Of a stretch of DNA of 64,000 nucleotides, positions 1 to 64,000 are shown one piece after another. Below the pieces are notes generated by a model. It made no database searches. It was not told where the DNA came from and saw only the letters and a program-made list of their open reading frames with translations. Each line of letters begins with the position of its first letter. The stretch's first letter is position 1. Both the position numbers and the translations under genes were made by a program. Source of the DNA: Candidatus Helarchaeota archaeon (GTDB lineage Archaea > Asgardarchaeota > Lokiarchaeia > Helarchaeales > RDOG01); the NCBI GenBank assembly GCA_019058315.1, contig JAHPZH010000002.1, positions 1,005,910 to 1,069,909 of the forward strand, given 5' to 3'.

Positions 1-3000
1 CAAAATTTTGCGATGTTATACCTATACTGTTCAATCTAGCTTTTCTAAAATTGATTATAAAAATTGTCCCATCAGAATAAATATTTAAAAATTCAATTTC
101 TGCATCTCCATTTTCATTAATTGTCACTAAATAATCTTGATTATAATTGAGTTCAACACCATCAATCATAACATTATCAATTTCGGAACTCCACTCCAAT
201 ACTGGATAAGATGCAAAAATATATTTACTAGTTCCCATTTGATATGTTATAGATGTACTTTGGGAATTAAATCCATAAAATAAATCGGTTGGATTTATCT
301 CTAGAGTGTATTCTTTCCCTATATTTTCCTCAACAGTCATAGGATAGGATATTCCATTAATTGTTAAGATAATGTCTTCAACAGTGCTATTGATATTAAA
401 GTGTAAATATGCCTTTTCTACGACTTCATGATTTAATATTTCAATATTTGACGCAATTTCTTTTGTTGCGATACCATTTGTGTAATATCTATAATTACTA
501 TAAAGATTAAAACCTTCAATAGGATGGAATAATTGTATAATTCCCCTACCATCTATATCATAAACGACTTCAAAGTCTACATCTTCAATTAGTCTGTCAT
601 AATCTGAATAAAGATTGTCGATTTCATCATCCCAATCTACAATTGGATATTCTAATAACTCATATTCTCGATCAATTTCAAGAGTTTCAATATCGAGTTC
701 ATTATTATATACCCTATAATGGAAGGTTAAATCATGACCACCCGATCCCAAATTATTTACCCAACTTTCAGCATCTTGAGTTAATATTATTTGAAGTTCT
801 TCGTTTATTTCATTAATTTGTACTGTATAATCAGTTCCATATTCTAATATCTGTTCATTAGATGATCCTTCATTATCAATTACTGTGTCAATTATAGGGT
901 CCCATACCACAGCAGGAGAATAGATTAAATCATATATGAAAACTCCAACGATAAAAGTCTGGGTTTCTATACGATCCTCGGATACCCTATAAGTAGCTTG
1001 AATTTCACCATCGAAGTAATTAAGTAGTTTAATTACAGCTCTTGAGTCAGGAAGGATATAAATTTCAAAGTCGATTCCTAATTGAAGCGGATTTCCATCA
1101 AGTAATACCGAATCAATACTATCATCCCATGGCAATATAGGGTATTGATCTAATGCAATTTCCCAGCTTGAGGGATCATAACCTAAATTTTCATCCTTTA
1201 TACTTAAAGTATTATTTATTATGTAATAGCTTTTATACTGGCTTTCTTCATATCCATAAAAGTAGTTATATTTCACCTTTTCTGCAAAGAGTCTCGTATC
1301 TTCAATATTTTCGATACCAGATGATGTTAATTCTATTTCAGCTAATTTTATTCCTGTCAAGAAATTAGGAGGTATTGCATCCTCTATCTCTTCTATTTCT
1401 TCTCCTGAAATAAGGAATACCCCAGTTTTATTTACAATAACCAGATCAATTCTTTTAAATCCAACTGTAGGTAGTGGGGTCTCTATCGTTCCATAATTAA
1501 ATTCTGTAGTATGGATGTAGCGTCTATCACTATTTGGGAACTCAATATAACCGTTATTTATTAATAATTGAGTAGCAGTTACTGTTTCGACTTCTAGTTC
1601 ATCATCTCGAGTCGGATCATCAACGATAGATCCTACCCTTGCCCAGTCTGAAAATTCACCTGGCCATTCTGAGCTCTCGGTAGAATCTGCAGGGTCTTTT
1701 ATGATTTCTGTTGGTTTCCAGAACCATTTTAATGATGGATTGTCTTCAATAAATAATGGGGAGATTGGATATGTTACCATAGAATCTATTATTCCAGAAT
1801 ATAAACCTTCAATAACTTCAGAATCACTTTGGATAAATGATCCTGTAGTCTCAAAATCTTCAATTAATTTATGTAATGGAATTTTTTGATTAAAATTCAC
1901 TGTTGGAAATTTAACAGTCGTATCATAGTTCAAGCAATTTCCAAACCAGAGCCTTAAGACATAACTAAAACTATCACCCTTTTGCACTATGGGATGGTCT
2001 TTACAGAATAAAATTTTGGTATTGTTAGCGTTTTCAAGCGTTCCCAAATGAGTTATTGAGATATCATCATAAGATGTCTTATATTCTCCTTCGATTTTAA
2101 CTTGTCCCAAATAATTACAATAATTCTGGAACCAAGTTGGGTCTAGACTGAATAATGTTGAATCATATGTATTTCCATTGATAGTTGCTGTCCATGAATC
2201 TTCTTCGATATTTAAGTCAATTTCTAAGTTATATGGTAAAGTTGCAGAACTTTCTATGAATACTTGCCTCTCTTCTATTATTCCATCTTTTGCTATCACG
2301 AATTTATAATATATATCATAACCACATGCTCCATCTGCTACTGCCTTAATATAAAATTTGAAGTAGTTATTTTCATCAAAATAATAAGGATAAAAATTGG
2401 CTAATTCGTATAATTCGCCCGCGGGAGGAACCCACGCACTACCCGTATCTAACTCTTCTATGACGAGTTTCAAATTGTAACCTTTATGCCAACTCCTTTT
2501 AGTAATTAGATTTTGCTCACCCGTTAATATTAATTTTTCATCCTCAAATGAAGGAGTACCTCCCCCGTCAATATAATCCCAATCCGATAACTCGTCTACA
2601 TTTTCGATATTAGTAAAGAACTCATAGAATTCTTTTGTGCCCTGAATTAAATCAAGACTGTCAATAGCTCCAGATAATAATTGAGCTCCCATTCCAAGAC
2701 CATTATCATTAAATATAGCTACCCAATCACTACCCTCTTGATATGTATCAAATAACATTGAAGAAGTTAAGTTGAATGGAATTGTCTTGACATCGTAACC
2801 AGTTTCTTCAGAATTCCATGTCATTGTTCTTTTAAGTTCAGTCATACCCCCAGAATAAAACATTGTATTATCTTCGATATCCCAATTCTTACCACTTCCT
2901 TTTGATTCGGTTATGACATAATCCTCACCCTCGGATATTATTTGAGTATCTGGAATTATATCATAAGAATTGATAGGATATGAGACGATTTCTGACATTG

Positions 3001-6000
3001 TATACTCCATATTATCTGAATTTTTACCAAGATCGCTTGCATATTCCGGCATACCATGTGTATATATTCTATGGAGTATCTCACCATTTAGATCAGTTAT
3101 TGTTACATTATCAATATACATTATCAATTTTCCATAATCATGTTCCAAAGCTACCTCAAAACAGGATGTTGTTTTTGTTTCGAAATTAGATAAGTCGATC
3201 CTCCGATGATACCATTTATTCCCAAAAAGATCAGTCTGGGGTGAAGCACTTATTCCATTCTGATCAACTGCATTTCCAGAACTCATCCATGTAGCATCAG
3301 TGAAATATATATCTACTGCTGCTTGACATGGGGTAAATAGGTAATCGGGAATTATTTTTATATCATATTCCAGAAAATTATCTGATTGTATCGTAATTGT
3401 TTGTTGGCTAATATCTGGGTACCAATAAGAATCTACACTTGGATCTAGGGCTTGGGCGGTAAATTTAATATGGTCGGGTCCATTATTGGAACTCTCAAAA
3501 TTCACTTCTCCGTATAAAATTTTATATATAAAAGCAAGTCCCATTGACTCACCTTGAGAAAATTCCACACTGTCGGATTGAACTTCTACAATTTTTGATA
3601 AGTCAGATTCCTCAAATGGCGCATTTGATACAATCCAAGATCCAGATTTATAGCGATAATCCACTTGGCTATTAAATAGGAATGGGGTATCGACACCAAA
3701 ACTTTTTAACAAGATTTCCCATTGAATCCAGCTTTTTATAGTTCCTTGAAGGATAATGAATTTATCTTGCGAGTACCATGAACTCCACTCAATATCTCCT
3801 AGTTCAGCAATACTGTCTGCGGTCTTATATCTAAACTCGATTTCTGTATTAGGTGTATTTTGATCTATTTTGGTAATAGCTGCAAAATCAATTTTTTCAC
3901 CCAGATATATCGGTTCCGTAGTTATGTTACCAGTTGGATAATACGCATCTATATGAACCGGATATAGACATATCCATGAATAATAGTTTGAAGTATAACT
4001 TTTTTTCGGCACCCGTCCATCTGAATAAAATCTAAAAGCTACCCTCTTCTCACCGCTATAACTGGAAACGTCTATATTGGCATAACCATAATCGAACTCA
4101 ATATAATTAGTCCAGTAGTTATGTATTTGCTCGACTGGTATCTCTGTGGTTATGTCTAGGTTCGTCCCAGGATCGTAAATGTATAATTCTAAATATAAAT
4201 CAATGTATCCCGTCCCCCTCGATGTGTAATTCATACTCCAGAGAAAATTTATTGAACCCGCACCAGTCAGATCTACGTCTTGGTATATAATATGCTCGAA
4301 AGTTCCAAGTTTAGCTTCGTTTTTAGAACTTAACACTTCATGAAAATTAACCGCATTATTGGTATGAATTATTTCACCTATATGACTTCCACCACTGCCG
4401 CTAGTTCTTGTCATTTGGGCTTTTTCACAAATCCAATAATCGGTATCCCACTCCCACTCCGTTAATGGATCGTCTGGATTTAAATCGTAAATTCCCTCAT
4501 TACCAGCATGATATAATCTTGTATCTGTAGAAAAATCGTAATCGGGTAAAATATCATCATTTGTATATTCTTTAAGTTGCCAATGCTCATCTATTACATC
4601 TCCGGTTGGATAATACACATCTATATTAACTGGATTCAAATATATATATGCAAAAAAGCCCCTTGTGTTGAGCATATCATCTGTTACCCACCCACTCGTA
4701 TAAAATCTAAAAGTGACTCTTTTTGTCCCTTCATAATTAGAAATATCTACATTGAGATACCCTTGATCAACTTGATTTGCAGTCCAGTGCTTATGTATTT
4801 GTTCTACTGGTGATATTGTATTTATATCATCTTCGGGCTCATGGATATATAGTTCTAAATTTAAATCACACCATGTTGATCCATCAACTTCATATTTCAT
4901 ACCCCAGAGAAAACTTATTGTGTCTGCACCCGTTAAATCTACGTCTTGGTATATAATATGTTCAAAAGTTGAACTTTTGCTACTACCACCCTTATTAGTG
5001 GTGTGATCCGAAAATTCTACTGCGTTATTAGCATGGGTTATTTCTCCTACATGATGTCCCCCACTACCACTAGTTCTTGTCATTTGAGCTTTTTCACAAA
5101 TCCAATTCGAATACCAATCCCCCGTAAAATCATCAAGGATGACATATTCTAAATTACTATCATGTAATAAGTGGGTATTGGTAGAAAAATCATAGTCGGG
5201 TAGTACCGTATCATAAGGATATTTTTCATACTCTAAATCTTCCTCGATAATTTCTATTGTATCAACTATTGTATGATCTATTGTATAATCGGTTAAATCT
5301 AAAACTTGTCTACTATCATAATAATCAGATTGTCTAAACATTACTAGACCTTTAGCCATTTTATTATTTACCCATCTATATTTCGCAGAAACCTTAGAAT
5401 TAAGTGGTGCGGGAGCTGAAAGTGTGACAATGCTTGTATCTAGATTAACACTATAACCCGTCTGTTCTACATCCCCAGATCCGGTATCAATATAAATATG
5501 ATCATTACTACCCCATGCTATTGGCAAATGAGATAATTGATATGTATCTGTCAGACCATCCGCACTTTCATCTAAAACTTCGTATTCATTAATAATTGCA
5601 AATGGTTCTTGTGAAAACCACCAGTATTGGGAATATCCATTCTTGACGGGAGAGAAGAATGTGCTTTGGCTCGAAAATGAACTGTTAAGTTGTATAAAAT
5701 CTATATATAATCTTATTTTTTCGGTCGTAGCTTTTGCAGCTATTAATTTTATTTTTAAAGTGTTTGATCCATCTATATAATCTTGTAAGTTTTCAATTTC
5801 AAATGGTTCGGTCAAGGAAAGTATATTAGAATCACCTTGTTCTATTATATCCCAATTTGTGGTAAGGGGATTATATATAGCAATCCATGTTTGCGGTATA
5901 TATGAATTGCATATACCATATATATCCAAGTAACTAGTCTCAGCTTGGGAAATATCTGATAATGGACTTGGATCGACAATTTCAAATTCGAAATCGACTT

Positions 6001-9000
6001 CGATATATTCAAACCCAGTATATGGTGAATTGTGAACACTCTCTATTTTGAGGAATTTTCCATCCATATCAAATAATGTGGATAATCCTTCAATATTCTC
6101 GTAGACTGAGCTTCCAAGTAGGATGTTAAAGTCATTCGGTTTATAAGTGGTAAAATTTGTAAGTGGGAACGTGAGTACAATCTCATTTTCGTCATACTGC
6201 ATATATCTTGTAATATTTATATTACCGAACACAGTATCTATCACATATATATCTTCTACTAATAATAATTCACTCCACATTTTTTGAACTATTTTAATAT
6301 TATCGCCCTCTGTCATATTTGCAGTTAATTTTGTGATATGAAAATCTCTTGGTCCAACTATATTATTGGTATAAAAATTGTTCTCAAATTGACCGAATTC
6401 AATTTGATCAATTTTAATTCGTTGACTTATGGCAGTAAGCATGAAAGCTGTAATATCGCCATATTCCCGAAGGTCTATTATATGTTCACCTTCTCCCCCA
6501 TCAACAAATATCGGCTGCAAAAATCCATAATTAACTGCAATATTTATCATTAATTGACCACCCGAACCCGCAGCACACACAATTTTAATTTTGTTATAAC
6601 CCTCTTCGATTAAATTACCAGTATATGTGAGTGTATAATATGCAATATTTAATATACCATCTGTTATATCGGTAGGATCTGTATTAATAACAAGAATCGG
6701 AGCCCCACCCCCACCGGATAATTCCTCATATGTCCACGAATTGTCTAATTCTTCCCATGATCTAAATTCTTCAACATCTGGAGAGTCTGGTATAATAGTA
6801 GAATTCAAGCTGAATAAAGCATCGAAACCATCCATGACTGTCCCATTTAATGACCAAATGTTAAATCCAAGACTTTGAGTATTCCATGAATAGCCCTCTA
6901 TTGATGAATCTTCAATATTATATGGTATGCTGATTTGAGATCTTGGTGAAAACGTTAAAAAGTCAAAATTGGCAATAGCTAATTCATATGATGGAGTCTG
7001 TAGTGGAGTATGAGTTGGTGATGGATGGCTTACTTCTTCGAGTCTAATGCTTCTGCAAATTAGTAACACATCAGTTATTACAGTTGCATTAATAGTAAAG
7101 GCTTCGTTTCTTTTGTTAAATACATCAATGGCTGAAAGCAAATCATATTCGAAACTCTTTACACCAATTTCATCATCCGCTATTTGAATATTCCATACAT
7201 AATCGTATAGGTCAAAATCATAAGATATTTGACTCTTAGGACCCCATACGAAATTGATAAGTATGTCATTTAATACAAAACCTATTGAAGGTATTGTGTT
7301 ATAATTAATTCGTTCAATTGTAAAACGAACCACGGGATTAGAATTGATATTGATATTGACTTCATCAGTTGAATTGACTATAAAAAATTCACTTGAATAA
7401 GCAGGACCAGTTTCTAGATTCATACAATATTGTCCTTCCAGACCATCATTTTCTAATCTATAGATTCCATCTCCATCTCTTACTTTCCATCCAAATTTAT
7501 ACATTCCAATTCGATCAATATAAAAATGTTTCACTCCCGTAAAATGACTAACTTCCGGACTAACATCTCGAGCTTTTATTCTAATAGAAGTCTTTAAAAT
7601 TGTCTTTGGTTCATCAATTCCATTTTGTTTAAACAAATCAAAAAGATTCAAATTATAATTTAACCATTCACCAGATTCTGTAAGGCTAATTGTAGATGTT
7701 AATGTAGTTGTAATATCATATTGTATATTTGAAATAACTCCATCTTCATCTGAAATTTCAAATATAATATATATTAGAAAATTAGGCATTTGAGAATCAG
7801 GAAATTCAGGTTCGGTAAATATCCCCGTAGGCAGTTTCGCCCTCATATGGAAAACCATATCTTCTTCAATTGCCAAATTAAAATCCCTATAAAGTGTAAG
7901 CCATGCACCCGCGTCAAAGTCGCCATAAAAGTCTAATATACCAGTATTTACACCATCTTTAGTAACAGTCTTATCATAAGATGTCATTATCAAGCTACTA
8001 TCAAATTCCCAAGATGGGTCAATATCTTTAAAATCATCCAACCAGTAATAATGTCTATTTATATCCTGCTCAAAATCATCCAAAATAATGCTATTACTAA
8101 GTTTTCTATATGGCATATAAAATCCAGTTAGACATGTTGGATGAATCAACATAACATCACTATCCCAGTCTGATGTATATGCGGAATGAGCACTATGGTC
8201 AGTCACAGCAAATCTATATTCTAATTGAGCATTATCTGGCAGATCTGAAATTTCAATAAGGTATGTACCGATTACATTTTCAAAAGCCGAACTAATTTTA
8301 GATCCTTCATTAATATTCTTTGAAGTATAGATTAAATTCATTTCAGCATTATATATTCCTTGATCTGGGTAAGAACCTTGATAATCATCAACAGGAACCC
8401 AATTCCCGTTTTCATTACATACGTATAAAGTCCCGTTTACTGTTACTTTATATTCGAGGTTCACTGTAACTAATTCGAGACAGTCATCTGCCAGCTCGAC
8501 TGAAAATTCCATACCACCATTCGCTGTAGCAAGCCCTCTTGTATTAATCACTTTCGGATGTCTCAAATCGATTTGTAATACAATCGAAGTTATTCCTATA
8601 TGCCCCGATTTATCAATAGCTGCGATAGTAATTACTTGGTCAGATCCTTCAAATAATTCCAATAATTCAAAATTTAGATCAGTTATAGATCCAAGGATTA
8701 TGTCATTATAATAGATTTTATAGGTTTCAATTTCGTTGAGATAATTTTCGACATAACTCCAAGAAAACTGATCAATATTTTCATATTGTAAAATAAGGTC
8801 TGTTATCAATAATTGCCCAACATTAGAATTAGGTTTTAAATCTTCATTGAATTTAATAATATTTGCGATATATGCAAAGACCTTCTCCATAGGTGCATAA
8901 TTAGGATTTATTATTTGAACTTCTCCTACATCAGAAATCGTTGCTATCTCGATTCCTTCATATTCGATACTGAAATATCTATTCTTATAGATAATTATGA

Positions 9001-12000
9001 TTTCATAACTGTTTAAAATATCATGTATCTGTTCCTCTAGAATAGGATCTTGTGATCCCTCAGGTGTATACCATTGCCAATTTCTAAATTGTGCATTTAT
9101 CTCTACAATTGGTGCTGTAGTATCAGCCACACCGGTGACTTGTATAGTCGCCTCATTACCCGCTTTATCGTGAGTTTTAATAATTATTGTAATTGTATTT
9201 CCATCAGTGCTAGGGATTGGTAGATCTTTATAGTAATTGTTAGTTGTGGTAAACTCGTACATATTTGTACCATCATCAAATATGATAGTGTAATAATCCA
9301 AGTTAATTTCGGTACATTGCCAAATGATATCTATATAATAGTCCCAATAATCACCAGAATCAAATGTTATATCTGATACAGCATCAGCATGAGTATCGTA
9401 GTGGATGTTAGTAATTGAATGAGTTTGTGGTGGTGCGGAATCAGAATAGAGAGTTACAATAATTTCATAATTACCATCTGGCATTCCAAGAATGGAGTGA
9501 GTAGAATCGGTTAATTTTTCGCTTGTATATACAATTTGTGAAGTATCTAAATTAAGTAGGCTTACTATGAAATAATCTAACTGATAAATACCTTCTTCAT
9601 ATATCCATTCTATATCTAGGTTATTTACAAAGTTATTTTCTAATAGATTTGTTATAAGTATAGTAGGCAGTTCAGGTTGGAAATTATATATTAGATAATC
9701 TGAACCGGTATTCCCAGCGAGGTCGACAGCTGTTAAAGTAATTACATGTATTCCCTCAACTAAATTTAAGTCGTAATTATAAATACCCTCTAATATCTCT
9801 ACTGGCTCATTATCATCTATTGCTAAAAAATAATTTCCAATCCCACCCTCGTCGTAACTTGACCAACCAAGGCTAAGTATGTGCTGATTAGTACACAAAA
9901 ACCCATTGTTTATTGGAGAATCGATCTGAATGGTCGGGGATTCAAGATCTACAACAATATTCCTTGTAACTTCCTTGATATTGCCAGCCATATCAGCAAC
10001 TAGTATTTTTATCTCGGTTGAATCTTTACTTAATTCAACCTCGTAACTGGCAGTCTGAGAAGAGCTTGTAGTAAAAGTGCCTTGAAGCTGACCATCTATT
10101 AATACTTGACAAATATAAGTTTCTTCCAAATCTGGAATTTCCGAGTATAAAGCTTGCTCAATGAAGTCCCATTTCACAACGTAATTTGTAGATCCGATTC
10201 GTTCTCCTTCTAGTGGTAGTATATTAACCAGCTCAGGTTCACCTACGTCTACAAATATATCAAAATCATAAGTATCCGAATTTCCGACAAGATCGTAGAT
10301 ATCGAGTTTCATTGTATGATGACCTTGAACAGTTTCATCATATGGCAAAACACAAGGTTGTTCATAAAATATTCCAGATTGATAATAATATGTATAATAG
10401 ATTGAAATATCAAAGAGATACGGCGTATCAAGATCATTGAGATTAGTATATAATATAATCGCGACTTGAATCCAATCTTTCACTAAATTATCGGGTATAG
10501 TCTGTTGTTCACTCGATTCTAAATTAATCCAAGCATTTCCTAATAATTCTGTTTCTGAATCCGCAGTTCTATATGCCATATTTATTGATGTGTCTGTGGG
10601 GGCATATCCCGTTCTGTAAAATTCAATTGAGTCTACATTTTCATGAAGGTTAATTGGTTGTAATGTTAAATATCCATATTCATGTAATCGCTCTATTTTT
10701 ATCGGATAGAGTGTTACTTGAATGCTGTTTACACCGTTACCACTATCAGCCTCGTTATTGAGACGAACTATAAACCTTAATTCCTTCATTCCAGTATATG
10801 TGGTGGTGTCAATTATCACAGTGTCACTTATTATTTCATCAAGACCGAGCAAATTATAATATTCTTCATACCATACCAATTCATTTTCTATGTAAAATTC
10901 TATCTCTGCAGATTGTGAATTATATAAATCCAGTTCAGTACAAATTTCCCAATTAAATGACATTAAATCTGCATTGGTAAAATTTGCATACTGATATGTC
11001 TCATGTAATAACCTCCCTTGTACACTATCACTACCACTTGTACTTGAGGAACGACTAAAAATTTGTCTATATGTTCCGTCGGGAACCGAGTGTGAACCGC
11101 TATGCACAACACCAGCCGTATGTGCTCCCGACCCCCAAATATTAGAAGACATAGCCGCGATTTGGTTTAACCAGTCTGATTCATAAGTTCCAGTTAATTC
11201 ACCTCCAAAATCTCCTTGATAATCAGTCCTAGCTAAATTTACTACTGATGACCAATCATAATCAAGTAATGCTTTTTCATACTCATATTCATCCATAGGA
11301 ACTTCCCAATGACCTCCACTCTTAACCATATTTTGTAAAGTATACAGACTTGGATCACTCAGAGTGTTAATTTCGATAGTATCTTCATAATCTTCTTTAT
11401 ACCAATCCGTTAACATGAAATATGCCAAATTAAGCTCAGAATAATCAAATCTGACACTACATTCCTCATCAACGAATATTAATTTTGTAACAGCAGGATA
11501 TTTCCCATTCACGAAAACTGAATCCTTGTAAATGATTGGGGGTGTCGTATCAACATTTAAAGACAAAGCTACTTCTCTATAATTACCACTCTCATCCACC
11601 ACTATAAAATTAAGATCATTAATCCCCTCATTTAAAACGAAGTTGAATGTATATGAATTTCCTATTGGATTTTCAATAACTATATCAACAATTCCTTGTA
11701 CAAGGCTAATTATTCTTGCTATTTTATTCAAATCGCTAAAACCTACCTCTACCGCAACTACCTCCGTATTAATTAATGAAGAGATTGGTGTAGGATCAAT
11801 ATTTAAAATGTTGATTTCAGGGGGTGTATTATCAATTATTATTTCTACATATTTTGAGACTAATGTGTTTAAGTGATCTTTCAACTCTATATAAACCTTG
11901 AATTTACCTTCTGCGAGATTTACATTAATGTTTAAAGGTGGAGGAAAATTCTCATATCTATTTCTATATGTTACCTCTCTCACAAATTGAGCACCATCCC

Positions 12001-15000
12001 ATTCTTCTACCCAAACTTCTAGATATAACGGAAAATCTTCATCAAAAATATATTTCAAGTTAATTGTCTCAGTAGTAACATATCCACTTTCGGGACTCAA
12101 TATTGTTAGGAATGGAGATTTAATATCTACAAAAAGGGTTATTTCATCAGAAGATTCTCTTCCAGCCTCATCTATAGCCTCCACACGAATAATATAGGTA
12201 TTCTCTTTATCAAAATCTAGTTCGGTATAATATAGTTGAGTTGTTGGATTATAATCTATTGTGAGATCATTTATTAATTTCCCATTTTTAAATATATTAA
12301 ATTCTGATACATCACTTTGCCACTTTAATGTTACTATTTCACCACAATAACTTTGGGAAATAGGTGAAATAATTTGAACTACAGGATCGGTCAAATCAAT
12401 TTCTATATCTATGGTTTCGCTATTATAATTACCAGCTATATCCCAGACAGTCGCTCTAATTTGCCAATTACCCGCAATCGGAACAGAAATAGTGTAATTT
12501 AATTTAAATTGTTCAGATACAGTCTCCCAAGGATCATTATCATATCTTTTTTCAATCAATACATTTTCTATACCACTTGGACAAGTATCATCATCATGGA
12601 CTATCCAATATAATTCAATTGAATCATCTGGTATGTGTTCATTTTGTGTCGGTGCTAATATTATACATGACGGATCTGTTTTATCTACTCCAATAAAGAT
12701 ATTCTTTCTTGCAATACGCCCAGATTCGTCCTCGGTATAAAGTTGTATATTGTGAAACCCCTCATCTAAGTTCAACAAATATGATCTTGTATTTTTTGGA
12801 AGAAATTCTTCTATAGCTACATCAAAATTTGTAATATTCCAATATTGAATTTCTACTTCACTTGAAGCTGTCCATTCCAATAAAATTTGACCATTAGAAG
12901 TATAATAGGAAGGTGGTATTGGATTTGTAATTTCCACAATCGGATCTTGTAAATTGATTTTAAAATTCCCTGTTACTTCTGCCTCATTTCCCGCATAATC
13001 GACTGCTACGATTTTTACTGTATGTTCTAAAATAGCTGGATCTGGAATATAAATGGTGATAACTTCATCATATTGATATTCTTCAAACGGTGTTTCGAAT
13101 GGATATGCTTCAACATATATAGGAGCTTCATCATCAATATAGATCAGGTGATAATCTACGAATACGTTATCTTTGCTTGTGAAAACGAATTGTAATATCT
13201 CGTGTCGGTGATATATTGTTGGATCTGGAAAAAGTATGTTAACTTCGGGAGGTGTGGTATCGATTACGTTCATTATACCTTCCACTGAATAAGGAAGGAA
13301 AAATTCATTTCCTTCAAAGACAGCACGGATTATGTATTCACCTGGAAAGAATGTAATAAATAGCTCCAATTCTGCTATTCCAAAATCATTAGTATAAGCA
13401 GTACCTAAAGATATGAACTCTCCTAATACATCATCATAATATTCGAAAATTATTTCGAGTCCTGCACCTACACTATTACCATAATAATCTTGAACACTAA
13501 CACTTAATATCTCTGTTTCATAAAAACTTACATCTTTAGATGGATCTGATATTATAACAGGTATTCTTTTGGAATAATAGACTTCTAGATATGGATTATT
13601 CATATAAGCATCAGATGAACTAAAACTCCACTCAGATTTATCACCTTTAAATAAGAATGTAGCATATTCTTCTCCAGTTTTCGCCAAGTCAGTTAAAAGA
13701 GTAGAAAATTCAAGCGATTTAAATGAATACCATTCATTAAAAGACACATCTTGGATTTCATCAATGAAGGAATCACTTAAATCAGATATAACGATACTTT
13801 TATCAAGATGCATCTTGAAAGACCATAAGCCCACTCTGGCAAACCAATACCTTATTCGAACTAACTTATTCATCACATACTTCCCAAAATCTGTATTTAT
13901 TATATTTGAACACTTAATTTTACAAAGTTTATTCAAATCTTGTTTATACCAAATACTTAATGTTTCCCAAGAACAAGTATCCCAATTGAATATTTGTAGT
14001 TCAAAATGCCCCATATCATCATTATATTCTGATGTTAGGTTGAAGTCAGTTTCTATTTCTATATAATTACAAGTCTCTTTTATATCATAGTCATAGGTAA
14101 CACTTATATAAGATGTGTTATCCACCGGATTATATTGGGATTCAATAACTTCATATATCCCATCTGAATGATCGGTAACTCTATAATCGTTTTCTAAAAT
14201 GTTACCATAAGTAACAATCTCACCCGATGTTACATAAGAATAAATATCATCAAATGTAATAGTATCATTTATAATATCACTGTTCAGAAAATAATACATT
14301 GAGACTTTATCATTATAATTATCAATTTTTGTTTCAGTATTAAAAATATTAAATGAAGTATCTTCATATACTATTTCTATGTCATTTTCCAGAGGCAATG
14401 GGAATTTAATGAAAGAATATTTGAAAATATTCTTATAATTTACTATCAAATTCAAATAATCCAAATTATAATTATTCGGTTGTAAATTATCATAATATTT
14501 ATTCTTAATACGAATGATAACTTGCCCATTGCTGCTTGCAAATTCATGAATATACATTATATTGCTTATGGTATAATTATACCATTTTTCACAGCCTCTA
14601 ATTGTTTTACCGAGCTCGAACCAGTCATTTTGTGCCCAATTCCAGATACTAATTTGTAAATCTGGGAACCATAAAAACCAGTTATTATCATCTGAAATGT
14701 AAGTCTCTAAACCCAAGTTCATAATGTGTGATGCCTCTATACCAGTATCAAAATAAAATAAGGCTTCTAAATTATCAGAGCTATCTTCAGTTAATATTAA
14801 TGAGTTATCATCTCTTTCATGAGTGTCTATCAAGTCTCCGCTACTATCGCCTACTTGCTGATAGAAGTTATTGGCTTTTAACGCGACAAAATTTCCCTCA
14901 GCATCTGGGAATAAAGCTGTATTGTCTATATAATTCACTTGTAAAGTATCTTTATATCCATAAAAAGTCGCAGGATTTTGATTGGAGACATATGTATCAT

Positions 15001-18000
15001 TACAGATCGGTTCTCTTGTAGATAATGCGGCTAGAATTTTAACTTCTTCTTGGGCATCCAGATTAAAATTACCAAAAGTAATTGATGCTCGTTCTCCTAA
15101 ATCTGTGAAATGATGAAATTTGTCAATTTCATAGTTTAATCTCACAATAAGTTCACCATTTGCTGATGTAATTGTGCCTCCATCGTTACTTAGAATATAT
15201 ATGTCATTTTCATAACCCTCAAGATTCCATTGGATTCGATATTCCCTTTTATAAATTGATATAAAATTAATTTCATATTTAGTAGACCCGCTTCCCATGA
15301 TATATTTGATTTTTAACAGACTCCCATCTGTTAAGGTTTGTATTGAAGTTATATTTATATAATTACTATCTTGGTTGATTTGGTAATTAATGGTATCTAC
15401 ATCCATATCACACCAACCCCATATCCAATTTTTATATTGAACTTGAAAATTTTCTAATTCCTTCAAACTTGTTCCAGTTATATCAAAAATCTTAACTCCA
15501 TTTGGTGTAAAGTGATATAGAGATGTCGGATTTTTAACAATAAAATCATTATTTGAAATTGGAGTATATTCATAGCTTACCCAATAACCATCGACATTAA
15601 TATATTCATAATTGGAAAAAATTAGCTGTTTATACCTATATATTTCGGGATCATAATATAACTCCCAATATTCTCCCATTTCCAAAAGATTATAATTTGA
15701 TTCTGTCTTAAAAGAGGTAAATACATCTCCAGCTGCATACGATGATAGTGAACCCGCTGCATAAACATTATTTTCGAAATTATAATCATATTCAGGAGTG
15801 GCTATAGGAACCATTTCTTCATATTTATTATTATATATCTTAATTAATTCAGAATCCAAATACTCATAAGTAATGTCATAAAAACCTATAGGTGGATCGG
15901 TTAAGATTAATTTCTTTTCTAACTCATTTATGATATAATCATTAAAAGGTGTACCATCTATTAGCAGGTTTTTGATATTAATTGGGATCTTTAATAATAT
16001 AATCTCATCATTAACTATCGATCCCGTCTCCACAGTCTCTTTTCTTAATTTAATAACATCTTTAATTCGAATATTGAATTTAAAATCCCCATCTTCAATT
16101 CCATTCTTTATAAATAAATAATTATAACCTTTTTCTAACCATACCAATATTTCTTTTTCTATATATTCATTATTACCAAAATTTTCGTTGATAATCTCGT
16201 ATCCATTAAAATTCACAACAGCGCATCCCTTCATTTTAAATACTAAGGTTGCTGTGGATTCTACTGGACTCCATATCCCAGTCCAACCATATGCCATTAC
16301 ATTTATAGGTTTTACCAAATAACTTACAAAATAATTATCATCTCCCCAGGGAATACTTTGACCACCAATAGTTATTAGCCCTGTTTCATAGTCAAGATGA
16401 TAATAACCTCTACCAAGACTATATAATTCATCTAAAGTTGCTACTTGAGTTAAGTATATATGTTCGTCAGTAACACCATCTTCATCAGTATCGCTATAAT
16501 CATTATAATACACATAATATATCTCATAAATAGGTCTACATGAAAGAACGAATTTTTGATTAGTTTTTGCTAATCCACGAAAACTATCTCTTTTAATTGC
16601 TTGTGTTGGGTAGATATTTTTCATATAATCATTAATATCGATCCAATTACTAGATGAAGTGTAATAATTCCATTTCACTTCCAAGTTTTCAACTTTATAT
16701 TCTCCAGCATTATCTATATATACATATTCACCATCCCAAGATTCATTAATCGGAATTAAATAAGTCTGGTATAACTCTTCTGCTATTTCTTCAATTTCTA
16801 TTGCTGTTTCTTTTATTGGATCATGATAAAAAGTAGCTAATGCAGTTAATGAAGTAATTTCATTATTTGTTGTTAATTGATTTTCTATCAAAGAATTAAA
16901 TATTTTTAATTTCCACTGAACCATTGGGTCAGATGTCTCGATACGGACCATTATATAGTGATATCCCTCATTTAAAAATATATGATCTCCTTGTTGTATC
17001 GATCTTGAATCTAAATATATCTCAAAGTCGGAAATTCCTCTATAATATTCAGGGATAAGTGCGATCCATGCATTACTATCCATATATATGACTGTATAAT
17101 AGTATTTGATTACGTCTGCTTCAGCAATTACAGTATCTACAATATAAAATTCTGAAAAATTCGGGATTACTTGGTTGTTTGTAAATGTCATTGAATCAAG
17201 GGTGTTTCCTTTCTCCTTTATTATACGATAATGAGTTAAGAAACACATGAATTCAGAATCTCGTTCATTTAATTCTTCTAATTTAAATTTAATTTTTTCT
17301 AATTTTTTAGATGAACTAATTTGTATCGGAGATTGGATTTTTGCAAATTGATTAAGGGGGACTAAGTTTGTTGCTAAATTAGGATGAGTACTAAATGAAA
17401 ATTGATCCTCTGTTCCATCATCATAAACTAATATTATACTAAAACGTCCATGGTCAAAAATACTTGAATCAGAATCATAAAGCATAATTTCTGATTGTAA
17501 TATATAACTGTTTTCAGGTTCTAATTCTTCATCAACAATGATTTCTATTTCATTTTTTTCTAGATCATCACTTTCTGCTATATTCAAGATTAAAGTGCCA
17601 TCATCCATCAAACTATAAAAAGAATTTACATTGGTATTGATGTTAGTATTATCGAGTGAAGTAATATAATATTGTTCATCTAATTCAATCCCGTATACAG
17701 AGATAAAATCAAATAATGAGTAACCTTGATCATGATTATTGAATCCTATTCCCAAAAGTTCGAAATCATGTTCATCTAAATTTGGAGGTGGTGTAGGTCC
17801 ATAAATTTGTGTTACATAGTATTCATAAATTAATTTATGTAAATTAATACTTTTTAATTCCCAATCTATGGGTATACCGTAATTGGAATTATCAATAGTT
17901 ATAGTAGCAGATACGCCAGTCTCCGTATCTCTTACATATAACTCGATACTCAGATCAGTCCCCGCTGAGTCTGAGTATGAATATGTTATATTATAGTTAT

Positions 18001-21000
18001 CCACCCCAATATACGGTTCTCCACCAAATGTTATTAAATGATTTTCTAAATCCACCGTATATTCATTATCAATAGGATTCTTTTTTACTCTTTTAAGAAC
18101 TTTCCCTGTATTTAACTCTGTAATTGAAATGATATTTTGTATTTCATCCCAAGTATCATATTTTGTCCCAATAAACCATGAATAATCGTATACATAATTA
18201 ATATCAAATAACATATCATTTCTATCAATAAGTTCAAAATCTTCTGAAGTTATCCCTCCTTTTTTCCACGCCCAAGTCATGAAGGGGGATTGTGTAATAT
18301 TAACTGGCTTAAAGTTATATGTCCAGTTTCTCACAACATGATTTAAACCATCTAATATTGATTGAGAAATATTGTAGGATATAGATTGATAAAAAGCATC
18401 AAAAGAAGTAGAAAAACAATCATCTCCCTCTTCCCAATTAATACCTTCTTCTCCAAACATTAAGGTTTCATTTAATGTAAAATATGTGTCAGAGATTATT
18501 GTATCTAATGAGTCTTCAAAAGGAGAAAGCCAAGTAGAAATTGTCCCATCAGCTTGAATATCAGTTAAAAACAGTTCTGTATAAGGTGGCGTTCGCCCAT
18601 TGATATGACTTTCACTAATAGGACCCACTCTTATAGTAGTTGAAGATTCCGAACCTATATTCATTCCATAACTCAATGCTTGATATTTTGGTGAGTTAAT
18701 CCACCAAGTGGAACGGAGTGGAATAGTACTTAGACTATAGGGATGATAACCCCACATTGATATGCCCCATAGATTTTCATCATCGCCTAAAATCATCCAT
18801 TCAGGATTATGAGACATTAACCAACCCATGTCACTATATTCAAATGTATTTTCAATATCCAAATTTCCATAAGGAAGTAGATCATCTGAATAAACATGGG
18901 CAGAAGAATTTAATGAAAAAATTGCTCTTACTAATTCGCTTTCATCTATGTCATATGTTTTGACTTTTATATCAACAAAACCTGAATCGTATATGGTGAA
19001 ATAACAATCTGCATGTTTTGAGTTATCTTGAGTGGATGTTTCAACAAGAATTTCAACCCAATCTAATGTCTGGTCAATAAGCTCTATATTGTTTACTTTA
19101 TCTAAATATCCTTCAGTAGTCGCAATCATAAAACTACTATTTAGATTATTTCCAAAATATGTTATATTCATAATCCCCGGTCTAGATGTCGGAATTTGAA
19201 AAGTATCAAGACTATTATCAAATAAATATCCAATTGTATATTGTGGTGTTTCATAATAATCATCAGTTCCAACAAATTCTGCTTTAATTTTATATACAAA
19301 TGGGTAAGAACCACCAAATTCTAAGTTGCATAAGTAATCATATTCTGCCCAGCCGTCATCATTTGTTAAAGCTACCATATTATCTACTAATGGAACATCA
19401 TCAGCATAATTAAGTATTGAGAATTTGATATTTCTATTCGCCACAGGGATGCTATAATCTGATTGTAATAAACGAGCTTGTAGTTTTATAGTCTCAAGAG
19501 TATTACCATATTTATCCTTTACATTAATTGCCAAATTGTCATTTTTAGTTGCAGTCTTAATAATATAAACGAAATTTGGTTTGTAATAATCATTCCCTAA
19601 AAATTCTGCTTTAATTGAAAATGTCAAATCAGGTGGTAGGAAATCAAGATAAGTTTCAATAAAATTAATCCCATTTGAATCCAAATTACTCTCACCTATC
19701 TCAATCCAATTTATAGGTTGACCATTTGTATCAAAATCGATAGAGTAATGATATTTTACACATCCTTCTGTAATAGGACTGTTAAATGGAGTCACCAATT
19801 GTGAGCCCATTATCACCAAGTCGTAAAATTGGATTGGTCTCCCTTTATTTGATTGTATATAGATATTATTATCATTGAATATAGCATCTTGTTTTGTTAT
19901 TACAATGTTATATATTGGAGATATTCCGTGATTGCCTTTCCCAACATCACTTATTTGTGCACCCTTTAATCTTGGATTATCATAAATCCCACTCTTAGCC
20001 CTAAGTGTTACCTCTCCATCTGTGAATAAATAATTTTTCAATTTTGCAGCTGGTACATTGAATGGAATTGTATAGCTACCATCTGAATTTTCTATTATTG
20101 CATTTGTCCCATCTGATTTTTTTAATGGTGTATATTTATATGACGAATCTAAAGTGCCGTATTCAAAATTCATAAATCCTTCAGCCCAACCATCTGGTTT
20201 TATTTCTGGAGTTACATCTGATAAAGCTAAATAAACATAGATAGCATACTCGCCTGCTACCTCTTCTAAATACCAGTCACCTGTATAAAGTAAATCATCT
20301 ATTGAATCTTTTTGTGTCCAAATAAAAGTTGAAGGACCACTTCCCAACCCTAAAATTGGTTCTGTTGACATTTCAAAAATGGGATTTAATCCATGCAATT
20401 TTATTTTCATCCCGATAATTTCATCATATATGTCTCTTATGATTATAGTATCAGGATTAACTAGTAATTGATTTATAATCACAGAATAACTATCAGTTCT
20501 ATATATTATATCATCATCATGCCATAGATATACATAACCATCAACTACACTGTGTTCAGGATAGACTACAGGTGGAGGATTAATTGTGGGTATCACAAGA
20601 AGTTCTGGATCATAGGCTGTGACTTGTAATTGGATTTCTTCTCCATATTCGGCGACTCCATCATTGTCTGCTTCACCAATATCAGTTACAGTTATATCAT
20701 TAACTATTGGAGATGTTGTATCTAATTCAATATACAACACAAATAATTCTTTTTCTTCAACTTGAGACAACCAACGTTGTTTATCATAAGGATTTAATGT
20801 ATCTACCTCGATTCGATAAACTGTATCACCTACAGGAGCGTTTAAATCAAATTCAAAGTTACGATCAATTATATCATACTTCCAATCTTCGATTAATTCT
20901 TTTGGATCTGTATTATGCTGCCACCAATTTGTGTGTGTGTCATGGAACAACCATTCACTTGTACTCCAGTCCCAGTAATATACATTAATTTTAATAGCTT

Positions 21001-24000
21001 CTACATGCCGATCCCACTGATAGATACCTCCAAATAAATCTTCTTGATAACTACTATGATGATGTGTTTCAATAGATTCCTCAGCATCATCAGGAATTTC
21101 ATCTGAATTAAAGCCATAGTCATCATTTGTTGATACTTGAAAGATAATTTTTTTCGAACTTGTAGAGATAGTATCTCCCTGTTCATAATCTCCTTTATCA
21201 TCATTTTCATTTAATTTTATATAAGCAGTTTTCCAAGCTTCTCCAGAATAATCTAACATTACAGCACTAATATTTGCTTCTGGTGGAAAATCCTCAGTAT
21301 ATTGAACTACAAGTTGTGGTCTCCTATTTGGGTTAGGGTTATTCGAAGTACCAATACTTTTTTGTTTCCAATGGAAGGGTTGGTGAAATTCTCCACGAAT
21401 GGGTGGAGTATCTGTACCTGTATATAACGGATCAAATAAGTCCTCGAATTCATCATTATTAGACCAAGGGATATTCCAACCGTTTTCTCGTAGGGAATCT
21501 ATTTGATACCAATCCAATAAAGCTTTATTGCTTCCTGTATTTGCGTGTAATATCATTTGAAAATATTCTTCATTAAACTTATCACGCATTTTATAATCAG
21601 GATCATAATTTTTAGTTTCCCCAGAAGCTAAACCAGCTTCCATATTGAACCAAAATTTATATCTACCTGTATCAGTCATAACAGTAGATGTTATCCTATC
21701 ATCCCAATCCCCTGAATCTACATGCCATTGACTACCTTCCCACCGATCACCTTTCGGGTAACCAAAACCTGGAATTGGATATGGACACCAAATAAAATGA
21801 TTTGGATAATCTCCTTGATCATTTCCTCCTCCATCGCTATCTGCCCCGTAAGAGAAGAAATTATTCATCCAATCCATTAATTGATATTCACCACCTGGAT
21901 TCAATGTAGGTTCATAATAATAATAAGGACCACCGGGAAGGGAACTGCTAAGATCCCATTCTGTTATTGAAAAAGAAAATTCTAGAAACTGAGAACCCAA
22001 ATTCGGACCGAATTCGGGGTTGTAAGTTCTATAACTTACAGTGGAGAGCTGATCCATTATTACATAAGGAGGCGAAGTTAAAAATAATATTTTAGCATAG
22101 CCCTCTCCTAAATATTCGATATCATAATCGACTCCATATTCAAGGTAACCTGTACCAGGGATATATACGGAATCGACAAGAGGATCCCATGGAATAACAA
22201 ACTGATGAGTGAGAGTATAATCCTCAAAGTCGAACCAAAATTCATCTATCCTATTTAATATCGGATCAATTTCTTCAAATCGAAATTTGATTTTATTTAA
22301 TTCCTTTATTATAAAGCCTAATGGCTCTGTTTCGGGTAAAAGATATTCATAAAGATTAAAATAATCCATAATGGTTAAGTCAATTTCTATTGGATTGGAT
22401 GTCCACTTGATACCTAGCTCATCTGTATATTCTTCAATAGTTAAACTCGTGATTGCAAAATCTGATTGAAATATTTTCCCTTGAAAAAAGGTATCAGGAT
22501 TAATTTCAATTGTTTCTGAACTTATTATTTCAAACCAATCGAATTCTTCAGTCCCTGTAAGATATACCCCAGTCCTTTCTAATTCAAAATATATGGGCTC
22601 ATGTTGGTAACTAACTGAGATCTCAGAGCCTTCTTTTGGTGGATATTTGAAAAATACAGTTTCACTATCTATTATTGAATATTCTGCTTCTAATATGTCT
22701 CCTCCTAAGACTATATATTTGATATTTACTAGATCATCCCCTGATGGTAAATATGGGTCCACTCCTTGGAATAAATTGATAATTTCGCTGTTGTCTCCTG
22801 TCCGAGTATACTGAAATCCACCAGTGGAACTAGGACTATCAGTATAAATAAATTCATAGGTTTGTATTGCTTGTGGATCTGGTGGATCGAGAAGAGCATT
22901 TAAAGTTACAGTGACTTCTTCGATTGAATCTAAATCAAGATCAGGTTTTATGGTTAATATAAAGCTATTGACTAACCCATCACCTTCAAAATGTTCTTTC
23001 ATTTTAACATTGTATAATGTATCAATTCTTTTACCTAATTGATAAGCATTTTCGGAACCACTTGCAATGAAATATTGAGTTATATCTTCGGGTTCTAAAG
23101 TCTCTGAGGCGTCAGTATTGAGAGAAAAACTCCAAGTTCCATCAGTTAAATCTGATTTATATATTAATTCGCGATCAACTTGAGCTGGTCTGTCATCAAA
23201 ATTAGACCACTCAGGGATAATTAAATGCCCTTCGACACCATAATTATCCCTATCATGTGGATTCTCCACCCAACCTCCTGGTAAACCCGGGCCTGGATTT
23301 GAGACATAATACCAATCAGAAAAACCATCAATTCCGTTATCTATTGGCAAATCACGAACCCACACATCCAAATATGAAAGTGGTGAAGGTTGCTGGTTTT
23401 GATCCCAGATTATATCAGTTCTTTCCCAATTTTCAATCTGTTGTCCCGAATATACAAAAATATTCATAGGGTAATGAGTTTGGGGGTCAATTATATGTGC
23501 AAAATCTCCATAATATCCAGGAAATATATGAAAAGGGATATTAGTTCCCATAGCACACCAATCGCCTATTAACATTTCGGGATCTGCAAAATCACCCCAA
23601 TAAGCATCACTTTGCATTATTCTAGGGTCATAAACATTTACTAAATTATTAAGTAGATAATGTGTTCCACCCATATAATTAAAACTCGTTCTTGAAAGCG
23701 GAGTACCTAAATCATCATGGTTATCAAATAGACTGTTTCCTGAATCGGGTAACGGGGCAAGTGGATAACCAACTGGGTAAAGTTGCGAACCTCTATTATT
23801 TCGCCTATAAGGAGGATACCAACACCAATCATATAATTTAATTGGCCACAAAACTATCCACTTGACCGGAATTCCCCATGGGCCTGGTAACCATACTTCA
23901 ATTGGGATATATGCCCAATCCCAATCCCAGTTAGAATATGTACTCCAAAATGTCCAAGACCAATCTTCAACAAGTTCGTCCTTGAAGATTTTCTCATTAG

Positions 24001-27000
24001 GATCGATTTTTATTGATTGACCTTTCTGTAATGTTAGATTATAGAAAATTATATTGAATTTGACATTATTTAATCCAGGATTTATATTAATTTTTCGTGA
24101 AATATTATTAGAGACATCGTTAAAATCTATATTCAAAAAGAATGTATCATTTTTATAAAAATTTACAGAAGAAAGAGAATCAATTTCTAAAAATGAATCT
24201 GTAATATATTGTGTTTTATACCATTCAGAAATACCAAAACCTAAATAGAGAAAGAAATGGTTATGGGGATCATCGGAATATGTGCAATTAGTAAAATCGG
24301 TATAATTCCCAACTTCTTCGTAATGAATCCAGATTTGATTAATTTTATTTGCCTTAGTACCTATCTTTTTTGCAATATAATCATATATATTTAATGTATT
24401 AGTCTCATTTAGATTAAAATTTATTTGTTCAGTCTCTAAGACTGTACCGTTTTCTAATGTGACATTATTAAAATAAAGTTCTGCTGAAACACAAGGACAA
24501 TGATCAGGTTGGTATGTTAGGATACAATTTTCATTTATATCTATACTGACATTTGATTTCCAATCGAACCAGTCAAATATTTCAGTTTGATTAAATTTTA
24601 TTCCATAGGAAGTGCTATTGAAAAAATTAGGAGGATGACTACTATTAAGTACCCAAGATCCATCAGAAAAGTCAGAATCATATAATGGTTTATAAGGAGA
24701 TGGATACCCTACTTCAATATTATCAATATTGGGCACGTAACCTGACCACCTAATTTGATATTCCTTAGTTTCATCAGCTGTTGAAAGAAAATCCACTGTA
24801 ATTTTAAAATCTCCGAATCCAAACCTCCAATCTGTTGATAATATACCTGAATTTGTATAATCTTTTCTTCTAATTATTAATGGATCTTGTAATCCATCCA
24901 CAGATGTACTATTAGTTATAGTGACTAAAGTACCATCTATTTCAATATAAGTTTCAAATTCTGTTTTTATCGACTCTTCTAATTGCCAACCTCCGTTATT
25001 AACATATAAATCCCAATGACTTTTATTTAATATCAGTTCTGTATTGTTAAAAATATAATATCCAGTTGAATTAATTATAAAGGTTCCACTGGGATGCTTA
25101 ATAAAGAAATCATCAATCGAATTTTCGTGAAAATGATATGGAAGCCAAAAGTCGCCATAATTTATGAATACATTACTTGAATAATAGTATTTTGAATAAG
25201 TTCCATCAGTAGTGTTCATAACTTTTTCCCAATTAGGTCCTCTCTCGATTAGTTTTATGTTCGGTGCACCTGCTGCATAAGATGTAAACTGATAGGTAAG
25301 TCCAGAACCTGGTACTTCTACTATTACATCCTCTATACCATCACCATCTTTATCTGTGGATTCTACATTTAATCCATAATCACCCTTTTCGAATAATGAA
25401 TATAATCCACTTAAACCTCCTTTCCATAAATCATACTCATTTGCTGTGATAGAAGTTGATAGAGGAATTCCTGTTATCATACTAAATAAAATCTTAGAGG
25501 TTTGTTGGCATTCGTCATTAAAATTAATACTATATTTAGTATTTTCTGTCGGATACATATGAACAAAACTAACTAATCCTTTACCCCATTGCCCAGTGAA
25601 TGGATCCGAAAAATCTTCTGATTTAGCCCATTCAATCTTTAGATCTTGCTCAGAAAATTGGGTTGTATCAATTGGATATTCGGATATCCAGAAAGACTGT
25701 GTACTAGTAATTCCCTCAAATATTGTACAATCAGTTCTAAATAAAACTTGATTATCAACTGTAAGTTGTTTATTATAGACATCCATCTCAGCAATATGAT
25801 TTTTTGCATAGTTGAAGTCATTAAAATTATCTATCGAATGTATTTTTATATTTAGAAAGTCAAAAAATATTTGATCATTATACATAACATCTTCATCCAA
25901 CTTGAAAATTTTTACTTTTATTTCACCGTCTTCAGATATGATTGGGTATATATTATCATTTAATACAGAATGAATCTCGAATAATTCCTCTTCATCTTCT
26001 ATATATATCGAACTATAACTGTTCCAATTATTCTCATCATAGTCGTAAAATGCAATAACTAGATCACAATATCCAACACCAGTAAATTGATTAGTGACTC
26101 CTCCATCCATTGTACTTGGATTATCAACAAGGATATCTTGATCATAACGATTAGATGATGATGGGATATTGAATGACCATTCAATATAGTCCCTAGGAGT
26201 CACAGGGTATTGTGGAATTTTTGATATTATTGGTAGCCAAAGTACCCCTCCTGATGGTATTTCATATCCCCAAAATGGTGGATCTGGGTCGTTTATTTCA
26301 AATTCAGCGTCTCGCCCATTAATAGTGGTAGAAAAAACAGTGTCTTTATGGACGTATTTTGATGAAGTGCCACGAATTCGAATATAACCAGTTGAAAGTT
26401 CAGCGTACTTATAAGCTTCAATTTCTAGATCTATATGATAATTCCTTAATTCTGGAAGTGGAATCCCATTAAATATAAAAGTACTTTCAAGATATCCACC
26501 TTCTGGAGTTAATGTATAATAATTATTATCTTTCATTTCAAGAGGTGTAATATCATTAAATTTTTCTAAAAATATATTTGAAATTGTAATATTTCCAGCA
26601 TTTTTAATTCCAAATACCAAAGAGAAATCATCAGATATAAAACCAGAAGTTGGAACTGTAAATTCAATTTCTTTTGTACTAATCATTTCAGAATCATCAG
26701 TATTCCAAGTAGTCCATCCTGCAGTCTCAGGCCTATCTTCGTAAAGGAGTCCATTTTCATTTGGATAATCTGTAACAATAAAATAGAAATATGAATTAGC
26801 ATAATTTTCTAAAATAGAATAATCAAACTTCAGCTTATATGAAACTCCTTTATCCAATATTAAATTTATAGGATCACTCACTAAATAATTGTAATAATAA
26901 TCAGGACCTTCGAAATCATGCTTTATATTATTACGGGCCTTAATTTTATTACTTTCTTCATAACATTCATATTTTGGTGTTGTGGATTCATAATAATTTG

Positions 27001-30000
27001 ATTCAATTTTTAATTTATCAATTAAAATTTCAAGTGTTAAACCATTTGTTAATTTTGTAAATAGGATAATTTTAACACGAATTATTCCATTCTTTATAAA
27101 TGCTAGATTTATCTCTTCTGATAAGTCATTTGGGACAGTAGTGATATCCTTTGGAATAATTGTTGTCAAGTTAGTCCAAGAATTGAATTTCCAATTGTAC
27201 ACCATTATATAAAATGAAGTTTGATCTTCCGCATCACGGTTTGTTCCAATTTTATATTCTAGAGAAGTATCAATTATATCTTTATCTAATTTTTCTAAAT
27301 TAAATTCAAAACCAACTTGGGACATGTAAGCAGTTTCATCTCTTAATTTCAAATAATCCGTATCTAATTTATTAGAAATTTTATAATATTCGCTATCTGA
27401 ATTGTCAAGATCATTAAGATCATTATTAGGATCATCTTGACCAAATAAGATTAAAGATGATTCAGGAATTTTGTCTATATACAATTGATCCCAACCAACT
27501 CTATTAATATTAAATATTGAATTATAATTTTCTGTTAAACTCAATATTTCTTCTACTATTTTACTTGGTCCTACAGGGGTTGGGATATACGATTCTAATT
27601 GATACTGTTTAAGATAGTTTTGGTAAGATTGATAAAATATTTCACTGTATGGAACAACTTTATTTTTATAAAATACAAATTCAAGTGGTCTTGTATAAAC
27701 ACTCACGTATTGATTACCTAATATATTAACCCAAGTCTTAAAAGTTGTATGTTTCTGTCGATCATCATTAATATTTAAAAACGTGTATGGTAGAATACCA
27801 TTTAAATTTATAAAAATACCTGAATGAGATGTGAAAATCTCTTGTAGTTCCAAATAATTGACTATGCGAGTATTTAAATAACCTTCTAAATATAAATTTT
27901 CTAATAACATGTAGGCAGTCGTTAGAGCTACATCTAGTGAAGTTCCCATAAATGGTAAATCTGGATCCGCAAATATGTAAATTGGAACTAATTTATTATC
28001 AGAGGGATCGTATATAATCGAAGAATAAGTTTTTGCTGCGGGAAATTCTTTATACTTTTCTATTATGACATTATTTTGTGTTAGATTCAACTCATTTGTA
28101 ATTACTCCTATTATATAAATTTCTTTAAATTCTGTCTCAACTTTTTTCTGAGGGTTCATAGAAATGAAATGATCTACATGGATTTTTGCTTGACCCAAGA
28201 TGAATTGTTCAACATTATTTTCATTTAATCCAGCCCATATTATTAAGTCGCTCGTTCTGTATACTGCTCTAATTGAACTACCTAAACTTAGAAGGTTTGG
28301 CTCAATAAAGATGACTTTTTGTTCAAATAGATCGATATCGTAATGAACATTTAATTCTAATATGGTCGACACTCCGTCTTTTTCCATAATAATAGAATCC
28401 CCTTCAGTAGTATCCCATTCATAAGGTATCTGGGCTAGTTGTAGATCAGTCTCTAAATTATAATTGTAAGTTAGTATTTCATTTTGTGTTAATAATTGCC
28501 CCTCTACTATTTGTTTTCCTTCTTCATTATCAAAAAAGTAGGAGATAAATTCATCTACATTATTTTCAAAATTACCATCTGTATCTTTGGCAATTTTTAT
28601 ACTATCTGGTATATTATTCTGATTATAATCTGAAATAATGCATCCTTTTGTTACAGTAGCAAATGCAATCGTACCTGATAAATCCTCCACATTTTCCTCT
28701 AATAACGACAAATAAAGTATATCCACATCTTTCACGAACACTGTAGAGTCTTCATAGTGGATTTCAACATATTGCTGATTAACGCCAGCTTCATTATCAT
28801 TAATTGCTGGGATCATTATAAACGAGTCTCTGGGGACTCTGTCAAATATAATTTCTATTGTATCTCCTTTTTCAACAAAAATATCAAATTTTGCCAAACC
28901 TTGTTCATCTCTTGATATATAACCATTATAATGGTCAGTGTTATTATATATCATACTTGAAAAGTCGAATTCGCCGTATCCTATCTCGTCAGTTCTTAAA
29001 TTTCTAATAGAAAATCCCATTTTCGCTGTCGAGGAATAATATGTCCCATTTTGAACTAAGAAAACTCCTCTTATTCCAGCATAATCTCCACTCTCGTCTA
29101 CCTGGGTTCTAACAACCACGTTATGTCTAGATAGGTCATACCAAGTCGATACATAACCATATGCTTCGCTTAAGGGGTGAATGGGATTACTATCACTATC
29201 TTTATATGCACCAAATTCTAAGCCCCAGTTCTTTATTTCATCGAAAGGCCAAGTTTCCATGATTTCGAACTCAGGTATCAATGATATTAGTCCTGAAATC
29301 CCTAAAGTCCTCAGTGCAGTATTTCTGAGAGAAGTTTCAAGAGAGGAATCCAATTCTATTTCATCCATTACAAAATCATTAAAGATAGCATCAGATATCC
29401 ATCGATTTTCATATATTGTGGAAGCATAATCAAGATAATTTAGATATTCTACTTCTATAGGTATTTCTGGTAAAATTGGTTCTTCAATAGTTCCCAAATC
29501 AATCAAATCCATTAAACCTGAGACGAATTGAACAAATACTTCAAAAATATCTCTATCATAATCAGTAAAAATTGGATTTCCTGGATCTTGCAAGCCAAAT
29601 TTTAAAAGATAGTTACTCAGGTCAGAAGATCCTAATAATAGTAATTGTAAGATTGATATCCCTAGATTATAATCTAGACCATTTCGAACCTCTTGTAATA
29701 ATCTGTAGTTCATTTGCCTCAATATTTCAGCAAAAACTTTTAGAAATTGTTTTTTAGTTAAATTTGGATCTTTCAAAATATCTTCTACTGGCTTAAGAAC
29801 TTCTAAAATTAATGGATCTTGGGTAGATTTTGTGGTGGGGACAGAGGATGGAACTTCTCTGCCTTGACTCATCATCATTATAGCTCCTTTCATAAATTCA
29901 AGAGCTTCTGGAGTTGGATTGTTAAATATTTCTAAAATGTAATCATTATAGTGTATTACATACTTTTCCATACAATTTGCAATCTCTTCACATTGGTTAG

Positions 30001-33000
30001 GATTTAAGAAACTCTGTGAATCTTCAGGCGGAAATAATTCTCTTGGAGTTTCTTCAAATAATCGATGTAAGTTATTTTGATGAATAGATTCCCACTCATC
30101 TTCCCAATACTCCCTTTCTAGGCTGCTTTGGAACATAACGATTCTCTTTTCACGAAATGCGGCTAATACTTGACCCAATTTCAATTTTCTTTCATTCGAA
30201 GTGATTTTTCTTTCAATTTCCTCATTTATTTCATTACCATCTTTATCATAACCTATAGTAACTTCCACTATTTCTGATTTATGATTGGGGTCTGTTTTAT
30301 CTAAATACAAAGGTACGTAACGACGTCCATTCGGATGGGGCATATATCCTTCAGCACTTCTTTTTTCTCCACCAATAGATGATATATATTTTTCATTAAC
30401 TCTAATAATATCATCTTCCAAGACAATATAGGTTCGTTTGAGAAGATCCATTAATTCTTGTTGTGGTATTCCAATTTTAGCAAATATCTCCAGTAAAAAT
30501 CTTTGCCCTTCATCACTATATATATCAAAATTAGTCCAATCTTTCTTCGTCTTCTGTACAGTTATTTCATTTTTTATATTTAGTGGAGCAGTTTCTGTTA
30601 ACCATAAGGTTACAAGATAAGAGGGTATGATTAATTTATCATTGATTAAAATTGGTTTAGTTCCAGAGAATAAACTGTCTTTTTGAATAGAATGTTCATT
30701 TAATTCGACATCCTCCTCTGTTACACCTAAAATATTACCTTCAAGCATCTTTTTTTTAGGATATTGTGTAGATTTTGCTGAGAAATGTATTGAAATTACT
30801 TCTATTATTTGTTTTTCTACATTTAATGCTGGAACTAAAGCTACCGCATCAGCTAAAAATGTATTTTGATCTTGAAGATCAGGACCAGGAAAAGCTTGAA
30901 CATATTCAACTAAATTAGGGTAGAGGATATGACCTTGATCCTCAAATATCTTGCTCAATTCAGGTAATAAATGCGAAACTACTGCTAATTGAATTGCCTC
31001 TGTAAAATATTGGTATGAAGTATACATTTCAGAGTGAATAGGTTTTTGAAAATGACTGGGAGAAATTCTAAATGTCAATGCAGATAATAAATATAGAATA
31101 TAATCAAAAGAATATTGATATTCTTCTCCTATTTTTTCTCGATATTCATCAGGCAATTTATGTCTCTCCTTTTTTGGGAGAATTCTAGCCTCTATAATTT
31201 CTCCAGTTTGCACGTTTATTTTATTAAATGCAATACAAACAGGGTGCCTATCTACGGAAACTAATTTGTTTTGAATTGGATCCCAAACTCTTTTTGTCAT
31301 TAAGAAATTATATAATGAAGGAAAAGTATTGGCTAAAATTTCATAATCGTTTTTTTCATATAAAGAAACCATTTTTCGTATTTCTTCTTCAGTGAGCCCA
31401 CCAGGTCTAATCATGTATTTTAGGAGTATATTATGACTTGCTTTTCGAGTAGCACCCATTAAGCTGGAAAGTGATATTCTTCCAAGTGTAGGGGTATCTG
31501 GACTCGCTCTTTCTTCCATTAAATGTAAAAACTCAGCTAAATATAATACCTTAATATTATATTGTCCATCAATCGAATATTCTTTTTTATCCTGTAAACC
31601 TTCAATTATCCCAAATAATTTATTTTCAAATTTGAAATTATTTTTTAACTCATCATAAACCCATTCACAGTGTAATTTAGAATAATCATATTCTGCATCA
31701 TCTAATTGTTGAATTAATAATTTATTACCTCTCTTTTCAATAATAGTAGAGAGTGTAGATATAAATTCGACATATCGGTTATAAGCGATCCTTACTTGTT
31801 CTTGCTGTTGCTCAGTTAAAATTATTGTTTTTTCTGGTGAAATGATATCGGGGATATGAGGGATTGCAGGTAAATTTTCAATTTTCGACTTAAGATCATT
31901 TATGTCCTTATCAAATTCAATAAAATTATATTTTTTATATTCCTCCAATAAACTTGGATCTTTATCCAACTCTGCTAGTGCATATTGTTTAGCATCTTCT
32001 AAATTTGCATTGATATTTATATTAAATATTCCATATTTTAGACCGATACTACTTGAAGGATTTTGAATAAAATTTTCTAAATTTTTTTGTACAATATGGT
32101 TGAATTCTTCCATATCATTTTTATTTTCTATATTATATTTATCAGAACTTATTCGTGTATCTTTAAAAGAGAGTTCCTTGGTAACTGGATCAAATCTGAT
32201 TTGAGAAAAACAATGATTTATATCTTTTTGAAATATACCTTGCCTTCTTAAATTGAATTGAATTATCTCTTCTCCATCCTCAGTTTGTGCCACCCATATT
32301 AAACGTTGATTTTCAATATTTACATAAAATAAATATCCTGTTACTGCTTTCTCCCCATTAATGTTCCTACCTACAGCATAACTTTTAGAATATTCACGAT
32401 TTATTCTTGATGAGATTTGTGATAATTCTTGTGCTAATTCATCTACAGGAACTTTACCATAAGGATGCTCTAAATGATCTTTTAATGGTTTAAATGGAAC
32501 AACACTATAAGAGTGAATACCCATTGCTTGGTCATAAAATTCTGAAGTTGTGGTAATCATATATCTATCTAAAAAAAGTCTATGTTCTGCTAACCGTTGC
32601 TCTTGAGCATATATTCTGTTAAATGGACCAAATGGTGTCCCCGATTCTTTGAGCGGGATTAATGGTCCCGCTCCCGGTGCATAACCAGTAGATCCCCACC
32701 GCATTAGATTAATAGCGTTATATAAATCAATAGTTTCAGCAGGTACATTAAATATGGCATCATTTAAATTAGCATTAGTTGTACCAATAGCCTCTGTATA
32801 TGAGTCTAAGAAGTCGAAAAATTCCTGGTTAGAATGATCAAATGAAAGTACTTTAAAAAATTCTTCAAAGGAAATTTCTGATAATTCTAACATATGTCGG
32901 AATTCTTCAACTTCTACTAATTCCTCTTCAATTTCTTCTAAGGATCCTTTTGGAATGTAAATAATTTCCACCTTTTTTATATTTTGCCATTGATTATACT

Positions 33001-36000
33001 CACCAATCGCTAGATAGTCCATTTGTTCTCGTCTTACTGCATAAACTTGTTCAATGTCCTCCTCTAAATGACCCGATTTCCATATTCTCAATAAAAAATC
33101 TTCATCATCCCAATTGGGATATGTAGAAGTAAATCCTTTTTCATACCAACTAGGTTTCGTATCAGCACAGGCTTGGACATACATTTTAAGACCTTGATCC
33201 TTTTGAGACAACCATATAAAGTTATTTAATGCGTATTCTCTCATTTCTTTTTTATCTACAGGTAGTAAAAATGTAGCCATTTGTTCAGTTTCACGCATTA
33301 CTTGTTTCGCCCCAGGGAGTTTCCTCCTTAATACAATTACTTTTTGTTTCTCAGGATCCCAAGGCATTAAATGAAAGCAAGCACCTTGTAAACCTGACTC
33401 AATTGCGTATTCTGGATCACCACTTTCTTTTAAAGTTTTATAAAAGCCAGCTGTTGAGTCAAATATTATTTCCCCCAATAAATTATCCACTACTTCTTGA
33501 TAATTTGGACTAGAGGGTGGTAAACCAGCCTCTATTCGAGCTCTCTCCTCTGCATTTTGTCTTATGATTTCTTCTATCATTTTTTGTTTCAATTTTGAAG
33601 CCATCCACTTATGGAAATGGTGACTTCTTTTCATCTCATATTCAGGTGGAAGAGCAGGACGGGTATTGAATTTTTCTACTGCTGCATTATATTCTTCTTT
33701 ACTTAAAAACTCCCATGTATCCCATATATATAACAGCAACCAAATAGGAATTTCAACTTCTCCTTTCTCAGGTTTATAGAATCCGTAATAATAATCATCA
33801 GCAAATTCTTTCATTACAAGTTGAATTTTATCTTCTAATTCAATCTTAATGAAATCAGTAAAATATTCTATAGATAAATCCTCTAAATTTACTCCCACAT
33901 CGTCAAAATAATTTGAAACTATATTGGGAACGGTTAAAAATTCTGGATACATTGCTAAAACAAAATCTTGTACTGATAAATGTCTTATTTGCGCAATTTC
34001 TTGAGCAAAACCACTCCCTGCTTGTATTGTATTATCAATAAAAACTGGAGTTATTTGAGCAATATCTTGTGCAACGGCCCTACCAGCTACTGCACACATT
34101 TCATCAAGTTGTGTATGTGTTATTCCTGATGGAGGTCTAATGGCAGCTCTTGGGACATCATCTAAAAAGTCTGTCGGTTGTCTCGGAATAGATCTTGCTG
34201 GGCCTGTCATTCCTGAAGATGCTACTGGTACTGGTGGAGAAATAAAGGATCCCTCTAAATTTTCATTTAAATCAACAGATATTTGTGATTTAGTCGCCAT
34301 TTCAAAGTCGTTCGAAAATGTAGTTTCTGTAATACCCACACTAGCTTGTAATTTTCCATAATTATTCATGTTAATTGGTGAATTTGTTCGTTCATGGTCT
34401 CGGGTTGCAAAGGAATTAAATTCATTAAATAACTGAATTGGCGCTGTAATATCTGGATTTGATGTCATATCGGGAATGTTGGATTGAGCTGCTATAATTA
34501 AATCCCCTGAAATCATTAAAACACAAACAAAAATAGCGAATAATACCATTTTATTCTTCTTTTTTAAGAAAGTATATAATATAAGTAATGAAATAATTAA
34601 AAATAGACTAATTAACGCTAATAGCGTATAATCAATAGCAAATATATCCTCTAAATATGGTGATATCGATTCTATAGGAAAATCAGGTCTTCTAGACGGA
34701 AATCCCAGTCCATCTTTTATAGGTATTTCTTCTTCAGTAAAATTACCTATAACTATTGTCCCATTTGGAAGTGTCATAAAATTAGGTTCGTAGTTATAAT
34801 GATTACTATTGATATAATTTTCAATATTTCTAGAAATAGCTTGTTGATAAAAAGCTAATTTAAGATAATCTAAATCTGGTCTCAGAGAGGGTAATCCATA
34901 ATTCTGTTGGGCACTCAAGGTTTCAATTGTTTCTTCAAAAGGAGTTTCTCCAAGCCATTTAGTCAAATTCTGGTATTTTTGGTATTGATATAACCCATCT
35001 GCCTCCCCCAAAATATTTAATGCATCTATTGATAAATATGCATTTTGAATAGATGAAAATGTCCCATCATCTTTTAATTCACTCTCCTCTATTATTTGTT
35101 CTCTTAGAACATCTTTTTCTAATAACATTTTATATATCGTTTCTACCTGTTTCGGTTCAATTATTAATTCTTTTAAAAGGTTTGTAGCGAACCATAATCT
35201 TTCTAAGTTTTCTGCATAAGGTTGGATAATAGAAAGGGAATCATTATCTAAAAAAAACTGTTCATCCCATACCAATTTGATGTCGGAACTTTCTAAAAAT
35301 GATACAAATTGTTGTGTTTTTTGATTTTTACTATAGATATTTTCTAAAGACAGATAATGTAGACCTATTTCTTCTAAACCTCTAATCGGATCAAGAGCTT
35401 TTACCGCGATTATTGCCCAATACTGACTTTCCAAATCTTCTTGCATGATTCGATTCCAAATTATTCGACCTCCAACCATTTCTTTTATCTTTTCATATGC
35501 CATAGGTCTAATGGAGACTATTTCATCTTTTGCATCTATATAATTCAAGATACAAATTGCTTTAGCAGTGATTTCTATATTTGGAGTATCACCAAAAGTT
35601 TCAGAAAATCCTCCCTCAAGTCTCCACCTCTCCATAAGCCAAGAAACAAGTTTATTTCTATTAATATTTTCTAAAAATTTATCCTTTTTACCAAATAAAT
35701 CTAAAAATTGGAAAACTTGATAAGTTGTATCAATAGAAGAATATTCTTCATCTAATGCAAATCCCCCATCCTCAGATTGAAGGCTAGAAAAATATTCAAT
35801 TGTTGGGTCTTCTTTTTTAAATATCGGTGATTCAGATAAGAAATATAACATTAACGCATTGGGACTATTCTGTAAGTTTAAAATATTGATTCCTAATCCC
35901 AAAACCATTATGATTAAAATGGCAATTCCTACAGTAGGTGCTGCTCTTTTTACATATTTTGGCAATTTAATAGGTCTATTCTTTGGTTTTTTAGTCCAGA

Positions 36001-37195
36001 TCATCTTTTTGTTGGATTTAAGACTATATTGCTTAAAAATACCTCTCTTTACTGTTTCTTTTGTTTTATTTAGCGCATCTATTATAAAATTTTTAAAATT
36101 TATCACTTTAGTACTTAAAAGCAGCATTTTTTTAGATTTGTTTTGGGAATTTTTACGTAATTTTAAGGGAGTTATAGTATATTTTAGACTAAAATCTTTA
36201 CTGTTAGTCTTTTTATTTTTAATAAAAGATATCAAAGCATTTATTTGATAAATTATGTATTTTAATAAATCAACCTTGTATTCAATCTCTTCGTTTTTCA
36301 AATTTTCTAAGGTTCTATTTTTCAAGATCCTTAAAAGGTCAATTTTTCTGTTGTCAGAATATCCTTTTAATTCTAAAATGTGTTTAGCTTTTTCAAGAAA
36401 AGTTTCTTCTTCCTTTGAATAACCATATTTTCTCCTTAAACCAGCTCTACCAAGTAGACACTCTACTTGAAAAATACTGATAGCATTTGGACATTCAAAC
36501 TCCTTATTTAATTCTCTATCGTGTTCTTTTATCTTTGGATCGCTGTCAAAACTCAAATTTTGGTAATTAATGTCTCTATTTATATTTATTTTATATTTAT
36601 TACGAATTATTTTTAATTTATGTTCTATATTTATAGCATCAAGCTGTCCTTCTAAGAGTTCCTTGAAGAAATCAAAATATTCTTTACTTTCAAAGAGGTA
36701 ATTACTATTATTTTCCTTTGATGCTAAAAATTCATCGACTTTAGCAATCAAATATGAAATACGTGATAAATTTTTGGTTAACTCATGATATTCTTGGATC
36801 CTTTTATCTATATACTTAAATCCATTTAATAATGCATGGAATTTCTGATCAACTTCCATCGTAATATTTCTAAAATGAAGATTATTTAATTCTCCTTCGA
36901 GTTCTTCTAATAAATCAGTCTTAAAATTCGTTAACTCACTTAAGGTTAATTTTGGTTGCTTTTTATATTTCTTTTCAAGAAAATTAATAAAAATATCTAA
37001 CTTTTTATTTTCTAGTCGGGGTTCCCAGATAGAATTATAAAATGCAGCTGATAATATGGAATATATTCTATTTTTAAAAAAATCTTGCTTTTTATAATCG
37101 TTGATATACTTTTCAGCCATTTTTTCACATTCAAAACGATTATGCATACCATTGTCAGTATGATTTCTCGTTATTAACTCAGACTTTGTAATCAT
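1..37195 (-). CDS. Giant membrane-anchored multidomain surface protein, >=12,398 aa, 3'-partial (runs off the left edge)
   Basis: ATG at 37195 with GGTGA 5 nt upstream; begins MITKSELITRNHTDNGMHNRFECEK. The same frame reads as stop-free, coherent protein wherever I translated it (e.g. 33001 QVYAVRREQMDYLAIG, 21241 TEDFPPEANISAVMLDYSG, 13201 DTTPPEVNILFP, window start YSDGTIFIINFRKARLNSIGITSQNF). The ORF track lists nothing in this frame, as expected if no stop occurs before the edge. Confidence 0.92.
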   Translation of the reverse strand, partial: MITKSELITRNHTDNGMHNRFECEKMAEKYINDYKKQDFFKNRIYSILSAAFYNSIWEPRLENKKLDIFINFLEKKYKKQPKLTLSELTNFKTDLLEELEGELNNLHFRNITMEVDQKFHALLNGFKYIDKRIQEYHELTKNLSRISYLIAKVDEFLASKENNSNYLFESKEYFDFFKELLEGQLDAINIEHKLKIIRNKYKININRDINYQNLSFDSDPKIKEHDRELNKEFECPNAISIFQVECLLGRAGLRRKYGYSKEEETFLEKAKHILELKGYSDNRKIDLLRILKNRTLENLKNEEIEYKVDLLKYIIYQINALISFIKNKKTNSKDFSLKYTITPLKLRKNSQNKSKKMLLLSTKVINFKNFIIDALNKTKETVKRGIFKQYSLKSNKKMIWTKKPKNRPIKLPKYVKRAAPTVGIAILIIMVLGLGINILNLQNSPNALMLYFLSESPIFKKEDPTIEYFSSLQSEDGGFALDEEYSSIDTTYQVFQFLDLFGKKDKFLENINRNKLVSWLMERWRLEGGFSETFGDTPNIEITAKAICILNYIDAKDEIVSIRPMAYEKIKEMVGGRIIWNRIMQEDLESQYWAIIAVKALDPIRGLEEIGLHYLSLENIYSKNQKTQQFVSFLESSDIKLVWDEQFFLDNDSLSIIQPYAENLERLWFATNLLKELIIEPKQVETIYKMLLEKDVLREQIIEESELKDDGTFSSIQNAYLSIDALNILGEADGLYQYQKYQNLTKWLGETPFEETIETLSAQQNYGLPSLRPDLDYLKLAFYQQAISRNIENYINSNHYNYEPNFMTLPNGTIVIGNFTEEEIPIKDGLGFPSRRPDFPIESISPYLEDIFAIDYTLLALISLFLIISLLILYTFLKKKNKMVLFAIFVCVLMISGDLIIAAQSNIPDMTSNPDITAPIQLFNEFNSFATRDHERTNSPINMNNYGKLQASVGITETTFSNDFEMATKSQISVDLNENLEGSFISPPVPVASSGMTGPARSIPRQPTDFLDDVPRAAIRPPSGITHTQLDEMCAVAGRAVAQDIAQITPVFIDNTIQAGSGFAQEIAQIRHLSVQDFVLAMYPEFLTVPNIVSNYFDDVGVNLEDLSIEYFTDFIKIELEDKIQLVMKEFADDYYYGFYKPEKGEVEIPIWLLLYIWDTWEFLSKEEYNAAVEKFNTRPALPPEYEMKRSHHFHKWMASKLKQKMIEEIIRQNAEERARIEAGLPPSSPNYQEVVDNLLGEIIFDSTAGFYKTLKESGDPEYAIESGLQGACFHLMPWDPEKQKVIVLRRKLPGAKQVMRETEQMATFLLPVDKKEMREYALNNFIWLSQKDQGLKMYVQACADTKPSWYEKGFTSTYPNWDDEDFLLRIWKSGHLEEDIEQVYAVRREQMDYLAIGEYNQWQNIKKVEIIYIPKGSLEEIEEELVEVEEFRHMLELSEISFEEFFKVLSFDHSNQEFFDFLDSYTEAIGTTNANLNDAIFNVPAETIDLYNAINLMRWGSTGYAPGAGPLIPLKESGTPFGPFNRIYAQEQRLAEHRLFLDRYMITTTSEFYDQAMGIHSYSVVPFKPLKDHLEHPYGKVPVDELAQELSQISSRINREYSKSYAVGRNINGEKAVTGYLFYVNIENQRLIWVAQTEDGEEIIQFNLRRQGIFQKDINHCFSQIRFDPVTKELSFKDTRISSDKYNIENKNDMEEFNHIVQKNLENFIQNPSSSIGLKYGIFNININANLEDAKQYALAELDKDPSLLEEYKKYNFIEFDKDINDLKSKIENLPAIPHIPDIISPEKTIILTEQQQEQVRIAYNRYVEFISTLSTIIEKRGNKLLIQQLDDAEYDYSKLHCEWVYDELKNNFKFENKLFGIIEGLQDKKEYSIDGQYNIKVLYLAEFLHLMEERASPDTPTLGRISLSSLMGATRKASHNILLKYMIRPGGLTEEEIRKMVSLYEKNDYEILANTFPSLYNFLMTKRVWDPIQNKLVSVDRHPVCIAFNKINVQTGEIIEARILPKKERHKLPDEYREKIGEEYQYSFDYILYLLSALTFRISPSHFQKPIHSEMYTSYQYFTEAIQLAVVSHLLPELSKIFEDQGHILYPNLVEYVQAFPGPDLQDQNTFLADAVALVPALNVEKQIIEVISIHFSAKSTQYPKKKMLEGNILGVTEEDVELNEHSIQKDSLFSGTKPILINDKLIIPSYLVTLWLTETAPLNIKNEITVQKTKKDWTNFDIYSDEGQRFLLEIFAKIGIPQQELMDLLKRTYIVLEDDIIRVNEKYISSIGGEKRSAEGYMPHPNGRRYVPLYLDKTDPNHKSEIVEVTIGYDKDGNEINEEIERKITSNERKLKLGQVLAAFREKRIVMFQSSLEREYWEDEWESIHQNNLHRLFEETPRELFPPEDSQSFLNPNQCEEIANCMEKYVIHYNDYILEIFNNPTPEALEFMKGAIMMMSQGREVPSSVPTTKSTQDPLILEVLKPVEDILKDPNLTKKQFLKVFAEILRQMNYRLLQEVRNGLDYNLGISILQLLLLGSSDLSNYLLKFGLQDPGNPIFTDYDRDIFEVFVQFVSGLMDLIDLGTIEEPILPEIPIEVEYLNYLDYASTIYENRWISDAIFNDFVMDEIELDSSLETSLRNTALRTLGISGLISLIPEFEIMETWPFDEIKNWGLEFGAYKDSDSNPIHPLSEAYGYVSTWYDLSRHNVVVRTQVDESGDYAGIRGVFLVQNGTYYSSTAKMGFSIRNLRTDEIGYGEFDFSSMIYNNTDHYNGYISRDEQGLAKFDIFVEKGDTIEIIFDRVPRDSFIMIPAINDNEAGVNQQYVEIHYEDSTVFVKDVDILYLSLLEENVEDLSGTIAFATVTKGCIISDYNQNNIPDSIKIAKDTDGNFENNVDEFISYFFDNEEGKQIVEGQLLTQNEILTYNYNLETDLQLAQIPYEWDTTEGDSIIMEKDGVSTILELNVHYDIDLFEQKVIFIEPNLLSLGSSIRAVYRTSDLIIWAGLNENNVEQFILGQAKIHVDHFISMNPQKKVETEFKEIYIIGVITNELNLTQNNVIIEKYKEFPAAKTYSSIIYDPSDNKLVPIYIFADPDLPFMGTSLDVALTTAYMLLENLYLEGYLNTRIVNYLELQEIFTSHSGIFINLNGILPYTFLNINDDRQKHTTFKTWVNILGNQYVSVYTRPLEFVFYKNKVVPYSEIFYQSYQNYLKQYQLESYIPTPVGPSKIVEEILSLTENYNSIFNINRVGWDQLYIDKIPESSLILFGQDDPNNDLNDLDNSDSEYYKISNKLDTDYLKLRDETAYMSQVGFEFNLEKLDKDIIDTSLEYKIGTNRDAEDQTSFYIMVYNWKFNSWTNLTTIIPKDITTVPNDLSEEINLAFIKNGIIRVKIILFTKLTNGLTLEILIDKLKIESNYYESTTPKYECYEESNKIKARNNIKHDFEGPDYYYNYLVSDPINLILDKGVSYKLKFDYSILENYANSYFYFIVTDYPNENGLLYEDRPETAGWTTWNTDDSEMISTKEIEFTVPTSGFISDDFSLVFGIKNAGNITISNIFLEKFNDITPLEMKDNNYYTLTPEGGYLESTFIFNGIPLPELRNYHIDLEIEAYKYAELSTGYIRIRGTSSKYVHKDTVFSTTINGRDAEFEINDPDPPFWGYEIPSGGVLWLPIISKIPQYPVTPRDYIEWSFNIPSSSNRYDQDILVDNPSTMDGGVTNQFTGVGYCDLVIAFYDYDENNWNSYSSIYIEDEEELFEIHSVLNDNIYPIISEDGEIKVKIFKLDEDVMYNDQIFFDFLNIKIHSIDNFNDFNYAKNHIAEMDVYNKQLTVDNQVLFRTDCTIFEGITSTQSFWISEYPIDTTQFSEQDLKIEWAKSEDFSDPFTGQWGKGLVSFVHMYPTENTKYSINFNDECQQTSKILFSMITGIPLSTSITANEYDLWKGGLSGLYSLFEKGDYGLNVESTDKDGDGIEDVIVEVPGSGLTYQFTSYAAGAPNIKLIERGPNWEKVMNTTDGTYSKYYYSSNVFINYGDFWLPYHFHENSIDDFFIKHPSGTFIINSTGYYIFNNTELILNKSHWDLYVNNGGWQLEESIKTEFETYIEIDGTLVTITNSTSVDGLQDPLIIRRKDYTNSGILSTDWRFGFGDFKITVDFLSTADETKEYQIRWSGYVPNIDNIEVGYPSPYKPLYDSDFSDGSWVLNSSHPPNFFNSTSYGIKFNQTEIFDWFDWKSNVSIDINENCILTYQPDHCPCVSAELYFNNVTLENGTVLETEQINFNLNETNTLNIYDYIAKKIGTKANKINQIWIHYEEVGNYTDFTNCTYSDDPHNHFFLYLGFGISEWYKTQYITDSFLEIDSLSSVNFYKNDTFFLNIDFNDVSNNISRKININPGLNNVKFNIIFYNLTLQKGQSIKIDPNEKIFKDELVEDWSWTFWSTYSNWDWDWAYIPIEVWLPGPWGIPVKWIVLWPIKLYDWCWYPPYRRNNRGSQLYPVGYPLAPLPDSGNSLFDNHDDLGTPLSRTSFNYMGGTHYLLNNLVNVYDPRIMQSDAYWGDFADPEMLIGDWCAMGTNIPFHIFPGYYGDFAHIIDPQTHYPMNIFVYSGQQIENWERTDIIWDQNQQPSPLSYLDVWVRDLPIDNGIDGFSDWYYVSNPGPGLPGGWVENPHDRDNYGVEGHLIIPEWSNFDDRPAQVDRELIYKSDLTDGTWSFSLNTDASETLEPEDITQYFIASGSENAYQLGKRIDTLYNVKMKEHFEGDGLVNSFILTIKPDLDLDSIEEVTVTLNALLDPPDPQAIQTYEFIYTDSPSSTGGFQYTRTGDNSEIINLFQGVDPYLPSGDDLVNIKYIVLGGDILEAEYSIIDSETVFFKYPPKEGSEISVSYQHEPIYFELERTGVYLTGTEEFDWFEIISSETIEINPDTFFQGKIFQSDFAITSLTIEEYTDELGIKWTSNPIEIDLTIMDYFNLYEYLLPETEPLGFIIKELNKIKFRFEEIDPILNRIDEFWFDFEDYTLTHQFVIPWDPLVDSVYIPGTGYLEYGVDYDIEYLGEGYAKILFLTSPPYVIMDQLSTVSYRTYNPEFGPNLGSQFLEFSFSITEWDLSSSLPGGPYYYYEPTLNPGGEYQLMDWMNNFFSYGADSDGGGNDQGDYPNHFIWCPYPIPGFGYPKGDRWEGSQWHVDSGDWDDRITSTVMTDTGRYKFWFNMEAGLASGETKNYDPDYKMRDKFNEEYFQMILHANTGSNKALLDWYQIDSLRENGWNIPWSNNDEFEDLFDPLYTGTDTPPIRGEFHQPFHWKQKSIGTSNNPNPNRRPQLVVQYTEDFPPEANISAVMLDYSGEAWKTAYIKLNENDDKGDYEQGDTISTSSKKIIFQVSTNDDYGFNSDEIPDDAEESIETHHHSSYQEDLFGGIYQWDRHVEAIKINVYYWDWSTSEWLFHDTHTNWWQHNTDPKELIEDWKYDIIDRNFEFDLNAPVGDTVYRIEVDTLNPYDKQRWLSQVEEKELFVLYIELDTTSPIVNDITVTDIGEADNDGVAEYGEEIQLQVTAYDPELLVIPTINPPPVVYPEHSVVDGYVYLWHDDDIIYRTDSYSVIINQLLVNPDTIIIRDIYDEIIGMKIKLHGLNPIFEMSTEPILGLGSGPSTFIWTQKDSIDDLLYTGDWYLEEVAGEYAIYVYLALSDVTPEIKPDGWAEGFMNFEYGTLDSSYKYTPLKKSDGTNAIIENSDGSYTIPFNVPAAKLKNYLFTDGEVTLRAKSGIYDNPRLKGAQISDVGKGNHGISPIYNIVITKQDAIFNDNNIYIQSNKGRPIQFYDLVIMGSQLVTPFNSPITEGCVKYHYSIDFDTNGQPINWIEIGESNLDSNGINFIETYLDFLPPDLTFSIKAEFLGNDYYKPNFVYIIKTATKNDNLAINVKDKYGNTLETIKLQARLLQSDYSIPVANRNIKFSILNYADDVPLVDNMVALTNDDGWAEYDYLCNLEFGGSYPFVYKIKAEFVGTDDYYETPQYTIGYLFDNSLDTFQIPTSRPGIMNITYFGNNLNSSFMIATTEGYLDKVNNIELIDQTLDWVEILVETSTQDNSKHADCYFTIYDSGFVDIKVKTYDIDESELVRAIFSLNSSAHVYSDDLLPYGNLDIENTFEYSDMGWLMSHNPEWMILGDDENLWGISMWGYHPYSLSTIPLRSTWWINSPKYQALSYGMNIGSESSTTIRVGPISESHINGRTPPYTELFLTDIQADGTISTWLSPFEDSLDTIISDTYFTLNETLMFGEEGINWEEGDDCFSTSFDAFYQSISYNISQSILDGLNHVVRNWTYNFKPVNITQSPFMTWAWKKGGITSEDFELIDRNDMLFDINYVYDYSWFIGTKYDTWDEIQNIISITELNTGKVLKRVKKNPIDNEYTVDLENHLITFGGEPYIGVDNYNITYSYSDSAGTDLSIELYVRDTETGVSATITIDNSNYGIPIDWELKSINLHKLIYEYYVTQIYGPTPPPNLDEHDFELLGIGFNNHDQGYSLFDFISVYGIELDEQYYITSLDNTNINTNVNSFYSLMDDGTLILNIAESDDLEKNEIEIIVDEELEPENSYILQSEIMLYDSDSSIFDHGRFSIILVYDDGTEDQFSFSTHPNLATNLVPLNQFAKIQSPIQISSSKKLEKIKFKLEELNERDSEFMCFLTHYRIIKEKGNTLDSMTFTNNQVIPNFSEFYIVDTVIAEADVIKYYYTVIYMDSNAWIALIPEYYRGISDFEIYLDSRSIQQGDHIFLNEGYHYIMVRIETSDPMVQWKLKIFNSLIENQLTTNNEITSLTALATFYHDPIKETAIEIEEIAEELYQTYLIPINESWDGEYVYIDNAGEYKVENLEVKWNYYTSSSNWIDINDYMKNIYPTQAIKRDSFRGLAKTNQKFVLSCRPIYEIYYVYYNDYSDTDEDGVTDEHIYLTQVATLDELYSLGRGYYHLDYETGLITIGGQSIPWGDDNYFVSYLVKPINVMAYGWTGIWSPVESTATLVFKMKGCAVVNFNGYEIINENFGNNEYIEKEILVWLEKGYNYLFIKNGIEDGDFKFNIRIKDVIKLRKETVETGSIVNDEIILLKIPINIKNLLIDGTPFNDYIINELEKKLILTDPPIGFYDITYEYLDSELIKIYNNKYEEMVPIATPEYDYNFENNVYAAGSLSSYAAGDVFTSFKTESNYNLLEMGEYWELYYDPEIYRYKQLIFSNYEYINVDGYWVSYEYTPISNNDFIVKNPTSLYHFTPNGVKIFDITGTSLKELENFQVQYKNWIWGWCDMDVDTINYQINQDSNYINITSIQTLTDGSLLKIKYIMGSGSTKYEINFISIYKREYRIQWNLEGYENDIYILSNDGGTITSANGELIVRLNYEIDKFHHFTDLGERASITFGNFNLDAQEEVKILAALSTREPICNDTYVSNQNPATFYGYKDTLQVNYIDNTALFPDAEGNFVALKANNFYQQVGDSSGDLIDTHERDDNSLILTEDSSDNLEALFYFDTGIEASHIMNLGLETYISDDNNWFLWFPDLQISIWNWAQNDWFELGKTIRGCEKWYNYTISNIMYIHEFASSNGQVIIRIKNKYYDNLQPNNYNLDYLNLIVNYKNIFKYSFIKFPLPLENDIEIVYEDTSFNIFNTETKIDNYNDKVSMYYFLNSDIINDTITFDDIYSYVTSGEIVTYGNILENDYRVTDHSDGIYEVIESQYNPVDNTSYISVTYDYDIKETCNYIEIETDFNLTSEYNDDMGHFELQIFNWDTCSWETLSIWYKQDLNKLCKIKCSNIINTDFGKYVMNKLVRIRYWFARVGLWSFKMHLDKSIVISDLSDSFIDEIQDVSFNEWYSFKSLEFSTLLTDLAKTGEEYATFLFKGDKSEWSFSSSDAYMNNPYLEVYYSKRIPVIISDPSKDVSFYETEILSVSVQDYYGNSVGAGLEIIFEYYDDVLGEFISLGTAYTNDFGIAELELFITFFPGEYIIRAVFEGNEFFLPYSVEGIMNVIDTTPPEVNILFPDPTIYHRHEILQFVFTSKDNVFVDYHLIYIDDEAPIYVEAYPFETPFEEYQYDEVITIYIPDPAILEHTVKIVAVDYAGNEAEVTGNFKINLQDPIVEITNPIPPSYYTSNGQILLEWTASSEVEIQYWNITNFDVAIEEFLPKNTRSYLLNLDEGFHNIQLYTEDESGRIARKNIFIGVDKTDPSCIILAPTQNEHIPDDSIELYWIVHDDDTCPSGIENVLIEKRYDNDPWETVSEQFKLNYTISVPIAGNWQIRATVWDIAGNYNSETIDIEIDLTDPVVQIISPISQSYCGEIVTLKWQSDVSEFNIFKNGKLINDLTIDYNPTTQLYYTELDFDKENTYIIRVEAIDEAGRESSDEITLFVDIKSPFLTILSPESGYVTTETINLKYIFDEDFPLYLEVWVEEWDGAQFVREVTYRNRYENFPPPLNINVNLAEGKFKVYIELKDHLNTLVSKYVEIIIDNTPPEINILNIDPTPISSLINTEVVAVEVGFSDLNKIARIISLVQGIVDIVIENPIGNSYTFNFVLNEGINDLNFIVVDESGNYREVALSLNVDTTPPIIYKDSVFVNGKYPAVTKLIFVDEECSVRFDYSELNLAYFMLTDWYKEDYEDTIEINTLSDPSLYTLQNMVKSGGHWEVPMDEYEYEKALLDYDWSSVVNLARTDYQGDFGGELTGTYESDWLNQIAAMSSNIWGSGAHTAGVVHSGSHSVPDGTYRQIFSRSSSTSGSDSVQGRLLHETYQYANFTNADLMSFNWEICTELDLYNSQSAEIEFYIENELVWYEEYYNLLGLDEIISDTVIIDTTTYTGMKELRFIVRLNNEADSGNGVNSIQVTLYPIKIERLHEYGYLTLQPINLHENVDSIEFYRTGYAPTDTSINMAYRTADSETELLGNAWINLESSEQQTIPDNLVKDWIQVAIILYTNLNDLDTPYLFDISIYYTYYYQSGIFYEQPCVLPYDETVQGHHTMKLDIYDLVGNSDTYDFDIFVDVGEPELVNILPLEGERIGSTNYVVKWDFIEQALYSEIPDLEETYICQVLIDGQLQGTFTTSSSQTASYEVELSKDSTEIKILVADMAGNIKEVTRNIVVDLESPTIQIDSPINNGFLCTNQHILSLGWSSYDEGGIGNYFLAIDDNEPVEILEGIYNYDLNLVEGIHVITLTAVDLAGNTGSDYLIYNFQPELPTILITNLLENNFVNNLDIEWIYEEGIYQLDYFIVSLLNLDTSQIVYTSEKLTDSTHSILGMPDGNYEIIVTLYSDSAPPQTHSITNIHYDTHADAVSDITFDSGDYWDYYIDIIWQCTEINLDYYTIIFDDGTNMYEFTTTNNYYKDLPIPSTDGNTITIIIKTHDKAGNEATIQVTGVADTTAPIVEINAQFRNWQWYTPEGSQDPILEEQIHDILNSYEIIIIYKNRYFSIEYEGIEIATISDVGEVQIINPNYAPMEKVFAYIANIIKFNEDLKPNSNVGQLLITDLILQYENIDQFSWSYVENYLNEIETYKIYYNDIILGSITDLNFELLELFEGSDQVITIAAIDKSGHIGITSIVLQIDLRHPKVINTRGLATANGGMEFSVELADDCLELVTVNLEYKVTVNGTLYVCNENGNWVPVDDYQGSYPDQGIYNAEMNLIYTSKNINEGSKISSAFENVIGTYLIEISDLPDNAQLEYRFAVTDHSAHSAYTSDWDSDVMLIHPTCLTGFYMPYRKLSNSIILDDFEQDINRHYYWLDDFKDIDPSWEFDSSLIMTSYDKTVTKDGVNTGILDFYGDFDAGAWLTLYRDFNLAIEEDMVFHMRAKLPTGIFTEPEFPDSQMPNFLIYIIFEISDEDGVISNIQYDITTTLTSTISLTESGEWLNYNLNLFDLFKQNGIDEPKTILKTSIRIKARDVSPEVSHFTGVKHFYIDRIGMYKFGWKVRDGDGIYRLENDGLEGQYCMNLETGPAYSSEFFIVNSTDEVNININSNPVVRFTIERINYNTIPSIGFVLNDILINFVWGPKSQISYDFDLYDYVWNIQIADDEIGVKSFEYDLLSAIDVFNKRNEAFTINATVITDVLLICRSIRLEEVSHPSPTHTPLQTPSYELAIANFDFLTFSPRSQISIPYNIEDSSIEGYSWNTQSLGFNIWSLNGTVMDGFDALFSLNSTIIPDSPDVEEFRSWEELDNSWTYEELSGGGGAPILVINTDPTDITDGILNIAYYTLTYTGNLIEEGYNKIKIVCAAGSGGQLMINIAVNYGFLQPIFVDGGEGEHIIDLREYGDITAFMLTAISQRIKIDQIEFGQFENNFYTNNIVGPRDFHITKLTANMTEGDNIKIVQKMWSELLLVEDIYVIDTVFGNINITRYMQYDENEIVLTFPLTNFTTYKPNDFNILLGSSVYENIEGLSTLFDMDGKFLKIESVHNSPYTGFEYIEVDFEFEIVDPSPLSDISQAETSYLDIYGICNSYIPQTWIAIYNPLTTNWDIIEQGDSNILSLTEPFEIENLQDYIDGSNTLKIKLIAAKATTEKIRLYIDFIQLNSSFSSQSTFFSPVKNGYSQYWWFSQEPFAIINEYEVLDESADGLTDTYQLSHLPIAWGSNDHIYIDTGSGDVEQTGYSVNLDTSIVTLSAPAPLNSKVSAKYRWVNNKMAKGLVMFRQSDYYDSRQVLDLTDYTIDHTIVDTIEIIEEDLEYEKYPYDTVLPDYDFSTNTHLLHDSNLEYVILDDFTGDWYSNWICEKAQMTRTSGSGGHHVGEITHANNAVEFSDHTTNKGGSSKSSTFEHIIYQDVDLTGADTISFLWGMKYEVDGSTWCDLNLELYIHEPEDDINTISPVEQIHKHWTANQVDQGYLNVDISNYEGTKRVTFRFYTSGWVTDDMLNTRGFFAYIYLNPVNIDVYYPTGDVIDEHWQLKEYTNDDILPDYDFSTDTRLYHAGNEGIYDLNPDDPLTEWEWDTDYWICEKAQMTRTSGSGGSHIGEIIHTNNAVNFHEVLSSKNEAKLGTFEHIIYQDVDLTGAGSINFLWSMNYTSRGTGYIDLYLELYIYDPGTNLDITTEIPVEQIHNYWTNYIEFDYGYANIDVSSYSGEKRVAFRFYSDGRVPKKSYTSNYYSWICLYPVHIDAYYPTGNITTEPIYLGEKIDFAAITKIDQNTPNTEIEFRYKTADSIAELGDIEWSSWYSQDKFIILQGTIKSWIQWEILLKSFGVDTPFLFNSQVDYRYKSGSWIVSNAPFEESDLSKIVEVQSDSVEFSQGESMGLAFIYKILYGEVNFESSNNGPDHIKFTAQALDPSVDSYWYPDISQQTITIQSDNFLEYDIKIIPDYLFTPCQAAVDIYFTDATWMSSGNAVDQNGISASPQTDLFGNKWYHRRIDLSNFETKTTSCFEVALEHDYGKLIMYIDNVTITDLNGEILHRIYTHGMPEYASDLGKNSDNMEYTMSEIVSYPINSYDIIPDTQIISEGEDYVITESKGSGKNWDIEDNTMFYSGGMTELKRTMTWNSEETGYDVKTIPFNLTSSMLFDTYQEGSDWVAIFNDNGLGMGAQLLSGAIDSLDLIQGTKEFYEFFTNIENVDELSDWDYIDGGGTPSFEDEKLILTGEQNLITKRSWHKGYNLKLVIEELDTGSAWVPPAGELYELANFYPYYFDENNYFKFYIKAVADGACGYDIYYKFVIAKDGIIEERQVFIESSATLPYNLEIDLNIEEDSWTATINGNTYDSTLFSLDPTWFQNYCNYLGQVKIEGEYKTSYDDISITHLGTLENANNTKILFCKDHPIVQKGDSFSYVLRLWFGNCLNYDTTVKFPTVNFNQKIPLHKLIEDFETTGSFIQSDSEVIEGLYSGIIDSMVTYPISPLFIEDNPSLKWFWKPTEIIKDPADSTESSEWPGEFSDWARVGSIVDDPTRDDELEVETVTATQLLINNGYIEFPNSDRRYIHTTEFNYGTIETPLPTVGFKRIDLVIVNKTGVFLISGEEIEEIEDAIPPNFLTGIKLAEIELTSSGIENIEDTRLFAEKVKYNYFYGYEESQYKSYYIINNTLSIKDENLGYDPSSWEIALDQYPILPWDDSIDSVLLDGNPLQLGIDFEIYILPDSRAVIKLLNYFDGEIQATYRVSEDRIETQTFIVGVFIYDLIYSPAVVWDPIIDTVIDNEGSSNEQILEYGTDYTVQINEINEELQIILTQDAESWVNNLGSGGHDLTFHYRVYNNELDIETLEIDREYELLEYPIVDWDDEIDNLYSDYDRLIEDVDFEVVYDIDGRGIIQLFHPIEGFNLYSNYRYYTNGIATKEIASNIEILNHEVVEKAYLHFNINSTVEDIILTINGISYPMTVEENIGKEYTLEINPTDLFYGFNSQSTSITYQMGTSKYIFASYPVLEWSSEIDNVMIDGVELNYNQDYLVTINENGDAEIEFLNIYSDGTIFIINFRKARLNSIGITSQNF
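3960..5230 (-). repeat. Tandem duplication of a jelly-roll-like domain of about 222 aa
   Basis: DNA matches ctagttcttgtcatttg(g/a)gctttttcacaaatccaa at 4401 and 5070, and tctacgtcttggtatataatatg at 4272 and 4938. Both copies contain WICEKAQMTRTSGS and TFEHIIYQDVDLTGA. Confidence 0.9.
8500..13300 (-). repeat. Array of about 12-13 Ig-like (Big) domains in the giant protein
   Basis: Period about 90-100 aa, with linkers IDTTPP, VDKTDP, IDLTDP, VDIKSP, IDNTPP, VDTTPP, VDVGEP, VDLESP, ADTTAP and G-strand motifs VDYAGN, WDIAGN, IDEAGR, VDESGN, YDLVGN, ADMAGN, VDLAGN, HDKAGN. Confidence 0.8.
19270..19830 (-). repeat. Two adhesin-type Ig-like (Big_1-like) domains; a further copy at about 13300-13530
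   Basis: IKLQARLL...PVANRNIKF...LTNDDGWA...IKAEFVG; GESNLDSNG...IKAEFLGNDYY; GTAYTNDFGIA...IRAVFEGNEFF. Confidence 0.6.
34490..34635 (-). other. Giant protein TM hairpin (TM2, KKKNK loop, TM3 or signal-like segment)
   Basis: LLALISLFLIISLLILYTFL-KKKNK-MVLFAIFVCVLMISGDLIIAA. Confidence 0.75.
34980..35810 (-). other. Giant protein prenyltransferase/squalene-oxidase-repeat-like alpha/alpha domain
   Basis: Repeats IEYFSSLQSEDGGF...SIDTTYQVFQFLDLFG, VSWLMERWRLEGGFSETFGDTPNIEITAKAICILNYI and DDGTFSSIQNAYLSIDALNILG. Confidence 0.7.
35885..35935 (-). other. Giant protein TM helix 1 (about aa 421-437)
   Basis: TVGIAILIIMVLGLGINI, preceded by a strongly Lys/Arg-rich stretch (KKPKNRPIKLPKYVKR), consistent with the positive-inside rule. 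Confidence 0.8.
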
Positions 37196-37256
37196 TTCAT
37201 TCACCTTAAATTCCCAATTTTTTTGAATTTGAATTGAAAAAATTATAAAATTCGAA
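37196..37256 (-). promoter_or_regulatory. Putative BRE-TATA promoter and Shine-Dalgarno site of the giant gene
   Basis: Minus strand CGAATTTTATAA at about 37254-37243, roughly 50 nt upstream of the ATG; GGTGA at 37205-37201. Confidence 0.5.
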
Positions 37257-38004
37257 AAATACAAATTAATTTAAATAGATTTTATACAAAAAATACTTGA
37301 AATTTGCAAAGTTTTCATAAAATTTTGTGATTTCTTTGATACTATATTTATTAAAATAATGGGTTCTGAAACCAGAATTGGAAATATTGGGGGATCTGGA
37401 TCCAAAGTATGGGGTAACCTCACTTATATACCCTTTAGTAGAATCTATATTAGAAGATAAACTTAATTTATATGAAACTTCTATATATGAATTAAGATTA
37501 AAATCCTTACAAAAATGTAAGTAGAGATTAAACAACAATATCTTTTACCTGCTACTTTTAAACCTAAAAACTCCCATTTAAATTTGAAAAAATCAATTTT
37601 TTAGGGATAGATAATGTCTTTTGAATTTATATTTAAATTCTTCGAACTAATGATACATATTATATAATATCTATTAGATATTCACGATTATTCATTGTGA
37701 AATTCTTAATAATTATTGTAAAATTTCCAAAAAATAACTACATTTTAATGCGATTTTTATAATGAATAATATTCAATTCACAAAAAATCTCTTATTATAA
37801 AAATAAAGGAATTCATTTAGGTATATTATTAAATCATTTTCATTCTTACCTAATTTAATTTTTATAAGAGGAAAAAATTAATAAAAACTATAATTAATTT
37901 GAATTTCTTATAAAAGACGCTTCTATAATTAAATTTTAAATATATTTCGTCATTTGATTTACTAAATACTTATTTCTTTAATATAACTAACAAAAAAACT
38001 TATC

Positions 38005-38020
38005 AAGTTTTTATATAATA
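38005..38020 (+). promoter_or_regulatory. Putative TATA box for the gene at 38048
   Basis: TTTATATA at about 38009-38016, some 30 nt upstream of the ATG; the AT-rich background lowers specificity. Confidence 0.35.
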
Positions 38021-38047
38021 AGTTAATAACAATAATACTTGATGTGA

Positions 38048-39493
38048 ATGAAATTGGGAATACGAAATAAATCCATTATATATGTATTAGTATTATTATT
38101 AAGTCTTAATACTACATTTCAAATATTAAATAATAAATTGATCTTAGTTTCGGAACATTATAATACAAAAGCTCCAGATTTATCTTCCAAAAATATATTA
38201 ACAAAAATGGGAAATGAAATTCAAGCAAATACTTACAATAATAGTAATCAAGCAATCCCTGCAATTTCATGTATTTCCAATGATTCCGTCATTATAGTTT
38301 GGCAAAGTGCAAATCAAGATGGGAGTTTAAGAGGTATATTTGCTAAGCTTTTTGATTCAGATGGTAATAACAAAACCAACGACATCCAAGTAAATACTTA
38401 TAATTCAAACGATCAATTGTGGCCATCGGTTTCTTATTTCTCTGATAAATCCTTTGTAATAACTTGGACCAGTGATGGACAAGATACAGATGGTTATGGT
38501 GTTTATGCTAAAATTTTTAATTCCTCTGGACTTAATCGGACTAATGATATTCAAGTAAATTCTAATAATACAAATGATCAAAGACTATCAAAAGTATCAA
38601 GTTTTTCTGATGGATCTTTTGTTGTAGCTTGGGAAAGTTATTTTCAAGATGGTGATGGTACTGGAGTTTTTTTCAAAATCTTTAATTCAACTGGTGCTAA
38701 TAAGACTGATGATATTCGAGTAAACGATTATACTTCTAATGATCAAGATAATGTATTCATTTGCTGTCTTCCTAATAACGATTTTGTTGTGGCATGGATA
38801 AGTGATCAACAAGATGGAGCTGGAGATAGTGTCTATATTAAAATTTTTAACTCATTAGGCGTTGAAAAAACCGGTGAAATACTAGTAAATAATTTTTACG
38901 AACATTCACAAATGAATCCTTTCATCCGTAGTTTTTCTGATAGTTCATTTGTTATAGCATGGCAATGCTTCGCTCAAGACGGAGATGGTTGGGGAATCTT
39001 TACAAAAATTTTCAATTCAACAGGACTCAATACCACAAATGATATCCAAGCCAACACGCATTATGAAGATTGGCAAGATAGACCTTCAGTTTGTTGTTTT
39101 TCTGATAAATCTTTTATGGTTACATGGAATAGTAGAGATATTACTTATACTGATGTTTATGCAAGCCTTTTTGACTCATCGGGTCATAAGCTGACTGGAG
39201 ATATAAGAATTAATACCTATACACAATATTATCAAGATACTACATCTGTTGATTGTCTTTCAAATGATAAATTTGTAATAGTTTGGCAAAGTCAAGACCA
39301 AGATGGAGATGGGTTAGGGATCTTTTTCAGAATTGGATATTTTGCTAAATCTTATGAATATGAAAAATTAATTATAAGTATGTTGATAATGCAATCAGGG
39401 ACTAGAATAGATTCTTTTCTAATTGGTGGAATTCTTTTAGGATCTTTTGCTTCAATTATTTTCGTTTTTTGGTATTGGAATAAAAGAAGATAA
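38048..39493 (+). CDS. Secreted, C-terminally anchored repeat protein (about 7 repeats of about 57 aa, probable beta-propeller)
   Basis: N-terminal signal; repeats of DIQVNTY..DQ..P.V..FSDxSFV..WxS..QDGxGxGxFxKIFNSxG; C-terminal TM ending WNKRR; many N-x-S/T sequons. Confidence 0.85.
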   Translation: MKLGIRNKSIIYVLVLLLSLNTTFQILNNKLILVSEHYNTKAPDLSSKNILTKMGNEIQANTYNNSNQAIPAISCISNDSVIIVWQSANQDGSLRGIFAKLFDSDGNNKTNDIQVNTYNSNDQLWPSVSYFSDKSFVITWTSDGQDTDGYGVYAKIFNSSGLNRTNDIQVNSNNTNDQRLSKVSSFSDGSFVVAWESYFQDGDGTGVFFKIFNSTGANKTDDIRVNDYTSNDQDNVFICCLPNNDFVVAWISDQQDGAGDSVYIKIFNSLGVEKTGEILVNNFYEHSQMNPFIRSFSDSSFVIAWQCFAQDGDGWGIFTKIFNSTGLNTTNDIQANTHYEDWQDRPSVCCFSDKSFMVTWNSRDITYTDVYASLFDSSGHKLTGDIRINTYTQYYQDTTSVDCLSNDKFVIVWQSQDQDGDGLGIFFRIGYFAKSYEYEKLIISMLIMQSGTRIDSFLIGGILLGSFASIIFVFWYWNKRR

Positions 39494-39808
39494 TTTTATA
39501 TATAATTTATGAACACCAATTGGATAATCTATTAAAAATGAATTAAGACATTTATTATTTCACTCTAGATAGAACTTAAGTTACGAGAATAAAAATTATC
39601 TAAATGAAAGCTTAAGCATTATAAAAAACTATAATTAAAAAAAATGCCATAGAATACTATGAAGAAACTATTAAGCTTTTTATTCTTGAGAAATAAATGT
39701 TTTATAACAAAGAATTATGTTAATATAAAAAAGCATTAATTAAAATTAACTTTAATTGAACGATATAGAACAGAAAAATTATTTCAAATATTATATTATT
39801 TAAAAGAA

Positions 39809-40705
39809 ATGGTTAAAGGAATGAATTTTAATAATTACGTTGAGATTCGAGGAAAAAAATATGTTTTAAAAAGGGATTATCACGGATTTATCAAACTGAA
39901 TCTATCTAGTGCTAATATCTCAAGTATTACAGAAGTTGAAGGTTTAAATAAACTTCACCCATTCAATATATTAAGAATTATGGGAGATCCAAACTCGAAA
40001 CGTAAGTTTGTGGATATGGATAGTTTGGAAGAATTAACAAGAGATCAAAAATTACAAATTCATAAATTATTTCTTAATAATAATGAAATTATTAAAATTA
40101 AAGGGTTGAGAGGTTTTGCTAAGTTGGCAACATTAGACCTTAGTGGGAATAAAATCAATAGTATAGAAGGATTAAATGAACTTCCAAATCTTCAAATACT
40201 TTCACTCATAAAAAATCAAATTAGGGAAATTGCGGGTTTAGATAATTTAACTAAATTAAATTCCCTAAGACTTAATAAGAACAAAATTCAAGAAATAAAA
40301 GGTCTAAATAAAATTATTAATTTAAAATCACTCGATTTAAGATCAAATGAAATTAAGGAAATTAAAGGTCTAGAATCACTTAAAAATTTAACATCACTTT
40401 CCCTAGATAATAATAAAATTAAAGAGATTAAAGGACTAGAAAAATTAAGAAATTTAAGGTCATTATCTTTAGGGAGTAACCAAATTACAAAAATTGAAGG
40501 ATTGGATAATCTTATTAAATTACAAGAATTGAGTCTTGATAATAATGAAATTTGTAAAGTGGAAGGATTGGATAATCTTATTAGGTTAGAAGATTTGGAT
40601 CTTTCTAGAAATCGAATATCTGTAGAATATGAATACCTTATGGCTGAATTACGTGTCGATTCTCCATATTTAGAAATTTTAACACTAGATAATCAGAAAT
40701 CATAA
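39809..40705 (+). CDS. Leucine-rich repeat protein (SDS22/internalin-like 22-aa repeats)
   Basis: About 9 repeats of LxxLxLxxNxIxxIxGLxxL; identical 22-mer gaaggattggataatcttatta at 40496 and 40562. Confidence 0.92.
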   Translation: MVKGMNFNNYVEIRGKKYVLKRDYHGFIKLNLSSANISSITEVEGLNKLHPFNILRIMGDPNSKRKFVDMDSLEELTRDQKLQIHKLFLNNNEIIKIKGLRGFAKLATLDLSGNKINSIEGLNELPNLQILSLIKNQIREIAGLDNLTKLNSLRLNKNKIQEIKGLNKIINLKSLDLRSNEIKEIKGLESLKNLTSLSLDNNKIKEIKGLEKLRNLRSLSLGSNQITKIEGLDNLIKLQELSLDNNEICKVEGLDNLIRLEDLDLSRNRISVEYEYLMAELRVDSPYLEILTLDNQKS

Positions 40706-40778
40706 AAATAATTATTTATTTTTTCATTTTATCATATTTTTGAGTAAAATTTAGATTTATTTAATATGAAAATAGAAA

Positions 40779-41563
40779 TTATGAATCTGTCTTATATTTT
40801 CCCATTATAAGTCTATAAAGTTCTTTAATCCAAGAAAGTATAACCGTTAGAGAGCCAATAAATAATAATATAACTCCCCAACTGAATCGTTCTGGGTATA
40901 CTAAAGACTGTATATTTAAAAAAAAGCTAAAAAATACTAAACAAATTCCTAATAGCGAAAAAATTATTTTTACAATTTGATTTTTTTCTAAATTAGGGAT
41001 ATTAGTACATATTATTAAGCTAGCTAAACCAACAATCCCTGAAATAAGTATAAGACTCCCAATAATCAGTCCAGAAGTTAAATTAGGTCTTATAAGGTTA
41101 TAAATAAGTGTAAGAGTGCCTATTAACTCACTCTTATCTGATATTTCGGAACTAAGTATATCGTTTAACCAAATTATATATCCCAACCTGAAATTTTCCG
41201 CAAATACTCTATTTCTTTCATTAATTAACAACCAAAATATTCCTATAGCAATAATTATTATACTAGTGTTAATTAAAATGAAAACAATTTTTTTCTTTGT
41301 TTCCCAACCTCTCATTATTCGTGCCAAATTTATGAAAGCCATTTCTATAAATCCTTCTAAAATTCTAAATATCTTCTTTAATAAAAAACCTTTTTTTTAT
41401 AAACCACTTTCCAAAGTAACGTTAAATCATCTTGAAACAAGAGATTTGAATTTTCTTCTCTGATACTCCCCAATATTTCCAATGCGCTTTGCTCAACATA
41501 TTTAAAAACTTTGATCGGTTCTGTAATTAAACTAGACATTTCAGATTTACGAATTGAGTCCAA
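40779..41563 (-). CDS. Membrane protein of about 260 aa split by a -1 frameshift at an A8 run (track ORFs 41378..41563 and 40779..41342)
   Basis: The upstream frame starts at TTG 41563, just after the stop of the previous gene, and reads ...WKVVY-AAA-AAA-AAG, stopping 4 codons later. The -1 frame opens exactly at the A run (TAA immediately before it) and reads GFLLKKIFRILEGFIEMAF into the 4-TM ORF. Confidence 0.65.
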
Positions 41564-41565
41564 CC

Positions 41566-42657
41566 CTAATCATATTCAGGAACAAATGGAAAACAGTCTA
41601 GAACCAAATTAGAGGTTGTTTTAAATTTTTCCTCATCAATTGTTTCTGTAAGAAATTGAGAGTAATCCTTTAAAAATCGTTCAGTAAAAGAATTAAGAGC
41701 ATCTCTTAATGTTTTCGAAGACTTGTTTGCTACTAAAACGCAAATAATGGGGTGCTTCTCACTTTTTCTTAAAATAAGGATAGCTTCTTCGAGATGGATT
41801 TCGCTGACAATTCCTTTACCTAAAGATTCTTGAACAAATTGATTTATGGCATGCATCATTCCAGAAAAGAGTGACGCGTCTGACATTTCTTCTTTTTCAC
41901 TCCAAGTATAGCTATAAATTGGAATTCCACCAACTGATTCAATAATTGCAAGTCTTAACACTTTAAATGGTAATATATATGCTAACTTCGGCTGCTTTGC
42001 AAAGGAAATTGCAGTTATTAAGATCCCAACACCAAAAAGTGCCATATGTATTCCAGGAACTGCCAAGTGTAACCCAAGTATAACAGCAACGGTGGTAACG
42101 ACTCCAAAAATAATAGTTCCTACTAAGCACATGAAAGAATTGAATTGTAATTTTTTGGGAGCATTTATATGAATTTTAGCAAAATAATAAATCATAAGAC
42201 TACCCATTACTAATTCATGAACTGCAAGAATAGGTAATAGCTTTCCACTAAAAAAAATCGTCCACTCTCCATTAGGATATGTATCAACAGCAAATGAATT
42301 CGGATCCAAACAGGCAATCATTAAAGCCCCAGAAAGTAGACTAATAACCATTATTTTTATTGGATCAAAAGATTCACGAGATATTATATCTACTAATAAA
42401 ACAACACTAAATCCCATAGGAACATAAGAATAACAAAATATCATTAATATTGGAACACTTAAAAAAAAGTCAGCAAATGCATAAGAAAAGATCATTAAAA
42501 AGGAAAAAAAGCAACTTAGCCCCAGAAATATTATAGGGCGGTATTTATATTTAAAATAAAAATAAATTGCGAATATAATTCCAGGAATTACAAGTCCTGA
42601 AGCTATGAATGTTATTATGGTATGCATTTTCCATCCAACAAACATATTAATCCACAC
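41566..42657 (-). CDS. 7-TM membrane protein with C-terminal longin/roadblock-like domain
   Basis: Seven hydrophobic segments, then LAIIESVGGIPIYSYTW...LFSGMMHAINQFVQESLGKGIVSEIHLEEAILIL...ICVLVA...LRDALNSFTERF. Confidence 0.75.
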   Translation of the reverse strand: MWINMFVGWKMHTIITFIASGLVIPGIIFAIYFYFKYKYRPIIFLGLSCFFSFLMIFSYAFADFFLSVPILMIFCYSYVPMGFSVVLLVDIISRESFDPIKIMVISLLSGALMIACLDPNSFAVDTYPNGEWTIFFSGKLLPILAVHELVMGSLMIYYFAKIHINAPKKLQFNSFMCLVGTIIFGVVTTVAVILGLHLAVPGIHMALFGVGILITAISFAKQPKLAYILPFKVLRLAIIESVGGIPIYSYTWSEKEEMSDASLFSGMMHAINQFVQESLGKGIVSEIHLEEAILILRKSEKHPIICVLVANKSSKTLRDALNSFTERFLKDYSQFLTETIDEEKFKTTSNLVLDCFPFVPEYD

Positions 42658-42729
42658 TCTCTAATTTGGTTTCTAGATTTCAAATTTTTTGAAATAATTA
42701 ACAGATTCTTATATTTTTTATATTATTTA

Positions 42730-43320
42730 TTATTTTCTAATTTTTGGGAATAAAGCACCAGTACGCTTTTTGTATTCAATATATGGCTCTCCAAAGCGTT
42801 TGACTAAATCTTGTTCTTCATAATGAATCATAATCGGAACATAAACAACGATGAATATAATGGAGATAATTACTAAAAACCAAGAATTAATGAAAAATCC
42901 GAGTGCTATATATATAGGAAATTCTCCTAGGCTCTGAGGATGGCGAATATAATTATATATTCCCCCATATAATTTCGTTTCAGCCGAAGGTTGAAGAGTT
43001 TCTTTACCAGCATCAATTTCCCCCTTCATCATAAGGATTAAACATGGTATGAGCATTGCAATTCCAATTCCAATACCCACCCAAATATTTTCATTTACTT
43101 TCCAGTCAAGACCTGAAACTGGAAACCATATCCATAAAATCATATTAGCTGTTATAATAAACATAAAAATACCTGAAATAGATCTCAATATAGAACATTC
43201 TCTCCAAGCCGACTCACCTCTAGACTCTTTACGCTTCATGGGTTGGACACTTAAAATATATAACCATCCAAACACAAAATAACTGATAATCATTATAATT
43301 ATATTGATATATTCAATCAA
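42730..43320 (-). CDS. Isoprenylcysteine carboxyl methyltransferase (ICMT/PEMT-like) family membrane protein
   Basis: Multi-TM; motifs GIYNYIRHPQSLG and EEQDLVKRFGEPYIEYKKRTG. Confidence 0.88.
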   Translation of the reverse strand: MIEYINIIIMIISYFVFGWLYILSVQPMKRKESRGESAWRECSILRSISGIFMFIITANMILWIWFPVSGLDWKVNENIWVGIGIGIAMLIPCLILMMKGEIDAGKETLQPSAETKLYGGIYNYIRHPQSLGEFPIYIALGFFINSWFLVIISIIFIVVYVPIMIHYEEQDLVKRFGEPYIEYKKRTGALFPKIRK

Positions 43321-43426
43321 GTTTATACAACACCTATTATTTAATTGCGAATCTTAGTTAACATGTTAAAAATCTGGATATTCAAAACCGTTGTTATTTA
43401 AATATAAAAAAAAATGTTGGAATTTA

Positions 43427-43726
43427 TTATAATTGCATTAATTTTGCAGCATCTGTCATTCCCATTAATGTTTCAATTTTAGCTTTATACCCTTTAATTT
43501 CTAAAAAAGGCATAATAACTTTATTGATCTCGAATAAAGCTTCGTCCCCTTTACCTCTCTCTGTCATAATTAGATGGTAAGCCTTCATACCATCCAATCC
43601 ATCAGACGAACCAAAAGCTTGCCACTTTTTTATAAAAGGGGGTAATTTCCCTGCAGTATCAAAAAATTTTTTGCCAACCTCTTTTGTTTTGTCTCCTGGA
43701 TACCAAACAGTTAATAAAAATATCAT
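43427..43726 (-). CDS. Small hypothetical protein (alpha+beta, DUF3303-like)
   Basis: 99-aa ORF with an upstream GGAGATGA SD and an alternating beta-alpha pattern; family call tentative. Confidence 0.65.
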   Translation of the reverse strand: MIFLLTVWYPGDKTKEVGKKFFDTAGKLPPFIKKWQAFGSSDGLDGMKAYHLIMTERGKGDEALFEINKVIMPFLEIKGYKAKIETLMGMTDAAKLMQL

Positions 43727-43833
43727 TTTATCATCTCCCGGTTTTTTACGATTTTTTAAAAAATCAAAATATCAATTTTATGATTGAATTATAATTACTT
43801 ATCTATTTAATATGAATTTTTCATACTTACTTT

Positions 43834-46149
43834 ATGTCGTTAAATTACAACAAACTTATTCTAAAATGGCAAAAATTAGGATTAGAAGGATTAAAAGAGG
43901 AGCTTATGACTGATGGTAGTCAAGAAGCTCAGATAATATTAAATATATTAAATATGTGTTCATCTATTCTAGAAAAATATCCTGAGCAATTACCAAGCCA
44001 ACTTGTCGCGAATTTTAGAGATCCTAAAGATAATTTTATATTAGATTTCGCTTTAGAAGTAGCAAAAGCTGATAATATAACTTGGCTTATGCCAATTGCC
44101 CCATTTCCACCAACTGAAGAAGCTTGTGTGGCAACATTACATAAACATTCCAATTTTGTAGGGTCTATAGTATGTCTAAGTAATACTGAATTCATCTCTT
44201 CATCAGAAGACGGAACTATGAGAGTTTGGGACCTAGATACGAAACAAAACACAAAAATTTTAACTGAACATACAATGCCAATTAATTGGATGCACTATAC
44301 TCCTGGTAAAAAGCATTTATTATCTGCATCTGATGATTACACTGTAAAAATATGGAATATCTCAGATTGGACTGTGTGGCGTACTCTTAAAGGACATAGC
44401 GATTATGTTAGTAAAGTATCAGAAACTAATACAGATCTTATTGTTTCAATATCTAGAGATCAAACTGTTAAAGTTTGGAATTTTAACAGTGGAGCATGTT
44501 TGCATACGTTGGAGGGTCATAATTCATGGGTATATTGCTTAGCAGTCGCTCCGGACGGTTCTCGCGCTATAACAGCATCAGTTAATAGCACAATGATAGT
44601 TTGGGATTTAATATCTGGTAAAAATCTTAGAAATATTGTTGATGGTGGTGGAGACGTTACCTATATCGCGGGATTAATTTTAGGTGGGTCAAATTATTCT
44701 GAAAAAGGGCATAAAGAATATCCTCTTTATGCTCAATGGTTAGATGATGGACGTATAATTTCTGCATCGAAGGATATAATTATTTGGAATGATAGTAATT
44801 ATACCATTGCAAAGCGACTGGATGGTCATCCATGGAAAATACATGGTTTTGTTTTAAGTCATAATAAAAAATATCTAATCTCAGTTGCAAATAGTATAAA
44901 AATCTGGGATTTAGAAACTGGGAAAAATATTATATCTCTAATAGGGCATAACAAGGAAGAGATTTACAGTATTGCAATAACCCCTAATGAAAAATATGTA
45001 TTAACTGGAGATAAAAAAGGCATAATTAAGATTTGGGATTTAGAATCATTATTCTCTAAAGATCGAGTAACCGGTCATACAAGTTGGGCTGGGTCAATAT
45101 CAATATCACCCGATGGTAATCTCGTTGCCACAGGTGGTTATGATGAAACTGCAGTTATTTGGGATGTTAAAACTGGTAAACCTCGTCATCATTTAAAAGG
45201 ACATTCAGGAATGGGTGTTAATATAATAGGGTTCCGCTCTAACGGAAAGGAATTACTCACTTCAAGTTCTGGTGAGATGAGAATCTGGAATACCGAGAAC
45301 GGGGAACTACTAAAAAAAGTTAATTATGCCATTAATTTATTTACAATCGATAACTCTTTAATTTTAGAAGGAGAAAAACAAGTTTTTTGTACAAATATGA
45401 GTTATCGTCCAACTCTTTGGGATCTTGAAAAAGGAAAAGTCAATTCTTTTGAATTAAAATTCGGATTTACATTTAATATTTGTGTATCCCAAGATGGTCA
45501 TTATTTACTTGCGTGTTCCTACCCTACTAATTTACTTGATGAAGGATATGTTGCTAAACCTGAACCAAATTTTAGTCCAGTTTATCTCTGGGATTTAAAA
45601 GAAAATAAAGTTATTCGAGAATTCTGGTTTGTGAAACAAAAAATCGAAAAAGCGGATGCGCAAGATACCGAGGAAATTAAAATCTACCCAACTAAAGTTA
45701 CTTTTAGTTCTAAAGAAGATAAAGTTATTGCTGGCTTCTCTAATGGCTATTTATGTATTTGGAAAAGAGATTCTGGAGAAATTATTAAATTTTTTAAAGC
45801 TTCAAATGATTATTTTTCAAATTTTTTCTTGACATTTGATGAAAAAATCGCTACATTCGGACAAAATGATAATTTAATAAGAATTTGGAGTTTGGAAGAT
45901 TACAAAATCTCACGTACAATTCCAATTCTTGGTCCTAAACTAAATAATGCGACTATCTCAGAAGATAGGAAAATAATAGCTGGTGTAATAGAAAAGAATA
46001 CAATTGTTCTCGTAGATTTAAAAGAAAATAAAGTGATTTCCACTCTTACTTTACCGAAACCAATAAATGAATTAAAATTTTCAGAAAATAGACTTTTTGT
46101 TGCTACAAGTGACGGTTTACTTTATGGTTTTGAAATAATTCAACAATAA
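43834..46149 (+). CDS. WD40-repeat protein (about 14 repeats, double beta-propeller)
   Basis: Repeated GH..W/YV..(S)xSxDxTVKxWx motifs, e.g. LEGHNSWVYCLAVAPDGSRAITAS and GHTSWAGSISISPDGNLVATGGYDETAVIWD. Confidence 0.92.
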   Translation: MSLNYNKLILKWQKLGLEGLKEELMTDGSQEAQIILNILNMCSSILEKYPEQLPSQLVANFRDPKDNFILDFALEVAKADNITWLMPIAPFPPTEEACVATLHKHSNFVGSIVCLSNTEFISSSEDGTMRVWDLDTKQNTKILTEHTMPINWMHYTPGKKHLLSASDDYTVKIWNISDWTVWRTLKGHSDYVSKVSETNTDLIVSISRDQTVKVWNFNSGACLHTLEGHNSWVYCLAVAPDGSRAITASVNSTMIVWDLISGKNLRNIVDGGGDVTYIAGLILGGSNYSEKGHKEYPLYAQWLDDGRIISASKDIIIWNDSNYTIAKRLDGHPWKIHGFVLSHNKKYLISVANSIKIWDLETGKNIISLIGHNKEEIYSIAITPNEKYVLTGDKKGIIKIWDLESLFSKDRVTGHTSWAGSISISPDGNLVATGGYDETAVIWDVKTGKPRHHLKGHSGMGVNIIGFRSNGKELLTSSSGEMRIWNTENGELLKKVNYAINLFTIDNSLILEGEKQVFCTNMSYRPTLWDLEKGKVNSFELKFGFTFNICVSQDGHYLLACSYPTNLLDEGYVAKPEPNFSPVYLWDLKENKVIREFWFVKQKIEKADAQDTEEIKIYPTKVTFSSKEDKVIAGFSNGYLCIWKRDSGEIIKFFKASNDYFSNFFLTFDEKIATFGQNDNLIRIWSLEDYKISRTIPILGPKLNNATISEDRKIIAGVIEKNTIVLVDLKENKVISTLTLPKPINELKFSENRLFVATSDGLLYGFEIIQQ

Positions 46150-46475
46150 ATCAAGAGTATATATTGAATTTGTAGTCAAAAATTATTATTTTTTTATAGC
46201 GAATTTGCTACTATTTTATAAAATATTGACATATATGCAATAATTTAATTTTTATTCTGTCCCAATGGAATATATTTCTAATTGAACTTTGTCTCACTGA
46301 GTTATATTGGACAATTCGCAAATAACAACTCTCAAACTATTGAGTTTCGCAAAGAAATATTTTTATTTCATTGCTAAAAACTGTTATTCACAAATAATTT
46401 TCAATTATAAAGAGAGATCATTGAAAATTTTTCATTTGAATCATTAAAATTCAATTTAATTACAACCTAATTTTT

Positions 46476-49400
46476 GTGGGAAGAAATATGATTAATAAAA
46501 AAAATAAAATGAAATTTATAGGCATATTACTGATTTTCATCATGATTACTCCAATTGGGATTACTACATACCAAACATCTCTCGTAATAAATCAAGACGA
46601 TACTTTAAACAATAATTTTGAGAAATATTTAAATCTAAAATTATTAAATGAAAAACAATCACCTCAAGATAATTCTAAAACGACTCAACCGAACGTTCCC
46701 AATCTAGATTTTACCGATCCAACTCAAAATTCGGATAATACTGAACATAATTACGAAAGTCCTTATATTGATACGTCAATGATGAATAAAACTACGTATT
46801 ACGACTCGTCTGCTCTTGACCTACTGTATCAACAAATAATTAATGGAGAATTCAGTCTGGAACAAGCTTTCATTCAAAGCCAAGGAATGACCACTGAATA
46901 TACTGAGAAATATACAAATGAAACTCATACAGTCATTAATAGAACAATATCTGTTATTAATAATGATCCGATTAATATAGAAGATGCAATAATTAAAGCA
47001 ATTCCAACTGATTTAATTGATGATTTCCAAATTATTAAAAAACAAGAAGTAACTGATTACAATAAACATTTTATATCATTAGAAATGGCTAAAAACTTAG
47101 AATCTCTTATAAAACAAAACATTATTAACTGTTCCATAGACATTTTAGAATTTCAACAGTCAATTGAAAAAATTCTTAATGATACAATTTTAATAGCGAG
47201 TGTAAAGTATTTTCCAAAAAATGGTTTTAATAATAACAATCCTATAATTTCCAAATTATTATATGATACTTCTCAAACTCGTATCTTATTTGATTGTTTT
47301 ACTTCAAACATTATGAAGCCAAGACTAGATAACCGAAGTATTCTTCTAATATCTTCAAATAGTATGAAAAACAAAATTGATTTAGAGATTTCCGATACTG
47401 GGAATATTGGAGCAGATTTTCTTGGAACGTTTGTCTATTTTTCCTCTTTTAGTGCTAAATTTAAAGGGGATATTGTAATTGATCCTAATGGTTTTGTTTA
47501 TCAATCACAGCTTGGTGAAATTTCAATAAAAAATACTACAATTGCAAATATTAGTGGAAAAGTGAGTAAATCGGTGGATTTAGTATCTATATTCGTATAT
47601 TGGCCAATTCTTCTCATCCCAATTGTTAATAGTATTTTTACTGCTTGGTTTGCTGGAGCCCAAAATCAGATAATTTCTCGTTCATTCACTACATCTGTTT
47701 CATTTGAACCAAATTTTAACACTAATGATAATGCAAATATAATTACTATTTCTAAAGACTTAGGTTCTGGGGCAGGGGGTGCAGAAGTCCCTGTATCTGA
47801 AAGTATTATCATAAATCGAGATGTGAATGATAATAATACCCTAATTGGGGAATTATACTTTACTTTAGAACTATCTGGGACGTTAGGAGATATCATTTTA
47901 TCAGAACCTGTCTCAAAAATCACAATTTTTAATCAAATTGATGATACACTACAATATCTCAGAACTTGGAAAGATCCAACGATTGATATTGCAATAACGG
48001 ATGCAATTGTGGTTACTAAGACTAATGATCTAAATGTAATTGTCTTTAACAACATGGTAAGTCCAGATCAATTAGCTCTTAGGAACATTGAAATTGAATT
48101 GTCAATAGAAAACGAAACAAATTCCGATTCACTTCGATTTACAATGGATAATTTAACAAGCTTTAATTATATTATTAATGAATTAACAACTGCTTTTTGC
48201 ATGAATACTACAAAAATTGTCCCAAAGAATTTATCAAAAACAACTATAAAAGCACGAATAGTTTCATATCAATTATTTATTCATGGTTCTACAATTGATG
48301 TAACTTTAAATAATAATCTTGGAACTATTTCTGTTGTAAAAACTATAACAATATTAAATGAAACTGCAGATCCTCAAATATTTCATATTAGTGGGGATTA
48401 TAAAAAACAAGATACCCCTAATGATTTTTCAGAACCTGGTGAGGGTTTTGAAATAACAATCCAAATAAAAAATGTTGGTTTCAAACCATGTAAGAACCTT
48501 AAACTTTTAGTTTACTTCAGAAGAAGTGGAGAAGAGTATAATCTACCAATAGTATTAAATTATATGACTTACTTAGCCGAAAATTCAACTGGAATTTTAG
48601 AAAATTATACTTTATCTTTGACCTTAGTTGATACTTATTTTATTAGATTTGGATTTAATTTTGAATATAACTCTTCCCAAGGACCCATAAACATAACTAA
48701 AACAAATTTTGATCCCCTAGAACTGCCAGATGAAACAATAGATATTGAAAAAAACATATCAATTAGTAATAATCCAACAATTCTTATATCTTTTTCAAGT
48801 GGGGATGGTTATGAAGAATTGTCTGTAAATTTGAAAAATAATGCACAATCTGTCAATTTATATTTTGATACAAGTGTTCAACAGACTTATGTTAAGAAAA
48901 TTTATGAAGGTTTAACTATTGATGATGTACTGGGAGCAATATTTGGCTTTGTAGGAGATGTAATTGATGAAGTATTTGAGCCTATGCTTCCCACACCTGG
49001 ATATGATGAAAATCCAGCTTCTTACACTTTGAAACTTATTAAAAAATTATTAGAAATGAAATTTATATCTGAAGAAGCTAAGAATAAGGCAGGAATTCAA
49101 GGTTTTGCAATTGATTTAGGGATTAGAGCAGGTTTTACAATATTATATTACCTTCTTTATGGGTTTTCGCAAGTTCTTGAAGTAAAGGACTTAAGAAGCA
49201 AAAATCTATTTCCAATTTCGATGGTTAATTTTACTAATTATCAACAAAATATCACTTTAAGTGAAAGACTGATTTTTAAAGATTGGCAGATTACTGATCC
49301 GAAGGGATGGTGGCTCTGGTATTGGACTACTGGATATACTAAGATAGAAGAGACTTTAAAGTTTACATTTCATGTTTATGATGAATATGGGAATAATTAT

Positions 49401-52400
49401 AACCCAGATGTTGAAACAACCGCTCATAATAAAGCAACTTATCCGGATAAAGCTACTCATAGTTATGATGGTACGATTAAAACTGTTGATAATGTCAATA
49501 TTAACATAAATGTTGCAGATTTTTGGAAAACTATAGCTGATATTAGACTTGGACAATGGCTAGATTTCTTAATAGCATCTTCAACAATAATTGTAGAGGT
49601 AATTTTAGTATGTTTGCCATTTGGTATTGGGGCATTTTTTTCACCTTTATTAATGCCACATATAATAGGAAATGCAATTAGTGCTGCTATTTCTATTGCA
49701 GTATGTGGTGTTATGACATTAATTGTTCTTTTTGACCCTGATGAAAATTATACAAATGTAGTCGAACCTATACCATATCCAATTCAAGAAATGTTTCTAA
49801 ATGATTCCCAATCTGCACTAGCAGCGGAAAGAGCAGAAATTCTTTCCAATATTTATGGTTATATAAATGCTTCAAAAATTACAAATTTTAGAATGACAGC
49901 CGCTAAAAATGACTTTAATAGTACCTACATTGATTTACAAGCGAATGCTCTATTAAATTTTACAGAAAAAATTGATTTCTACTGTAATGACCTATTAATT
50001 AATGCACTATTACATGATAGTGGGAATAAAACAATAATAGATAACCAAACTGCTGAAGAAACAGCCGAATTTATAAAGGAAAACGGTATTACTCCAGATT
50101 TAGAACAAAAATTAAAACCTTTAGAAGATGATGCACAAGAGGCCATGAATCCTAGTGATTATCCAACAAATATAACTGAATTTAATTCAACGGACTTTTT
50201 TGAAGAAGAATTTACTTCTAAAATAAATAAGACTATGGTACAACAAATCTTAAATAATTCTTTAAGTTTAAATGAGACTCTAAAATTTGTTTTTAAAGTC
50301 AAAGCTTTCTCTTCTTATCTACGTCAAGAAGCTTTTAATGGTAAAATTTACATTGAAACACAAATAAATAATGAGACGGTTAGTGATCTTTCTCCTTCAC
50401 AACAATCAAACTTAACTTATTGGAACTCCTCACTACTAAACGCTCTGAATGACCATAATTACACTAATTTACAATATTATATGGAAGAATTAAATGATAC
50501 TATTTGGGATATTCTCCTCACTACAAATAATGGCTCAATTGTTCCATATTATGAAAAAGTAGTCAGTGCAAAATACAATCTGATTAATCAAATAAGATTT
50601 ACTTCTATAAATTACCCAAATCTTATTGTTTTAGACAAAACCAAGGAAAAATCGTATGAGAACTATTCCTTTAGTGTGATGAATTCTGGCTTTCTAAATA
50701 CCACTTTCAAAGCAGAAATGATTTCATTTCCGTCCGAGTTCTCAACAGACTTTGTGGCAAATCAATTCTATCTTGGCAGAAATGACCGAATAATACAAAA
50801 TTTTACGATATCTTTACCCAATAATACTATTCTTAATAAAACAAATTATGAATTTCAAATCAAGATTTCATCTTTAATAAATCCAAATATATATGAGATT
50901 CTTAATTATTCAGTTGAAATCGCCAATTATGACTTTGAGGCTAGAATAATTGATGTTATTGATTCAATTCAACCTGGTGATAAAGCAAAATATTTACTTG
51001 AAATTGAAAATCTAGGAAACACATATGACATTTATGAAATATCATATTCTGGTACTCTACCAGAAGACTGGTTCACTCATCCAGTAGAATTATTTATGAT
51101 GGATGATAATGCTGATAATTATTCAATATTAGTCGATGTTCCTCGCTTACCTACCTCAACACCTGGGCTTTATACATGTTTCATTAATATTCAGTCATTT
51201 TATAACTCAAGTTTGAATAAATCGTATCAATTTAATGTAGAAATATTACCATATTATGAATTTAGTTCTTATATTGAACTATTAAATAATGCAATAGAAC
51301 CTGGTGATTCATTTCTATTTAATCTCTCAATTTATAATTTTGGAAATACAATAGAAACTTATTCCTTAGAGATTCTTAACCTTCCTGATGGTTGGTCTTT
51401 AAATACAACGTCCGTTACTCTATCTCCAAACGAAAGTAAATCAATGATTGTAGCTTTGGATGTGATTAGGAATTACACCATACAACCTCTTAATTATTCT
51501 TTACAATTCAGATTAAATTCTACAAGTTTAGCAGATTATTACGATGAATTTGGCTTTACAGTTAAAATTATACCGTTTGTTGATTTGATTTATGAAATAA
51601 CACCATTAACTCTTCAGGTCCCTGTCGATTCACAGACTGGAATTTATAAAGTTAAAATTACAAATATGGGAAATATTCCTGAAAATATCAGCTTTACTTG
51701 TTCTCAACAACCTGCTAATTCATGGTTAACCCCCCTTGACACAGTGGAATTAGATATATTAGAAAGTGTTACATTAATACTCAATTTAACAGTACCAAAA
51801 TCTTGGGATTCATTTGCAGGTGGATATAATTTCACTTTAGATATCCAAATGGAAAATTATAATAAAATCGATTCAAAATATTTTGAATTTACCGTTTTAC
51901 CATTTTATGATTTTACATTGAACTATAATCCACTAAGTTTTACTATAGATCCTGGAGATTCAAATGATATAATATTTCAAATAGGAAACTTAGGAAATAT
52001 TGCTACCACATTCGACATAAAAGATTTAATTGGTTTATCATCAGATTGGTATTCGATAAATAATCTGCCTATAACTCTAGATCCTGGTCAAAATTCTACA
52101 TTTACAGTAAGTGTTTCTCCACCCCGTTCTCCCTATACTACTCCTGGAACTTACTCATTTTCAGGTAAAGTGTACGTATTAGAAGATAATGCTGTCTTTA
52201 AGACCTTTTTAACAACTATAACAATCTTACCTTTCGCAGAATTCGATTATTCGATCGAACCATCATCCCTAGAGATATTTATGGGGTATTCAAAAGAAGT
52301 GGAAATCTCTATAACTAATCTTGGTAATATAAATGACACTTTTATGATAGATTTGTCATTTAACAATTCTCTAGTTGAAAATTTCACGCAGATAGATGCA

Positions 52401-53246
52401 ACAGAAGTCAATTTATCAATAGATTCTTCAAAAACTATTAAATTAACTATAACTGTTCCCTTAATGCCTCTAATTGAAGATATAAACGGATTAATTAAAG
52501 TAAATATCTCTTCAGTATTCGATCCATCAATTTCTGCCGAATCGGAAATTACACTCAAAATTATCGCCTCTCCAATCGGAATGTTACAATATGTAATACT
52601 AAAACTCCAGGAATTAAAGAATTACGCAAAAGATAACTTTTCAGAATGTTTAAGTAAAAAAGTTATATGTAAACTTAATATTTCGGAGAAATTTTTAGAC
52701 ATGGCTATCTGTGCATACAATAAATGTTATGAAACTACATCTATTATATTTGAAATGGTTTCGGAAGCTTTACTAAGTATCTCAGAATTATACCTAGATT
52801 TAGCAGAATTGTTCAATTGCATTGACTATAATATAACAAATCCATTCCATACGAAATTATACTTAATCTACTCACAAATAACTTTAATCAAAGCTAGAAC
52901 TATAGATACAAATATTGCGTATGAAATAGCAGAAGTAAAAATTAATATGTTAAATATTGCTCTTTGGATAAAGACCGGACAGAACTTTTGGCTAGAATTA
53001 TTAAATTACCTAAAAATTAAAAGTATAATTCTCGCACTTGATGTAGCACTACTAATGCAATCGTTAAATAATTCACAAGCAACCTATAATAATCTTTATT
53101 CAGCTAGCTACAAAATCTCATGTACAATTTCAAGTATTAGCTTTCTCTCCTTATTTAATCTAATAGATGAAGAAACAAAGGAGTACTTAATAACTAATTT
53201 AGAAATGAATAAGGCTTTAATTGAAGAGATTTCAGGTCAAATTTAA
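46476..53246 (+). CDS. Large secreted protein of about 2,250 aa with CARDB-like and six NEW3/COG1470-type Ig repeats and internal hydrophobic segments
   Basis: Signal KKNKMKFIGILLIFIMI (start probably ATG 46488); repeats of about 108 aa with PG..x.Y/F...I.NxGN..D/E.Y/F motifs at about 50600-52560; hydrophobic pair at 49557-49735; helical C-terminus. Confidence 0.85.
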   Translation: MGRNMINKKNKMKFIGILLIFIMITPIGITTYQTSLVINQDDTLNNNFEKYLNLKLLNEKQSPQDNSKTTQPNVPNLDFTDPTQNSDNTEHNYESPYIDTSMMNKTTYYDSSALDLLYQQIINGEFSLEQAFIQSQGMTTEYTEKYTNETHTVINRTISVINNDPINIEDAIIKAIPTDLIDDFQIIKKQEVTDYNKHFISLEMAKNLESLIKQNIINCSIDILEFQQSIEKILNDTILIASVKYFPKNGFNNNNPIISKLLYDTSQTRILFDCFTSNIMKPRLDNRSILLISSNSMKNKIDLEISDTGNIGADFLGTFVYFSSFSAKFKGDIVIDPNGFVYQSQLGEISIKNTTIANISGKVSKSVDLVSIFVYWPILLIPIVNSIFTAWFAGAQNQIISRSFTTSVSFEPNFNTNDNANIITISKDLGSGAGGAEVPVSESIIINRDVNDNNTLIGELYFTLELSGTLGDIILSEPVSKITIFNQIDDTLQYLRTWKDPTIDIAITDAIVVTKTNDLNVIVFNNMVSPDQLALRNIEIELSIENETNSDSLRFTMDNLTSFNYIINELTTAFCMNTTKIVPKNLSKTTIKARIVSYQLFIHGSTIDVTLNNNLGTISVVKTITILNETADPQIFHISGDYKKQDTPNDFSEPGEGFEITIQIKNVGFKPCKNLKLLVYFRRSGEEYNLPIVLNYMTYLAENSTGILENYTLSLTLVDTYFIRFGFNFEYNSSQGPINITKTNFDPLELPDETIDIEKNISISNNPTILISFSSGDGYEELSVNLKNNAQSVNLYFDTSVQQTYVKKIYEGLTIDDVLGAIFGFVGDVIDEVFEPMLPTPGYDENPASYTLKLIKKLLEMKFISEEAKNKAGIQGFAIDLGIRAGFTILYYLLYGFSQVLEVKDLRSKNLFPISMVNFTNYQQNITLSERLIFKDWQITDPKGWWLWYWTTGYTKIEETLKFTFHVYDEYGNNYNPDVETTAHNKATYPDKATHSYDGTIKTVDNVNININVADFWKTIADIRLGQWLDFLIASSTIIVEVILVCLPFGIGAFFSPLLMPHIIGNAISAAISIAVCGVMTLIVLFDPDENYTNVVEPIPYPIQEMFLNDSQSALAAERAEILSNIYGYINASKITNFRMTAAKNDFNSTYIDLQANALLNFTEKIDFYCNDLLINALLHDSGNKTIIDNQTAEETAEFIKENGITPDLEQKLKPLEDDAQEAMNPSDYPTNITEFNSTDFFEEEFTSKINKTMVQQILNNSLSLNETLKFVFKVKAFSSYLRQEAFNGKIYIETQINNETVSDLSPSQQSNLTYWNSSLLNALNDHNYTNLQYYMEELNDTIWDILLTTNNGSIVPYYEKVVSAKYNLINQIRFTSINYPNLIVLDKTKEKSYENYSFSVMNSGFLNTTFKAEMISFPSEFSTDFVANQFYLGRNDRIIQNFTISLPNNTILNKTNYEFQIKISSLINPNIYEILNYSVEIANYDFEARIIDVIDSIQPGDKAKYLLEIENLGNTYDIYEISYSGTLPEDWFTHPVELFMMDDNADNYSILVDVPRLPTSTPGLYTCFINIQSFYNSSLNKSYQFNVEILPYYEFSSYIELLNNAIEPGDSFLFNLSIYNFGNTIETYSLEILNLPDGWSLNTTSVTLSPNESKSMIVALDVIRNYTIQPLNYSLQFRLNSTSLADYYDEFGFTVKIIPFVDLIYEITPLTLQVPVDSQTGIYKVKITNMGNIPENISFTCSQQPANSWLTPLDTVELDILESVTLILNLTVPKSWDSFAGGYNFTLDIQMENYNKIDSKYFEFTVLPFYDFTLNYNPLSFTIDPGDSNDIIFQIGNLGNIATTFDIKDLIGLSSDWYSINNLPITLDPGQNSTFTVSVSPPRSPYTTPGTYSFSGKVYVLEDNAVFKTFLTTITILPFAEFDYSIEPSSLEIFMGYSKEVEISITNLGNINDTFMIDLSFNNSLVENFTQIDATEVNLSIDSSKTIKLTITVPLMPLIEDINGLIKVNISSVFDPSISAESEITLKIIASPIGMLQYVILKLQELKNYAKDNFSECLSKKVICKLNISEKFLDMAICAYNKCYETTSIIFEMVSEALLSISELYLDLAELFNCIDYNITNPFHTKLYLIYSQITLIKARTIDTNIAYEIAEVKINMLNIALWIKTGQNFWLELLNYLKIKSIILALDVALLMQSLNNSQATYNNLYSASYKISCTISSISFLSLFNLIDEETKEYLITNLEMNKALIEEISGQI

Positions 53247-53531
53247 AAATTCCTTCTTTTTTTAATTATAAATTTAAAAGATATATTTAACATCTTAAAT
53301 ATCCCAAATTTCACCAATATAATTTATTTTAAGAAATAAATTACCTTTTAGAAAATTTTACTTGTCCTATTTCCTCACTTTTTATATTTAGTATGAAAAA
53401 TAATTTATAATAAATTTAATAATTAATAAAGTCTGTAAGAATTAATTATTTAAATTGAGATATTGATAGATTAATCTATTTAATTTATTTATAAAGTCGA
53501 TTCTAGTAATATTAGGAGTTGAATAATTAAA

Positions 53532-53705
53532 TTGAAAAAAGAAATTGATATTCCCGAGGAGTTAGGAGAAATTATCATTAAATTTATCGACTCACACTCA
53601 AATTTTAATAATTTAAACGAATTTGCTAAAGCAGCATTTGAATCTTTTTTACAAAATGATGAATTTTTACAGAGTAAAATAACCGCTCTCGATAAAACGA
53701 AATAA
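53532..53705 (+). CDS. Small ribbon-helix-helix (CopG-like) protein, 57 aa, below the track's length cut-off
   Basis: AGGAG SD at about 53514, then TTG; MKKEIDIPEELGEIIIKFIDSHSNFNNLNEFAKAAFESFLQNDEFLQSKITALDKTK. Confidence 0.6.
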   Translation: MKKEIDIPEELGEIIIKFIDSHSNFNNLNEFAKAAFESFLQNDEFLQSKITALDKTK

Positions 53706-53857
53706 AGGAATAAAGAGTAAGATTTTTACTAAAGGATAAATTTTAATTTGTAGAAATTATTTAATTTTAAAATTAAATAAAAATAATATAAAAAAAGAAA
53801 AAAGTTTGAAAAATCTCGGGAAAAATTGGAGAATAAGGTTTTTAATAGGTGATAGTT

Positions 53858-54124
53858 ATGAGTGAAGATGAACAAGCAGTCAAACATGCGATTTTTTTAC
53901 TAAATCAAATAGTCAATGACAACTCCATTCCGCGAAATATTAGGCGAGCAGCAAACGAATCAGTAGAATTATTAGAAACCGGTAAAGATTCAATTGCCTC
54001 TCGTGCAATATCAGTTATTATGACGCTTGAAGACACCTCCCAGGATCCAAACTGTCCATCATATGCAAGGACTAAGATATTTAAAATACAATCTCTTTTA
54101 GCTCCCTTAAAGGATGATGTATAA
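53858..54124 (+). CDS. UPF0147 family protein
   Basis: LNQIVNDNSIPRNIRRAA...RAISVIMTLEDTSQDPNCPSYARTKIF is the conserved archaeal UPF0147 pattern; the GGTGA SD favours ATG 53858. Confidence 0.9.
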   Translation: MSEDEQAVKHAIFLLNQIVNDNSIPRNIRRAANESVELLETGKDSIASRAISVIMTLEDTSQDPNCPSYARTKIFKIQSLLAPLKDDV

Positions 54125-54413
54125 TTAAATTTTCACCTCTTTCTCTTTAATATTTTTAAATTATTTCAATTTATATTTTCAACTTATTATGGAATCTTAT
54201 ATTATCAAATCAAATTATATCATGATATAATAAAAGAAAAAGATGGGAGGTTTAAATTAACTCAAGGAATAGATTTACAAATGTTATTTTTTTTGTTTTG
54301 GCAAAGGACAAACTAGATGCTTTAATAATATATTTTCTGCCTTGAAAAATAATAGTTTTTTGATTTTTAATCTTGTGTAATTTGTCCATTTTACTCATTT
54401 GTCAATCTCTCGA

Positions 54414-55070
54414 TTATGTTATTGTCTTTAACCTACTTTCAATTTTTTGAATAACCTCTTCCAAATAGGAACTTAATGAGGAATCTTCTAATTTATCTGA
54501 TACTTCTTTTAAAGTATTAACTATGGCTAAAGCTTGTTCAAATTCTGAACTATCCAAATAGATTTTAGCTTTCTTAAATAATTCTTCAATTTCATTTGCA
54601 TACATTTGATCCTGAAATGATTTAAAAAGACCTGTGGAGGTAGCTTGTGTATCCCAATAATTAACAGTTTGTATTCTATCAATAATGTGATTTAAAATAG
54701 CTCTATATTTATCTATTTTACAAATAAAAGTCACCAAACGATTTGCATTCGTTATTTTTGCAGATAGAACTATCATTACTTTTTCTGCGACTTTGAAAAA
54801 TATCAATCTCTTTATTGGGATGGCAAACGCTCCCAAATCCATCAGTTCAAAGTTTGATTTTGTATATTCTTGAATATATTTGTAAAAATGATCAAGTTCA
54901 TTGTCGATATATTTCATATTTCCTTTATCATCACAAATAGCAACATAAATTCCTAAATTTCCTAACAAGGCGACTAATTCTTTTTTTATAGATTCTATAA
55001 TTAAATCAATTTTAGGTTTATTTTTATATGTATATTGAAACATTTCTAAAGAACGATTAATTTCTTCCAT
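54414..55070 (-). CDS. Hypothetical protein with a profilin/roadblock-like N-domain and a C-terminal helical hairpin; paralog of 62796..63515
   Basis: VAICDDKGNMKYID...YIQEYTKSNF...FAIP...FFKVAEKVMIVL aligns by eye with the N-domain of 62796..63515. Confidence 0.7.
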   Translation of the reverse strand: MEEINRSLEMFQYTYKNKPKIDLIIESIKKELVALLGNLGIYVAICDDKGNMKYIDNELDHFYKYIQEYTKSNFELMDLGAFAIPIKRLIFFKVAEKVMIVLSAKITNANRLVTFICKIDKYRAILNHIIDRIQTVNYWDTQATSTGLFKSFQDQMYANEIEELFKKAKIYLDSSEFEQALAIVNTLKEVSDKLEDSSLSSYLEEVIQKIESRLKTIT

Positions 55071-55132
55071 TTTTTTACCAACCTTTTATTATTTACAAAA
55101 AAAAAGGAAATTATAGATGAAATTTCGATAGT

Positions 55133-56632
55133 TTATTCATGTCGTCCACAGAAAAATACCCTTATACCGAATGCCACTGCATATGATGTTTCCGTTCTGT
55201 AGATGAATAGAAATATTCTACCAAGATCACCCTTTCCAAAATAAAATTCGAAACAATCTGTCTTATATTGTTCAATAATATCCCAAGATGCTTTTTGATC
55301 ACAAATTTCTAATTTAATCGAGTCTTCTAAGAGGGATAAGGTACCTTCCCCTCGATATCTTTGCCAACCGATTCGAAGTCTACCAAATCCCTCGAAATCT
55401 TCATTCTTGGAATTTATCCAACCGTTTTCTTCCATAAATGGGTAATTATCATAACTTGTTTGTGGCCAGGATAAATCAGTATCTCCTATACCATCTTCAG
55501 CAATTGAATGTTTATCCATTCCGCTTCCATCATCAAGTCCGATATAATCGGACCAATAATTTCCTTCTAGCAAATCTGGATGATACCAATAGTTTTCTGA
55601 TGGGTTACGATCCGATACTTGGTTTGTATTATTTATTAAATTATTATGATAAATGAGATTATTTGTCGAAAATGATAGTTCGATGCCTAAAAGAGAATTT
55701 TTTACAATAGAATTTTCAAATATAGTGTTGTTTGAAGTATAAGTGGCACGAATACCATAGCGATTGTTTGTGATATAGTTTTCAGTTATTATATTATTTG
55801 AATCTTGAGTTATCATTAAACCAAACCAACCAGATTCAGATATTTCGTTTCTAATTATTTTATTGTTTGAAGAATAAGGGCATGATATTCCATAATATTG
55901 GTTACCTGTAATATTATTTCCAGTTATAATATTGCCTGAAGAAGACCAGAGCATGATGCCATAAAGCCATCCTTTAATTACAACATTTTTAATGGTAACG
56001 TTACTACGATCATACAAATAGATACCATAAGGACCAGAATCTTGTAGCGTATAACCGTTTCCATCTATTACTATGTTATCTGCAACTACATAAATTGATT
56101 CAAAGATATCTTGAGTAAAAGTATAATCAGATGAAATATAGATGGTTGATGGCTCTTCTTTAATGTAAATATGATGTGGCTTACTAATATCTTGAGTATA
56201 GCTATATTCTCCATCTGAATCCGTTGTTATTGTTCCGATAAACTGATCATCTTGATACATATAATATGTTGTAATGGGTTCAAAGCCAGAAATGGTTATT
56301 AAAGTTGAGGTTGCTGAGTTTTTACTTTCTATAATGAAACTAATCAATCTTGGAATGGATTCCAAGCGAATTTGAACTGATTCGCTGCTACTTAAAATAA
56401 TATTATGGTATTTACTGTCAGTTAATTCAAAACAAGTTCCTGTTGCTTCTACAAACCATTCACCTTTTACAACCTCTGAATGAGATAATTTTCTGATTGA
56501 TGTCTGTAAGAGTTGTGGGAGATAAGTCATTTGTGCTGTTCTTGTACCAATGGTTGCTGATAAGGGTATTATTATTGAAACCGCTAGGAGCAAACATATG
56601 GCAAATTTCTTTCCTTTTTTGCTATTTTTCAA
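55133..56632 (-). CDS. Secreted NosD/CASH-type right-handed beta-helix protein
   Basis: Signal peptide; ADNIVIDGNGYTL; GIxLxxSxNNxIxxNxI repeats; NNLIYHNNLINN...GNYWSDY...DGIGD...DNYP. Confidence 0.9.
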   Translation of the reverse strand: MKNSKKGKKFAICLLLAVSIIIPLSATIGTRTAQMTYLPQLLQTSIRKLSHSEVVKGEWFVEATGTCFELTDSKYHNIILSSSESVQIRLESIPRLISFIIESKNSATSTLITISGFEPITTYYMYQDDQFIGTITTDSDGEYSYTQDISKPHHIYIKEEPSTIYISSDYTFTQDIFESIYVVADNIVIDGNGYTLQDSGPYGIYLYDRSNVTIKNVVIKGWLYGIMLWSSSGNIITGNNITGNQYYGISCPYSSNNKIIRNEISESGWFGLMITQDSNNIITENYITNNRYGIRATYTSNNTIFENSIVKNSLLGIELSFSTNNLIYHNNLINNTNQVSDRNPSENYWYHPDLLEGNYWSDYIGLDDGSGMDKHSIAEDGIGDTDLSWPQTSYDNYPFMEENGWINSKNEDFEGFGRLRIGWQRYRGEGTLSLLEDSIKLEICDQKASWDIIEQYKTDCFEFYFGKGDLGRIFLFIYRTETSYAVAFGIRVFFCGRHE

Positions 56633-57172
56633 CCTTTCTTATCTCCATTTTTTGGGTATTTTATCATCACGCCCCTCCTCGGCGCTCGTAATAAAATATA
56701 AATATTCCTAATTTTTTTAATGCTCTATTCAATTTTTTTATGTCCTTTTTAGAAATAACAGATTTTTTAGATTCAATCTCTGAAATATCTCGAATTAGCT
56801 TTTTAGAACTTTTGACTTTATCCATTTAATAACCAACTTTTCAAAATTCAGCAAAAATTTTATTTTATTTGTAGGATAAAAAAATTTGAATTTCACAAAA
56901 AATCATGAATATATTGCGATGATCTTCAGATCATCAAGTTGTTATAACAAATATCGCAATTAATAAAACTTATAAATGTAAAAATCGCAAAAAATGTTTT
57001 TTTTTTTGTAAAAATTAACATAAAGATATTTAATTTATAAGTAAAATTAGAAGATTATTTTATGAATAAGAAATAAAATTGAGGGTTATTTTATTTCTAA
57101 TATATAGCGCGTTTGTTATTTATAGAAATTTTGGCTCCAAATAATACTGATTATTTTTTGAATAATATTATG

Positions 57173-57255
57173 ATTGCAAATTTGCAAAACTAAAAAAAAA
57201 TTAAAAATTAGCGTTAATTGGTATTGCAAATTTGCAAAGTTAAAAAAAAATTAAA
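57173..57255. repeat. Direct repeat pair (33 bp, 50-bp period), each with the perfect palindrome TTGCAAATTTGCAA
   Basis: attgcaaatttgcaaaactaaaaaaaaattaaa (57173) and attgcaaatttgcaaagttaaaaaaaaattaaa (57223). Confidence 0.8.
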
Positions 57256-57332
57256 CCATATTGCATTTGTATTAATGTAAATTTAGAAAAATAGAGTAGA
57301 ATTAAGATATGAGTTTTACTATTTTCACCAAA

Positions 57333-58082
57333 TTAAATTTGAATTTGCATCATATCGTGAGGAATAATAACTTCTCCTTTGAAATGTTTTTTAGCTTCTT
57401 CACCTAAAAGATCTTCCCGTCCCTCAAGTTGTGGCATAAAATGAAATAATACTAATTTTTTTACACTTGCACTAGTAGCTATTTTTGCAGCATCTATAGG
57501 AGTAGAATGATAATATTTATGAGCCCATTCGGCATAACTTTCAGGCATAGAAGCTTCGTGCATTAAAATATCACAGTTGAAAGCAAATTTGGAAATTTTT
57601 TCAAGAGGGATGGTATCAGTACAATAACAGACACTTTTATCTCTATCTATTCTATATGCAAAGGTATCTATATGGTGGACTACTTTTAGCGCAGATATTT
57701 CTCCCAGGACAATTTTTTCTTCACCTTTAATTTTAGTATATTTAATTTCATAATTAAATGCATCTCTGGGAGTATGGGTTAATTTCAAAAATCCTTCTAT
57801 AACCTTTTCTACTTCAATGGGACCAATAATTTCTAGTGGTCGTTTTCTTTCTTCCACTAGCCATAGTCTCCATAAAAGAGTGACAATCCCCATAATATGG
57901 TCTGCATGTACATGTGAAAATATAATTTTTTCTAATTCTTTCAGATGTCCAACAACTTCAAGTATTTTTCGGGTAGTTCCTTCTGCACAGTCCATTAAAA
58001 TATCGTTATCTATTAAAAAAGAGGGAGTTCCTCTCGTTCTAGATACTGTGCTTCCCGATGTTCCTAAAATAGTTATTTTCAA
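57333..58082 (-). CDS. rnz: Ribonuclease Z-like metallo-beta-lactamase-fold hydrolase
   Basis: ITILGTSGS, DCAEG, SHVHADH, TDT, LMHEAS, HST, LVLFHF; the exosite arm looks short, so it may be a paralog. Confidence 0.75.
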   Translation of the reverse strand: MKITILGTSGSTVSRTRGTPSFLIDNDILMDCAEGTTRKILEVVGHLKELEKIIFSHVHADHIMGIVTLLWRLWLVEERKRPLEIIGPIEVEKVIEGFLKLTHTPRDAFNYEIKYTKIKGEEKIVLGEISALKVVHHIDTFAYRIDRDKSVCYCTDTIPLEKISKFAFNCDILMHEASMPESYAEWAHKYYHSTPIDAAKIATSASVKKLVLFHFMPQLEGREDLLGEEAKKHFKGEVIIPHDMMQIQI

Positions 58083-59539
58083 TTAACTAAAACTCCACTT
58101 ATGTCAAATACACAATTAAGATCAATGGAATATAGCAGCATTAAATTATCAGAATCTTGTGTTAGATTATTATATTTTTTGACGCTTTTAGGCTCAGCTC
58201 CGATGGATAAATAATATTGATATGGGCTTAATAGACTCATTAGATTAAAGGATAGGTATCTAGGATTCATATCAAGAATATAAATAGTATTTATATCGTA
58301 ATCCTGAAACATTAGAAGTCTCAAATTCTGTCGAATTTCTTGTTCAGCAAAACCAAAATATTGGGGACCGAAACAAGGTAGATAAACAATATAAACACTT
58401 TTTTTCGTTGATTTTGGTGTCATTAATGCGATTTGTATAGAAATATTTTCCATTGAATTTCCCATCACTTTGTATATATTCTTGCTATATTGTAAATAAA
58501 ATGAAGAGCCAAAAATTAATCCGGAAATAGTAAATAGTAAAAAAATAGTCTTTTTTCTTCTAAAATCAATTTGTTTTAGCCATGGTATAATTTTTAGGTC
58601 ATATTTATCAAGAAAAAGTAAAATTAATAAGAACGAATAAGCAACACAAGAAAAATAAAAGATTCGACTCGTTCTATGAAATATAAGCGGAACTGTATAG
58701 ATTAAAGCAAACAAAATTGTGAATTTTTTAGAGGAATTATCAATTTTTTTCATCCATAAGTATAAAGGTATTAAAAAAATTAACCCAGCTATAATAATAA
58801 CCAATCTTAAGGGGTCTAAAAAGCTTTGAATTGTAGAAAATAATCGATTTGTAGCTAAGCGAATATATATGAATAAAGCTACGATTGGTAAAAAATGCAC
58901 ATATTTGATGGCTCTCTCTTTTACAAATAATTTGATGCTCTCGGATTCAGTTAGTTCAAAAAATCCATATAAGGGAATTAAAAATAGAGCAGTTTCTTTC
59001 GACAAAACACTAAAGTTTACAAATACTACTGAAATTAGAAAATCCCTAATATTTTCTGTCTTTAAATATTTTAAAAAATAATAAATACTGATTAATCCAA
59101 AAGTAACGAAAAATAATTCAAAATAAGTCGCAATCCAGAAAAAAATTTCATAATAAATTGGAGAAAGAAGCAGCATTATAGAAATGGATAGTAATGGAGA
59201 AAGCTGCCTCTCAAAGAGTCTAGTTGCAACTAAATAAATTAAAAAAAGATTGATTATAATCATAATCATAGAGACTAAACGAAAAGGAAATGGAGCATTT
59301 CCAAAAATAAGGTAAAGTACCTCCATTAATAAAATAGGAATTGGTCTGTAATATTTTCCATTAAAATCATGCAATAAATTATAGTATGGGTTAACCAATG
59401 TATCGAAAAAGAAAGTTAATTCATCACTGAAGAAATAAATATTGAAATAATCTATAAAAATTAAAAAATTAATACCTATACTTAATATAATTACGAAAAT
59501 ATTATTTTTATCCTTTAAGCAATTTAGAATTTCGGTAAT
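58079..59539 (-). CDS. GT-C fold membrane glycosyltransferase (ArnT/PMT, GT39-like); N-terminus extended beyond the track start at 59398
   Basis: Multi-TM with YYRPI and SKETA motifs. The frame stays open 47 codons upstream and contains TM1 plus the acidic FFSDE motif; a GAGGAG SD sits 6 nt before ATT at 59539. Confidence 0.75.
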   Translation of the reverse strand: MTEILNCLKDKNNIFVIILSIGINFLIFIDYFNIYFFSDELTFFFDTLVNPYYNLLHDFNGKYYRPIPILLMEVLYLIFGNAPFPFRLVSMIMIIINLFLIYLVATRLFERQLSPLLSISIMLLLSPIYYEIFFWIATYFELFFVTFGLISIYYFLKYLKTENIRDFLISVVFVNFSVLSKETALFLIPLYGFFELTESESIKLFVKERAIKYVHFLPIVALFIYIRLATNRLFSTIQSFLDPLRLVIIIAGLIFLIPLYLWMKKIDNSSKKFTILFALIYTVPLIFHRTSRIFYFSCVAYSFLLILLFLDKYDLKIIPWLKQIDFRRKKTIFLLFTISGLIFGSSFYLQYSKNIYKVMGNSMENISIQIALMTPKSTKKSVYIVYLPCFGPQYFGFAEQEIRQNLRLLMFQDYDINTIYILDMNPRYLSFNLMSLLSPYQYYLSIGAEPKSVKKYNNLTQDSDNLMLLYSIDLNCVFDISGVLVN

Positions 59540-59676
59540 TTGCTTCTCCTCTTTTCATTAAATATATTATAAACTTTAAAATTGGATTATTTTTTTAATT
59601 TTTCTGATTATTATAAACTTAAAGGATTATTTTTTATTAATAGAAATAATAGTTCTAAAAGGAGCTACTGATTTTC

Positions 59677-60453
59677 ATGCCTGTAATTACATGTGTAAAT
59701 CAACCAATTAGATACGAGAAATGGGGTGTAAAAACTAGTCTTCCACCTATAATATTTTTACATGGTTGGAATAATAATGTAACTGGTTGGTATAAACAAA
59801 TTCCATTCTTTAAAAAAATTACTGAAGTTTTTGCTTATGATCAAATAGGTCATGGAAAAAGTTCTAGATCACGAGATATAGATTATTCGATGGATTTTAT
59901 GGAAGCTGTTTTATATCAATTTATTAAAAAATTGAAAATAAATAAACCTGTTATTGTAGGACATTCCATGGGAGGTATGTTAACTCAATATTTCGCTTTA
60001 AAACATCCAGATCTTATATCAAAAATAATATTACTATGCACAACTTCTGGTTTATCAAGGCCCTACAAAAGAGCTCCTTTATTTATATATCCTATTGCAA
60101 AAATATTATCAAAATTATTCAAACCAATACAATACTTTATGAATAGCTTTCCTCATAAATCTCTAACAAAGAAAGAGGCTCAAAATGATTTTAAACGAGC
60201 TGTAGCCACTGATCCTTATGGGTCCTTTAAAATTATAGGGTCAATCCTCAGTTTTTCTATTATTAAGGAAGCCAATAATATCAAAAATGATATACTTTTC
60301 ATTACAGGAACCTATGATATGTTCACAGATCAAATTCCTTTCTATCAAAAATTAGGGGCAACTGTAAAATTAATTAAAAACGGAGAACACAATTTACATG
60401 GACATTTTCATGAAGAAGTTAATCAGATTATGTATGAATTCATTAAAAGTTAA
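59677..60453 (+). CDS. Alpha/beta-fold hydrolase
   Basis: FLHGW, DQIGHGKS, nucleophile elbow GHSMGG, Asp (GTYD) and His (GEH). Confidence 0.92.
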   Translation: MPVITCVNQPIRYEKWGVKTSLPPIIFLHGWNNNVTGWYKQIPFFKKITEVFAYDQIGHGKSSRSRDIDYSMDFMEAVLYQFIKKLKINKPVIVGHSMGGMLTQYFALKHPDLISKIILLCTTSGLSRPYKRAPLFIYPIAKILSKLFKPIQYFMNSFPHKSLTKKEAQNDFKRAVATDPYGSFKIIGSILSFSIIKEANNIKNDILFITGTYDMFTDQIPFYQKLGATVKLIKNGEHNLHGHFHEEVNQIMYEFIKS

Positions 60454-60512
60454 TAAAATGGGAGAGGAAATAATTAAATTCGAATATATCTTACCCGAAA
60501 AAAATTCTTATT

Positions 60513-61679
60513 GTGGGTTTTAATTCACGTCCACTAGTTTTATCCGCTCTGAAGTTTGGATTAGATGTAGTTGCTATAGATTATTGGGGAGATCAAGATC
60601 TAAAAAATAAGATTAAAAATCTAATTGTAATAAAAGATAGAATGGCAAAAACAGATGTAGATACATCGGAATTATTAATTTCTGCTGCAAGAGATGCTTT
60701 TAAAGAATTCCCTAATCTTGAGGGAATTCTTGTAGGCAGTGGTCTTGATGATCGGTCTGATCTTTGGGGAAAATTAAATAATTTAGCACCAGTTTTTGGA
60801 AATACACCTATTGCAATAAAAGAAGTTAGAAATGTTCTTAATTTATTTAAGGAAGCAAGAAAGAAAAAGATCTCATGTCCATTCACTCAATTAGTATCTA
60901 CCTTAACGGAGGCCAAAACAATAGGTAAGGATATAAATTTCCCTCTAATATTAAAACCCTTTAGTGGAGGAGGAGGAATTAATATAAGAATTGCTTATAA
61001 TACAGATGATTTAGAGTCAAAATACTTAGAAATAAGTCAATTAACTAAAAATAACCGAGTCTATCTTCAGGAATTCATCGAAGGTCAAGATATTAGTACT
61101 ATGGTCTTATCAACAGGGAAAGAAAGTAAAGTAATATCTTTAAATGAACAACTAATTGGATTAAATGAAGTTAATTCCCCTTCAACCTTTACTTATTGCG
61201 GAAACATTATACCATTAGATACAACTAAAGAAGCAACACAAAATATAGAAGAGAGTTCTTTAAAATTAGCTCAATTATTTAAATTAAAAGGTATTAACGG
61301 TATAGATTTCGTCTTAAAAGATAATAATCCCTATTTAATGGAAATAAATCCTAGATTTCCAGGGACATTTGAATTGTTAGAAAATATATTAGAAACAAAT
61401 TTATTGAACATACATTTAGATGCTTGTTTTGGTATCTTACCCACTAAATCTTATCCGTATCTTAAATATGGTATAAAAATGGTAGTTTTTTCTAGGGAGA
61501 ATTATACATTACCTGATTTATCCTATATGAAAGATATTTACGATATCCCATTTCCAGGAACAATTGCAAACACAGGTTCGCCTATATGCACAGTTCAAAT
61601 ATTTGGAAAAAATAAAAAAACCATAATGGAAAAAGGTTTGAAAAAAATTAATGAAATTTATTCCAAATGTTCAGAATAA
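60513..61679 (+). CDS. ATP-grasp domain protein (COG2232-like archaeal ligase); true start probably slightly upstream
   Basis: DYWGDQD, LILKPFSGGGG, LQEFIEG, GIDF, EINPRF, DIPFPG...PICTV. Confidence 0.88.
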   Translation: MGFNSRPLVLSALKFGLDVVAIDYWGDQDLKNKIKNLIVIKDRMAKTDVDTSELLISAARDAFKEFPNLEGILVGSGLDDRSDLWGKLNNLAPVFGNTPIAIKEVRNVLNLFKEARKKKISCPFTQLVSTLTEAKTIGKDINFPLILKPFSGGGGINIRIAYNTDDLESKYLEISQLTKNNRVYLQEFIEGQDISTMVLSTGKESKVISLNEQLIGLNEVNSPSTFTYCGNIIPLDTTKEATQNIEESSLKLAQLFKLKGINGIDFVLKDNNPYLMEINPRFPGTFELLENILETNLLNIHLDACFGILPTKSYPYLKYGIKMVVFSRENYTLPDLSYMKDIYDIPFPGTIANTGSPICTVQIFGKNKKTIMEKGLKKINEIYSKCSE

Positions 61680-61693
61680 CGTCCCCTCTTGGT

Positions 61694-62203
61694 TTAGGGA
61701 GTAGTTACATTAACCCAAAAATGGTTCCACATACCTGAATATACAAATTCATGGATTAATGGAACATATTTCCAAAGTTCGAATATTATTTTGGTTTTAT
61801 TAATGGCCTCTGGAATTTTAAACCGCATTTTGTGAAAGATAAATAATTCATTTAGTAAAATACAATCAAAATGAGTAAGCTCCTTTGCGTTTTTACTAGG
61901 ATGGAACAGACTATTGGTCGTATTTTCATCACCATATTTAACAATAACACGATAATAATAAATCATATCTTCCTGATTTACCACACTTACTGTAAAATTT
62001 ACAGTTTTGTTAACACCAATGATTTTTGGATAATGAGTTGTACCCCCAGAAGCGTCTAGTACACCAATTGAGGAAAAACGTTGGACAGGATAAGTTATAA
62101 TTGCATAGACATTAAAACCAACAACGATTCCTAGTGCGATTAAAACTGGAATTAAGTATATTTTAAAATGGGATTTTGAAATGTCTTTTTCGTTATTACT
62201 CAT
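61694..62203 (-). CDS. DUF1616-like membrane-anchored protein
   Basis: TM, then FSSIGVL...YP...VSVVNQE...YRVIVK...KIIFELWKY...WNHFWVNVT. Confidence 0.75.
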   Translation of the reverse strand: MSNNEKDISKSHFKIYLIPVLIALGIVVGFNVYAIITYPVQRFSSIGVLDASGGTTHYPKIIGVNKTVNFTVSVVNQEDMIYYYRVIVKYGDENTTNSLFHPSKNAKELTHFDCILLNELFIFHKMRFKIPEAINKTKIIFELWKYVPLIHEFVYSGMWNHFWVNVTTP

Positions 62204-62217
62204 TTTGTGACCTTAAT

Positions 62218-62823
62218 TTATTTATTTGATATTACTATTTTCTTCTTCAAAAGATCTTTTTCATCTTTCTTTCGATGATAAGATTTTTTGGCATAGTAAA
62301 TTAATATAATTCCTATAAAGATAGAGATGATGATGATCGTTACATAGATTGGTATCACAATAGATGTGAATTCTTTATTTGAAACCGATTCGAAACCTTT
62401 GATTAAACTTAAAGGAAGAATGCCTTCTGCGATAGAATAGGCTTTTTTTGCGTAACTAATTGCTATTGTATAATTTGAAGTAGAAAATGCGGATTCTGCC
62501 TTATTTAAATAGTATATAGCATTCGCAAGACCAACATATAAAAACAAAATATCCCCTTGATTTAATTCAGTACCTACAAGTATCTCAAAATTCGCAAAAA
62601 TAAGATCTTCGGCATGTGTTATATTATCTACAGCGTTATCTTCGTCATCTAGAGCACATAAATTATGCGGATTTTTTTTATATCTCATATTAAAGATGAA
62701 ATTTTGAGAAGTAGAAGTATAAAAACTAATAAAAACACAAATTATTATAAATGAAACTGCTGCCAATTTAATTTTCATGTATTTCACAATTTGGGCTATT
62801 TCTTGTGAATTATTTCGATCCAA
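62218..62823 (-). CDS. Hypothetical membrane protein (signal, helical bundle, C-terminal TM)
   Basis: Likely start at MKIKLAAV; helical AIYYLNKAESAFSTSNYTIAISYAKKA; C-terminal TM followed by a Lys-rich tail. Confidence 0.7.
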   Translation of the reverse strand: MDRNNSQEIAQIVKYMKIKLAAVSFIIICVFISFYTSTSQNFIFNMRYKKNPHNLCALDDEDNAVDNITHAEDLIFANFEILVGTELNQGDILFLYVGLANAIYYLNKAESAFSTSNYTIAISYAKKAYSIAEGILPLSLIKGFESVSNKEFTSIVIPIYVTIIIISIFIGIILIYYAKKSYHRKKDEKDLLKKKIVISNK

Positions 62824-63515
62824 CCTTTCTTTTCGTACTTATCAATGATATCTCTTACTTCTGCGACTGGGAAATTACATTTCTCGCTTATATCTTCAAG
62901 GCTATTTTTACCATCTGCATATTGTAAACAAAGCCCTTCATTAAACGCGAACTTCTTCTTAGAATATTTAGGGTCTAATAAGGGATATATTTCAGCAGGA
63001 GATAAAGTTTCCAGTGGTGATGGTGTTATTGCAGGTTCATTACTATTAACAGCTAGCGCTGGAACTGTTTCAACAGCTTTTACCTTCTTTAATCTTATAA
63101 TATCATATGCAATAGTTTCAAGTTCATAAATTTCTTGAAGTTTATTTAGTGCTTCATCTATATTACCAGTAAATGTATTGAGTAGCCCTCGATATGCAAG
63201 AAGGTTTCCGCTTTTTCCAGTAGGGGAGTATAAAACAAGCATAACTTTTTTTGAAATTTTAAAAAATCCTAAAAGAATCCCGCTTAATGGTATAGAATAT
63301 TGATTTATTTCTATAAGTGAAAAATTTGTTTCGACATAATCCTTAATATATTCTGCTCTATCTTGTTCTAATTCGGGATCTATATATTTGATATCGGCAA
63401 GATCATCAATAATTGCGATCTGGGTTTCGAGCTGAGGCAATAACGCTTTCATCTTACCTTTAAGCTCACTTACTACTTCTTTTAATGGGTTATATGACAA
63501 AATATTTCCTCTCAT
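62796..63515 (-). CDS. Hypothetical protein with a profilin/roadblock-like N-domain and a C-terminal winged helix
   Basis: C-terminus CLQYADGKNSLEDISEKCNFPVAEVRDIIDKYEKKGWIEII has a wHTH pattern; N-domain paralogous to 54414..55070. Confidence 0.75.
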   Translation of the reverse strand: MRGNILSYNPLKEVVSELKGKMKALLPQLETQIAIIDDLADIKYIDPELEQDRAEYIKDYVETNFSLIEINQYSIPLSGILLGFFKISKKVMLVLYSPTGKSGNLLAYRGLLNTFTGNIDEALNKLQEIYELETIAYDIIRLKKVKAVETVPALAVNSNEPAITPSPLETLSPAEIYPLLDPKYSKKKFAFNEGLCLQYADGKNSLEDISEKCNFPVAEVRDIIDKYEKKGWIEIIHKK

Positions 63516-63793
63516 AGTTTATGATTAAAATAAATATTGCCTAATTTTCTTCACATTAAAAATATCTTAATATTTGATTTATATTAATTTCACACTTTTA
63601 AATTGTAAGTCTTTTTAAAGTATAAAAAACTGGTATAATTAAAAATTAAAAAAGTTTGAGGTATATAATTTCAATAATAATATTAAATGTCAATTGGAAA
63701 CATACATATTTAAATGTAGAAACTAAGAGAATGATGAGGATATAACTTTATATAATAATTTGAACTGATAAACAGCCATGGAAGCGAGCTGAT

Positions 63794-64000
63794 ATGGAGC
63801 GGAGTGAAGTTATAAAACTTATAAAAATGATGATAGAGGAGACAAATTCCGCTATTAAAGATAAACAATTTTTGTTAGTTTATGAAAATTACACTAAAAT
63901 TGCTGAACTTTGTAAACAAATTGGGGATGAGAAAAACGCTAATAGTTATGCTGAGGCTGCAAATAAATTTAAACAACGGGCAGATATAGTAGAACATGAA
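63794..64000 (+). CDS. Partial helical-repeat (TPR/MIT-like) protein, runs off the right edge
   Basis: MERSEVIKLIKMMIEETNSAIKDKQFLLVYENYTKIAELCKQIGDEKNANSYAEAANKFKQRADIVEHE, with no stop before 64000. Confidence 0.7.
   Translation, partial: MERSEVIKLIKMMIEETNSAIKDKQFLLVYENYTKIAELCKQIGDEKNANSYAEAANKFKQRADIVEHE

Follow-up and report, generated by a model that had tools for sequence, protein, structure and literature searches.

Does the minus-strand reading frame that stays open from position 37264 (TTG) or 37195 (ATG) through to the edge of the window (the whole 64,000-nucleotide stretch of DNA analysed) represent a real gene, and if so, what kind of protein does it encode and where in the cell would that protein be found? 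An earlier note on this DNA had proposed a product of at least 12,398 amino acids (approx. 1.4 MDa). No in-frame stop was found between 37195 and 2, and this part of the gene (1..37195, like all features of the gene given below on the minus strand) encodes aa 1-12,398. When the frame was followed in the whole contig, it continued for 6,049 nt beyond the window edge (L002:9861-15910, aa 12,399-14,414), where a conserved C-terminal cassette was found, and ended at a stop at G000:C5:999860. Counted from the ATG at 37195, the whole gene (G000:C5:999860-1043104) encodes 14,414 aa, a product of approx. 1.6 MDa; thus the proposed frame was upheld, while its size had been set too low.

The coding frame contains one stop, the terminal one, in 14,415 codons, as opposed to 819-1,860 stops in the five other frames, where the longest open stretch is 155 codons. 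The log10 probability of finding no stop, computed from the base composition, is about -542. There are no N runs within the gene, and the GC content at codon positions 1, 2 and 3 is 0.42, 0.32 and 0.21. The intact open frame, the single terminal stop and the codon-position periodicity of the GC content bear out the proposal that the gene is real, which we regard as practically certain. An assembly artefact or a decaying pseudogene was considered, since the gene comes from a MAG whose contamination is 6.6% and its sequence is present in a single public run, probably the source, with no RNA data set listed for it. Against such an origin, 14,414 codons stay open at 32% GC, and the gene shows only a small number of diverged internal repeats, with identities up to about 53%, which leaves little for an assembler to collapse or misjoin. 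The Logan assembly, which is an independent assembly of the probable source run and not of another sample, holds the identical sequence in a 132,615-bp contig with a uniform depth of 18: there are 0 differences across window positions 1-20000, and all sampled words of positions 27196-37195 are present too. Furthermore, collinear homologues of about 10,000 aa are found in other genomes. An artefact or a pseudogene thus deserves hardly any credence. Of the two start signals noted before, a Shine-Dalgarno-like AGGTGA (37201..37206) is indeed present 5 nt upstream of the ATG at 37195; the "TATA" is uninformative in a spacer of 23% GC.

The RpoB domain of the host is 72-77% identical to those of Asgard MAGs and 62-68% identical to those of other archaea, and by this sequence comparison the host is assigned to the Asgard archaea, as had been supposed. 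Archaea seldom have proteins above 10,000 aa, in agreement with what had been stated before, and such proteins are concentrated in Asgard (Wu et al. 2022, PMC8813620; West-Roberts et al. 2023, bioRxiv 10.1101/2023.11.21.568195). The gene described here ranks with the largest so far recorded in archaea.

Relatives of the protein were recognised mainly through its C-terminus. A profile made of the wide C-terminal cassette (A5) had matches in 17 of the 399 other genomes of the phylum; one family, that of the Thorarchaeota, supplied 16 of these, and the match outside it comes from one marginal f3 genome. The E values of this profile were 2.6e-139 for the own gene, 1e-103 for genome G396 and 1e-67 for G321. 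In comparisons with Thorarchaeota MAG records the RpoB of G396 and G321 was 100% identical, that of G336 and G384 87-89%. In the latter two genomes the cassette matches sit inside long, unannotated open frames, one of 9,987 aa (G336:C28:148-30111), the other of at least 9,749 aa (G384:C25). These two giants share with the protein studied here a signal or transmembrane (TM) segment, a toroid-like region, a hairpin of TM segments joined by a short basic loop, a proximal region poor in N-glycosylation sequons, an acidic body, a cassette with GADWY and D-P motifs, C-terminal helices and a basic tail. They differ in lacking its 420-aa head, in being about 4,500 aa shorter and in carrying sequons at 1.3-1.65 times the expected number, as opposed to about 0.5 times here. 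BLAST of aa 400-960 against the N-terminus of the G336 giant gave an E value of 1.4e-4 across 274 aa, and in the bodies three collinear HSPs were obtained for each genome, at aa 2999-3208, 6689-6787 and 12808-13158; these are short patches of 24-31% identity, weak but in order. One metagenome relative is 48% identical across aa 12,954-14,263, and a scaffold (ZHAO22) with ORFs of 10,255 and 2,677 aa is collinear with the giant protein at 21-32% identity. Other searches found little: neither the 1,000 aa at each terminus nor aa 902-3901 could be found in the 40 nearest genomes or in 6 genomes of the order, a narrow cassette profile (A1) gave a single marginal match among the 399 genomes, a word-indexed protein search with the N-terminal 1,000 aa, among proteins of near and of greater length, gave nothing, one with the cassette alignment A3 recovered its own first row only, and a contig search with the last 1,200 aa yielded no relative. 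Judged by these similarities, the protein belongs to an undescribed, almost unannotatable Asgard family which is common with the Thorarchaeota. The first reading of the window had overlooked these homologues, together with the true C-terminal cassette and the depletion of sequons.

Three strongly hydrophobic segments (aa 421-441, 856-876 and 883-903) coincide with the three N-proximal TM segments that had been reported. They are preceded by a Lys/Arg-rich domain of 420 aa (35936..37195) with many helix formers, which is predicted to be cytoplasmic, occurs in this lineage only and is missing from the Thorarchaeota homologues; no family was found for it, and its look-alikes in the ESM Atlas (aa 1-420) were weak or unusable. 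TM1 (35873..35935) has 8 K/R and 0 D/E in its N-terminal flank. TM2 and TM3 form a hairpin (aa 856-903, 34487..34630) with the loop LKKKNK. The positive-inside rule is satisfied at all three helices, and the flanks facing the domain between TM1 and TM2 and those facing the body are acidic.

The domain enclosed by these helices (aa 440-857, 34625..35878) had been described as prenyltransferase-like, and this description holds. When aa 421-901 were scanned alone, PF00432 scored 29.2 bits, above its cut-off of 26.5, and within a 5,000-aa query it scored 22.6 bits, below the cut-off; the match is partial, covering profile positions 51-148 of 304, and contains hairpins of the Q..DGGF type. The AF2 model of the domain has a mean pLDDT of 66.5 (73-97 in the core), and its best Foldseek matches are prenyltransferase beta subunits, the complement TED and a terpene synthase (best E 6.5e-4; 6j74_B, 3dra_B and 6o60_B are included, with TM-scores of 0.36-0.51). 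There is thus moderate support, from a predicted structure, for an alpha/alpha-toroid fold. The domain has the PF00432 repeats and the predicted fold in common with prenyltransferase beta subunits and other alpha/alpha toroids (complement thioester domain, class II terpene synthases), but differs from them in its predicted extracellular position between membrane helices and in matching the profile only partially. Toroid homologues are present in 32 of the 399 other genomes of the phylum; the ORFs examined are mostly of 355-420 aa and many of them start with a signal peptide, and a paralogue of 376 aa in the same genome consists of a signal-anchor and a toroid. Since the predicted topology and the signal peptides of the homologues put the toroid outside the cell, activity as a protein prenyltransferase is disfavoured. 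Enzymatic cargo, which the earlier note had considered, finds no support either: the toroid would rather belong to the anchor, as a conserved juxtamembrane element without catalytic function, and searches of Pfam, PHROGs and PDB sequences revealed no further catalytic family. The charge pattern of the helices and the signal peptides of the toroid homologues agree with the N-terminal membrane anchor and the largely external location predicted before.

The end of TM3 (...IIAA/QS) resembles a signal peptide. Cleavage after this site would make TM3 an internal signal peptide and would leave the body held by the C-terminal cassette alone, while the head, TM1, the toroid and TM2 would remain as a separate membrane protein. 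KKKNK before TM3 and a small-x-small motif at its end are compatible with such processing, the other giants of this genome have just this arrangement, a signal peptide and one C-terminal TM, and stand-alone toroid genes of 355-420 aa do exist. The fusion of toroid and hairpin is, however, kept in the Thorarchaeota giants, whose TM3 is without a clear A-x-A site, and this conservation speaks for a lasting physical link between toroid and body. Cleavage is therefore considered unlikely, and an uncleaved N-terminal anchor is preferred.

The composition of the protein changes beyond the anchor: many helix formers are found in aa 1-2600, and aa 2700-14000 are acidic and rich in strand and turn formers. 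The membrane-proximal region (aa 904-2600, 29396..34486; about 1,700 aa) is non-repetitive and rich in helix formers; no family was found for it, and ESM Atlas look-alikes (aa 902-2600) were weak or unusable. From aa 2601 the acidic body extends to about aa 13,600, past the window (1..29395 within it). The only Pfam signal in it comes from a cluster of about 10 divergent Ig-like modules at aa 7972-9552 (8540..13282), recognised by Big_13 (47 bits), weakly by Big_7 and Big_3_2, and by iterative self-search. Self-comparison revealed a recent internal duplication at aa 10,561-11,260 (3416..5515), the copies of which are about 53% identical, with a third, older copy at aa 8602-9020; apart from this one the identity among body repeats is at most about 30% throughout. 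About six weak repeat families account for 3,751 of the 13,513 body residues (28%), and therefore the body is mostly non-repetitive and not a repeat array. Of the description given earlier, approx. 9,800 aa of acidic beta modules from at least six repeat families, the acidic beta character and the number of families were retained, and the repeat array was not.

The body and its ends matched few known proteins. No lectin, vWA, cadherin, Laminin_G or other adhesion-type ligand-binding family was detected in the giant protein. The glycan binding that had been suggested is not directly supported. Four pieces of the protein gave nothing at E<=0.01 in a search of PDB sequences, and ESM Atlas searches with the last 1,000 aa, aa 902-2600 and aa 1-420 gave scores of at most 0.81 or no usable match. 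The AF2 model of the last 1,200 aa, built on a 10-row alignment, had a mean pLDDT of 41, and only one beta-sandwich in it was usable (aa 13,344-13,454, pLDDT 65-88). This sandwich and the Ig-like cluster are folds of the kind seen in surface proteins. Phage baseplate or minor-tail-like modules were also looked for and rejected: there was no PHROG match at E<=0.01 except one 18-bit match of unknown function, and the phage tail proteins that topped the structure search of the C-terminal model did so with a Z of 7.5, the stated noise level of the tool.

The frequency of sequons was compared with expectation. In the body 64 sequons were observed and 121.5 expected, a ratio of 0.53; across this genome the averages are 2.07 for exported-type and 0.94 for cytoplasm-type ORFs, so the body lies four-fold under the exported proteins of the same organism. 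By this measure the giant protein is unlike the other surface proteins of this organism. The proximal region (aa 904-2600) has 1 sequon and 9.8 expected, and the sole enriched island in the body is at aa 4001-4500 (23696..25195), with 16 observed and 7 expected. The Thorarchaeota giants are likewise poor in sequons at aa 1001-2000 (1 and 4.8 expected in G336, 1 and 3.8 in G384), and in their distal body sequons reach 1.3-1.65 times expectation, as exported proteins would show. An intracellular body, a membrane-tethered scaffold of the titin kind, would explain a sequon density at or below that of the cytoplasm, and 0.53 is indeed closer to 0.94 than to 2.07. The K/R content, 7.1%, falls between that of surface giants (about 3%) and that of cytoplasmic giants (15-17%), and the relatives P0001 and P0004 are separate ORFs without signal peptides, which is difficult to square with export, except where the split is erroneous or another route carries the pieces out. 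However, 0.53 is under the cytoplasmic baseline, which points to selection against sequons, and such selection is relevant only outside the cell. The three N-terminal helices obey the positive-inside rule for an outside body, the body is on the side of the toroid, the homologues of which have signal peptides, and the Thorarchaeota giants start with a signal peptide and show an excess of sequons in the distal body. A cytoplasmic body is thus highly improbable, and the body is very probably outside the cell, as far as can be judged from sequence.

The C-terminal cassette comprises about 650 aa (aa ~13,600-14,260), with GADWY at 13,706 and an invariant D-P at 14,049-14,050; its motifs follow the order GADWY ... 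LRxPTxE..WE ... PYL.I.I.D.DP ... GIPLE.D..Y..Y. Then come hydrophobic helices of small residues (aa ~14,119-14,250) and a basic tail of 160 aa (aa 14,255-14,414). The helices are conserved and only moderately hydrophobic, with Kyte-Doolittle means of 1.6-2.2; in G336 none attains a mean of 1.7. In nine family members the 35 residues past the last helix contain 41 K/R and 18 D/E, as against 43 K/R and 64 D/E in the stretch ahead of the first helix. The conserved helices and the basic tail suggest a second membrane attachment, and a membrane-embedded C-terminus appears from the sequence to have slightly less than an even chance.

The same end of the protein could be read as an apparatus for contact-dependent delivery of an effector, resembling the polymorphic toxins, in which the stalk reaches a neighbouring cell, the C-terminal helices insert in its membrane and the tail is the effector. 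In favour of this reading, the conserved cassette has an invariant Asp-Pro and leads into hydrophobic helices and a tail, the tail is unmatched in the 48%-identical metagenome relative, and sequons are avoided in the tail as well as in most of the body. Between the two Thorarchaeota genera represented by G336 and G396, however, a single unbroken alignment at 38% identity takes in cassette and tail and stops no more than 7 residues short of the end, and the last 94 residues are 46% identical; therefore the tail is not hypervariable. No Pfam match, and hence no known toxin family, was found in the tail (aa 14,255-14,414) at E<=0.1, and the charge pattern around the helices fits a tail in the producer's own cytoplasm. 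The gene past the stop is convergent and encodes a sequon-rich surface protein of 632 aa, and no co-directional gene follows. A nearby LRR gene was rejected as an immunity candidate, since it stands at the opposite end of the giant gene and its proximity is not significant with 164 LRR_8 matches in this genome. Effector delivery is hence regarded as improbable, and a membrane-attaching C-terminus with its tail in the producing cell is favoured over it.

On these grounds the protein is best read as a giant tether on the cell surface, which would be anchored through its N-terminus and probably through its C-terminus as well. The cytoplasmic head of 420 aa, confined to this lineage, would be followed by TM1, which would export the toroid, and by the TM2-TM3 hairpin, the short basic cytoplasmic loop of which would return the chain to the outside. 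The proximal region of about 1,700 aa, poor in sequons and rich in helix formers, would come next, then a series of acidic beta-type modules, mostly unique and about 11,000 aa in all, with about ten Ig-like ones among them, and at the end of the chain the cassette, the helices and the basic tail. The Sec route would thread the protein out, the N-terminal helices would hold it in the cell's own membrane, and the C-terminal helices would most likely enter the membrane again, so that the tail would lie in the cytoplasm. On the assumption of about 4 nm per beta module of about 100 aa, the body would form a fibre or loop of a few hundred nm. A role as tether or adhesin towards partner cells or particles stands at about an even chance. 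The surface location and the N-terminal anchorage of the long appendage proposed by the earlier note are thus kept as predictions; its glycan binding and its cargo are not supported.

A bolder version of the model is rather unlikely. Both ends would be fixed in the cell's own membrane with a cytoplasmic domain at each, and an ectodomain of about 13,000 residues would form a loop or lasso of a few hundred nm, deliberately kept free of the N-glycans with which this archaeon would cover its other surface proteins. This would amount to a new kind of archaeal surface organelle, a tether connected to the cell interior that would capture partner cells or sense tension, with the toroid as juxtamembrane clasp. 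If the protein were merely a long adhesin, it would still usefully extend the list of giant Asgard proteins, though without surprise. Among prokaryotes the Asgard archaea are most closely related to eukaryotes, and they live in tight contact with partner cells. Almost nothing in the giant protein matches libraries of protein families or solved structures, and its family is defined by an unusual conserved anchor, a toroid clamped between membrane helices, with a membrane cassette at the other end. The toroid and the cassette are small expressible targets for antibodies, localisation and binding studies, and the selective loss of glycosylation sites is an oddity that can be tested.

Bacterial giant repeat adhesins of the RTX/BIg type (LapA, SiiE, MpIBP) have near-identical repeat arrays, RTX nonapeptides and a type-I secretion signal. 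By analogy, the present protein is like them in its membrane-retained N-terminus, its long acidic extender containing Ig modules and its specialised C-terminal modules. It differs in that 72% of the body is unique, the Big_13-like modules number about 10, and a hydrophobic membrane cassette stands at the end; no RTX or HemolysinCabind match was found in it. Polymorphic toxins (CdiA, Rhs) also have a giant stalk, a conserved pre-terminal module and a terminal tail, but here the tail is conserved between Thorarchaeota genera, the giant gene is not followed by a partner gene on its own strand, and no known toxin domain was recognised. Huge archaeal proteins with Laminin_G_3 near the N-terminus have been described (Amaral and Devos 2024, PMC11573180); in the giant protein there was no match to it at E<=1 anywhere.

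Asgard surveys have recorded giant proteins above 3,000 aa and above 10,000 aa, including the aloposon proteins Otus and Ephialtes (PMC8813620, Extended Data Fig. 7; 10.1101/2023.11.21.568195). The aloposon giants occur as tandem pairs of 3,000-6,000 aa with a tRNA integration site downstream and a MinD/ParA gene set upstream (PMC8813620). They and the present protein are alike in being very large, poorly annotated Asgard proteins, but here a single gene is found, with no tRNA in the approx. 95 kb examined (the window, L002 and L003) and no ParA/MinD among its neighbours. The giant-gene locus and the Thorarchaeota loci have no neighbour genes in common; two LRR proteins encoded near family members are 27% identical, which is generic repeat similarity only.

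On the minus strand, the frame starting at ATG 37195 was listed as open between 37264/37195 and the window edge and, as the earlier note had described, has no in-frame stop within the window. When contig C5 (the source genome comprises 5.79 Mb in 12 contigs, the window being C5:1005910-1069909) was read onward, the first in-frame stop was reached 6,049 nt past the edge. Thus the giant gene occupies C5:999860-1043104 and encodes 14,414 aa counted from ATG 37195, longer than the at least 12,398 aa reported before. It contains no N runs. One stop is present in the coding frame and 819-1,860 in each of the five others, where no open stretch exceeds 155 codons; the log10 probability of a giant frame without stop, computed from base composition, is about -542. 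The GC content of the codon positions is 0.42/0.32/0.21, and the proposed SD sequence is an AGGTGA box 5 nt upstream of the ATG. The DNA was present in one public run only, a sediment metagenome, probably the source of the assembly, and no RNA run was listed for it. The Logan assembly of that run, which is an independent assembly of the probable source run and not independent data, holds a 132,615-bp contig of uniform depth 18 that is identical to window 1-20000 and contains every word sampled from window 27196-37195. In its RpoB domain the host is 72-77% identical to Freya-, Jord-, Hermod-, Odin- and Thorarchaeota MAGs, the identity to other archaea being 62-68%, which supports its assignment to the Asgard archaea.

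The three expected N-proximal transmembrane (TM) segments were borne out by hydropathy as strongly hydrophobic stretches at aa 421-441, 856-876 and 883-903. In the N-flank of TM1 there are 8 K/R and no acidic residue (D/E), LKKKNK forms the loop between TM2 and TM3, and on the sides turned to aa 440-857 and to the chain from aa 904 on the flanks are acidic. From these charges a topology is predicted in which aa 1-420 lie inside and aa 440-857 outside, followed by a hairpin and the rest outside; the C-terminal end of TM3 (...IIAA/QS) is signal-peptide-like. The prenyltransferase-like domain between TM1 and TM2 could also be confirmed, since PF00432 scored 29.2 bits (cut-off 26.5) with aa 421-901 alone, against 22.6 bits within a 5,000-aa query, and the AF2 model, built with 19 homologues, is toroid-like (mean pLDDT 66.5, core 73-97). 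Its best Foldseek matches, of modest strength (E from 6.5e-4, TM 0.36-0.51), were prenyltransferase beta subunits, complement thioester domains and a terpene synthase, all alpha/alpha toroids. A 376-aa toroid paralogue in the same genome has a basic N-terminus, then one TM and the toroid. Distant homologues were found in 32 of 399 other genomes of the phylum; the ORFs fetched were mostly 355-420 aa long and many start with a signal peptide, and such stand-alone proteins support the external location of the domain. Of the N-anchored surface appendage proposed earlier, the N-terminal anchoring and a probably external position are therefore supported by the TM charge pattern and the toroid homologues, while no evidence was found for enzymatic cargo or for the binding of glycans.

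The first 2,600 residues are rich in helix formers, and aa 2700-14000 are acidic (D+E 15%, K+R 7%) and rich in strand and turn formers, as had been claimed for the body. Pfam searches at E<=1 returned nothing on the body besides an Ig-like cluster at about aa 8,000-9,300 (Big_13 at 47 bits, Big_7 and Big_3_2 weak), and PHROGs, PDB sequences and the ESM Atlas gave no further identification of parts of the giant. The claim of at least six repeat families held in so far as about six weak ones were recovered by self-BLAST and iterated HMM self-search. With 3,751 of 13,513 body residues (28%) in these repeats, the body is not a repeat array; unlike classical repeat adhesins, it is mostly unique sequence. 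One recent duplication (aa 10,561-11,260) has copies about 53% identical.

When the C-terminal 1,200 aa were compared exhaustively with 1.84 billion representative proteins, only 11 matches were obtained. P0001, on a 4.5-kb contig, is 48% identical over aa 12,954-14,263. P0004 (2,677 aa) lies directly behind an ORF of 10,255 aa or more; the 119-kb scaffold of both (ENA ERZ23499107, ZHAO22-1 scaffold_21; locus L009:1-18034) carries a Roadblock gene and matches giant aa 9,029-10,113 and 12,493-14,190 collinearly. P0009 (644 aa) is a stand-alone gene, as is P0008, a 527-aa cassette protein (L095:1673-6261, Logan SRR33785057) encoded directly after an Arf/Gtr1-RagA-type small GTPase gene and with an LRR gene two genes downstream. 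In two metagenome loci, L009 and L008 (second ORF 1,347 aa), two ORFs in differing frames take the place of the single giant gene, the second without signal peptide; this reflects either frameshift errors or a genuine two-gene form. The alignments of the C-terminal cassette (about aa 13,600-14,260) share the motifs R..AyD, GADWY, LRxPTxE..WE, G.L.R.P, LWD.K, PYL.I.I.D.DP (Asp-Pro invariant) and GIPLE.D..Y..Y, after which small-residue hydrophobic helices and a tail follow.

The cassette profile matched 17 of 399 other genomes of the phylum, 16 of them from one family, the Thorarchaeota (the RpoB of two, G396 and G321, is 100% identical to that of named Thorarchaeota MAGs). Neither the 40 nearest genomes nor the largest sister family searched (135 genomes) yielded the giant gene. 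In the Thorarchaeota genomes G336 (9,987 aa) and G384 (at least 9,749 aa) the cassette sits at the end of an open frame; both giants begin with a signal peptide, then Q..GGF-type toroid repeats and two TM with a short basic loop between, and match giant aa 2999-3208, 6689-6787 and 12,808-13,158 collinearly. In Pfam they are as empty as the host giant. The shared N-terminal layout, collinear matches and cassette show that two Asgard lineages distant from each other conserve the whole architecture, to which the host lineage has added a 420-aa head predicted to be cytoplasmic.

The sequon N-x-S/T is the one used by the only Asgard archaeon investigated to date (PMC11284389). In the host genome sequons occur at 2.07 times the composition-expected number in exported-type ORFs (n=86) and 0.94 times in cytoplasm-type ORFs (n=887); other host giants with signal peptide and C-terminal TM show 1.7-2.9 times, and the neighbours of the giant are likewise of that kind. 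The giant body has 64 sequons vs 121.5 expected (0.53), with 1 vs 9.8 in aa 904-2600, and P0001 is depleted too (4 vs 9). Being lower than in cytoplasm-type ORFs, this ratio suggests that glycosylation is selected against, which would fit exposure outside the cell. One stretch alone, aa 4001-4500 (window 23696-25195, minus strand), is enriched in sequons (16 vs 7 expected) and also in Trp (22 per 500 aa); it may carry glycans and serve a function of its own. In the Thorarchaeota giants the overall sequon count is 1.3-1.65 times that expected, and aa 1001-2000 are likewise nearly sequon-free (1 vs 4.8 and 1 vs 3.8). Thus the sequon-poor proximal region is a family trait and the whole-body depletion is specific to the host lineage.

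The C-terminus could be a second anchor or a delivered toxin tip. In nine family members the 35 residues past the last helix contain 41 K/R vs 18 D/E, and the stretch ahead of the first C-terminal helix 43 K/R vs 64 D/E, a pattern corresponding to a predicted span with its tail in the producer's cytoplasm. When two Thorarchaeota genera are compared, the alignment runs unbroken through cassette and tail to the end at 38% identity, with 46% over the last 94 residues, so the tail is not hypervariable. Since, in addition, no co-directional gene lies downstream of the giant and no Pfam family was found in its tail, the toxin tip is disfavoured and a membrane anchor is favoured from these sequence features, with the caveat that the helices are only moderately hydrophobic (Kyte-Doolittle means 1.5-2.2).

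Giant Asgard proteins have been noted as a class (PMC8813620), and archaeal proteins >10,000 aa are concentrated in Asgard (bioRxiv 10.1101/2023.11.21.568195). The Laminin_G_3 of the common archaeal huge protein type (PMC11573180) is absent here, as are the aloposon features (tandem giants, tRNA site, ParA set); bacterial RTX/BIg adhesins offer a functional analogy only. In the best reading the giant is a surface tether, probably fixed at each end, and represents a new Asgard family; the tether function is one that we infer.

Three co-directional plus-strand genes (L002:3027-9804, C5:993026-999803) converge on the giant 3' end and encode a 535-aa unknown protein, a 1,065-aa S8 subtilase and a 632-aa unknown protein, all sequon-rich; besides a signal peptide, each has one or more other hydrophobic segments, which in two of them lie at the C-terminus. 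Upstream of the giant, on the plus strand, lie genes for a cytoplasmic 298-aa LRR protein (39809-40705) and a 771-aa WD40 protein (43834-46149). The genome shows a very large LRR expansion (164 LRR_8 matches), and the closeness of the LRR gene to the giant 5' end is therefore not meaningful. The plus-strand 2,256-aa ORF at 46476-53246 probably encodes one more large surface glycoprotein: its N-terminus has a signal-like segment, three other segments are hydrophobic, sequons number 67 vs 34.5 expected, and Pfam gives only weak Cep192_D3 and NPCBM_assoc matches. Elsewhere in the genome, outside the window, a second giant frame (C3:1001344-1042584, minus strand, 13,746 aa), unrelated to the C5 giant by BLAST (E<=1e-6), is of classical build, combining an N-terminal signal peptide with a single TM at the C-terminus, and has 1.87 times the sequons expected (420); a third frame encodes 6,782 aa (C1:219119-239467).
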